Shown here: positions 1-64,000 of the stretch, piece after piece
Layout of the letters: each line of letters starts with the position of its first letter
Numbering within the stretch: the stretch's first letter is position 1
DNA from: Anthoceros angustus
Taxonomy: Eukaryota; Plantae; Anthocerotophyta
DNA length: 64,000 bases
Reading direction: 5' to 3'
Assembly: GCA_010909165.1 (NCBI GenBank)
Contig: VJWM01000025.1
Span: 1,550,001 to 1,614,000 of the forward strand
The notes under the pieces: generated by a model
Database searches by the model: none
What the model saw: only the letters and a program-made list of their open reading frames with translations
What the model was told of the DNA's origin: nothing
Translations under genes and position numbers: made by a program

Positions 1-140
1 AACAGCTTGAACCTGCTGCACCAACGAGTGACCAAGAGACATGCAGGAAGAGAGTGGGATGGCCTACTTGAGCTCCTCAACGTTCAAGAACCGTGGAGCT
101 GGTCTCAAAGTCTTGTTTTTGTCCCTGTCATCTCTATCAC
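1..140 (-). pseudogene. SPT5: SPT5 gene fragment (unit copy 0; KOW1-proximal exon plus intron)
   Basis: Near-identical to 25784-25925; minus strand reads [25 protein letters not shown] followed by a GT intron. Confidence 0.75.
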
Positions 141-195
141 CCTGCACGTCAATTGACGGAACCCCACTTTCAGTGAAAGATGGTTATGTACCATG

Positions 196-2664
196 ATATG
201 TGGTACATGTACTGGGGAGCCTTCACGCTTGCCCTTCTTGATGGCTACCGCTGTGCCATCGGCGAGCTTGCCACGGTACACTGTGCCGAAGCCGCCGGCT
301 CCGATCTGGGCCGAGTCCGAGAAGTTGGAGGTGGCGGGAGTTCCCCAAGGGCATCACCGTCACCGTTTGCCTCTCGAGCAGCGTGGCGATCAAGTCCGCA
401 TCTTGCTGGTGCTTTTGGAATACACTCTCCATCTCCAGAGGGAGAACAAACAACTGGCCGCGCAAACCAATACAGCGGAAACCACTATTGCCACAACCAC
501 CCACAGGTTGATACCATGGCCAGCAGGCGCAGCAGGTTGATTCCTGCATGGCGGAAGAGGTTCGCCGCAGAGGCCCGGATTGTCGGCGAAGAAGGTGGCG
601 TTACTGAGATCCGGACGCAGGCCACCTGGGATGGGTCCTGAGAGATTGTTGCCGGACAGATTGATGGTTCTCAGGTTAGGCAATGCAAAGAAAAGCTTAC
701 CAGGTATTTCTCCTGACAGATTGTTGTGGCTAAGGTCCAAGACTTGCAGAGTGAGAGGAAAGCTGTCTGGAATGGGGCCGGACAGCTTGCTGTGGGATGC
801 GTTGAAGTGCAGCAAGCTCGGCAGACCTGTGAAAAGCTCAGCCGGCATCGTTCCTCCAAATTGGTGTTGCTCAGATCCAACACGCCGAGAGTGATGGGTA
901 ACCTTCCGGGAATGAGGCCAGATAATCTGTTGTTGGACAGGTTGAGGAAGGTCAAATTGGGCATGGAAAGATAGAAAAGCTGGTCCGGCACTGTTCCGCT
1001 CAAGTTGCAAGATGCAAGATCCAAGATCTGGAAGGAGTCCAGACTCGTTGGCCTGGAACAATTGAGGCTGTCCGGCAATGGTATGCCCATGAGATCGCTA
1101 CCCCAGACGAAGTTCCTCCAGCGGGGGACATCAGAAAAAGGTCGGCACAAAATCTCCAGCATACTCTGCAAAGGATTGGGGAACTCCTCGGAATGTGTCA
1201 TGTTGAAATCGTGGCTCAAGTCCCAAACTGGCCTGACCGCCAGGTCCTCGTCCGAGAGGAAGTTGGTGAGGTCCCAGTGAATCGGTTGCCTTGCACTCGG
1301 ATACTGGTGGAAATCGCCTGAGAATGTTGCCGAGAACTTTGATGAAGTCACCTGACAGTTGGTTGTTTTGAAGCCACAGAACCGGGATATAATCGTCCCA
1401 GCCTGAGGCGAAGTGGAAGGAAGAGAGCCATTCAGCTGATTGTGACTCAGATCCAGGGTAAATATTGGAGATACGAATCCACCTGGAGGGTCGGGTATGC
1501 TGCCAATCAGAGAATTGCTGGAGAGATTCAAATGCGACAGCCCTGCACCATATAGGAAAGTGGCAGGAATGCTGCCATTCAGCTCATTTCCAGACAGATC
1601 CACCCATCCAGCCAATTGCGCCGTGAAATCCGGAGGGATGGGGCCAGACAAGTTGTTGTGGGACAGGTCCACGTAAGTCAGGTTTGGCAACAAGGACGGG
1701 ATGTGGCCTTGCAGATCGTTCCATGACAGGTCCAACACCTGAAGACTGGGAAAATTGATGCCTGCGAACTCCGGTAACTGTCCCCAATTTGGTTCCGGAA
1801 AGGTTCACCCGTTGCAGAGCAGAATGAATCTGGAAGAAGGAACTGGTGAAGTTTGTGAAGCTGTTTTGGGCTGCATCCAGGAATCGCAGGGTTGGGGCAG
1901 AGGGCACCTCCCGCTCAAATTGCTGGTGAGAGAGACATGGGCGAGGCGTGTTAGCCCTTCCAAACTGGGACGCTTCCGTTCAAGAAGTTATCAGACAGAT
2001 CCAGGCTCACGAGTTTGGTGAGACTGCTCAATTCCTCAGGGAAGCCTCCAACCAGTTCACTGTCAGCAAGAGACAAACCCGTAGCCTCCGACAGCCCCCG
2101 AAGTTGAGAACCGTCGTCACAGACCCATGCCTGGGTGGCAAGCCCTGTCCGCATAGAGGTAATGGAGGTTGGGGACCTGCGCTCAAAGAGTTTCTGGTGT
2201 CCCAACTTCCGGAAACGTCCAGCCATGTCAGCCCAGACAACAACTCAAGATCATTATACCGATTTACCATCATATCGGAGTTGGACGACAGGTCCAACTC
2301 GGAGGCTTCCCAGACCACCAACTGGTAGAGTGCGGTACCCACCGACAGGGAGCAAGCGGAGAAGTCGAGGCTGAGCACAGCGGACTGAATCGCACAGCAC
2401 CCGAATCCAACCACACGGCGTATCGTCGCTAGCGTTCCAGCTCCTGAAGTCGGCCTCACACCCCTAGAAACCCCTGGTTTTCCGTAAAATTCAACAGGAC
2501 CTGTCCATCGCGGGAGAGCTCAGCACCGACGTTGCTTCCGAATCGGCATAGGAGCAAACTGCACATCATGAGTGCCACGCATATCCCCAAGCTAAGGCTC
2601 GCACCACCCCGCCAAAACTGGTGATCCACAAGCCGCCCTACCCTAACCTGCAGTGCAGAGGCCC
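196..2664 (-). pseudogene. LRR-RLK copy 0a, kinase mostly deleted and extreme N-terminus missing
   Basis: ORFs 390-1061, 671-1738 and 2028-2459 carry LRR and TM segments nearly identical to copy 2 (27360-29850). Junctions at ~190 (TGGTACATG) and ~2660 (GCAGAGGCC). Confidence 0.8.
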
Positions 2665-3746
2665 GGATTGTCGGCGAAGAAGGTGGCGTTACTGAGATCC
2701 GGACGCAGGCCACCTGGGATGGGTCCTGAGATTGTTGCCGGACAGATTGATGGTTCTCAGGTTAGGCAATGCAAAGAAAAGCTTACCAGGTATTTCTCCT
2801 GACAGATTGTTGTGGCTAAGGTCCAAGACTTGCAGAGTGAGAGGAAAGCTGTCTGGAATGGGGCCGGACAGCTTGCTGTGGGATGCGTTGAAGTGCAGCA
2901 AGCTCGGCAGACCTGTGAAAAGCTCAGCCGGCATCGTTCCTCCAAATTGGTGTTGCTCAGATCCAACACGCCGAGAGTGATGGGTAACCTTCCGGGAGGC
3001 CAGATAATCTGTTGTTGGACAGGTTGAGGAAGGTCAAATTGGGCATGGAAAGATAGAAAAGCTGGTCCGGCACTGTTCCGCTCAAGTTGCAAGATGCAAG
3101 ATCCAAGATCTGGAAGGAGTCCAGACTCGTTGGCCTGGAACAATTGAGGCTGTCCGGCAATGGTATGCCCATGAGATCGCTACCCGCTAGACGAAGTTCC
3201 TCCAGCGGGGGGACATCAGAAAAAAGGTCGGCACAAAATCTCTCCAGCATACTCTGCAAAGGATTGGGGAACTCCTCGGAATGTGTCATGTTGAAATCGT
3301 TGTGGCTCAAGTCCCAAACTGGCCCGACCGCCAGGTCCTCGTCCGAGAGGAAGTTGGTGAGGTCCCCAGTGAATCGGTTGCCTTGCACTCGGATACTGGT
3401 GGAAATCGCCCGAGAAATGTTGCCGAGAACTTTGATGAAGTCACCTGACAGTTGGTTGTTTTGAAGCCACAGAACTGGATATAATCGTCCAGCCTGAGGC
3501 GAAGTGGGAAGGAAGAGAGCCATTCAGCTGATTGTGACTCAGATCCAGGGTAAATATTGGAGATACGAATCCACCTGGAGGGTCGGGTATGCTGCCAATC
3601 AGAGAATTGCTGGAGAGATTCAAATGCGACAGCCTGCACCATATAGGAAAGTGGCAGGAATGCTGCCATTCAGCTCATTTCCAGACAGATCCACCCATCC
3701 AGCCAATTGCGCCGTGAAATCCGGAGGGATGGGGCCAGACAAGTTG
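2656..3746 (-). pseudogene. LRR-RLK internal duplicate (copy 0b), LRR segment only
   Basis: Repeats 563-~1660; ORFs 2689-2934 and 2957-3523 are LRRs. Ends at AGACAAGTTG joined to the unit boundary sequence. Confidence 0.8.
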
Positions 3747-3762
3747 AGGCCAGAAAAACCAA

Positions 3763-5643
3763 GGTGGATTCACACTATAACCGGTCTTGACTGACCCGTC
3801 AGTGCCGCTTCACGGCCTTGTTTTAAGTGGTGACCCGTTCGACCTCCCTTGGCATTCACAGATCACCGGTGGTATTGGCGAGTGGTCAGCACGAGTTTAG
3901 GATAGAGTTTACCTGTTTCATGAAAATTATTTAAATTATTACCGTATCTGAGGGCGATTCGGTGTTAATTAATTAAAGTTGAAAATTCAGAAATTATTAT
4001 ACTAAAATATTGAATGTATAAAAATTAATGAGTTTAAGATGCCAAAAACCAAGGGAATTAGATTTTGTGTGAAAATTAGGTTTTTAGGAGGTCTATATAT
4101 CCATTAGTTTTATATAGATACCTTTGTATTTTAATAAATGTTAAATTTTGATAGAATTATTTTATAAATATAGAAATTTTGAGAAATACAAATATTTATG
4201 TTGAACCTTAGTGTTTTTCAAAATAATTATCTCGGCATTATCCTGTTGAACCACCCCGAGGTAGGTATTCTATTTTTCTCCCCAAAACTTTTTCACGTTG
4301 TATATCCTGTACATGTGTCGTTATAAGGCACTTTGTCATGCACTTGCTTTTTCTTTCTTCTTGGTAGCTTCGAAAGCCTTCTTCTTATGCGTATTTCAAA
4401 TACCGCCCTTTTAGAGTTGTGGTGTGGAGCGGATTGGAAAAGAGCTTGGTGAAAATTATCATGGCACACAATGATGAGGTACATTTTTAAAACAATATTT
4501 GTATTAACGTATATTATTCAGGTATTGATATTTTTTTAATTTATTGATCTATGTAGGCACTTAATGACACCATACATTTAGGGTTAGCAATATTGTGTGT
4601 TATGGAGATCATATCCTCCACCCATATGAGAATGATGATAGGAGTTGCCGCAGAATGATTCAATTAAAGCGAGACGAAAAGAGAGACCATCCCGGATACA
4701 CGAACTCAATGGGCATGGAAAGGAGCCATATATTTGGAGACACTAGCAGATACAATGACAAGATGTTCAAGCATCGAATTGAGTGAACAAGGCCACCTTT
4801 CAACACATATGTTGAAGGGCACCACTATTTGCAAGACAAGATAATACTTTTGGAAGGTCAGGTTGGACAAAGAGTGCGAATGGCACTCTTCAAACTATCT
4901 AGTGGGAGAGATTGTACGCAGTGATTTGTTTGGGTACAAATTCTACATCATGTAAAGCAACGCTTTTATTTTGTAATGCACGACGCAAGATGACACTTAC
5001 ATCCCGTGGACTAACAAGCGTGAATGGAGCAATATGCAAATGAAATGGCTCGTATGAGGGGTTGAATTTGGAGGTGGCATGAAAATTAGGGTGAGGCATG
5101 GAGAAAGGCATGAAACTAGGAGGCGTATGAAGCTAGGAGGAGGCATGGAACTTGAAGATGGAGGCAATCTAGGATGAGGAAGCGCTCACTTGTGGCGAGA
5201 AGTTAGGTTGCCTTCCAATAGCAACATCTCGACCAAGATAGGAGAGAAGAGACTCGACGAGGATCGAGCCCAATGGTCTATCAAGAGAGTAGAGGTGCGA
5301 TGGAAGCCTCTTCTCAACTGCAAGAATGGAAGAGTTTGGAACATGCAAGCGGAAGGGAAGCCCGCAAGGCTTCACGGAAATTCAACTCGACATTAGGAAG
5401 GGAGCAAGAGACCGGAAGTGTGTTGATTAAGGAAGTATAATTTGCATAATTATGGATCATGGTAACTTAAAAGGCGCGCAATTAGTTCATAAGGCTCACC
5501 ACCGGCATGTCGGGCCAGACCGCTTCACCCCTAGGTACAAATCGACACCATTTTTCGATGGACCGCTTGATAGTGTGAATGGACGCCATCTCCTCGACCT
5601 ATAGTATGCCTTGGGGTTTCGACTTACCACCGGTGAATCCACC
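3763..5643. mobile_element. Non-autonomous TIR element, PIF/Harbinger-like
   Basis: Inverted repeat GGTGGATTCAC (3763-3773) / GTGAATCCACC (5633-5643). Flanked by CAA (TAA in copies 2 and 3) and TAA. AT-rich interior with subterminal TTCAC motifs; no recognisable transposase. Confidence 0.5.
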
Positions 5644-6846
5644 TAAGTAGGTGGCCGATTCGACATTCTTCATTTGTAAATTTTAAAATTTATACATTAT
5701 GATATAATAATAAAAATATGAAATTTCAAATAAAATTAGTAAATAATATCTACTATATGGGATTAAAAAATGTGGTTGCATTTGCTCGGGACGTTCAGTA
5801 GCTCTAATCGGACATAGAGTTGCCTTAACCGGATTATGTGTGCCTCTAAACCTGGATAGACTACAAAGAAATTGAACGGGGTTCATCGTGCTCGACAAGC
5901 ACTTGTAATTGGGCAGCTGCCAAATGACGTTGTTGCAAGACGCTTTATCATTCGGAAACGATGTGAGGTATGGATGCGCAATTGCGGCTTGGCACTCCTC
6001 GCATCTCGATGCTCATGGCCTATTTGTCTTGCTTTCCTTGCTATGAGCTCATCCAATTTTACTTCTTCGCACCAAGCTTAGTAATGTCTTGGCCTCCTTC
6101 TCCCTCGATCTCGCCATAGCCTTCTCCATTGCTACTTTTGCCTTCCTCTCGCCCTTCTCAACCTTATCCTTTGTTTCCACTGCTTGCTTGGTGAGCTTGC
6201 TCAGTCTTTTCTCTTCCTTAGCCCTTCCCTTTGTACCTGCTTCCTATTCTATCAATTTTGTTTCAACAATTCCTTTGATGTTAACACGACAATAGACATG
6301 TATGCGAGCCTCTCGTGGTTTCGATCTATGGCAAGGGCTGGAAAGGTGTGAGAATTGCCTTCAACTAGGCAGATCATTGGATATAGCTACCGTACTCACC
6401 AGGGACGAGGAGACTATCCACTGCTCATGGTGTAGACATTGATGATCGTGTGCCTTGGAGTCTCTTGACGCAGTATTCTTCGTCCATGTCGTTGATTACC
6501 TCCAATTGCTTCTTCCTACTTCTTCATGTTCCCAAGATCCCGCCTCGCCTCCAAACACGCTAGTTCGGTTTGTAAGTTGTGAAAACTCTCACTGCTTCCT
6601 TGTCCCAGCCAATGTTGCTTCCTTATCCCACCTAATACCGGCATAGTGCTCTCCGCTTGAAGGAGCTTGATTATGATGAGGATCTCGAGATGTCTCTGTG
6701 ACAACGTATTTTGAACATATACGAACCTTGAGAGACTTGATGTCCGCTTCTCGGCTCGAGCCAATTGTAAATTTAGGTGTGTCTAGAATGGGGCCACCTA
6801 TTATGTTGGGCGTAGTGATGGGTTTGATGAGCCAAACACCGCATTG

Positions 6847-7300
6847 ATGTGAAAGCCACATCAAGCACTTGCTTGTGAAAGCCATACTAAGCACTTGCTT
6901 CAATGTGAAAGCCACATCAAACATCGCTCAATGTGGCTTTTGCTTCGTAAAGCCACATCAAACACTTGCTTCAATGTGAAAGCCACATCAAACACTTGCT
7001 TCCATGTGAAAGACACATCAAACACTTGCTTCCATGTGAAAGCCACATCAAACACTTGCTTCAATGTGAAAGCCACATTAAACACTTGCTTTCCGTGTGA
7101 AAGACACATCAAACACTTGCTTCCATGTGAAAGCTACATCAAACACTTGCTTCAATGTGAAAGCCACATTAAACACTTGCTTTCCGTGTGAAAGACACAT
7201 CAAACACTTGCTTCCATGTGAAAGCCACATCAAACACTTGCTTCTATGTGAAAGTCACATCAAACACTTGCTTCGATGTGAAATCCACATCAAAGACTTC
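6847..7300. repeat. 30-bp minisatellite (ATGTGAAAGCCACATCAAACACTTGCTTCN), ~15 units
   Basis: Direct tandem units seen in sequence; 10-aa periodic ORFs (CESHIKHLLR / VKATSNTCF). Confidence 0.95.
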
Positions 7301-7510
7301 CACAAAAGGACGGTCACAAAAGCAAAAAAGACGGTCACAAAAAAAAAAAGATGGTCACAAAAAGAAAAAGGAAGATCACAAAAGGAAAAAGGACGGTCAC
7401 CAAAGGAAAAAGGACGGTCTCAAAGGAAAAGGACGGTCACAAAAGAAAAAGATGGTCACAAAAGAAAAAGGTCACAAAAGAAAAAGGTCACAAAAGAAAA
7501 AGGACGACAA
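7301..7510. repeat. ~20-21-bp purine-rich minisatellite (AAAAAGACGGTCACAAAAGG-like)
   Basis: About 10 degenerate units of AAAAGGACGGTCAC. Confidence 0.9.
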
Positions 7511-7846
7511 TAGGGCATTGCCTTGACAACCACATTTACCTGTCCCTAGCCGCAACGAGCAACATGCGGCGCGCCGCGGATGCACACAGGTCGGGTGTGG
7601 ATACATACTATGGACCATGGTGGCTTTTATGGACATGAGGCGACGTGTACGCCCCTGCGCCGGAGCATTATTAAAGAGGCTTCGGAGATTCGTTGATGGG
7701 ATGCATCCAGACTCAGACCACCTTGACAAACCCCATGCTGAACGTACCCTATGGCATGGAGGATTCCGGCAGTGTATGGTTGAACCATGTCAGCAATACC
7801 ATTCGCTGACCTGTGGGGATGCTAGCTCAGGATGACTCCTGCAGAT

Positions 7847-8950
7847 GTGGTTCTCCGGAAGAACAAAATCCATTCACAAAATGGTGGACACGGTGAGCAT
7901 CTCTCATCTCCTATTTTTCGATCCGCTACAGGACTTTGATTCCAGAAGCCCGTAATGCCAATGCCAGCTTCTCAGAATGGCCACTTCACGCATCTTCCTC
8001 AGATACGCGCTTTAGCACCAAGTGCGTGTGTGGCACATGGCCTCCATCGTCCTTGCAACACACAATTCAAGCTGCTTAGCTTCTTCAAGGACATGTCGTC
8101 CCTGTCTTCTCCCACAGCGAATGTGTGCATCTGGCTGTTCACCTCAATCCACGCCCATGCAGCCTTCTTGAATGGACCTGACCTCTTTCCCAGGTTCTCT
8201 ACCCTCTCTACATCCTCCACATGCCAGCATCTGTGTACACATTTCCAAGTAGCACATATGCTGCTGCATTTTAGGTTCAAGTTTTATAAGTTGCTCAAAG
8301 CATCGACCCTCACGCTCAGGATCTCCATGGCTTTTGCACGCATTCAGCAAGGCTTTCCACCTCACAACATCATTCTCAAAGGGCATGGAGTACAACAACT
8401 TCCCTGCCTCATCCAGACGCCCCTGGCTCGCCCAAGGATGTTATCCATGCAAGCGCAGTGATAAACCCCAGATGAGATCCCGCCATGCTCCTGCACCATG
8501 CGTTCAAAATACTGCTGACCCTCATCCACCAGTCCAGCGTGTCTGCATGCCACGGAAGAGCGTGCATAAAGAGTCCAAGCTTCTTCACCAAGCCCTGGCT
8601 GAACAAAATCCTATGATCATGGTATTCCACGTCACCAAACTAGTTTCTGGCAGGCAGTCTGTCCAACACTCTGCAACAATCCTCTAAGCTACCACATTCT
8701 GCATACATGCCCACCACACTGGTACCAACAACCAAATCAGCTTCTAGACCTATTTCTTGTGGCTGAAAATGGGGCCCCTCCCCTGTATGTCACCAAGCCA
8801 GCACATGCATTCAGGAGGCAAACAAACGTGAAACTATCAGCAGGCATCCTCCAGGACAGCTCCTCAACGAATGGCCTCCAGTTGCATACATCTGGAAAGC
8901 CTAAGAGCTTCTTTGCCGAACCCTTGGTGTGCATGCCCTGCAATCAAGCC
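7847..8950 (-). pseudogene. PPR-E-DYW:KP-type editing factor remnant (copy 1)
   Basis: Broken frames give LIAGHAHQG, FENDVVRWKALLNACKSHG, KKAAWAWIEVNSQMHTFAVGE, GHSEKLALA and RDAHRVHHFVNGFCSSGEP. Confidence 0.8.
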
Positions 8951-11470
8951 ATACCCCACTGGGTCTGGCTCCAACAGCGGCTGAGACTCTATGAAGCTGT
9001 TAGGAAATCGGTGGTGCGTTTCGATGGGGTATTGGTGGCGTTCTCCGGGCCACCCCAGCTGTTCGAGTCCATTTTGCAGGGGGCAGAAGCTGGGGCTCTA
9101 CTCAGGTTCCAAGCTCTATCCCGCATTGGCGTCCGCATACCCTCATGAATGGGGGTTGCTGCGAGAAAAAGAATATCAGACCATGATCATACAAAGGCAA
9201 GGCTATGTCAACACAACTAGATTGATCATCACACTCACCTGATGGATCCATGGGAGAGTCATGAAGGAGCCTGGGTGCATGGGAGTTCTGGAAGGGTGCG
9301 TAGGTATTTCACCACCAAGTCCATATCTACAGGATTCCCTGCAAGGAAATGGCAGAGGGTTTATAAATACGCTTCTAACAAGAGATCCTTCCAAGCTACT
9401 GACTTGAGTCTGTCACAGGAGCACAGACCTGAAGGAGCTCGAAGCCATCGGCGTGTCACCAATGTCTGAGAGTTGATCTCTCCGCACTGCCACACGATCA
9501 GATGCAAGCTCAGACACAACATCCTAGATAGACAGCACCTCAGAAGCCGGCAGTTCAGAGTTGTGAACAATTGTTTGGACAAACACACACAAGGAGGACA
9601 CAAGGCATAACTGTACCCTCCTCCATTTGAGACTCTAGGTCAAATCGAACAGTGGTGTTTGTACATCCTTTACACGGCCTCGGTAACCTTTGGACCGCCC
9701 CAATCTTATTTGACTGTCCTCCCAAGTAGCCCCTCATCTCTTAGGGCGTGGCCCCATTTCGGCCACCATAACCTCCTCCAAACCCTGCAGTCAATTTTAT
9801 CTCAGCAACGTTGGTCTACCTACGAAACCCAGGAACATCACGGTGCCTGCAGAAGGCCAGTCAAACCTAACACTTTGAGGAAGGTACCGAGATGGAGGAT
9901 TTAGGTTGCTGAAGCTTGATGTGACCGCCTCTGCAAGATAGCCCAAGAACTTCCAAAGTTGCAGACACGTTGAATTGCATGCACATATAATCCCAATGCC
10001 TATCAATTCCAACCACCGTCGTCAAACCAAAACTTCAATGTAAAGAATTAAGGTCCATACACAGACTACCAATACTGTTTGCCCGACAGCCTCCGCATGC
10101 TGAACACACATAACAAAGGGCTTACCACTGCTTCATTCCCACTTATACCACCAAGTGCAACACACACTTGTGATCGCACACAAAAAAGCCACCATTCTCC
10201 AAGTGGTGACGGTCATATATAAATAGGATGATGCGGTTTACGTGCTCCACCGGCTCTGTCTACCCTGTACATCAGTTGCATCAGCTACACCAAGACTACC
10301 ATTTTGCTGACTGATGTCTACCAGAATTGAACATTCACAGCTTGTACTAGACAGAAGAAGTACCTTGCAGAGACCATCACGCACTCATACAATGTCCTTC
10401 ACACCGACAGTTGCTTGACTGCCCAACAGAACCAAACAATACTCGCATCACAGGATATTGAGTTTTGGTAATTACTGGAATGCATGAACAATATGATCTT
10501 ACTCCAGTAGAACAAGGTCATGTAGCTCATAATCCCCAACTTCGAAAGACCTGTTGTGACCTCTGAGACTACATCAGCTGTGAAAACTTGAAACTGTCAC
10601 AGCGTTACACAAGCACTGTTGGCTCCAAGACCAAAGTCCACATGCACGCACATAAGAACCCCACTGGTCCACAGCATCACTTACATCCTCCGCTGTGGTA
10701 TCATTCAGAAAAACCACTGGATGGTGGTTCACCTTACCACCTTTCCAGTAGATCCTAAACGAGCCCCTTTGATCACCTTTACATGATCTCCGGTCTTGAA
10801 GAATTAACGCACTTGTGACTCAGTCACCGCAATGGTTTCCTGTCACATCAACAAGTAGAGTGATATACTGTGTTAACCGATCTGCTACATCCTGCAGCTG
10901 AGTGAAACGAAAAAACAAAACTAGAGGACATCAATTACCTTCAGCGACAAATCCTCTGGACGGATATATACTGTGTCGTCATCAACCACCTTTTCCACAT
11001 TTCCCATCAACTTCTGCAAGTCTCCTTCGATAAGCACAACAGCATCCCCTTTCATGAGCTTGCCCCTACGCTTTGAGGACAATGCTGGTGGAAGCCCCAT
11101 TGCATGTATACTGCCATCTTCTCCACATTTCTGGGGTTTCTGCACAGCAAAAGTTGGGACCACATTGGTGTCCACACTCTTCAGAGAGACCATCTTGTAG
11201 AGGCAACCATCCTTGAAAGTCATCCCATTGAAAACATGAAGGAGTTCTCCCGTCGCTACGTCACGCCTATAGTCAACAGGGATTCTCATGTTTCTGTACA
11301 GCAGCAAAGGTTTGCATGAGGTTCGTACAACAGCTTGAACCTGCTGCACCAACGAGTGACCAAGAGACATGCAGGAAGAGAGTGGGATGGCCCACTTGAG
11401 GTCCTCAACGTTCAAGAACCGTGGAGCTGGTCTCAAAGTCTTGTTTTTGTCCTGTCATCTCTATCACCCT
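8950..11470 (-). pseudogene. SPT5: SPT5 genomic fragment (KOW1-KOW5 to start of CTR) with GT-AG introns (copy 1)
   Basis: FNGMTFKDG..VSLKSV, MKGDAVVLIEGDL, FKTGDHVKVI, LGDYELHDLVLL, HPSRTPMHP and MRTPMRDRAWN match plant SPT5. Contains stops and frameshifts. Confidence 0.85.
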
Positions 11471-11978
11471 GCACGTCAATTGACGGAACCCCACTTTCAG
11501 TGAAAAATGTTCATCTAATGGTCATGTACCATGATACGTGGTACATGAGCCAGGCGCTCAGCCCGCTTTCAGTGAGCTGTTTGAGCTCACATGTTTGCTC
11601 GGGTCCGGACGTACCCGGTACAACCATCCAAAACGAAAACACGAGAACCTTGTCAGCATGAGCCGTTCTGCAAAGACGTCTATGGAGGTAGCATTGCTGG
11701 CAGGATGAAACGTGAGAAGCACTTTTCGGTACAAGTTTTCTTTGACACCACTTCACCAGCACCTCAATTGAAAGACTCCAAGGGCAGCGCCAGTCAGCTA
11801 TGTACATACCTCTAACCATATAGCTATGAACATACCTCTGACACATTGCGGACGCAGGGGACCAAGACACATTGTACACATTATTGTGATCATATTCGCT
11901 GTCTGCATGATGCGGGCTGTTGTTGCAATCCATCAGTCCATCATGAGTCAACAGCGATTGGCTACTAGAATGTTGGAA

Positions 11979-15424
<3,446 letters not shown>

Positions 15425-17127
15425 GTTGATGCCACCCGCTCCCTCACGCAGCTCCTGAAATGGGCTCCTAGCTGAGCTGTAAGTGCTGCCACTGCTGCCT
15501 CCAATGCGGCAATCTTGTCAGCGTTAGCCGCTCCCTTGGCCTTGGCCCCATTCCGCTGTGATCGGCCCTTCGACGCATTCGAACTGCCAGCGGCTGTTGT
15601 GGGAGTCCCGGCTGAAGGTGTGGACTGTCCTTGCTGATATCTGCGCTTCGGATGCTTTTGAAAACAGACTGTAACCAAATGGCCATTCTTGTTGCAATTA
15701 GCATATCCTCAGAGTGAGCAGACAGGCTTTGCAAGTCGTAGTCGTAGGCTGGAAACCCACGAAAGACGTCACCAGGAATTGATGAGGACTGTCAGATTCC
15801 CGTCCATGACCACGGTCAAGCGCTTCAATCCATAAACAAAGACTGGAATGTGAGGCGCACGAAAATCGCTGCCGAAGAGAATGATTTCAAATTGAATGTG
15901 GACCCGGAGCAGTGAATTTGAAGCACACGAAGGAGCCTGGTATCAGCAGCCTGCACATGCCAGTGTCTCATGGCTTTCACATCCAAGACGACAAGCTCAA
16001 GTGTGCGCAGTGAGCTTGTCCTCTTCCTTCTTCCTAAAACTTTTCAACAAGTTTTCCAGTATCTTTCTACGAGCGCTTCCTTGCAGCAAGGTTGTCGTTG
16101 TTGCAGGTGCTGCGTATTTCATCTAATCCGTGTCCAATGCTTCATCTTCATATTCCCATGCTTCACGCGCACAATATATATAAGGTTTCAATGCGTGTTG
16201 CCGTGCAGCCTTTTGACTTCAGGTCATTTTCCTGCGGCTCTTGCATAATCTCTGGCACTTCCACGACATCGATCGTCCGGCTCCCTGTGTTTTCTCTCTA
16301 CTGTAGTACGGAGTTTTTCTCCATCAGCAAATGGCGCACCAGGGACGAATGACGTCCTCCATGGTGCGCGATGATGCAGGGCAGCAGGCCTTTCACGCGT
16401 TGCGTTGTCATGCTACTCGGGTGCAGGGCTGCAGGGCTGCAGGCCCCGGTCTTGACCAAGGCCTGCACCCGGCGTCAACACGGCCTGCACATGTCAGTAC
16501 AGGCAAACGGCGATATGGAAGGCGCAAACAACGGCGATATGTAAGGCGCAGTGCGAGGAGACAAGTTGAGGCCAGAAAAAACTAAGGGTGGATTCACACT
16601 ATAACCGGTCTTGACTGACCCGTCAGTGCCGCTTCACGGCCTTGTTTTAAGCGGTGACCCGTTCGACCTTCCTTGGCATTCACAGATCACCGGTGGTATT
16701 GGCGAGTGGTCAGCACGAGTTTAGGATAGAGTTTACCTGTTTCATGAAAATTATTTACATTATTACCGTATCTGAGGGGCGATTCGATGTTAATTAATTA
16801 AAATTAATAAAAGTTGAAAATTCAGAAATTATTATACTTTAAATATTGAATATGTAAAAATTAATGAATTTAAGATGCCAAAACCAAGGGAATTAGATTT
16901 TGTGTGAAAAATTAGGGTTTTTTTAGGGGAGGTCTATACATATCCATTAGTTCTATATAGATACCTATGTATTTTTAATAAATATTAAATTTTGATAAAA
17001 TTATTTTTTATAAATATAGAAATTTTGAGAAATATAAATATTTATGTTGAACCTTAGTGTTTTCAAAAATAATTATCTCGGCATTATCCTTGAACCACCC
17101 CGAGGTACTAGATTCTATTTTTCCCAG

Positions 17128-17720
17128 GGGCGAGGAGGAGCGAGCGGCGCGAGGGCGCGGCGAGGGAACGGGCGGGCGGGCGGGCGGGCGCTGGCGGGCA
17201 GGCGCGGCGGGCGGGCGGGCGGGCGCGGGCGCGGGCACGCGGGCGGCGCGGCGGGCGGACGCGGGCGCGGGCGGCGGCGACGCGGGCGGGCGGCGCGGGC
17301 GCGGGCGGCGCGGACGGGTGGCGCGGAGCGGGCGGAGCGGGCGCGGGCGCGGCGCGGCGGCGCGCGGGCGGGCGGGCGACGCGGCGGGAAATGCCCGGGC
17401 GCGGCGGCGGGCGCGCGGCGGGCCCGGGCGGTGAGGGCGCGGGCGGGCGGGCGGCGCGGGCGCGGAGGGGCGGTGCGCGGAGGGGCGGCGCGGGAGCGAC
17501 GGCGGGAGCGGGCGGAGCGGGCGCGGCGCGGAGCGGCGGCGGCGCGGAGCGGGCGGAGCGGGCGCGCGGGCGGTGAGGGCGCGGGCGCGGTGCGGGCGCG
17601 CGGGCGCGACAGGGTGCGGGCGCGGCGGGCGGACGCGGCGCGGTGCGGGCGGGCGACGCGGCGCGGGCGCGGGCGGGAAATGCCCGGGCGGGCGCGGGCG
17701 GCGGCCCGGACGGCAAGGCC
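17128..17720. repeat. Extreme G/C low-complexity tract (GGGC/GCGG-rich, almost no T)
   Basis: Composition seen directly; may be a consensus artefact. Confidence 0.7.
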
Positions 17721-17951
17721 CCGGCTCAGCGGTGGTAGGTGTGCCCGAGGTAGGTGGTGTTACGAGTCCGCAGACGGCAGGTGTAGCTCGTTGCCTACGG
17801 CCTGTGGGTGGGGCCCGCCGGGTTCACGCCGCTGTGCCACCGGAGTTGCGTGCTATGGCTGTCATGTATGTGGGAATTTTTTTTTTTTTTTCCCAATTTT
17901 GTTCGGCCTTTCTAGGTGGATTTCCTACCCCCTTTTGGGTTGCGAGTGCAA

Positions 17952-18100
17952 GGCGCTAGTTTGGTGGGTCGGCAAAGTGGTTCTGTGGGTTGCCCTCTAG
18001 GCGAGCTCTTTGGCGGCCTTTTGGGTTGAGGTAAAAGGGCGCTAGTTTGGTGGGTCGCAGTGGTTCTGTGGGTTGCCCTCTAGGCGAGCTCTTTGGCCGG
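17952..18100. repeat. Two ~87-bp-period direct repeats in CRE 5' region
   Basis: GGCGCTAGTTTGGTGGGTCG...GCCCTCTAGGCGAGCTCTTTGGC at ~17952 and ~18039. Confidence 0.85.
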
Positions 18101-21100
18101 CTTTATCACGGAGCTCACACTGTATGTCCCAGAAAGGCCGGGTCATTTTGTCCCCGGTCCCGGTACCTCCTCGGCCTGTCGCCCTCCATGGCGTTTGCGG
18201 GTTCTTTTAGTACCTTTCCCAATGGACGGTCTACACCTCCGGTGATCGAATGACACGGAGTGTCCCGTCTGTGCTCAACTCTCATCATGTGTCAAGGGGT
18301 GAAACCCACATTGGGCACATGCATAAAGATTTCACCGACTACTTGGCTGCCTAAGTGCACATTGCGACCTCCTCCGCCTGCAGTGCTCCGGCCCAAGATC
18401 GCCCATCGTGGGGTACCTCTTCCTCGGAATGGTTGCGGTCACCGGATCACATACTTGGGATGTTTGAAACCCGCTTCCATGCCCACAAGATCTTCCGCAG
18501 CTCCCCGCCACCTTCATGATGATGCCCGCTTACGCCTGCCTTCCCTTGATCGCCTGCGCCGATCCCAAGGACGAGTTAGCTTGGTGCCTTCTCCTTCTCC
18601 CGGTGGTGCCTTGGTGTTCTAGAGGTGGGGCCTGGGCACCGGAAGTTGCTAGCCGCCTCGCCGGGGTGGATCGGGCATCCCTCCGTGAGGAGGCTTTGCG
18701 TCGCCAAGGCTCGTGAACTGCATGCAGCTTGAACAGTCCCGGTAATGCAACCAACCCGCTGCTGTGTCAGGCCAGTGTGAGTATGTCATACGCTGTGGCT
18801 CTTCGACCCTCCCCTAGCCCCCGCCTCGAGGAGACCATTGTTGCCCTCCGTGCCTCCATCCAGCCTCCCAAGGATGCCATCCCCGACATATTTGACTACG
18901 CCCCGAGGATCCCTTCTCTGGATCGGGCGGCTTTTGCTCGCTCTCTACGACCCCACGCCTTTCATCCGCCGGTTGTCGAATGGTGTTTGAACACCTGTGG
19001 ACCTTTTTCTCCTCAAGATCCATCTAGCGGCTTCCAGCTCTTTTCTCCGCCGCGGCGGGTGAGACGCCCACCGGATTTCCCATGTTCTTAGCCAGTGCTT
19101 GTCGCTATGGACAAGCTCCTGTGCTCGGCGCCCCACTGCTGGAGAAGCCTTCATGCGACTACTCACCAAGACTATTGCCCTTCGGCCGCCTTCTTCTTCA
19201 AGAAGACCTCAACCCCTTCAATTTGGCACACACCGGGGCCGTGAGTCCGTGGTGCTTGGAGTGAAGGCATGCCTTGATACCCACCCGAGTGGGTGGTCTT
19301 ACAGTTGATGTCGAGAATGCCTTCAATACCATCTCTAGGGGCGCCATCTTCGAGGAGCTTAGGGATGTCAAGGCGCTGGGAGCCTTATACCTTTTGTCCG
19401 GTGCTTCTACGGAGGTCCTCCAACCTCTACTACCAAAGACAAGAACGCCTTCGTGGATTTGCTGCCTGCCTTGAATCGGCCATGTGTGCAAGGCGACCCC
19501 TAGGCGGTGCTCTTCGCCATTGCTCACTATAGGGCCCTTTCTAGGCCGCCTCTCACTGTCTTCCTTCACGGCATTTACCTCACATCCCTGCCCGGGACAA
19601 AGTTAAGGAGGCCTTTGAGCTCTTCTCTCATGAGCTTTCTCGTGGGCTTGAAGGTCAAGCCCAAGTGCCGGTCCGTCTCCGCTGAATTCTACCTACTTTG
19701 CAATCTCACTGGGAGATTGCTCCTGGATCTGGATTCTAGGGGTCCCTCTGCCTCGACTTCATCGGAGCTTCGACCAGCTCGCAGAGGACCTCTCCCATGT
19801 CGAGGACCTCCTTTGCCGGAGGATGCACAGTGGCCTTTGGAATTCTTTCCTCCTGCTTTGCTAGGCGCCTGTTACCTCATCCAGACGCCTCCGTCCCCGA
19901 CACTTTTGTCCTACCGCGCGGTTTGATAGGAAGATTATGGATACTCTGGGACATCCCGGGCCTGGGCTTTTGAGTGCCCTATGGGCGATCCGCTCACTGG
20001 CAAGCGCCCCTACCTATGCAATTTGAGGCACAGTTCCGCCTCACTGGAGGTCTCTTCCCGCGGCTTCGGCGCTGGGCCCTCTCGCCTCGCTTTCTCGGTT
20101 CATCCTCCATGACAGCCCTTTCCGAGGATCTCGACGTGTGGAGGAGGGAACCTTCTCTCCAAACGCCCTGAGGCAAGCTAGGGACATGTTATCGGATGCT
20201 CAAGGACTTCCTCCTTTCTCGACATTTATTATCGATGGTTTCAGGGGTTGCATCTCGCCGAGAAGCGCCGCTGGGCCGCCTCCAGACCCTCCATCCCTGT
20301 GTCCACAAGGCGCGGCCGCCTTGTTCGGAAGGGCGCAGTGCTTGGCTATTGGCCCGCCCATGCATACGGGTTTTCACATCGCACCAACCACCTTCACCAT
20401 CGCGATGCGATTCCGTCTGGATTCGCTCCACTGCGGCTTCTTCGCCCTTACTTGCGAAAGCGGCTCGCCTCGATGATTACGGGTACACCTTGCTCGTTGT
20501 CCCACGGGTCATCGATTGCCACTCACGACGCCATCCGCGCGTCATGTTCGCCATCGCCGCGAAAGCGCTACATGGCATGGAGGGAGCGGATGTATACTCC
20601 GCATGTGTCGCTCAATCCGGCCGACCTGCACTTGTCCGTGGCGACTGTGTTTCGTGGCGTATGTGGTGGTTACCGATCCTACACGAGACACCATCTCCGC
20701 CAGTCATCACTAACCGTCCAGTTCGCCGCCGAGGGGCTCAAGGTCCGCAATATTGCGGGATGCAAGCGGCCACCTCTTTATTCCGCTTGCACTAGAAACG
20801 ATAATGGTCGAGGACTTTGACAAATTTGTCAAGTCCTGTAAAGCTTACCATGCACGTAGACACGGTGGCGGGCCTCTCTCGCATTACAAAGATACTCCGA
20901 CAACGGGTTTCAATTGCCTTCAACGGCGCCTCAACGGCGATCCTCCACAAGGCGGCATGAGGTGACGATCTTCCTCTATCTCCGTGGTTTGCGTGCCGCT
21001 TATTCTTCCCGCATATGACATTGTGGGTGAGGTGACTTTAGGTAGGAGCTTATTTGCTCCTCTTCACCTTGACCCTGGTCCTCTTTGGTTGTCCCTCATA

Positions 21101-22605
21101 GATGGGCTTTTTCCATCGCTTTTCACCTCAATAAAATATTTTCTTTTCTCCCCAAAACTTTTCACGTTTCTCCCCCAAAACTTTTTTTCACGTTGTATAT
21201 CCCGTTGTACATGTGTCATTTATGCACTTCGCCATGCACTTCGGCTTTTGCTTTCTCAGCAGTCAGCCGCCTTCTTCTTATGCACGCCTGTTTGAGCGCC
21301 GCCTTTTAGGGTTGTGGTGTGGAGATTGGAATAGAGCTTGGTGCAAATTATCATGGCACACAATGATGAGGTGTATATTTTTAAAAAATATTTTTATTAA
21401 AGTATATTATTCGTATTGATATTTTTAATTTATTGGTCTATGTATAATTAATGACACCATACTTTTAGGTTTAGCAATATTGTGTGTTATGGAGATCATA
21501 TCCTCCACCCATATGAGAATGATGATAGGAGTTGCTGCAGCAATGATTCAATTAAAGCAGAGACATAAAAGAGGCACCATGCGGGATACACGAACTCAAT
21601 GGGCTGTGGAAAGGAGCCATATATTTGGAGACCAATTACTATCGACAGGCGAAAGGCATGAAACTAGGAGCAGGTATGAAGCTAGGAGGAGGCATGGAAC
21701 TTGAAGATGGCAATGGCAATCCAAGATGAGGAAGCAGCTCACTTGTGGCAGAGAAGTTAGGTTGCCTTCCAATAGCAACATCTCGACCAAGATAGGAGAG
21801 GAGAGACTCAGACAAGGATGAGCCCAATGGTCTATCAAGAGAGTAGAGGGTGCGATGAAAGCCTCTTCTCAATCTGCAAAAAGCGGCAATGGAAGAGTTT
21901 GGAACATGCAACCATGGAAGGGAAGCCCGCAAGGCTTCACACGGAAATTCAACTCGACATTTGGAAGGGAGTGAAGAGACGGGAAGTGTGTTGATTAAAG
22001 ATGTATGATTTGCATAATTATGGATCATAGTAACTTAAAAAGGCGCACGCAATTAGTTCATAAGGCTCACCATGTGGTATGTCACCAGACGCACCTTCAC
22101 CCCTAGGTGCTGACACCATTTTTCGATCGACGGCTTGACAATGTGAATGGACGCCATCTCCTTGACCATTAGTATGCCTTGGGGTTTCGACTTACCACCC
22201 TTCACGCAGGTATTCTTCGTCCATGTCACATACTATTAGGTGATTACCTCCAATTGCTTCTTCATGTTCCCCACTTCCTACTTCTTCATGTTCCCAAGTT
22301 CCTGCTTCCTGCCTCCATGCACGCTAGTTCATGAAGTCTGTAAGTTGTGGAAACTCTCACCTGTTGGTTCCTTGTCCCAACCAATGTTGCTTCCTTGTCC
22401 CATCTAATACCGGCATAGTGCTCTCACTGTCGTTTGAAGGAGCTTGATTATGATGAGGATCTCGTGATGTCTCCAATGACAATTGTATCTTTTGAACATA
22501 TACGAAGCTTGAGAGACTTGATATCCGGTTACCTCGCCTCGGCCAATTGTAAATTTAGGTGTGTCTAGAATGGGGCCACCAATTATGTTGGGCGTAGTGG
22601 GCTTG

Positions 22606-23038
22606 GATGTGAGCCACATCAAACACTGCATCGATGTGAAAGCCACATTAAGCACTTGCTTCGATGTGAAAGCCATACCCAAGCGCTTGCTTCGATGTGA
22701 AAGCCATACCAAGCACTTGCTTCGATGTGAAAGCAACATCAAACATTGCTTCAATGTGGCCTTCGCTTGGTTGTGAAAGCCACATCAAACACTTGCTTCG
22801 ATTTGAAAGCCACATTAAACACTTGCTTTCCATGTGAAAGACACATCAAACACTTGCTTCGATGTGAAAGCCACATCAAACACTTGCTTGGATGTGAAAG
22901 CCACACTAAACACTTGCTTTCCATGTGAAAGACACATCAAACACTTGCTTCGATGTGAAAGCCACATCAAACACTCGCTTCTATGTGAAAGCCACATCAA
23001 ACACTTGCCTCGATGTGAAATCCATATCAAATACTTCC
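22606..23038. repeat. 30-bp minisatellite, ~14 units (copy 2)
   Basis: Same unit as 6847-7300. Confidence 0.95.
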
Positions 23039-23260
23039 ACAAAAGGACGGTCACAAAAGGAAAAAGACGGTCACAAAAAGAAAAAGATGGTCACGAAAAG
23101 AAAAAGGAAGGTCACAAAAGGAAAAAGGACGGTCACCAAAGGAAAAAGGACGGTCACAAAAGGAAAAAGACGGTCACAAAAAGAAAAAGATGGTCACAAA
23201 AAGAAAAAAGGTCACAAAAGAAAAAAGGACGGTCACCAAAGGAAAAAGGACGACAAAAGG
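23039..23260. repeat. ~20-21-bp GACGGTCAC minisatellite (copy 2)
   Basis: Direct observation. Confidence 0.9.
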
Positions 23261-23604
23261 GCATTGCCTTGACAACCACATTTACCTGTCCCCTAGCCGC
23301 AACGAGCAACATGCGGCGCGCGCCGCGGATGCACACAGGTCGGCTGTGGATATATACTATGGACCATGGTGGCTTTTATGGACATGAGGTACGACGTGTA
23401 CGCCCCTACGCGCCGGAGCAATATTAAAGAGGCTTCGGAGATTCGTTGATGAGATGCATCCAGACTCAGACCACCTTGACAAACCCCATGCTGAACGTAC
23501 CCTATGGCATGGAGGATTCCGGCAGTGTATGGTTGAACCATGTCAGCAATACCATTCGCTGACCTGTGGGATGCTAGCTCAGGATGACTCCTGCAAATGT
23601 AGCA

Positions 23605-24705
23605 TGTGGTTCTCCGGAAGAACAAAATCCATTCACAAAATGGTGGACACGGTGAGCATCTCTCATCTCCTATTTTTCGATCCGCTACAGGACTTTGATT
23701 CCATAAGCCCGTAATGCCAATGCCAGCTTCTCAGAATGGCCACTTCACGCATCTTCCTCAGATACGCGCTTTAGCACCAATTGCGTGTGGCACATGGCCT
23801 CCATCGTCCTTGCAACACACAATTCAAGCTGCTTAGCTTCAAGGAAATGTCGTCCCTGTCTTCTCCCACAGCGAATGTGTGCACCTGGCTGTTCACCTCA
23901 ATCCACGCCCATGCAGCCTTCTTGAATGGACCTGACCTCTTCCCAGGTTCTCTACCCTCTCTACATCCCTCCACATGCCAGCATCTGTGTACACATTTCC
24001 AAGTAGCACATATGCTGCTGCATTTTAGGTTCAAGTTTTATAAGTTGCTCAAAGCATCGACCCTCACGCTCAGGATCTCCATGGCTTTTGCACGCATTCA
24101 GCAAGGCTTTCCACCTCACAACATCATTCTCAAAGGGCATGGAGTACAACAACTTCCCTGCCTCATCCAGACGCCCTGGCTCGCCCAAGGATGTTATCCA
24201 TGCAAGCGCAGTGATAAACCCCAGATGAGATCCTGCCATGCTCCTGCACCATGCGTTCAAAATACTGCTGACCCTCATCCACCAGTCCAGCGTGTCTGCA
24301 TGCCACAGGAAGAGCGTGCATAAAGAGTCCAAGCTTCTTCACCAAGCCCTGGCTGAACAAAGCCTATGATCATGGTATTCCACGTCACCAAACTAGTTTC
24401 TGGCAGGCAGTCTGTCCAACACCCTGCAACAATCCTCTAAGCTACCACATTCTGCATACATGCCCACCACACTGGTACCAACAACCAAATCTGCTTCTAG
24501 ACCTATTTCTTGTTGCTGAAAATGGGGCTCCCTCCCCTGTAGGTCACCAAGCCAGCACATGCATTCAGGAGGCAAACAAACGTGAAACTATCAGCAGGCA
24601 TCCTCTAGGACAGCTCCTCAACGAAATGGCCTCCAGTTGCATACATCTGGAAAGCCCAAGAGCTTCTCTGCCGAACCCTTGGTGTGCATGCCCTGCAATC
24701 AAGCC
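23605..24705 (-). pseudogene. PPR-E-DYW:KP remnant (copy 2)
   Basis: ORFs 23771-24034, 23961-24332 and 24393-24575; HSEKLALA at ~23715-23740. Confidence 0.8.
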
Positions 24706-25930
24706 ATACCCCACTGGGTCTGGCTCCAACAGCGGCTGAGACTTTATGAAGCTGTGAGGAAATCGGTGGTGCGTTTCGATGGGGTATTGGTGGCGTTCTC
24801 CAGGCCATCCTAGCTGTTCGAGTCCATTTTGCGAGGGCAGCAGCTGGGGCTGTACTCAGGTTCCAAGCTCTATCCCGCATTGGCGTCCGCATACCCTCAT
24901 GAATGGGGTTGCTGCGAGAAAAGAATATCAGACCATGATCATACAAAGGCAAGGCTATGTCAACACAACGAGATTGATCATCACACTCACCTGATGGATC
25001 TACATGGGAGAGTCATGAAGGAGCCTGGAAGGGTGCGTAGGTATTTCACCACCAAGTCCATATCTACAGGATTCCTGCAAGGAAATGGCAGAGGGTTTAT
25101 AAATACGCTTCTAACAAGAGATCCTTCCAAGCTACCGACTTGAGTCTGTCACAGTAGCACAGACCTGAAGGAGCTCGAAGCCATCGGCGTGTCACCAATG
25201 TCTGAGAGTTGATCTCTCCGCACTGCCACACGATCAGATGCAGGCTCAGACACAACATCCTAGATAGACAGCACCTCAGAAGCCGGCAGTTCAGAGTTGT
25301 GAACAATTGTTTGACAAACACACACAAGGAGGACACGAGGCATAACTGTACCCTCCTCCATTTGAGACTGTAGGTCAAATCGAACAGTGGTGTTTGTACA
25401 TCCTTTACACGGCCTCGGTAACCTTTGGACCGCCCCAATCTTATTTTGACTGTCCTCCCAAGTAGCCCCTCATCTCTTAGGGCGTGGCCCCATTTCGGCC
25501 ACCATAACCTCCTCCAAACCCTGCAGTCAAGTTTATCTCAGCAACGTTGGTCTACCTACGAAATACTGCCATCTTCTCCAGATTTCTGGGATTTCTGCAC
25601 AGCAAAAGTTGGGACCACATTGGTGTCCACACTCTTCAGAGAGACCATCTTGTAGAGGCAACCATCCTTGAAAGTCATCCCATTGAAAACATGAAGGAGT
25701 TCTCCCGTCGCTACATCACGCCTATAGTCAACAGGGATTCTCATGTTTCTGTACAGCAGCAAAGGTTTGCATGAGGTTCGTACAACAGCTTGAACCTGCT
25801 GCACCAACGAGTGACCAAGAGACATGCAGGAAGAGAGTGGGATGGCCTACTTGAGCTCCTCAACGTTCAAGAACCGTGGAGCTGGTCTCAAAGTCTTGTT
25901 TTTGTCCCTGTCATCTCTATCACCCTGCAC
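24705..25930 (-). pseudogene. SPT5: SPT5 fragment (copy 2) with ~1.28-kb internal deletion
   Basis: Junction TACGAAA|TACTGCC at ~25563 removes the equivalent of 9828-11108. Confidence 0.85.
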
Positions 25931-26449
25931 GTCAATTGATTTGGAACCCCACTTTCAGTGAAAGATGGTTATGTACCATGATATGTGGTACATGAGCTAG
26001 GCGCTCAGCCCCGCTTTCAGTGAGCTGTTTGAGCTCACAATAGTTTGCTCGGGTCCGGACGTACCCGGTACAACCATCCAAAACGAAAACACGAGCACCA
26101 TGTCTGCATGAGCCGTTCTGCAAAGACGTCTATGGATCCGGTAGCATTGCTGGCAGGATGAAACGTGAGAAGCACTTTTCGGTACAAGTTTTTCTTTGAC
26201 ACCACTTCACCAGCACCTCAATTGAAAGACTCCAAGGGGCGGCGGCAGTCAGCTATGTACATACCTCTAACCATATAGCTATGAACATACCTCTGACACA
26301 CCAGGGGATCTAAAGTAGTGCCACGCAGGGGACCAAGACACATTGTACACACCATTGTGATCATATTCGTTGTCTGCATGATGCGGGCTGTTGTTGCAAT
26401 CCATCAGTCCATCATGAGTCAACAGCGGTTGGCCACTAGAATGTTGGAA

Positions 26450-29400
26450 TCACAGATGTTGCATCTCCGTTTCAGGGTAATATGTGCTGGAGCTATTCCA
26501 CAAAGAGGAATGAGAACTTAGCAGGGACAAGCTGTCACAGGAAGTATCAACATCATCCTGCGCATTCTGTGGCTGCACACAATGGCGAGCATCATTCGAT
26601 TGGGGGGAGCTCGACGCGTCCGAGTCCCAGTGAAGCCAGAGGGTTTGCAACTCGTTCCGGACCTCCTTCATTTCGGGACGATCTCGGGATCTGGGGGCCA
26701 AGCACCTGACAGCCAAAGCGGCCACACTGGCTATCGATGCCCTCCCATTCGCTGAACTGTGCGTGTCCGCCAACATAGGGTCGATCAGTTCTTGCCACTC
26801 CCCCCTGTCCATGGCAGACAGTGCCAGGGTCACCAAGCTAGTAGCTTCATAGCCTCTCCCAAAATCGATAGCAGGCTTTGAGGAGATGAGTTCCAGTAGC
26901 ACAACGCCGAAGCTGTAGACATCGCTCCTGGGAGTCAGCTGGAAGCTGGAAAAATACTCTGGATCAATGTAGCCCATGGTGCCTGGATTGCCACTGTGGA
27001 GACATGAGTAGCTGTCTTGCTGGAGCTAGCTTGAGATGCTGAAATCTGCCACCTTGGCATTCAAGTCGTCGTCCAGGAGAATGTTGCAAGACTTGATGTC
27101 TCGGTGGAAGATGGGAGGGTCGGCAGCCGAATGAAGATAGGCCAGGGCATCGGCAGTCTGTAGCGCGATGAGAAGGCGTTGCCTCCAGCTGAGGGGAGAG
27201 AACCCTTGTCTGGTCCCTTCCAGATGTTCCTTGAGTGTGCCGTTGGGGACAAACTCGAAGACGATGAGAGCAATTTTGTTCTCCATGGAACAACCCAGCA
27301 GCTTCACCAAGTGTCTGTGACTCACTCCCGACAGAATCCTGACCTCATTGAGAAACTGGTACTTGTACTGGGGAGCCTTCACGCTTGCCCTTCTTGATGG
27401 CTACCGCTGTGCCATCGGCGAGCTTGCCACGGTACACTGTGCCGAAGCCGCCGGCTCCGATCTGGGCCGAGTCCGAGAAGTTGGAGGTGGCTTTGCGGAG
27501 TTCCCCAAGGGGCATCACCGTCACCGTTTGCCTCTCGAGCAGCGTGGCGATCAAGTCCGCATCTTGCTGGTGCTTTTTGGAATACACTCTCCATCTCCAG
27601 AGGGAGAACAAACAACTGGCCGCGCAAACCAATACAGCGGAAACCACTATTGCCACAACCACCCACAGGTTGATACCATGGCCAGCAGGCGCAGCAGGTT
27701 GATTCCTGCATGGCGGAAGAGGTTCGCCGCAGAGGCCCGGATTGTCGGCGAAGAAGGTGGCGTTACTGAGATCCGGACGCAGGCCACCTGGGATGGGTCC
27801 TGAGAGATTGTTGCCGGACAGATTGATGGTTCTCAGGTTAGGCAATGCAAAGAAAAGCTTACCAGGTATTTCTCCTGACAGATTGTTGTGGCTAAGGTCC
27901 AAGACTTGCAGAGTGAGAGGAAAGCTGTCTGGAATGGGGCCGGACAGCTTGCTGTGGGATGCGTTGAAGTGCAGCAAGCTCGGCAGACCTGTGAAAAGCT
28001 CAGCCGGCATCGTTCCTCCAAATTGGTGTTGCTCAGATCCAACACGCCGAGAGTGATGGGTAACCTTCCGGGAATGAGGCCAGATAATCTGTTGTTGGAC
28101 AGGTTGAGGAAGGTCAAATTGGGCATGGAAAGATAGAAAAGCTGGTCCGGCACTGTTCCGCTCAAGTTGCAAGATGCAAGATCCAAGATCTGGAAGGAGT
28201 CCAGACTCGTTGGCCTGGAACAATTGAGGCTGTCCGGCAATGGTATGCCCATGAGATCGCTACCCGCTAGACGAAGTTCCTCCAGCGGGGGACATCAGAA
28301 AAGGTCGGCACAAAATCTCCAGCATACTCTGCAAAGGATTGGGGAACTCCTCGGAATGTGTCATGTTGAAATCGTTGTGGCTCAAGTCCCAAACTGGCCC
28401 GACCGCCAGGTCCTCGTCCGAGAGGAAGTTGGTGAGGTCCCCAGTGAATCGGTTGCCTTGCACTCGGATACTGGTGGAAATCGCCCGAGAAATGTTGCCG
28501 AGAACTTTGATGAAGTCACCTGACAGTTGGTTGTTTTGAAGCCACAGAACCGGGATATAATCGTCCCAGCCCGAGGCGAAGTGGGAAGGAAGAGAGCCAT
28601 TCAGCTGATTGTGACTCAGATCCAGGGTAAATATTGGAGATACGAATCCACCTGGAGGGTCGGGTATGCTGCCAATCAGAGAATTGCTGGAGAGATTCAA
28701 ATGCGACAGCCCTGCACCATATAGGAAAGTGGCAGGAATGCTGCCATTCAGCTCATTTCCAGACAGATCCACCCATCCAGCCAATTGCGCCGTGAAATCC
28801 GGAGGGATGGGGCCAGACAAGTTGTTGTGGGACAGGTCCACGTAAGTCAGGTTTGGCAACAAGGACGGGATGTGGCCTTGCAGATCGTTCCATGACAGGT
28901 CCAACACCTGAAGACTGGGAAAATTGATGCCTGCGAACTCCGGTAACTGTCCCCCAATTTGGTTCCGGGAAAGGTTCACCCGTTGCAGAGCAGAATGAAT
29001 CTGGAAGAAGGAACTGGTGAAGTTTGTGAAGCTGTTTTGGGCTGCATCCAGGAATCGCAGGGTTGGGGCAGAGGGCACCTCCCCGCTCAAATTGTTGCTG
29101 GTGAGAGAGACATGGGCGAGGCGTGTTAGCCCTTCCAAACTGGGGACGCTTCCGTTCAAGAAGTTATCAGACAGATCCAGGCTCACGAGTTTGGTGAGAC
29201 TGCTCAATTCCTCAGGGAAGCCTCCAACCAGTTCACTGTCAGCAAGAGACAAAACCTGCAGCTCCGACAGCCCCCCGAAGTTGAGAACCGTCGTCACAGA
29301 CCCATGCCTGGGTGGCAAGCCCCTGTCCGCATAGAGGTAATGGAGGTTGGGACCTGCGCTCAAAGAGTTTCTGGTGTCCCAACTTCCGGAAACGTCCAGC

Positions 29401-29909
29401 CATGTCAGCCCAGACAACAACTCAAGATCATTATACCGATTTACCATCATATCGGAGTTGGACGACAGGTCCAACTCTCGGAGGCTTCCCAGACCACTCA
29501 ACTGGTAGAGTGCGGTACCTACCGACAGGGAGCAAGCGGAGAAGTCGAGGCTGAGCACAGCGGACTCCGAATCGCACAGCACCCGAATCCAACCACACGG
29601 CGTATCGTCGCTAGCGTTCCAGCTCCTGAAGTCGGCCTCACACTCCCCTAGAAACCCCTGGTTTTCTTCCGTAAAATTCAACAGGACCTGTCCATCGCGG
29701 GAGAGCTCAGCACCGACGTTGCTTCCGAATCGGCATAGGAGCAAACTGCACATCATGAGTGCCACGCATATCCCCAAGCTAAGGCTCGCACCACCCCCGC
29801 CAAAACTGCGATCCACAAGCCGCCCTACCCTAACCTGCAGTGCAGAGGCCTTCATCACTATGTGCAAATCGACACTAACAACACCTTCTCCTGTGGCGAG
29901 CAACGACAC
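26450..29909 (-). CDS. LRR receptor-like kinase copy 2
   Basis: 549-aa ORF 28260-29909 (signal peptide + LRRs), 27345-28223 (LRR, TM, kinase I-II), 27026-27382 and 26450-26977 (kinase C-lobe, ends TEMQHL*). Confidence 0.88.
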
Positions 29910-30289
29910 GTTGATGCCACCCGCTCCCTCACGCAGCTCCTGAAATGAAAACTGAAGAGTGAAAACGGACGACGCAACCTCGGCTTCAAGGTGGAGACCC
30001 GTGCCTCATGAAGAGCATATCCTGAGTGTGAGCAGGCAGGCCTTGCAAGTCGTAGTCGTAGGCTGGAAACCCACGAAAGTCTTGACGTCACCAGGAATTG
30101 TTGAGGACTGTCAGATTCCCCGTCCATGACCACGGTGAAGCACTTGAATCCATAAACAAAGACTGGAATGTGAGGCGCACGAAATTCGCTGCCGAAGAAA
30201 TTGATTTCAAATTGAATGTGGACCCGGAGCAGTGAATTTTAAGCACACGAAGGAGCCTGGTATCAGCAGCCTGCACATGCCTGTGTCTC

Positions 30290-30309
30290 ATGTGGCTTTC
30301 ACATCCAAG
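30290..30309 (-). promoter_or_regulatory. Solitary inverted copy of the 30-bp repeat core (CTTGGATGTGAAAGCCACAT) upstream of LRR-RLK copy 2; regulatory role unproven
   Basis: ATGTGGCTTTCACATCCAAG is the reverse complement of the repeat core; degenerate versions at ~15970 and ~45260. Confidence 0.4.
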
Positions 30310-30890
30310 ACGACAAGCTCAAGTGTGCGCAGTGAGCTTGTCCTCTTCCTTCTTCCTAAAACTTTTCAACAAGTTTTCCAGTATCTTTCTACGAGCGCTT
30401 CCTTGCAGCAAGGTTGTCGTTGTTGCAGGTGCTGCGTATTTCATCTAATCCGTGTCCAATGCTTCATCTTCATATTCCCATGCTTCACGCGCACAATATA
30501 TATAAGGTTTCAATGCGTGTTGCCGTGCAGCCTTTTGACTTCAGGTCATTTTCCTGCGGCTCTTGCATAATCTCTGGCACTTCCACGACATCGATCGTCC
30601 GGCTCCCCTGTGTTTTCTCTCTACTGTAGTATGGAGTTTTTCTCCATCAGCAAATGGCGCACCAGGGACGAATGACGTCCTCCATGGTGCGCGATGATGC
30701 AGGGCAGCAGGCCTTTCACGCGTTGTGTTGTCATGCTACTCGGGTGCAGACCTCGGTCATGACCAACGCCTGCACCCGGCCTCAACACGGCCTGCACATG
30801 TCAGTACAGGCAAACGGCGATATGGAAGGCGCAAACAACGGCGATATGTAAGGCGCAGTGCGAGGAGACAAGTTGAGGCCAGAAAACTAA

Positions 30891-32482
30891 GGGTGGATTC
30901 ACACTATAACCGGTCTTGACTGACCCGTCAGTGCCGCTTCACGGCCTTGTTTTAAGCGGTGACCCGTTCGACCTCCCTTGGCATTCACAGATCACCGGTG
31001 GTATTGGCGAGTGGTCAGCACGAGTTTAGGATAGAGTTTACCTGTTTCATGAAAATTATTTAAATTATTACCGTATCTGAGGGGCGATTCGGTGTTAATT
31101 AATTAAAGTTGAAAATTCAGAAATTATTATACTTAAAATATTGAATGTATAAAAATTAATGAGTTTAAGATGCCAAAACCAAGGGAATTAGATTTTGTGT
31201 GAAAAATTAGGGTTTTTTTAGGGGAGGTCTATATATCCATTAGTTCTATATAGATACCTATGTATTTTAATAAATGTTAAATTTTGATAAAATTATTTTT
31301 TATAAATATAGAAATTTTGAGAAATATAAATATTTATGTTGAACCTTAGTGTTTTTCAAAAAATAATTATCTCGGCATTATCCTGTTGAACCACCCCTCG
31401 AGGTACGGTATTCTATTTTTCTCCCCCAAAACTTTTTTCACGTTGTATATCCCGTTGTACATGTGTCATTTACAGGCACTTCATCATGCACTTCGGCTTT
31501 TGCTTTCTTCTTGTGCGAGTCGGTCAAGCGCCTTCTTCTTATGCACGTTGGGTTTGAGCGCCTGCCCTTTTAGGGTTGTGGTGTGGAGCGGATTGGAATA
31601 GAGCTTGGTGCAAATTATCATGGCACACAATGATGAGGTGTATTTTTTTAAAAAAATATTTTTATTAAAGTATATTATTCAGGTATTGATATTTTTAATT
31701 TATTGGTCTATGTAGGCACTTAATGACACCATACTTTTAGGTTTAGCAATATTGTGTGTTATGGAGATCATATCCTCCACCCATATGAGAATGATGATAG
31801 GAGTTGCTGCAGCAATGATTCAATTAAAGCAGAGACGTAAAAGAGACACCATGCGGAATACACGAAGTCAATGGGCTGTGGAAAGGAGCCATATATTTGG
31901 AGACCAATTACTATCGACAGGCGAAAGGCATGAAACTAGGAGCAGGTATGAAGCTAGGAGGAGGCATGGAACTTGAAGATGGCAATGGCAATCCAAGATG
32001 AGGAAGCAGCTCACTTGTGGCAGAGAAGTTAGGTTGCCTTCCAATAGCAACATCTCGACCAAGATAGGAGAGGAGAGACTCAGACAAGGATCGAGCCCAG
32101 TGGTCTATCAAGAGACTAGAGGGTGCGATGGAAGCCTCTTCTCAATCTGCAAAAAGCGGCAATGGAAGAGTTTGGAACATGCAACCATGGAAGGGAAGCC
32201 CGCAAGGCTTCACACGGAAATTCAACTCGACATTTGGAAGGGAGTGAAGAGACGGGGAAGTGTGTTGATTAAAGATGTATGATTTGCATAATTATGGATC
32301 ATAGTAACTTAAAAAGGCGCACGCAATTAGTTCATAAGGCTCACCACAGGGTATGTCAGTTCGTACCTACCTTCACTCCTAGGTACAAGCTGACACCATT
32401 TTTTCGATCGACCGGCTTGACAATGTGAATGGACGGCCATCTCCTTGACCATTAGTATGCCTTGGGGTTTCGACTTACCACC
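30891..32482. mobile_element. PIF/Harbinger-like remnant copy 3, right TIR deleted
   Basis: TAA|GGGTGGATTCAC at 30888-30902; same right-end deletion as copy 2. Confidence 0.45.
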
Positions 32483-32975
32483 CTTCACGCAAGTATTCTT
32501 CGTCCATGTCACATACTATTAGGTGATTACCTCCAATTGCTTCTTCATGTTCCCCACTTCCTACTTCTTCATGTTCCCAAGTTCCTGCTTCCTGCCTCCA
32601 TGCACGCTAGTTCATGAAGTCTGTAAGTTGTGGAAACTCTCACCGTTGGTTCCTTGTCCCAACCAATGTTGCTACCTTGTCCCATCTAATACCGCATAGT
32701 GCTCTCACCGCTGCTTGAAGGAGCTTGATTATGATGAGGATCTCGTGATGTCTCCAATGACAATTGTATCTTTTGAACATATACGAAGCTTGAGAGACTT
32801 GATATCCGGTTACCTCTGCTTGCTGGGCCAATTGTAAATTTAGGTGTGTCTAGAATGGGGCCACCTATTATGTTGGGCGCAAGGCTTGATGTGGCTCTCA
32901 GCCACCGCTCGGCCAATTGTAAATTTAGGTGTGTCTAGAATGGGGCCACCAATTATGTTGGGCGTAGTGGGCTTG

Positions 32976-33288
32976 GATGTGAGCCACATCAAACACTGCA
33001 TCGATGTGAAAGCCACATCAAGCACTTGCTTCGATGTGAAAGCCATACCCAAGCGCTTGCTTCGATGTGAAAGCCATACTGAGCACTTGCTTCGATGTGA
33101 AAGCAACATCAAACATTGCTTCAATGTGGCCTTTGCTTGGTTGTGAAAGCCACATCAAACATTTGCTTCGATTTGAAAGACACATCAAACACTTGCTTCC
33201 ATGTGAAAGCCACATCAAACACTTGCTTGGATGTGAAAGCCACACTAAACACTTAGCTTTCGATGTGAAATCCACATCAAATACTTCC
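32976..33288. repeat. 30-bp minisatellite, ~10 units (copy 3)
   Basis: Direct observation. Confidence 0.95.
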
Positions 33289-33500
33289 ACAAAAGGACGG
33301 TCACAAAAGGAAAAAGACGGTCACAAAAAGAAAAAGATGGTCACGAAAAGAAAAAGAAGGAAAAAGGACGGTCACCAAAGGAAAAAGGACGGTCACAAAA
33401 GGAAAAAGACGGTCACAAAAAGAAAAAGATGGTCACAAAAAAAACAAAAAGGTTACAAAAGAAAAAAGGACGGTCACCAAAGGAAAAAGGACGACAAAAG
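33289..33500. repeat. ~20-21-bp GACGGTCAC minisatellite (copy 3)
   Basis: Direct observation. Confidence 0.9.
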
Positions 33501-33846
33501 GGCATTGCCTTGACAACCACATTTACCTGTCCCCTAGCCGCAACGAGCAACATGCGGCGCGCGCCGCGGATGCACACTGGTCGGGTGTGGATACATACTA
33601 TGGACCATGGTGGCTTTTATGGACATGGGGTACGACGTGTACGCCCCTACGCGCCGGAGCATTATCAAAGAGGCTTCGGAGATTCGTTGATGAGATGCAT
33701 CCAGACTCAGACCACCTTGACAAACCCCATGCTGAACGTACCCTATGGCATGGAGGATTCCGGCAGTGTACGGTTGAACCATGTCAGCAGAACCATTCGC
33801 TGACCTGTGGGGATGCTAGCTCAGGATGACTCCCGCAGATGTAGCA

Positions 33847-34954
33847 TGTGGTTCTCCGGAAGAACAAAATCCATTCACAAAATGGTGGACACGGTGAGCA
33901 TCTCTCATCTCCTATTTTTCGATCCGCTACAGGACTTTGATTCCATAAGCCCGTAATGCCAATGCCAGCTTCTCAGAATGGCCACTTCACGCATCTTCCT
34001 CAGATACGCGCTTTAGCACCAATTGCGTGTGTGGCACATGGCCTCCATCGTCCTTGCAACACACAATTCAAGCTGCTTAGCTTCAAGGACATGTCGTCCC
34101 TGTCTTCTCCCACAGCGAATGTGTGCACCTGGCTGTTCACCTCAATCCACGCCCATGCAGCCTTCTTGAATGGACCTGAACTCTTTCCCAGGTTCTCTAC
34201 CCTCTCTACATCCCTCCACATGCCAGCATCTGTGTACACATTTCCAAGTAGCACATATGCTGCTGCATTTTTAGGTTCAAGTTTTATAAGTTGCTCAAAG
34301 CATCGACCCTCACGCTCAGGATCTCCATGGCTTTTGCCCGCATTCAGCAAGGCTTTCCACCTCACAACATCATTCTCAAAGGGCATGGAGTACAACAACT
34401 TCCCTGCCTCATCCAGACGCCCCGGCTCGCCCAAGGATGTTATCCACGCAAGCGCAGTGATAAACCCCAGATGAGATCCCGCCATGCTCCTGCACCATGC
34501 GTTCAAAATACTGCTGACCCTCATCCACCAGTCCAGCGTGTCTGCATGCCACAGGAAGAGCGTGCATAAAGAGTCCAAGCTTCTTCACCAAGCCCTGGCT
34601 GAACAAATCCTATGATCATGGTATTCCACGTCACCAAACTAGTTTCTGGCAGGCAGTCTGTCCAACACCCTGCAACAATCCTCTAAGCTACCACATTCTG
34701 CGAACATGCCCACCACATTGGTACCAACAACCAAATCAGCTTCTAGACCTATTTCTTGTGGCTGAAAATTGGGCTCCCTCCCCCCCTGTAGGTCACCCAA
34801 GCCAGCACATGCATTCAGGAGGCAAACAAACGTGAAACTATCAGCAGGCATCCTCTAGGACAGCTCCTCAACGAAATGGCCTCCAGTTGCATACATCTGG
34901 AAAGCCCAAGAGCTTCTGTGCCGAACCCTTGGTGTGCATGCCCTGCAATCAAGC
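33847..34954 (-). pseudogene. PPR-E-DYW:KP remnant (copy 3)
   Basis: ORF 34000-34578 (E, E+). A shifted frame continues KDDGGHVPHTQLVLKRVSEEDA*SGHSEKLALA...RDAHRVHHFVNGFCSSGEP. Confidence 0.82.
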
Positions 34955-36205
34955 CATACCCCACTGGGTCTGGCTCCAACAGCGGCTGAGACTTTATGAA
35001 GCTGTGAGGAAATCGGTGGTGCGTTTCGATGGGGTATTGGTGGCGTTCTCCAGGCCATCCTAGCTGTTCGAGTCCATTTTGCGAGGGGGCAGCAGCTGGG
35101 GCTCTACTCAGGTTCCAAGCTCTATCCCGCATTGGCGTCCGTATACCCTCATGAATGGGGGTTGCTGCGAGAAAAAGAGTATCAGACCATGATCATACAA
35201 AGGCAAGGCTATGTCAACACAACGAGATTGATCATCACACTCACCTGATGGATCTACATGGGAGAGTCATGAAGGAGCCTGGGTGCATGGGAGTTCTGGA
35301 AGGGTGCGTAGGTATTTCACCACCAAGTCCATATCTACAGGATTCCCTACAAGGAAATGGCAGAGGGTTTATAAATACGCTTCTAACAAGAGATCCTTCC
35401 AAGCTACCGACTTGAGTCTGTCACGGTAGCACAGACCTGAAGGAGCTCGAAGCCATCGGCGTGTCACCAATGTCTGAGAGTTCATCTCTCCGCACTGCCA
35501 CACGATCAGATGCAGGCTCAGACACAACATCCCAGATAGACAGCACCTCAGAAGCCGGCAGTTCAGAGTTGTGAACAATTGTTTGGACAAACACACACAA
35601 GGAGGACACGAGGCATAACTGTACCCTCCTCCATTTGAGACTCTAGGTCAAATCGAACAGCGGTGTTTGTACATCCTTTACACGGCCTCGGTAACCTTTG
35701 GACCGCCCCAATCTTATTTTGACTGTCCTCCCCAAGTAGCCCCTCATCTCTTAGGGCGTGGCCCCCATTTTGGCCACCATAACCTCCTCCAAACCCTGCA
35801 GTCAAGTTTATCTCAGCAAGGTTGGTCTACCTACGAAATACTGCCATCTTCTCCAGATTTCTGGGATTTCTGCACAGCAAAAGTTGGGACCACATTGGTG
35901 TCCACACTCTTCAGAGAGACCATCTTGTAGAGGCAACTATCCTTGAAAGTCATCCCATTGAAAACATGAAGGAGTTCTCTCGTCGCTACGTCACGCCTAT
36001 AGTCAACAGGGATTCTCATGTTTCTGTACAGCAGCAAAGGTTTGCATGAGGTTCGTACAACAGCTTGAACCTGCTGCACCAACGAGTGACCAAGAGACAT
36101 GCAGGAAGAGAGTGGGATGGCCCCCTTGAGCTCCTCAACGTTCAAGAACCGTGGAGCTGGTCTCAAAGTCTTGTTTTTGTCCCTGTCATCTCTATCACCC
36201 TGCAC
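34954..36205 (-). pseudogene. SPT5: SPT5 fragment (copy 3) with the same deletion as copy 2
   Basis: ORF 35831-36205; junction TACGAAATACTGCC at ~35835. Confidence 0.85.
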
Positions 36206-36721
36206 GTCAATTGACGGAACCCCACTTTCAGTGAAAGATGGTTATGTACCATGATATGTGGTACATGAGCTAGGCGCTCAGCCCGCTTTCAGTGAGCTGT
36301 TTGAGCTCACAATAGTTTGCTCGGGTCCGGACGTACCGGTACAACCATCCAAAACGAAAACACGAGCACCATGTCTGCATGAGCCGTTCTGCAAAGACGT
36401 CTATGGATCCGGTAGCATTGCTGGCAGGATGAAACGTGAGAAGCACTTTTCGGTACAAGTTTTTCTTTGACACCACTTCACCAGCACCTCAATTGAAAGA
36501 CTCCAAGGGGCGGCGGCAGTCAGCTATGTACATACCTCTAACCATATAGCTATGAACATACCTCTGACACATCGGGGGGATCTAAAGTAGTGCCACGTAG
36601 GGGACCAAGACACATTGTACACACCATTATGATCATATTCGCTGTCTGCATGATGCGGGCTGTTGTTGCAATCCATCAGTCCATCATGAGTCAACAGCGG
36701 TTGGCCACTAGAATGTTGGAA

Positions 36722-40059
<3,338 letters not shown>

Positions 40060-40145
40060 GTTGATGCCACCCGCTCCCTCACGCAGCTCCTGAAATGAAA
40101 ACTGAGGACTGAAGGCGGACGACGCAACCTCGGCTTCAAGGTGGA

Positions 40146-40328
40146 TGTGAAAGTTATTACTTTGTGAAGCTCGTTACTCTGAATCGGTTTCATGCTAAGG
40201 GACACATTGTGAACAGACACGCCTCTTCGTTGTACAGACTTGTTAAATGCCTTTCACAGGCTCATAAACACACATGCTTTGCTTTTCTCTCCTCGTGTAT
40301 GTGTGTCTGGTCTGATCGCTTTGGTTCA
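40146..40328 (+). repeat. Copia 5' LTR (TG...CA)
   Basis: TGTGAAAG...TTGGTTCA followed by the PBS. Confidence 0.95.
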
Positions 40329-43300
40329 TGGTATCAGAGCATGGACAAACTGGACAGACTCTGACTCTGTGCCAGTAACATAAGATTTCAATGGATAGAT
40401 CACAAAATTCTGTCCGGAATGTTCTGAGAAATTCAGACATTCTTCTCAACATAGAAAATGGAAATTCAGACATTCTGATCAACATTGATCATAAACCTCC
40501 ACACTGAAACATCTTGGTAATCTAGCCCAATGGGTACTCAAACACAGCCCGTTTCTAGAGCATATCAGATTGATAAGCTCACCAGTGTCAATTATCACAC
40601 ATGGGCTGCCAGGCTAGAAATGCTCTTATTAAGAAATTCACTATGGTCTGTAGTATCAGGCTCAAGCACAGCCAGCAGCAGGTCATGCTGACCTACCGCT
40701 TGGCAACTCAAAGATGCACAAGCCCGCTCCGACATACTCCTGCATGTAGGAGACAGATTAATTCCCATAATCAAGAGACTAACAACGTCCAAAGAGATGT
40801 GGGACAAATTAAAATCTACCTATGTAGAAAGCAGCATGGCCTTTAAGTTGCACGCCCAGAACAATTATCATCCCTAAAATTAGCGAAGGAACTCAGTCCT
40901 AGATTTTCTCGAGGCATGGCAAGGGTCTTTAGATTCTTGCATATCCTCGTGTCTAACACTAGATGATGAAACACAAGTGATGCACCTTTTGAGAGCATTA
41001 CCTCCTTCGTGGGAAACTTCATCACTTCACAGACCAGTAGTGTAACAAATAATACATTAACCTTAACTACACTCATCAGCAGGATCATGCATGAGGCTAG
41101 GTGAGACAAGGTAACTCTATTCCGACTGGAAATTCTACCTCGCTCTCTTTGCAAGTGGTAGGAAACTGGAATCAAACTAGTAAACCCTCTTCTTCTACTT
41201 GGAGGAACTCACGTCCTCCTCCTAATAATCCTGCGCATAAGAACAAGACATGTCACTATTGTCAAAAACTAGGTCACATAGCACCGAATGTAGGAAAAGA
41301 AAGCGGGACAAAGCGAGGATTCACAACCCTAATTCAGCACCAGCCTCGATTAACCGCACAAGGACAAGACCCTTCCTACGTCTTCACCGCCTGCTGGAAA
41401 CTTGGATTCTAAACATCCTTCTCAAGACTGGCTCCTTGACAAAGGAGCAACAGGCACATGTCACCTAGGAGGGATTGGTTTTCCGATACCTCTTTGCTCC
41501 TCAACTGTCTACATGGGAGATAGCTCTCACACATGGTCATGGTAAGGGAGTGGTAAAAGTGCAGCTTCAAAATCATGTAGCCTTCATAAAAGGCGTCACC
41601 TGCGTTCTGACACACAACTTGTCGATTGCAAGCTACTAGATCTCCAAACAGCAAGATTACCTTCACACATAAAGGTTGTCGATCTCCTTTAGACTCGCCT
41701 CCGGCTTAGTGCAATTATTTTATCCTCAAAGTGGCAAGTTGTTTTATGTGGCTTGGGCATCTGCCCGAGTCACTAGGTTCAACAACCACCACACAGTTTA
41801 GTAACTACGGATGCTACAACTACCTTATGGCACTTACGCTTAGCGCACTTACATCTGCGGGGCATGCGTGAATGTCCACACAAAATCTGGTTTTAGGGTT
41901 ACCTCCTAAGTTAGGAGCTTTACCTCTATGTCCCGTGTCGTAGGCAAGCATGCCACCACCCTTATCCAAGATCCCATACCAACATCCGTGTCCTTGAGTT
42001 GGTACATGCGACCTTTGCGGACCGATGCAGGCAACTTTGTCGAGCAAATTATATATGTTTGTCTTGATGATTTCGATCCTTTGGACACCTTTATTTCCTC
42101 AAACACAAACCCGAGGCATTTCCTGTTCAAGACATTCCAAGCTTATGCGGAGAACCACACGGACGGAAGATCAAGATTTTCTCGACAATGCGAACTTACC
42201 ACACCACTTTTGAGGGACATCTCCTCTCACACGGGATCCAACACCAAGATCGTGCCATACTCACACCAACAATTGGGAAAGGCCGCCATCGCTCCATAAT
42301 GGACGGTGTCCGCAGCTCTACACTGCTAGCCTCCCAATTATCTGTGGGCGGGCTGCTGCGTGCTATGTTCAAAATCGTTGTGGCACTTCCACGATTGAAG
42401 ACAAGACACCTTATGAAATCGCGGAAGAAACCGACCGCCCACCTTCGGATTTTTGGTGCTTACAAATATGTTCCTCAAATCCAAGAAATTGGACCTCGAT
42501 CCATCCCACTTATCTTTGTCGGATATGGAGAAGACGGTGTGAAAGGTTACCGGCTTTACAATCGCCACAACATGATTTCGTTAGCGAGAATGTCATTTTG
42601 ATGAAGCTTCCATCAATGCTCCTCCTCGAGATTCTTCACCGCAGCCATGATGCCACCACTACCTCCTGTTACCACCTATGTGGGCGGCGTTTTCAACCGC
42701 CTCCCATTCGGTCCCCTACCCCACCCAATCCCTTCAGCCCTGCGGTCCCTCCGGCGCTCCTTTACCACCCCTTCCCCCTCCGATCCCGGTGGTTTTACAA
42801 TCCAGATCACCTCACGAGAATAGGACCAGATCGATGTTCCCGAGCATGATGGATTTCAGGACGGATCCTAATGTTGCGAGCGAAGGCCTTCCATCTTGAC
42901 AACACAACGACGTTCTACCAGTCAAACAGAGGGATTCCAAGTGTAAAATTTCACGATCTCTCCTTTGACAAATCACAAGGCCTTTACGCACATGCTCTAT
43001 TTAGTCGACATTGTTCCTTAAGAAGCACTAGGACCGATCCGATGTTCTGAGCATGATGGATTTCAAGGACCAGATCCTAATGTTGCGAGCCTGACTTCCA
43101 TCTTGACAACACAATACGACGCTCTACCAGTCAAACAGAGGGATTCCAAGTGTAAAATTTCACGATCTCTCCTTTGACAAATCACAAGGCCTTTCTGCAC
43201 ATGCTCTATTTAGTGCTGACATTGTTCCTGTTAAAGAAGCACTAGCAGGACCCGAATCCAACTCCTGGAAACAGGCCATGGACAGTGAATATCAATCTGG

Positions 43301-44805
43301 TTTCTAACAATACATGGACCTTGGTTGATCCACCGAAAGACAAAAACATCGTGGGAAGCAAATGGGTCTTGAGAAAGAAGCACAATGCAGATGGCTCTCG
43401 CGAGTTCAAGGCCGGACTCGTGGCAAGAGGATTCACACAAAGAGTGGAGTCGACTACTCGAATCCAGATCTTCAGCCCGGTAGTTAAGCTCACCTCGCCG
43501 TGTGATGATAGCCCTAGCTGCTTTATATGGTCTCTCCATACATCGCTAGATGTGGAGACCGCGTTTCTTCATGGAATTTTAAGAGAAGAAATCTATGTTC
43601 AACGACCTCCGGATATGAAGTAAAGGCCAAGAGTCCAAGGTGTGCCTTCTTGAAGACACTCTATGGGTGAGCGATCTCAGGAGGGTATGGTACGAGCATC
43701 TACTTGTATTTACTCAGCACGGGTTATGTTAAAAGTCTGGACTCTAGCGTCTTCACAAGACATAGGGGACAACAGATGCTTATGATGGGTCTCTATGTAG
43801 ATGACCTCATCATGGTTTCAAATGATGAACAGTATTTAGCGGAGTGCAAATCTGCTCTTCGGAAAGAGTTCAAAATGACTGATAATGGGAGTATGTCATA
43901 CTGTCTTGGTATTCAGGTTGTTCAGAATCCGTCTAATCATACTATTACCTTGCATCAGGGAACATATGTTTCTAACTTACTGACCAAGTATGAAATGTCT
44001 AGCTGCAAACCTGTAGACACACCCATGCAAACAGGTCCAAGACTAAGTAAGACTATGTCACCTCAAGTAGCTGAGGAAGCTGCTGAGATGCAATCAGTTC
44101 CGTATGCAGGCGTAGTAGGCAGTAGTGTTCAGCATTTAGCTCAATACACTAGACCAGATATAGCGTGTCCTAATGGCCACGTTTCCCAGTTCCTGTCCAA
44201 TCCTGGAAAGTTACATTGGGTAGCAGCTAAAAGAATCCTTAGATATCTTCAGCGCACGAGAACCCGTGGAATTCAGTACAAAGGAGGTCCTGATGCTGCA
44301 ACCAAGCTTATAGGTTGGACTGATGCAGATTATGCAGGCGATCCGGACTCTAGAAAATCCACAAGTGGTTATGTGTTCATGCTTGCAGGGGCCTGTGAGC
44401 TGGAAGTCAAAGAAACAAACCTCGATTGCACGAGTTCAGCTGAATCTGAATACATTGCTGCTGCCTCAGCCGCCAAGGAAGGACTATGGATTGTTCAGCT
44501 CCTTGAGACCTAGGTTACCCACAAGATGGCCCTTTGAAATTAATGTGTGATAACAGCTACCATAGCTCTCTCAAGAGATCTGAGGTTTCATGAGCGATCA
44601 AAACACATAGAAGTCGAGATATCACTTCCTTCGTCTCAAGGTGGACTTAGGAGCGCTAGTGTTGACGTACGTATCCACGAAGACCAGCTAGCCGACATTC
44701 TCACCAAGCCTTTGGGAAGATTAAACATGAGAGCTTTTGTGCAAGATTGGGGCTTGTTGATTTTGTGATGCCGATGTTTCAGATCATCTCGCTTCAAGGG
44801 GGGTG

Positions 44806-44982
44806 TGTGAAAGTTATTACTTTGTGAAGCTCGTTACTGAATCGGTTTCATGCTAAGGACACATTGTGAACAGACACGCCTCTTCGTTATGCACTTGTTA
44901 AATGCCTTTCACAGCTCATAAACACACATGCTTTGCTTTTCTCTCCTCGTGTATGTGTGTCTGGTCTGATCGCTTTGGTTCG
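44806..44982 (+). repeat. Copia 3' LTR
   Basis: Direct repeat of the 5' LTR after the PPT. Confidence 0.93.
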
Positions 44983-45347
44983 GTGGAGACCCGTGACTCA
45001 TGAAGAGCATATCCCGAGTGTGAGCAGGCCTTCCAAGTCGTAGTCGTAGGCTGAAACCCATGAAAGTCTTGAGCGTCACGAATTGTTGAGGGCTGTCGAT
45101 TCCCGTCCATGACCACGGTGAAGCACTTGAATCCATAAACAAAGGCGGAATGTGAGGCGCACGAAATTCAAGAAATTGATTTCAAATTGAATGTGGACGG
45201 GCGGTGAATTTTAAGCACACGAAGGAGCTGGTATCAAGAGCTGCACATGCACATGTCTCATGTGGCTTTACATCCAAGGCGACAAGCTCAAGTGTGCGTG
45301 AGCTTGTCCTCTTCCTTCTTCCTAAAACTTTTCTTCAAGTTTTCCGA

Positions 45348-46502
45348 TGCTGGACCTCTAATTGGGAACAATTGGGAGTAGCAAAATCGTCCCATTTAGA
45401 GGGGTTCCGTTTAGGCATTTTCATCTTTTTGAAAATAAAAATATTTAAAATAAAAATCTTTTAAATCAAAATTCGAAAGAGCTTAAAAGCTTCCAAAAAT
45501 CCAAAAATCCAAAATGCTCCCTCATACTACATAGCTGCCAACCTAATTCTAGTTTGCGGGTTAAAATAATCATCAATCCTTGATTGATCTTTGAGTTCTT
45601 TCATCCAATGACTAGCAATATGTTTTTCCAATTGAGAATGCAACTTCAAAGCATCAAGAGTGTTATGTGGCATCTCTTCCAAAACATCTTCGCTATCCTC
45701 ATAGCATTATCTCTGACATCCTTTGTCGTGACGCGGTCTTGGCGCTATGGTCTCCACGACGCATTCTCCTCACCCTCCTCATTGTGGAGGGATTAATGCT
45801 TGCCATATTTCGTCCTCCGTAGGAATATCGTAGTCTCCAATACTTCATCCTCACAATCCTAGACAATGCACTTTTAGAAGCGCTATTGAAAACTTCTCTT
45901 GTCCATCTAGTCAACTCCTTAAGTGTGCAAGAGTGTTGGACATAATATTCAAACCTCTTTCTTTTGTTGCTTTGTTAGGGTAGCATGCTTGCGCGGCGGC
46001 TTGGGCGGCATTGTTCCTACACGTCAAAGAGAATGGGTAAGGAACACATACAAAATATCTCACAGCAAGACAACAACTTACAACACCATAACACAAACTT
46101 ACAACACATAAGACAACTTGTACAATGAAACAACTTATGTACTAGGAACAATGCTTCTGATCACAAAGCATAGTGTACAGAACTACTACATATATAGGCC
46201 CAATCTCGATGACTGTCTATGTTTTATGATATAATCTCAATAGCCTTTAACTTGACATAATCTCAATAACTCATGATTTAATCTCGATAAGATGATTTCC
46301 TCAATTTTTTATTTTTTATAAAAAATATGTATTTTCCCTTTTACAGAGGTGTACTTGTATTGAATGTTTGGGAGACATGTTCCCATTTACAAATTAGAGG
46401 GGTTTCCCATTTAGCATGTAGCACATTCAAGGGAGTAAGCCCGGGCGTCCCATTTAAAGGGGGTTCCCATTTATAGGGGTCCCAATTAGAGGGGTTTGAC
46501 TG
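45348..46502. mobile_element. Non-autonomous Tc1/mariner(pogo)-like element
   Basis: Insertion absent from other copies. Right end TCCCAATTAGAGGGGTTTGACTG|TA; left end retains inverted CCTCTAATTGGGA (45355) but is damaged. CCCATTT..AGGGG subterminal repeats. Confidence 0.6.
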
Positions 46503-47245
46503 TATCCTTGTACGTGCACTTCCTTGCAGCAAGGTTGTCGTTGTTGCAGGTGCTGCGTATTTCATCTAATCCGTGTCCAATGCTTCGTCTTCATATTCCC
46601 ATGCTTCACGCGCACAATATATATAAATTTCAATGCGTGTTGCCGTGCAGCCTTTTTGACTTCAGGTCATTTTCCTGCGGCTTTTGCATAATCTCTGGCA
46701 CTTCCACGACATCAATCGTCCGACTCCCCTGTGTTCTCTCTACTGTGGTATGGAGTTCTTCTCCATCAGCAAATGGCGCACCAGGGACGGATGACGTCCT
46801 CCATGGTGCGCGATGATGCAGGGCAGCAGGCCTTTCACGCGTTTTGTCATGGTACTCGGTGCAAAGTCACAGTTTAGATAATGACCAATGCCTGCCCCCG
46901 GCGTCAACACGGCCTGCACATGTCAGTACAGGCAAACGGCGATATGGAAGGCGCAAACAACGGCGATATGTAAGGCGCAGTGCGAGGAGACGAGTTGAGG
47001 TCAAAAAACGCTGAGGATGGATTCACACTATAACCGGTCTTGACTGACCAGTCAGTGCCGCGTCACGGCTTTGTTCCGAGCGGTGACCCGTTCGACCACC
47101 CTTGGCATTCACATACGAGTGGTCTGCACGAGTTTAGGATAGAGTTTACCTGTTTCATGAAAATTATCCAAATCATTATTCTATCCCGCTGTGCATGTGT
47201 CGTTTACAGGCACCTTGTCATGCACTTCGGCTTTTGCTTTCTTCT

Positions 47246-47313
47246 TGTGCGAGTCGGTCGAGCCCCTTCTTCGTGTGCGAGTCGGTCGAGCCCCTTCTTC
47301 GTGTGCGAGTCGG
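47246..47313. repeat. 28-bp tandem repeat x2.5
   Basis: TGTGCGAGTCGGTCGAGCCCCTTCTTCG repeated. Confidence 0.85.
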
Positions 47314-47580
47314 GTGTGAGCGCCTGCCCTTATGCGGTTTAATGCGTACATGCGTGAGAAACCCTAACGTAAAACCCACAGTCGCGCAATAGTATACGCC
47401 CCTACGCGCCAGAGCATTGATTGATGAGATGCATCCAGAGGCAGACCACCTTGACAAACCCCATGCTGAACGTACCCTATGGCATGGAGGATTCCGGCAG
47501 TGTACGGTTGAACCATGTCCGCAATACCATTCGCTGACCTGTGGGGATGCTTGCTCAGGATGACTCCCGCGGATGTAGCA

Positions 47581-48678
47581 TGTGGTTCTCCGGAAGACCA
47601 AAATCCATTCACAAAATGTTGGACACGGTGAGAGTCTCTCACTCTCATCTCCCATTTTTCGATCCGCGACAGGACTTTGCTTCCAGAAGCCCGTATGCCA
47701 ATGCCAGCTTCTCAGAATGGCCACTTCACGCATCTTCCTCAGATACCCGCTTTAGCACCAATTGCCTGTGTGGCACATGGCCTCCATCGTCCTTGCAACA
47801 CACAATTCAAGCTGCTTAGCTTCAAGGAAATGTCGTCCCTGTCTTCTCCCACAGCGAATGTGTGCACCTGGCTGTTCACCTCAATCCACGCCCATGCAGC
47901 CTTCTTGAATGCACCTGAACTCTTTCCCAGGTTCTCTACCCTCTCTACATCCCTCCACATGCCAGCATCTGCGTACAGATTTCCAAGTAGCACATATGCT
48001 GCTGCATTTTTAGGTTCAAGTTTTATAAGTTGCTCAAAGCATCGACCCTCACGCTCAGGATCTCCATGGCTTTTGCCCGCATTCAGCAAGGCTTTCCACC
48101 TCACAACATCATTCTCAAAGGGCATGGAGTACAACAACTTCCCTGCCTCATCCAGACGCCCCGGCTCGCCCAATGATGTTAACCCATGCAAGCGCAGTGA
48201 TAAACCCCAGATGTGATCCCGCCATGCTCCTGCACCATGCGTTCAAAATACTGCTGACCCTCGTCCACCAGTCTAGCGTGTCTGCATGCCACAGGAAGCG
48301 CGTGCATAAAGAGTCCAAGCTTCTTCACCAAGCCCTGGCTGAACAAATCCTATGATCATGGTATTCCACGTCACCAAACTAGTTTCTGGCAGGCAGTCTG
48401 TCCAACACTCTGCAAGAATCCTCTAAGCTACCACATTCTGCATACGTGCCCACCACACTGGTACCAACAACCAAATCAGCTTCTAGACCTATTTCTTGTG
48501 GCTCAAAATGGGGCTCCCTCCCCCACCAGCACATGCATTCAGGAGGCAAACAAACGTAAAACTATCAGCAGGCATCCTCCAGGACAGCTCCTCAACGTAA
48601 TGGCCTCCAGTTCCATACATCTGGAAAGCCTAAGAGCTTCTCTGGCGAACCCTTGGTGTGCATGCCCTGCAATCAAGC
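47581..48678 (-). pseudogene. PPR-E-DYW:KP remnant (copy 4)
   Basis: ORF 47739-48191, then GHSEKLALAYGLL and MRVRDSHRVQHFVNGFWSSGEP. Confidence 0.82.
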
Positions 48679-51195
48679 CATACCTCACTGGGTCTGGCTC
48701 CAACAGCGGCTGAGACTCTATGAAGCTGTGAGGAAATCGGTGGTGCGTTTCGATGGGGCATTGGTGGCGTTCTCCAGGCCACCCTAGCTGTTCGAGTCCA
48801 TTTTGCGGGGGGGCAGCAGCTGGGGCTCTACTCAGGTTCCAAGCTCTATCCCGCATTGGCGTCCGCATACCCTCATGAATGGGGGTTGCTGCGAGAAAAA
48901 GAATATCAGACCATGATCATACAAAGGCAAGGCTATGTCAACACAACGAGATTGATCATCACACTCACCTGATGGATCCCGCATGGGAGAGTCATGAAGG
49001 AGCCTGGGTGCATGGGAGTTCTGGAAGGGTGCGTAGGTGTTTTACCACCAAGTCCATATCTATATGATTCCCTGCAAGGAAATGGCAGAGGGTTTATAAA
49101 TACGCTTCTAACAAGGGATCCTTCCAAGCTACTTACTTGAGTCTGTCACAGTAGCACAGACCTGAAGGAGCTCGAAGCCATCGGCGTGTCACCAATGTCT
49201 GAGAGTTGATCTCTCCGCACTGCCACACGATCAGATGCAGGCTCAGACACAACATCCTAGATAGACAGCACCTCAGAAGCCGGCAGTTCAGAGTTGTGAA
49301 CAATTGTTTGGACAAACACACACAAGGAGGACACAAGGCATAACTGTACCCTCCTCCATTTGAGACTCTAGGTCAAATCGAACAGTGGTGTTTGTACATC
49401 CTTTACACGGCCTCGGTAACCTTTGGACCGCCCCAATCTTGTTTTGACTGTCCTCCCCAAGTAGCCCCTCATCTCTTAGGGCGTGGCCCCCATTTCGGCG
49501 ACCATAACCTCCTCCAAACCCTGCAGTCAATTTTATCTCAGCAACCTTGGTCTACCTACGAAACCCAGGAACATCACGGGTGCCTGCAGAAGGCCAGTCA
49601 AACCTAACACTTTGAGGAAGGTACCGAGATGGAGGATTTAGGTTGCTGAAGCTTGATGTGACCGCTCTCTGCAAGATAGCCCAAGAACTTCCAAAGTTGC
49701 AGACACGTTGAATTGCATGCACATATAATCCCAATGCCTATCAATTCCAACCACCGTCGTCAAACCAAAACTTCAATGTAAAGAATTAAGGTCCATACAC
49801 AGACTACCAATACTGTTTGCCCGAGAGCCTCCGCATGCTGAACACACATAACAAAGGGCGTACCACTCGTTCATTCCCACTTCTCATACCACCAAGTGCA
49901 ACACACACTTGTGATCGCACACAAAAAAAGCCACCATTCTCCAAGTGGTGACGGTCATATATAAATAGGATGCTGCGGTTTACGTGCTCCACCGGCTCTT
50001 GTCTACCCTGTACATCAGTTGCATCAGCTACACCAAGACTACCGATGGCTGACTGATGTCTACCAGAATTGAACATTCACAGCTTGTACTAGACAGAAGA
50101 AGTACCTTGCTGAGACCATCACGCACTCATACAATGTCCTTCACACCGACAGTTGCTTGACTGCCCAACAGAACCAAACAATACTCGCGCATCAGAGGAT
50201 ATTGGAGTTTCGGTAATTACTGGAATGCATGAACAATATGATCTTACTCCAGTAGAACAAGGTCATGTAGCTCATAATCCCCCAACTTCGAAAGACCTGT
50301 TGTGACCTCTGAGCTCTCCAGCGTTACACAAGCACTGTTGGCTCCAAGACCAAAGTCCACATGCACGCACATAAAAACCCCACTGGTCCACAGCATCACT
50401 TACATCCTCCGCTGTGGTCTCATTCAGAAAAACCACTGGATGGTGGTTCACCTTACCACCTTTCCAGTAGATCCTAAACGAGCCCCTCTGATCACCTTTA
50501 CATGATCTCCCGTCTTGAAGAATTAACGCACTTGTGACTCATTCACCGCAATGGTTTCCTGTCACATCAAAGGGTTAATCAAGTAGAGTGATATACTGTG
50601 TTAACCGATCTGCTACATCCTGCAGCTGAGTGAAACGAAAAAACAAAACTAGAGGACATCAATTACCTTCAGCGACAAATCCTCTGGACGGATGTATACT
50701 GTGTCGTCATCAACCTTTTCCACATTTCCCATCAACTTCTGCAAGTCTCATTCGATAAGCACAACAGCATCCCCTTTCATGAGCTTGCCCCTACGCTTTG
50801 AGGACAATGCTGATGGAAGCCCCATTGCATGTATACTGCCATCTTCTCCAGATTTCTGGGATTTCTGCACAGCAAAAGTTGGGACCACATTGGTGTCCAC
50901 ACTCTTCAGAGAGACCATCTTGTAGAGGCAACCATCCTTGAAAGTCATCCCATTGAAAACATGAAGGAGTTCTCCCGTCGCTACATCACGCCTATAGTCA
51001 ACAGGGATTCTCATGTTTCTGTACAGCAGCAAAGGTTTGCATGAGGTTCGTACAACAGCTTGAACCTGCTGCACCAACGAGTGACCAAGAGACATGCAGG
51101 AAGAGAGTGGGATGGCCCACTTGAGCTCCTCAACGTTCAAGAACCGTGGAGCTGGTCTCAAAGTCTTGTTTTTGTCCCTGTCATCTCTATCACCC
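48678..51195 (-). pseudogene. SPT5: SPT5 genomic fragment (copy 4, undeleted, with introns)
   Basis: ORFs 50748-51200, 49804-50076 (ILFIYDRHHLENGGF), 48933-49127 (PSRTPMHP) and 48539-48868 (MRTPMRDRAWN). Confidence 0.87.
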
Positions 51196-51630
51196 TGCAC
51201 GTCAATTGACGGAACCCCACTTTCAGTGAAAGATGTTCATCTAATGCTCATGTACCATCATGATACGTGGTACATGTCCTTCTGTCAGCATGAGCCGTTC
51301 TGCAAAGACGTCTATGGAGGTAGCATTGCTGGCAGGATGAAACGTGAGAAGCACTTTTCGGTACAAGTTTTTCTTTGACATCACTTGACCAGCACCTCAA
51401 GTGAAAGACTCCAAGGGGCAGCGCCAGTCAGCTATGTACATACCTCTAACCATATAGCTATGAACATACCTCTGACACATTGCGGGGATCTAAAGTAGTG
51501 CCACGCAGGGGACCAAGACACATTGTACACACCATTGTGATCATATTCGCTGTCTGCATGATGCGGGCTCTTGTTGCAAATCCATCAGTCCATCATGAGT
51601 CAACAGCGGTTGGCTACTAGAATGTTGGAA

Positions 51631-53648
51631 TCACAGATGTTGCATCTCCGTTTCAGGGTAATATGTGCTAGAGCTATTCCACAAAGAGGAATGAGAACTT
51701 AGCAGGGACAAGCTGTCACATGAAGTATCAACATCATCCTGCGCATTCTGTGGCTGCACACAATGGCGAGCATCATTCGATTGGGGAGCTCGACGCGTCC
51801 GAGTCCCAGTGAAGCCAGAGGGTTTGCAACTCGTTCCGGACCTCCTTCATTTCGGGACGATCTCGGGATCTGGGGGCCAAGCACCTGACAGCCAAAGCGG
51901 CCACACTGGCTATCGATGCCCGGAGGCTCCCATTCGCTGAACTGTGCGTGTCCGCCAACACAGGGTCGATCAGTTCTTGCCACTCCCCCCTGTCCATGGC
52001 AGACAGTGCCAGGGTCACCAAGCTAGTCGCTTCATAGCCTCTCCCAAAATCGATAGCAGGCTTTGAGGAAATGAGTTCCAGTAGCACAACGCCGAAGCTG
52101 TAGACATCGCTCCTGGGAGTCAGCTGGAAGCTGGAATAATACTCTGGATCAATGTAGCCCATGGTGCCTTGGATTGCCACTGTGGAGACATGAGTAGCTG
52201 CCTTGCTGGGAGCTAGCTTGGAGATGCCGAAATCTGCCACCTTGGCATTCAAGTCGTCGTCCAGGAGAATGTTGCAAGACTTGATGTCTCGGTGGAAGAT
52301 GGGAGGGTCGGCAGCCGAATGAAGATAGGCCAGGGCATCGGCAGTCTGTAGCGCTATGAGAAGGCGTTGCCTCCAGCTGAGGGGAGAGAATCCTTGTCTG
52401 GTCCCTTCCAGATGTTCCTTCAGTGTGCCGTTGGGGACAAACTCGTTTGTTCTCCATGGAACAACCCAGCAGCTTCACCAAGTGTCTGTGACTCACTCCC
52501 GACAGAATCCTGACCTCATTGAGAAACTGGTACTTGTACTGGGGAGCCTTCACGCTTGCCCTTCTTGATGGCTACCGCTGTGCCATCGGCGAGCTTGCCA
52601 CGGTACACTGTGCCGAAGCCGCCGGCTCCGATCTGGGCCGAGTCCGAGAAGTTGGAGGTGGCTTTGCGGAGTTCCCCAAGGGGCATCACCGTCACCGTTT
52701 GCCTCTCCAGCAGCGTGGCAATCAAGTCCGCATCTTGCTGGTGCTTTTTGGAATACACTCTCCATCTCCAGAGGGAGAACAAACAACTGGCCGCGCAAAC
52801 CGATACAGCGGAAACCACTATTGCCACAAGCACCCACACGTTGATACCATGGCCAGCAGGCGCAGCAGGTTGATTCCTGCAGGGCGGAAGAGGTTCGCCG
52901 CAGAGGCCCGGATTGTCGGCGAAGAAGCTGGCGTCACTGACATCCGGACGCAGGCCACCTGGGATGGGCACAGAGATCGTTGCCGGACAGATTGATGGTT
53001 CTCAGGTTAGGCAATGCAAAGAAAAGCGTACCAGGTATTTCTCCTGACAGATTGTTGTGGCTAAGGTCCAAGACTTGCAGAGTGAGAGGAAAGCTGTCTG
53101 GAATGGGGCCGGACAGCTTGCTGTGGGATGCGTTGAAGTGCAGCAAGCTCGGCAGACCTGTGACGAGCCCAGCCGGCATCGTTCCCTCCAAAGAGGTGTT
53201 GCTCAGATCCAACACGCGGAGAGTGACGGGTAACCTCTGGGGAATGGGGCCAGATAATCTGTTGTTGGACAGGTTGAGGAAGGTCAAATTGGGCATGGAA
53301 AGATAGAAAAGCTGGTCCGGCACTGTTCCGCTCAAGTTGCAAGATGCAAGATCCAAGATCTGGAAGGAGTCCAGACTCGTTGGCCTGGAACAATTGAGGC
53401 TGTCCGGCAATGGTATGCCCATGAGATCGCTACCGGCTAGACGAAGTTCCTCCAGCGGGGGGGTAGGAAAACGAAGCTCGGAACAACTTCTCTCCAGCAT
53501 ACTCTGCAAGGGATTGGGGAACTCCTCGGAAGGTGTCATGTTGAAATCGTTGTGGCTCAAGTCCCAAACTGGCCCAACCATGAGGTCCTCGATCGAGAGC
53601 AAGTTGGTGAGGTCCCCAGTGAATCGGTTGCCTTGCACTCGGATACTG
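51631..53648 (-). pseudogene. LRR-RLK copy 4, N-terminal half replaced by PPR sequence
   Basis: ORFs 52934-53638, 52516-52971 and 51773-52252; homology to other copies stops after CACTCGGATACTG at 53648. Confidence 0.85.
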
Positions 53649-55158
53649 CAGGATCTGCTTGAAGCCCTTGTCCTACAATCTCAGCATGCAACTGCTTTCC
53701 CTTCTCCAAAGCTGGAGAGCCTGCAATTGCACAAGCCTGCAGGAGGCACAGAAATGCCACAGAGTCGAGTGTAGAAATGCCTTCTTCTCGCACTATACAG
53801 GTGAAGGGCCTCCTTACCCATCCCCTGCAGGGAGTATCCAACTATCAGAGACGTCCACGTCACCACGTCCTTTTGACCAAGTCCTTCAAACACGGTCCGG
53901 GCATCCTCTAGGCTGCCACACTTCGCATACATGTTGACCAAACCGTTGGCAACAAACACATCGTCTTGGAGTCCTCGCTCTTTTATCCGTGCGTGCAGCT
54001 GCTTCCCCTTGTCCAAAGCCGAGGTACCCACACTAGCACACGCCTGCAGGAGACACACAAAAGTGACAGGATCTGGTTCAGCGACACCTATTTTTTGCAT
54101 GGTACTGTAGAGATGAAGAGCTTGGTGAGCCATACCCTGCTGAGAATATCCTGCTATCATGGCATTCCATGTGACCACATCCTTTTCATGAAGTCCATCA
54201 AACACACTCTGGGCATCCTCTAGACTTCCACACTTCGCATACATGTTTACCAAGCTGCAACTTACAACCATATCAGCGCCAACTCCTAGCCTTCTAATCT
54301 CTGCATGGAGCTGCTTCCCTTTCTTCAAAGCTTCAGGACCCACACTAGCACACGCTTGCAGCAGGGACACAAATGTCACAGAAGTAGGCGCAGGATTCCC
54401 ACCTGCTCGCATAGCACTGTACAGACGAAGAGCCTCTCGACCCTGCCCTTGCTGGGAATACCCAGCTGCCCTTGCTGGGAATACCCAGCTATCATAGAAT
54501 TCCACGTCACAACATCTTTCTGATCAAGCCCGTCAAACACCCGTCTAGCTTCTTCCAAACTTCCACACTTCGCATACATGTCCACCAAGCAACTACTTAC
54601 AAACAAATGAGGCACAGCCCCACTGGCCAACACATCGGCATGCACATGCTGCCCAGTCCTCAAGTCCGCTATCCTGGCACAAGCCTGTAGGACTGCTACA
54701 AACACGTGGCCATCTGGTTTCACACTTGACCTGCAAATCTGATGATACAGCTGTATGGCCTTCTCAGCTTGACCTTGCTTGACATGCGCAGTGATGATGG
54801 CAGACCACATGAAGGCATCTGGTTTGTCAACCTCGGCAAACACTTTCATAGCGTCTCGCAACCTGCCATGATAAGCATACATGCGCAGGATGTGTGTGCC
54901 CAGGAACGTGTCCGTCTGATACCCCTTTTCCACCGAGAAAGCATGCACTTGGCGTCCCAGATCAAAATCCTTCTCGGCCACACATTTCTTCAGGACAGTA
55001 TAAAATAGGGGGATGGAAATGCTGCTGCCCGACCGCACCAGGACTCCCAAAGCCTCCACAGCCTCAGCCACCCGCCCCTGCTGACAAAGTTTCGTCACTG
55101 TTTCAGCCGTAACGCCTCGTCCGCATCCAGCAGGCCGGAAACCAGGATCAACCGGCAA
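53649..55158 (-). pseudogene. PLS-class PPR gene A (N-terminal part), C-terminus lost at the fusion
   Basis: ORFs 54376-55158, 53681-54505 and 53557-53841 with MYAKCGSL / [16 protein letters not shown] motifs; 23-bp duplication at 54443-54488 shifts the frame. Confidence 0.85.
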
Positions 55159-55840
55159 GCTAGAGCAGGAATTAGGGGCACGACGACTTATCTGTAAATT
55201 GAGCGTAGACAGCTGCGTTGATTTCTCGAAATTGTCAAGCCAGAGTACTTCGCGGGACTCCCTGTGCCGGAATTGGGGGGGACGGAATCTCTTCTCATCC
55301 TGCCTACTGTCAAACCAGACGGTCTGATCCGCACAAAAATTTTCTCCACAAGAGTCCCTGCCTGCCTCTCTTGCTGGAAGGTATTTTTACAGCAACTGGC
55401 CGCGCTGAGCTTGTTGCCAGGCTGCTGCTCCTCACAATGTGATTCCCTTGCCAAGCTGGAGCATATCCAGGAGCAATTGGATTGTATCTGGTCCAGAAAA
55501 GCTGGTGCCCGAAGAGGCCCAGTCGCGCGCTGACGATGACCTCCGTAGCCATGATCAACCAATCGAGCCAAGCTCGCGCTCCATTTCGCAGGATGCTGGA
55601 CTCTCCGGTCCATACCCACACGTACTGCCGGAGACTGAATACCTTCTACCCTAATACCATCCACCTCTTGCCAGAGCTAATCGGCTACTTGCGACTATCA
55701 TTGTTCCTGCAACCCTTCCTTATCTTGTTGGCAAGGCCCAAGGTCGTCGTGCTTGCAGAGAGGGGCAAAAGCCAGAGTGAAGGGGCCGGACCGAGCTCTT
55801 GACATGACACTATTTCCAAGCATTGAAAAGCATAACATGC

Positions 55841-55895
55841 ATTTGGATTTGGATTTGGATTTGGATTTGGATTTGGATTTGGAACTTGGATTTGG
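55841..55895. repeat. (ATTTGG)n hexanucleotide microsatellite
   Basis: About 7 perfect units plus a degenerate tail. Confidence 0.9.
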
Positions 55896-56628
55896 CCAGT
55901 TTGGATCAGGCATCAGATCCTTGCCTACCAACTCTGGCGCACACTCTGACTCTGCTGCCTCGTAATCTTCCCTTCAAACTGTGCGAGACCTGTGCCAACT
56001 ACGAAGCATCCCGTTGTGGGACAACGAGTTAGTGGAGGTAGGCTTACGGTCCTTATGGTCTCCTCGTACACGATCTCGCACAATGTTAAGGCAGATCCAA
56101 ACAAAAAAGGCAAACAGACATGCGTGCTTGAAAGCCTGGCCGCGGGAGCCTGAATCTGCTGTAATCAATTGTACTCCTTATAGTAAAGAAGGGGCAGCAC
56201 TCACTGCCGGCTCAAATTCTAACGGAGGTGAGCCTACGTACGTAACCTGTTACGGGGAACAATGCTGCGCAAATTCAAGGCAATCTACGCCTCTAACCAT
56301 GGCCTTTATTTCCCATCCCATCAAACCAAAAAATAGAACTGGGTCTGGTTCGTGGCCAATCTCTGGCGGCATCCAACATTCTATCCTTCCCAGCACAACA
56401 CACCCTTTTTGTCCAGCCTGCAACCTTCTGCCAACCTTCTTTCCATTTCTTCAAAGCTCAACGAATGGTTGTGCATCCTCCAATCCCTTAAACGTTCCGC
56501 ATCCTCCAATTTCTCAAATATGTGAATCCGGAGACTTTATTATTAAACATGCTCCAGAAAGGAATAAAGGACGATTCGAGTGAAGGGCACCCAAATCAGG
56601 GGAGTAGTCCCAGTGATCTAGTGCGTAC

Positions 56629-56748
56629 CCAAAAGGGGGTGCCCACAATTGCACGTGCTTGCAAGGCGGACACAAGTGTCCCAGAATTGGGAGCGTACAT
56701 TCCTTTTCTATACATCAAGCACATGCAAGTGTGGGCACCCCCTTTTGG
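56629..56748. ncRNA. PPR-derived inverted repeat; candidate hairpin/MIRNA precursor
   Basis: 33-bp arms (56629-56661; 56716-56748) complementary at 31 of 33 positions, with a 54-nt loop; arms match PPR coding motifs. No expression evidence. Confidence 0.45.
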
Positions 56749-56989
56749 AGAAGGGGAAGCAGCTCCAAGCACAAAACTGGAGAAGGCCTTCGGTTCGTCA
56801 CTACCAAGATAGACTTCTTTCGGGTAGAATTTAGGGCAGTTGATTGAGTGAGTAACACGGCACTTGATCCAGGATGATACTCCACAAACCCCTCTGGACC
56901 AGGTTCAGCCAATGTGGAGCTGTTTGGATCCACATCCCCGTTGGATGCTCCGAATGGCACGGCCTGAGTTTATCAGGTTACTTGGTACA

Positions 56990-59900
56990 TCAAAGCATAG
57001 AAACGACTGAAACAATGGGCTCTGCATGCTTGACATCCCCCACCACAAAACTATGCACCAGGCCATCCATGTCTGTCCACCAGCTCTGGCCTGGTGGCTT
57101 CCACGCCCCAATTCCTAGTCGCTTAGCCTGCACCTCCTGTGCCTCCTTCCACATATGTACACCAGTATATATATTCGCCATCAACGCGTATGCTGCGGCA
57201 TCTTTTTCGTCCAGCTTAACGGCTTCAAGAAAAGCTGCGACTCCCACCTCCACGTTGCTCCACTTCTGACAAGCGGCCAACACACTATGCCAAGCTGAAG
57301 GAGGAGGCACAACAGGCATTTGCCTTACCACCACTAGCGCCTTCAAGGTGGCCAGCACGTCCTAGGAGATCCACCACGCACGTGTAGTGCTCAGCAGAGG
57401 GAGTTATGCTAAACTGTCTGCTCATAGCCTCAAAGTACTCTAGCCCCTTCCTTACTAGCCCCACATGACTGCACACCGTTAATAGACTCAGGAACGTGAA
57501 GCCATCTGGATGTATTCCATCCTCTTCAATTTGCTGAACGGAGGTGAAGACCTGTTTACTATCCCCTTGACGGGTGTATCCTGCGATCAGTGCATTCCAG
57601 ACAACAATGTCTCTTTCAGGTAGTACATCGAACACGTGCTGCGCATCAACCATGCTCCCAGACTTGGCAACATGTTTATCAAGCTCACAGCTACAGAGAC
57701 ATCAGTTTGAAGCCCTTGCTTTACAAGCAGCCATATCTGCACATACCTGCAGTAGGCATGAAAATGTTACGGAATCAGGTGCAGCAGAACCTTCTGCTCG
57801 CGTAGCAGCATACAGATGAAGGACTTTGTGACCTTCGCCTTGCTGGGAGTATCCTGCTATCATGGCATTCCATGTCACCACATTTTTTTTATCAAGTTCA
57901 TCAAACACGCTCTGGGCATCTGGCAGGCTGCCACAATTTGCTTACATGTTCACCAAACTGTTGGCTACAAAGACGTTAGCTTGAAGCCCATGCTCCTCAA
58001 TCTCTACATGCAGCTGCTTCCCTTTCTCCAAAGCTGGGGAACCCATAGTTGCGCATGCTTGCAGAAGAGATGCAAATGTAACAGAATTGGGTGGCACCAT
58101 GCCTTCCTCTTGCATGCTTGTGTAGACATGAAAAGCTTCCAAACCCTTCCCCTCCTGGGAATATCCTGCTATCATTGCATTCCATGTCACCACGTCTTTT
58201 TGGGCAAGTTCATCAAACACAGTCTGGGCATCCTGTATGCTCCCACACCTTGCATACATGCTTACCAAACTGTTAGCTACAAACACATCCGCCTGGAGCC
58301 CTTGTTCTACAATCTGCATGTGGACATGCCTTCCGTTCTCCAATGCTGAAGTACCCATACTTGCACATGCCTGCAGGATTGCCACATACGTCACCACGTT
58401 GCGTGCATACGTGCCACTTTTTCTCATAGCTCTGTACACTTCCAGGGCTTCCTCTCCAAAACCCTGCTGAGAGTATCCCGTTATCATTGCATTCCATGAC
58501 ACCACAGTTTTCTGACTAAATCCATCAAACACATTCTGAGCATCATGGAGGCTGCCGCACTTCCCGTACATGTTTACCAAACTGTTAGCTACATACACAT
58601 CAGCTTGAAGCCCTTTTCTTGAATCTGTGAATGAAGGTGCTTGCCCTTCTCCAAAGCTGCAGTGCCACTTGCACATGCTTGCAGGAGGCAAGCAAATGTC
58701 ACAGCATCTGGTCGAGCCATGCCTTCTTGTTGCATATCACTGTAGAGACGGAGGGCTTCCTCACCCCTACCTTGCTGGGAATATCCTGCTATCATGGCAT
58801 TCCATGTCACCACATTTTTTTTATCAAGTTCATCAAACACGCTCTGGGCATCTGGCAAGCTGCCACACTTTGCATACATGTTCACCAAACTGTTGGCTAC
58901 AAAGACATCAGCTTGAAGCCCATGCTCCTCAATCTCTACATGCAGCTGCTTCCCCTTCTCCAAAGCTGGGGCACCCACAGTTGCGCATGCTTGCAGAAGA
59001 GATGAAAACGTAACAGAATCGGGTGGCGCCATGCCTTCCTCTCGCATGCTTGTGTAAACATGAAAAGCTTCCAGACCCTTCCCCTGCTGGGAATATCCTG
59101 CAATCATTGCATTCCATGTCACCACGTCCTTTTTGGCAAGTTCATCGAACACAGTTTGGGCATCCTCTATGCTCCCACACCTTGCATACATGCTTACCAA
59201 ACTGTTAGCTACAAACACATCAGCCTGAAGTCCTTGTTCTTCAATCTGGGTGTGAACATGCCTCCCCTTCTCCAATGCTGGGGTACCCATACTTGCACAT
59301 GCCTGCAGGATTGCCACATATGTCACCACGTTGGGCGCATGGGTGCCACCTTTTTGCATAGCTCTGTACAGATCCAGGGCTTCCTCTCCTAACCCCTGCT
59401 GGGAGTATCCCGTTATCATTGCATTCCATGACACGACAGTTTTCTGACCGAGTCCATCAAACACATTCCGAGCCTCACGGAGGCTGCCACACTTCCCGTA
59501 CATGTTTAACAAACTGTTAGCTACATACACATCAGCTTGAAGCCCCTTTTCTTGAATCTGTGAATGAAGGTGCTTGCCCTTCTCCAAAGCTGCGGTGCCC
59601 ACACTTGCACATGCTTGCAGGAGGCAAGCAAATGTCACAGCATCTGGTCGAGCGATGCCCTCTTGTTGCATATCACTATAGAGACGGAGGGCTTCCTGAC
59701 CCATACCTTGCTGAGAATATCCTGCAATCATGGCATTCCATGTCACCACAGTCTTCTGAGGAAGACCGTCAAACACAATTGCAGCATCCTCTAAGCTGCC
59801 GCACTTGGCATACATGTTTATCAGACTATCGGCAACAAACAAATCAGCTTGAAGACCGTGTTGTTCAATCTGAGCATGAAGATGCTTTCCCTTCTCCAAA

Positions 59901-61129
59901 CCTGAGGTACCCTCACATGTGCATGCCTGCAGGAGGCATACAAATGTCACAGAATCTGGTGCAGTGGCGCCTTCCTCTTGCATAAGGCTATACAGATGAA
60001 GAGCTTTCTGACCCATGCCACACTCAATATCCTGCTATCATCGCATTCCAGGTCACCACAGATTTGGCACCAAGCTTGTTGAAAAGGCTTTCAGCATCCT
60101 CCAGGCTGCTACACTTTACATACATGTTCACCAAACTGTTGGCCACAAATGCATTAGCTCCAAGCCCCTGTTCTTCAATTTCAGCATGTACCTGCTTTCC
60201 CTTGTTCACAGCTTAGACGCCTATACTTGCACATGCCTGCAGGAGGCACACGAATGTCACAATATCGGCTGAAGCGAAACCTTCTTTTCGCATAGCACGG
60301 TGCAGATGGAATGCTTGCTCACCCATGCCCTGCTGGGAATATCCTGCTATCATGGCATTCCATGTCACCACATCTTTTTGACGGAGTCCATCAAACACAC
60401 CCTGAGCATCCTCTAGGCTTCCGCACTTGGCATACATGTTGACCAAGCTGCAACCTACAACCCCATCAGCCTGAAATCCTTGTTCTCTAATCTGAACGTG
60501 AAGGTCCTTCCCTGTTCTCAAAGCTGGGGCACCCACACTTGCACAAGCCTGGAGAAGGCTGATAAATATCACAGAATCAGGTGCACTAATGCCTCCTTCC
60601 TGCATAGCACTGTAAGATGAAGGGCTTCCTGACCCATGCCCTGCTGGGAATATCCTGTGATCAAAGCAGTCCATGTCACCACATCTTTTTGACGGAGTCC
60701 ATCAAACACACCCTGAGCATCCTCTAGGCTTCCGCACTTGGCATACATGTTGACCAAGCTGCAACCTAAAACCCCGTCAGCTTGAAACCCTCGTTTTTTA
60801 ATTTGAACGTGCAGGTCCTTCCCTATTCCCAAAGCTGGGGCACCCACACTTGCACAGGCCTAGAGAAGGCTGATAAATATTACAGAATCAGGTGCACTAA
60901 TGCCTCCTTCCTGCATAGCACTGTAAAGATGAAGGGCTTCCTGACCCATGCCCTGCTGGGAATATCCTGTGATCAATGCAGTCCACGTCACCACATCTTT
61001 CTCACGAATTCCGTCAAATATTCTTCGAGCGTCTCCCATACTGCCACACTTTGCATACATGTCCACCAAGCAACTAGAAACAAACAGATTAGGCTCACCA
61101 CCACTGGCCAGCACATCCATATGCACCAT
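56990..61129 (-). CDS. Long PLS-class PPR gene B (~11 PLS triplets) with E domain and WW-type E+, no DYW core; frameshifted
   Basis: Chain of ORFs from 60860-61129 to 56990-57358; ends [11 protein letters not shown]...[22 protein letters not shown]. Confidence 0.85.
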
Positions 61130-63773
61130 CTCCGCCTCCGCCTCTTCTTCTTGGGGGTTGGCTCCACCGGGGCTGCCGTCGCTGAAGACATAACGTCGTC
61201 CTCTGCAACACTAACCAGCCTCGTGGAGATGGTTCGCCGCGGGGGTGTGGCCCTTCTTTTCTGCCATGGAGGAACCAACAATTCTGGGTCAAAACATCCC
61301 ACATCAGATCCTTCCACAATTCAGGAACCCCTGGACGACATCTTACTCTGGCGCGCCGAGATCGTGTGGACTCCTCGGACAGCGTATCGTCTTCGTGCGG
61401 GGGGAGGGGTCGTTGTACCTCATCTGCCTCAGTTGGGGGCCTCTCAGCGCCTTCGGGTGGGGGCCGCGGAGGAGGCACATGCAAAAATCCCTGCATGTCC
61501 ATGAAGTTCGTGCCCTGCGCCTCCCCTCCCCTGCTCGTCCTCCTCCTCCTCCTCCTCCTCCCCTGTTTTCTGTAAGATACAGTACAGGTACCGTCGTAAG
61601 TTCCATAACAAACACATCGCTGTAAGATGCATTACAGCTATGCGATGTAAAATTTGCAACAAAACACACTGCTGTAACGTACATTACCGCTGAACCTGAT
61701 AATGTGAGCACATGCAAGGAAAAAACACAGTACCTTGCGACCATGGCTTCCACATGGGGGGGGGAAATGCGGGAACCCGCGCATCCTTGTACCTGCTGTC
61801 GCTCCTCTTCCTCCTCCCCAACCTCAACCCCTTCCTCCCCCGCTTCCTCCTCCCCTCCTTGTACCTGCTGTTCCTCCTCTTCCTCCCCAACCTCCTCCTC
61901 CCTTCCTCCACCCCACCTCCTCCCTTCCTCCCCTCCTCGTCCTCCCCTCTTTTCTGTAAGAAACATTACAGGTACCCGTCTTAAGTTCCACAACAAACAG
62001 ATGTCTGTAACATACATGAGAGCTAAACCCTGTAACTTCTACAACAAACGTATGTATGTAACATACATTACAACTATCCGTTATAGTACCTTCCGACCAT
62101 GCCTTGAACATGCGGGGGGGAAATGCTGGAACCCGCCCTTCCTTGTCCCTCCTGTGGCTCGGCTTCCTCCCCACGAACCTCATCCTCTTTTTCCCCCCCT
62201 TCCTGAACCCCCTCCTGCTCCTCCTCCTTCACCTCCTCCCCCTCTTCTCTATAAGATACATCACAGCTACTCGTCGTAAGTTCCACAACAAACACATTGC
62301 TGTAAGATGCATTACTGTCCGATGTAAAATCGCAACAAACACCTGCTGTAACGTACATTACAGCTACACGATAATCGAGAGCACATGCACGGAAAAAACA
62401 TACGATTACCTTCCGACCATGGCACATGGGGAAAATCTTGGAACCGCCCATCCTTGTACATCTTTGGCTCTCTTCCTCCCCAACCTCCTCCCCTCCTCAT
62501 CCTCCTCCTCCTCCTCCTCCTCCTCCTCCCTCCTCCTCCTCCTCCTCCTCCTCCTCCTCCTCCTCCTCAGATGATGAGAAATCCGTTATTTCGTCCTCAT
62601 CACTGCTCGTTGCGACGTTGGATTGTTCATGGTCGGTGGCCATGTCCTCATGTGCTCTCCGAGCTGCCCTTTCTTCCATTAACTTCACTTGCGCATCCAC
62701 TTGTATGTCCTCGTCTTCTATGCACTGCACCACCACGGCATTGGAACATGGAAAGGACATGAAAATGATGAACTGACAGGTGTAGAAATACTTACCAGGA
62801 ACCTGTAGGATGGGAACTCTTCAGATACTGGAAAAAGTGTTGCTCCCATAACCTCATGCGCTGCCTCATATCTTTCAGAAGTGTTCCATGAGGGAAAGAA
62901 TAGCCAAACACTCTGAACTCTTCAAAATAAGAACTTGAACCTGCAACATGGTTGGCCCAGTGAATGAAACCACTGCACAAAAGTGCAGCACTAGAGATGT
63001 CTTCTTGGATGGTAATCCTTGTAATCGTTGATGGCGTTCCCCACCCTTCCCCTGTCCACCCAATCACGGGTGCATCACCGTCTCCCGATCCATGCCTCCG
63101 GTCTGGATGCATTATCTTGTTGCAATGCATGGCAAGGTGGAAAAGCCCATCGATACTGTACCAGCCATTTACCTCGTCTAGCAAGGCAGGCTCTACAAAC
63201 CTCTCAAAAAAAGCGACCACATGTGCCGCTGTCACTCCAACTGGAAATGCTGCTTTCCCCGCCCAAGCACGTTCAGCACTCCTCACATCTTCCTTGGACT
63301 CCTGTTTCACATGGTCCGCTTCCCTCATAAATCTCACTAATTGTCTGGCCCGCCATCTTCTTGTGTACGCAGCCCCCTTCCGCCTTTTCTCCGCCGCTGC
63401 CGCAGCCGATCTCACAGGATTCGTGGGAATCCTCGCTATGTACATTCTGAACAATACATAATGTGATGTCAGTTACTGTAATACACAATAAGGCACGCGT
63501 TCACAGATACTTACTTGTGGTATTGGGCCATGTGTCGATTGAGGTCCTGGCGCCTTTTGCCTTCCCTCTTCCGGTCGCTCTGGTTACAATTCGGTAACAG
63601 GCACTTCTAGAAAGTGCCTCTCTCATTCCTGGAGTAATCAGTCTCTGGCTTTGCAACCTTGTATCCCCGTGGGACATTCTTGAGGTCTGCAAAAGATAGC
63701 TTGAACCTCTCGACCACGCGCCGGTTGCGCAAGTCGAGAGCATCCTGCATATCTTGCCTTGGCGAGCAAACAT
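61130..63773 (-). CDS. Unknown multi-exon gene, acidic and low-complexity C-terminal part
   Basis: ORFs 63501-63773, 62792-63454 and 62497-62760 linked by GTAAG...CAG introns of ~68 and ~71 nt; further GT-AG introns at ~62409-62249, 62089-61954 and 61733-61570. Confidence 0.5.
61570..62570. repeat. Triplicated ~300-390-bp exon-intron module with (CCT)n tracts
   Basis: Recurring CTGTAAG / TAAGTTCCA(C)AACAAAC / TACCTT.CGACCATG / GGGGAAAT.C.GGAACC blocks. Confidence 0.75.
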
Positions 63774-63865
63774 AGATCAAAGCGCGTTACTTGTTTACTT
63801 GTTTTCTCTAAGCTATATTACAAACCCAAGTAGTATATTACCTTGATTTCCCTTCCGGGCGACCA

Positions 63866-64000
63866 TGGCGGCGGCAACCACCGAGCCGCCTTGAAGGGTG
63901 AGCAGCCTTCACGTGTAAGGCACTCTGCGGAAACACAGCGGCGGCGGCAACCACCGAGCCGCCTTCAAGGGTGAGCGGCCTTCACGTGTAAGGCACTCTG
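63866..64000. repeat. ~75-bp tandem repeat running off the window end
   Basis: GGCGGCGGCAACCACCGAGCCGCCTT.AAGGGTGAGC.GCCTTCACGTGTAAGGCACTCTG twice. Confidence 0.8.

Follow-up and report, generated by a model that had tools for sequence, protein, structure and literature searches.

A tandem array of LRR receptor-kinase units carrying SPT5 and PPR gene relics in the hornwort Anthoceros angustus

Plant immune-receptor evolution classically draws on tandem receptor clusters with hypervariable ectodomains, and the Xa21 family in rice and the Cf-4/Cf-9 clusters in tomato are tandem LRR receptor clusters that evolve by birth and death. Maize Helitrons and rice Pack-MULEs, in turn, are systems that capture gene fragments. 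The locus described here, which lies in a 64-kb window of the Anthoceros angustus genome (the whole stretch of DNA analysed), can be compared with both. Like Xa21 and Cf-4/Cf-9, it consists of head-to-tail paralogues in which a hypervariable LRR ectodomain (Ka/Ks above 1) sits beside a conserved kinase and membrane part, and it carries the same traces of unequal recombination, gene conversion, transposon insertion and truncated or pseudogene members. Unlike those clusters, it belongs to a seed-free plant, its unit takes along pieces of two unrelated genes of housekeeping type, its variable sites show no clustering on the canonical xxLxLxx face, and the window contains no intact member. Like Helitrons and Pack-MULEs, the A. 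angustus cassette combines intron-containing fragments of unrelated genes in one orientation, with hairpin+CTRR-like motifs at one internal junction. However, none of their defining termini, target-site features or coding capacity could be demonstrated for it in the 64-kb window, one of its ‘fragments’ is a complete 3.4-kb receptor gene, and its amplification is strictly local and tandem.

Self-BLAST resolves five head-to-tail units, all on the minus strand, within positions 1-53648 (Table 1). Each unit combines an intronless LRR receptor kinase (RLK), an SPT5 fragment and the tail of a PPR gene, three gene types that Pfam confirms on the minus strand. A preliminary description made from the letters alone had reported at least five co-oriented minus-strand units of these three gene types and an array end at 53648, and the self-BLAST and Pfam results agree with it on these points. 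Units are spaced 10.3-14.9 kb apart (successive offsets of 12.7, 14.5, 10.25 and 14.9 kb), the two largest offsets including private insertions of 4.0 and 4.8 kb. The RLK-SPT5 and SPT5-PPR junctions are identical across units, which indicates that the mosaic is older than its amplification. Head-to-tail copies, common internal junctions and later copy-specific mutations, the marks of a tandem segmental duplication, are thus all present. No Rfam family was found in the window.

Table 1. Features of the array and its right flank (positions within the 64-kb window; TM, transmembrane stretch)
Feature	Position	Strand	Remarks
Ectodomain blocks	A 201-2663; B 12880-15462; C 27357-29947; D 37630-40097; E 52528-53648 (cut)	-	self-BLAST
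Copy A SPT5 KOW1 relic	1..209	-	directly joined to LRR block; 99% match to 36059-36267
Copy A ectodomain (LRR)	201..2663	-	reading frame fragmented; 98% identical to copy C over 2.5 kb; tblastn match with Marchantia RLK P0037
A' extra partial LRR block	2655..3746	-	duplicate of 567-1655; 97.8% self-match
Copy B PPR relic	7502..8960	-	last PLS motifs, E1/E2, decayed DYW; homologous to E-motif-containing block of copy D
Copy B SPT5 relic, long form	8960..11547	-	KOW1 to C-terminal repeats, introns retained; Pfam; tblastn with P0129, aa 325-813
Copy B LRR-RLK	11651..15462	-	kinase 11651-12880, ectodomain 12880-15462; many 1-bp frame breaks
Private 4.0-kb insertion, B-C spacer	17124..21166		begins with (CGGG)n-rich tract; absent from C-D spacer
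30-bp and 21-bp VNTRs downstream of PPR relic	22601..23252; also 6949-7506, 32971-33493		Tandem Repeats Finder
Copy C PPR relic	23290..24730	-	versus D 94.3% (BLAST, gaps included), 97-99.7% (substitutions only); ORF pieces
Copy C SPT5 relic, short form	24730..25994	-	1.28-kb internal deletion, common to C and D
Copy C LRR-RLK	26101..29947	-	stop in activation segment (DFSISS-stop)
Copy D PPR relic	33537..34990	-	Pfam E_motif 5e-13 on 34003-34584
Copy D SPT5 relic, short form	34990..36267	-	Pfam KOW1_SPT5 2.7e-10 on 35834-36241
Two 7-bp-stem hairpins, each followed by CTGA	36228..36300	-	junction of RLK 3' end and SPT5; relaxed Helitron-3'-end scan
Copy D LRR-RLK	36722..40059	-	801-aa frame open through ectodomain and TM; kinase split over three frames
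Private Ty1/Copia LTR retrotransposon	40146..44981	+	upstream of copy D; LTRs, 5-bp target duplication, primer-binding site TGGTATCAGAGC
Copy E PPR relic	47302..48660	-	DYW tail best preserved of all; E_motif 3.9e-14
Copy E SPT5 relic, long form	48660..51276	-	tblastn with P0129, aa 306-837
Copy E LRR-RLK	51283..53648	-	without 5' half of ectodomain; 17-bp deletion in kinase N-lobe
Array right boundary	53648..53653		mid-LRR joined to middle of PPR gene via ~4 nt (CAGG)
Flanking PPR gene 1	53653..55386	-	5' part only, cut at array boundary
Flanking PPR gene 2	56993..61210	-	long PLS array, 312-bp period, PG-type E2, several frame breaks

The receptor comprises an LRR ectodomain (Pfam LRR_1/4/8, E 1e-22 to 5e-37), with ∼19 regex-defined repeats in copy D, and a kinase that covers positions 5-259 of the Pkinase and PK_Tyr_Ser-Thr profiles; in the 801-aa frame of copy D a single hydrophobic TM stretch follows the last LRR. 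LRRNT_2 is matched at E 4e-4 to 1e-3, copy C (21.0 bits) exceeding the 20.7-bit cut-off and copy D (19.7 bits) falling just below it. The same domain order, also without introns, occurs in the Marchantia polymorpha LRR receptor kinase P0037 (AXG93_3102s1670), to which identity is 35% for the ectodomain (about 570-660 residues) and 58-71% for the kinase; as a protein of another species, P0037 is only a distant orthologue or paralogue of the array receptor. No ectodomain match above 34% identity was found in a collection of 5.8 billion proteins, which implies that A. angustus proteins are absent from that collection.

As assembled, no copy (0/5) retains an uninterrupted full-length receptor frame. 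Copies A and E are grossly truncated, while copies B, C and D are broken by 1-2 bp indels only: all three have a common 1-bp deletion that yields DFGISS-stop, in addition to further small indels, and the 801-aa frame of copy D leaves the kinase frame just after the TM. These 1-2 bp breaks may in part be sequencing errors. In copy A, the kinase is deleted and the SPT5 KOW1 relic abuts the end of the LRR block at a 9-bp microhomology junction, where the self-BLAST match of 201-2663 to 27357-29850 overlaps the match of 1-209 by 9 bp. The junctions of the A' block overlap similarly, by 9 bp at 2655-2663 and 10 bp at 3737-3746. The receptor copies within the window are probably dead or disabled.

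The SPT5 fragment was delimited by tblastn with Arabidopsis lyrata SPT5-1 (P0129) as query. It spans ∼aa 306-840, from KOW1 to the C-terminal repeats in SPT5 domain order; P0129 found no match before aa 306 or after ∼aa 840, and the 5' third of the gene is missing from every unit. In copy E, aa 306-837 are collinear on 51215->48755, including TPIHEGMRTPMRDRAWN. Gaps in this mapping start with GT and end with AG (for example, the intron at 50666-50559), so introns were retained and the fragment was copied as genomic DNA, as the preliminary description had held. Pfam supports the assignment in copy B (KOW1, E 5.5e-11, and KOW2, E 2.5e-9, on 10924-11454). In-frame stops are present, and the short form in copies C and D arose by the 1.28-kb deletion, whose boundaries are defined by the match of 6512-9827 to 22274-25563 and of 11108 onward to 25563 onward.

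The PPR relics are identified by their E_motif (E 4e-14 to 5e-13), preceded by weak PPR matches and readable P/L/S motifs. DYW_deaminase is matched weakly and in copy E only (47367-47711, E 0.009, 16 bits against a cut-off of 24); the detectable portion is the last third of the domain, and the HxE/CxxC region is unrecognisable. No PDB sequence match was obtained for the PPR/DYW relic, and the nearest fragment in the database, P0246 (50% identity), belongs to the PG type. The preliminary description had called the relic DYW:KP, a tentative label. The DYW:KP subclass of editing factors, which occurs in hornworts, lycophytes and ferns, is marked by a PG box with KP replacing PG, an HAE active site and a DRH/GRP-type tail, and most KP proteins lack ‘xHP’ after the PG box (PMC9478123). 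Like these factors, the relic has terminal PLS motifs, E1/E2 and a recognisable DYW end (…RVRDSHRVQHFVNGFWSSGE), has no HP after the PG box, and ends in SSGEPH, whose EPH recalls the hornwort ‘DRH’ variant (PMC9478123). Unlike them, it reads KKAAWAWIEV in the PG-box region, that is, K-A-A-W-A and not K-P, and its catalytic site is unreadable.

Divergence is distributed very unevenly along the unit. The relics and kinase differ by 1-3.6% between units and the ectodomain by 8-13% (K2P 0.015-0.036 for relics, 0.012-0.021 for the kinase and 0.08-0.13 for the LRR). In the LRR, Ka/Ks is 1.5-1.9 (Fisher p 0.0007-0.04), with 0.5-1.4 in out-of-frame controls at the same sites; substitutions fall 102/85/59 by codon position, a third-position deficit (p 0.003); and indel runs are multiples of three in 22/40 cases, against 5/62 in the relics and 0/24 in the kinase (p 3e-7). 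The elevated Ka/Ks, the mostly in-frame indels and the third-position deficit together point to past diversifying selection on the ectodomain. The canonical exposed xxLxLxx positions hold no excess of variable residues (29% vs 27%, p 0.71). Moreover, LRR Ks (0.045-0.09) exceeds neutral divergence, so exchange with older paralogues, and not selection, may account for some of the excess in the ectodomain. The histories of individual segments also conflict: copies C and D have a common deletion, yet the ectodomain of C is 98% identical to that of A and 85-87% identical to that of D, which indicates recombination or gene conversion. The receptor had been proposed as the selected cargo of the array; the selection signatures favour this, but since no copy is intact as assembled, the term describes the past at best.

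The locus is best explained, with a probability of about 0.6, as a cluster built by local tandem segmental duplication of an intronless LRR receptor-kinase gene; its founding unit already contained the relics, and its ectodomain diverges fast. In this founding unit, ∼10-11.5 kb long, the receptor would have been followed downstream by two dead gene fragments, an SPT5 piece copied from genomic DNA and the 3' end of a PPR gene of the PLS-E-DYW type, joined by non-homologous junctions. It would then have been multiplied head to tail and reshuffled, likely through unequal recombination, gene conversion and microhomology-mediated deletion and duplication. We infer that unequal recombination drove the amplification and that the SPT5 and PPR relics travelled as passengers. 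The ectodomain diverged much faster than the rest of the unit, with amino-acid-changing substitutions and in-frame indels favoured. A mis-assembly that inflated one or two real copies into the array is very improbable. The near-identical parts do contain abundant 1-bp indels, mostly homopolymer length changes (indel-to-substitution ratio ∼0.5), and the ∼183-bp LTRs of the Copia element, which encodes RVT_2, an integrase SH3 and a weak zf-CCHC, differ by 3 substitutions and 4 indels, so consensus quality is imperfect. However, ectodomains differ by 8-13%, transposons are inserted privately with target duplications, and private deletions and duplications range from 17 bp to 1.3 kb, differences that assemblers do not invent. 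The Copia element, the 4-kb insertion (flanked by 15700-17123, which matches 30014-31421, and by 21167 onward, which matches 31418 onward, and containing no Pfam domain), the deletion restricted to C and D, the kinase loss in A and the cut copy E show that the copies are distinct. It is also improbable that the three genes were once neighbours on one strand, the SPT5-PPR junction being the first tandem duplication breakpoint, which cut both flanking genes, and a later deletion removing the 5' part of SPT5. Such an origin would suit the 5' part of a co-oriented PPR gene exactly at the array boundary, the second PPR gene adjoining it, the ∼72-78% DNA identity of the relic PLS motifs to PPR gene 2 repeats, and the frequency of short-microhomology deletions in the array. 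Yet at the boundary PPR gene 1 meets mid-LRR and not the relic, which demands an extra 5-6 kb deletion, and the loss of the SPT5 5' third is common to all units. Furthermore, the relic matches PPR gene 1 at only 42% in protein and over 29 nt in DNA, whereas PPR genes 1 and 2 are 73-75% identical in DNA, and its PG-box region differs from the KPPGQSWW of the PG-type PPR gene 2.

A transposon origin is unlikely: a receptor-bearing element, Helitron-like or Pack-type, would have captured fragments of SPT5 and of a PPR gene, for example by 3'-end bypass, and its own replication or later unequal recombination would have amplified the composite. Helitrons are marked by a 3' hairpin followed by CTRR, a 5' TC and insertion between A and T. 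The hairpin pair at the RLK-SPT5 junction yields the only two matches of the scan over the 10.2-kb unit, against an average of 0.42 in shuffled sequences; this pair and the co-orientation of three unrelated pieces fit a Helitron-type origin and count against the duplication reading. So does the 30-nt VNTR motif, which brackets the cassette in inverted orientation: downstream of the PPR relic there are 5-12 copies, and upstream of the receptor, at a distance of ∼400 bp, lies a single inverted copy (30276-30309). However, the hairpins lie inside the unit, the base after CTGA is A and not the T expected at a Helitron insertion site, and no hairpin+CTRR was found at the SPT5-PPR junction or after the PPR relic; template switching during repair can also leave short palindromes at breakpoints. 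The preliminary description had proposed a Helitron or Pack-type element, which the search did not bear out. The spacers contain no Rep/helicase or transposase domain, the window as a whole yielded no Rep/Hel domain, no inverted pairs of at least 18 nt bracket the cassette except the 26-34 nt VNTR motif (79-89%), and neither long terminal inverted repeats nor target-site duplications or matching flanks of the Pack-MULE/Pack-type kind were found at its edges. Copies are strictly local and contiguous, each with its own rearranged version of the 2.6-kb spacer, and co-orientation with retained introns, although compatible with capture as genomic DNA, is equally expected from non-transposon DNA rearrangement. 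Of the proposed captured-gene cassette amplified in tandem, the shared mosaic and its tandem multiplication therefore stand, and the transposon capture is unsupported. In a more specific and rather doubtful version, a composite Helitron-like (end-bypass) or Pack-type element would carry a complete immune-type receptor, with the hairpin+CTGA pair as old 3' ends and the 30-nt palindromic motif as a subterminal repeat, and the array would have formed by rolling-circle or element-driven replication and not by unequal crossing-over. If true, receptor-gene amplification in a hornwort would have been driven by a transposon.

Apart from the following points, the tandem segmental duplication cluster looks like a locus of an ordinary kind, a fast-evolving receptor cluster. 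To our knowledge, such clusters are documented almost entirely in seed plants, and a bryophyte-grade example extends the hypervariable receptor-cluster pattern to a land-plant lineage that diverged early. As dead passengers, the SPT5 and PPR pieces provide an internal neutral yardstick, diverging 4-8 times less than the ectodomain, and their junctions are unique tags for tracing the history of the array and for testing transposon involvement.

Window positions 1-53648 contain a head-to-tail array confined to a single strand, in which self-comparison of the window resolves five receptor-bearing units (named A to E in plus-strand order), in agreement with the multi-copy, co-oriented minus-strand mosaic of three genes claimed in the preliminary description. 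Read along the minus strand, a unit opens with an intronless LRR receptor-kinase (RLK) gene, followed after ∼480 nt by an SPT5 fragment, which directly abuts the 3'-terminal part of a PPR gene of the PLS class. Next come a pair of short VNTRs, with 30-bp and 20-21-bp periods, and a 2.6-kb spacer that leads into the upstream region of the following receptor copy. The RLK-SPT5 and SPT5-PPR junctions are identical in all units, which places the mosaic already in the founding unit and, together with the head-to-tail order, bears out the tandem amplification proposed earlier. Successive units from A to E are spaced by 12.7, 14.5, 10.25 and 14.9 kb, both of the longest spacings holding private insertions.

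Coordinates of features in the window
Feature	Position	Strand	Details
Ectodomain block A	201-2663	-	self-comparison
Extra LRR piece A'	2655-3746	-	1.1 kb; self-comparison
Ectodomain block B	12880-15462	-	self-comparison
Ectodomain block C	27357-29947	-	self-comparison
Ectodomain block D	37630-40097	-	self-comparison
Ectodomain block E	52528-53648	-	self-comparison
Private insert	17124-21166		4.0 kb; interrupts one long interval
Ty1/Copia LTR retrotransposon	40146-44981		private; LTRs ∼183 bp, 5-bp target duplication, primer-binding site TGGTATCAGAGC
30-bp VNTR	6949-7506, 22601-23252, 32971-33493		palindromic core GATGTG…CACATC; beside 20-21-bp A-rich VNTR
Private spacer segments	4741-5100, 5631-6512, 45345-46502		0.36, 0.88 and 1.16 kb; each in a single unit
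PPR gene 1	53653-55386	-	right of array
PPR gene 2	56993-61210	-	right of array

The 4.0-kb private insert opens with a 530-bp (CGGG)n-like tract, and its open pieces of at least 90 residues gave no Pfam domain. The Copia element carries RVT_2 and integrase-SH3 domains and a weak zinc-knuckle match (Pfam). It is degenerate and has a tRNA-Met-type primer-binding site, and a 209-bp segment inside it is duplicated in tandem (42821-43245). Its LTRs differ by ∼1.6% in substitutions, near the between-unit divergence. Each receptor gene has, ∼400 bp upstream, an inverted single copy of the 30-bp VNTR motif (e.g., 30276-30309), which may have a regulatory role or represent a subterminal repeat of a transposon. 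An Rfam search of the window returned no matches.

The receptor contains LRRNT_2, many LRRs and a protein kinase domain (Pfam). Among named relatives, an LRR-RLK of Marchantia polymorpha (P0037) is the closest; the match is collinear and free of introns, with 35% identity in the ectodomain and 58-71% in the kinase. A word-based protein search with the 801-residue ectodomain was dominated by generic LRR matches (27-34% identity) and yielded no close relative.

The SPT5 fragment matches KOW1_SPT5 (E 5.5e-11) and KOW2_Spt5 (E 2.5e-9) in Pfam, and the SPT5 exon has no PDB sequence match; the queries in these protein searches were single open pieces. By tblastn, residues 306-837 of a full-length Arabidopsis lyrata SPT5-1 (P0129, obtained by HMMER search of a representative library) are collinear on 51215 to 48755 in copy E and on the corresponding part of copy B. 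The blocks between these matches start with GT and end with AG, as at 50666-50559 (GTAATT…GACAG) and in the GTGAGT…CGCAG block ahead of the TPIHEGMRTPMRDRAWN exon. Such intron retention, as previously claimed, marks the fragment as a DNA-level copy rather than a retrocopy. It is dead, as its in-frame stops and frame changes show.

In the PPR relic, the terminal P-L-S-P2-L2-S2 motifs are readable and the E motif is significant (Pfam, E 4e-14 to 5e-13), and the last third of the DYW deaminase gives a sub-threshold match in copy E only (E 0.009). The PG-box position reads KKAAWAWIEV, with no K-P, the 'xHP' that follows the PG box in PG-type domains is absent, the tail is SSGEPH, and the catalytic region is unreadable. 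The PG-box reading, missing 'xHP' and SSGEPH tail fit the features of hornwort KP proteins (PMC9478123). The unreadable catalytic region, the lack of K-P and the PG type of the database fragment nearest to the E/DYW piece in a word search speak against that subtype; the piece has no PDB match. Judged from Pfam on pieces from three copies, PDB, the word search and published KP descriptions, the KP label of the preliminary description is only a possible one.

The units are distinct loci. A collapsed or expanded assembly artifact, named earlier as a refutation, is ruled out because the copies differ by private insertions, deletions, microhomology joins and truncation. Unit A has lost its kinase, its SPT5 piece (1-209) meeting the LRR block through 9 bp of microhomology, and the edges of A' show overlaps of 9 and 10 bp. 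A 1.28-kb internal SPT5 deletion, which removes the KOW2-KOW4 part, is common to C and D. Unit E lacks the VNTRs and part of the spacer and ends mid-LRR at 53648, where ∼4 nt (CAGG) link it to the middle of the flanking PPR gene. The private spacer segments match nothing else in the window, and those pieces of them that were run against Pfam gave no domain. Although C and D share their deletion, the C ectodomain is 98% identical to that of A and only about 85-87% to that of D; these conflicting segment histories would be the product of unequal recombination and gene conversion.

As assembled, none of the five copies has a full-length open receptor frame. Copy A is without a kinase; in copy E, half of the ectodomain is gone and 17 bp are deleted from the kinase. 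In B, C and D alike, loss of one base (GG to G, plus strand) changes the DFGISKLAPS seen in E to DFGISS-stop, and additional 1-2 bp indels are present. An apparent nonsense substitution in the copy C ectodomain is explained by two 1-bp indels, with the short stretch between them read out of frame. A four-copy majority consensus does not yield an open frame. The small indels are mostly homopolymer length changes and are commonest where copies are nearly identical, the parts in which polishing is hardest. Given this pattern, an indel-to-substitution ratio of about 0.5, and 4 indels vs 3 substitutions even between the Copia LTRs, some of them are probably sequencing errors. Copies B, C and D are rather likely to be pseudogenes. 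Across the whole window (e.g., 33550-37900), homologous copies show an excess of 1-bp indels, almost all in runs of 3-6 identical bases. This pattern suggests residual long-read consensus errors, in which case pseudogenes called from broken frames in this assembly would be unreliable.

The dead SPT5 and PPR passengers provide a neutral yardstick for the receptor. K2P distances between units are 0.015-0.036 for these relics, 0.012-0.021 for the kinase and 0.08-0.13 for the ectodomain. Read in the open frame of copy D, every ectodomain pair among A/C, B and D has a Ka/Ks of 1.5-1.9 (Fisher p 0.0007-0.04), and an out-of-frame control on the same sites gives 0.5-1.4. Ectodomain changes by codon position number 102/85/59, fewest at the third (p 0.003), and indel runs in multiples of three make up 22/40 in the ectodomain vs 5/62 in the relics and 0/24 in the kinase (p 3e-7, the pairs being non-independent). 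Together, the Ka/Ks, codon-position and indel-length results show that the ectodomain diverged while it was being translated, with amino-acid change favored. Kinase Ka/Ks is about 0.5, from few changes. Two findings qualify this reading of the ectodomain. The canonical exposed xxLxLxx positions show no enrichment of variable residues. Its Ks (0.045-0.09), too, lies above the neutral distance, so that part of the excess would stem from exchange with older paralogues or from homogenization of all but the ectodomain. The receptor as selected cargo thus stands for past selection, but not for any copy open at full length in the present assembly.

Capture by a Helitron or Pack-type transposon is compatible with the retained SPT5 introns and the co-orientation of all pieces, but these are equally compatible with non-homologous joining in a local rearrangement. 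No transposase or Rep/helicase domain was found by Pfam in the spacers or private inserts, and no inverted repeat of at least 18 nt brackets the cassette, except for the single inverted 30-nt VNTR motif upstream of the receptor, which comes with no target duplication at the cassette edges. A hairpin followed by CTRR is absent both at the SPT5-PPR junction and after the PPR relic. The one lead in favor of a transposon is a relaxed scan, in which a whole unit yielded just two hairpin+CTGA motifs where shuffled sequence predicts 0.42. Both fall in 36228-36300, precisely in the gap that separates the receptor 3' end from the SPT5 homology; the pair could be old Helitron 3' ends, or palindromic filler from template switching at the breakpoint. 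In another model considered, the three genes were once neighbors and the first duplication broke at the SPT5-PPR joint. The array boundary is indeed adjoined by a co-oriented PPR gene, but the PPR relic shows no special closeness to it and differs from PPR gene 2 in PG-box type. A reading of the relic as the 3' half that PPR gene 1 lacks is weakly contradicted by sequence comparison. Of the earlier interpretation, DNA-level origin, tandem amplification and past receptor selection are retained, whereas the transposon mechanism is at most a possible one.

PPR gene 2 is a very long PLS gene, with its P-L-S triplets arranged as a tandem repeat of 312-bp period (10.7 copies, 73-81% identical, 57738-61069). 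The gene closes with a PG-type E2 (KPPGQSWW), no DYW being recognizable, and its frame is in about nine pieces as assembled. Gly/Glu/Arg-rich low-complexity open frames occupy 61300-62600 on the minus strand, including a 224-residue ORF without a Pfam match; 36-bp and (CCT)n repeats lie at 61784-61886 and 62484-62568.

The locus is probably a birth-and-death tandem receptor cluster, a new example of a well-known kind of locus, and its dead SPT5 and PPR passengers are unusually informative.
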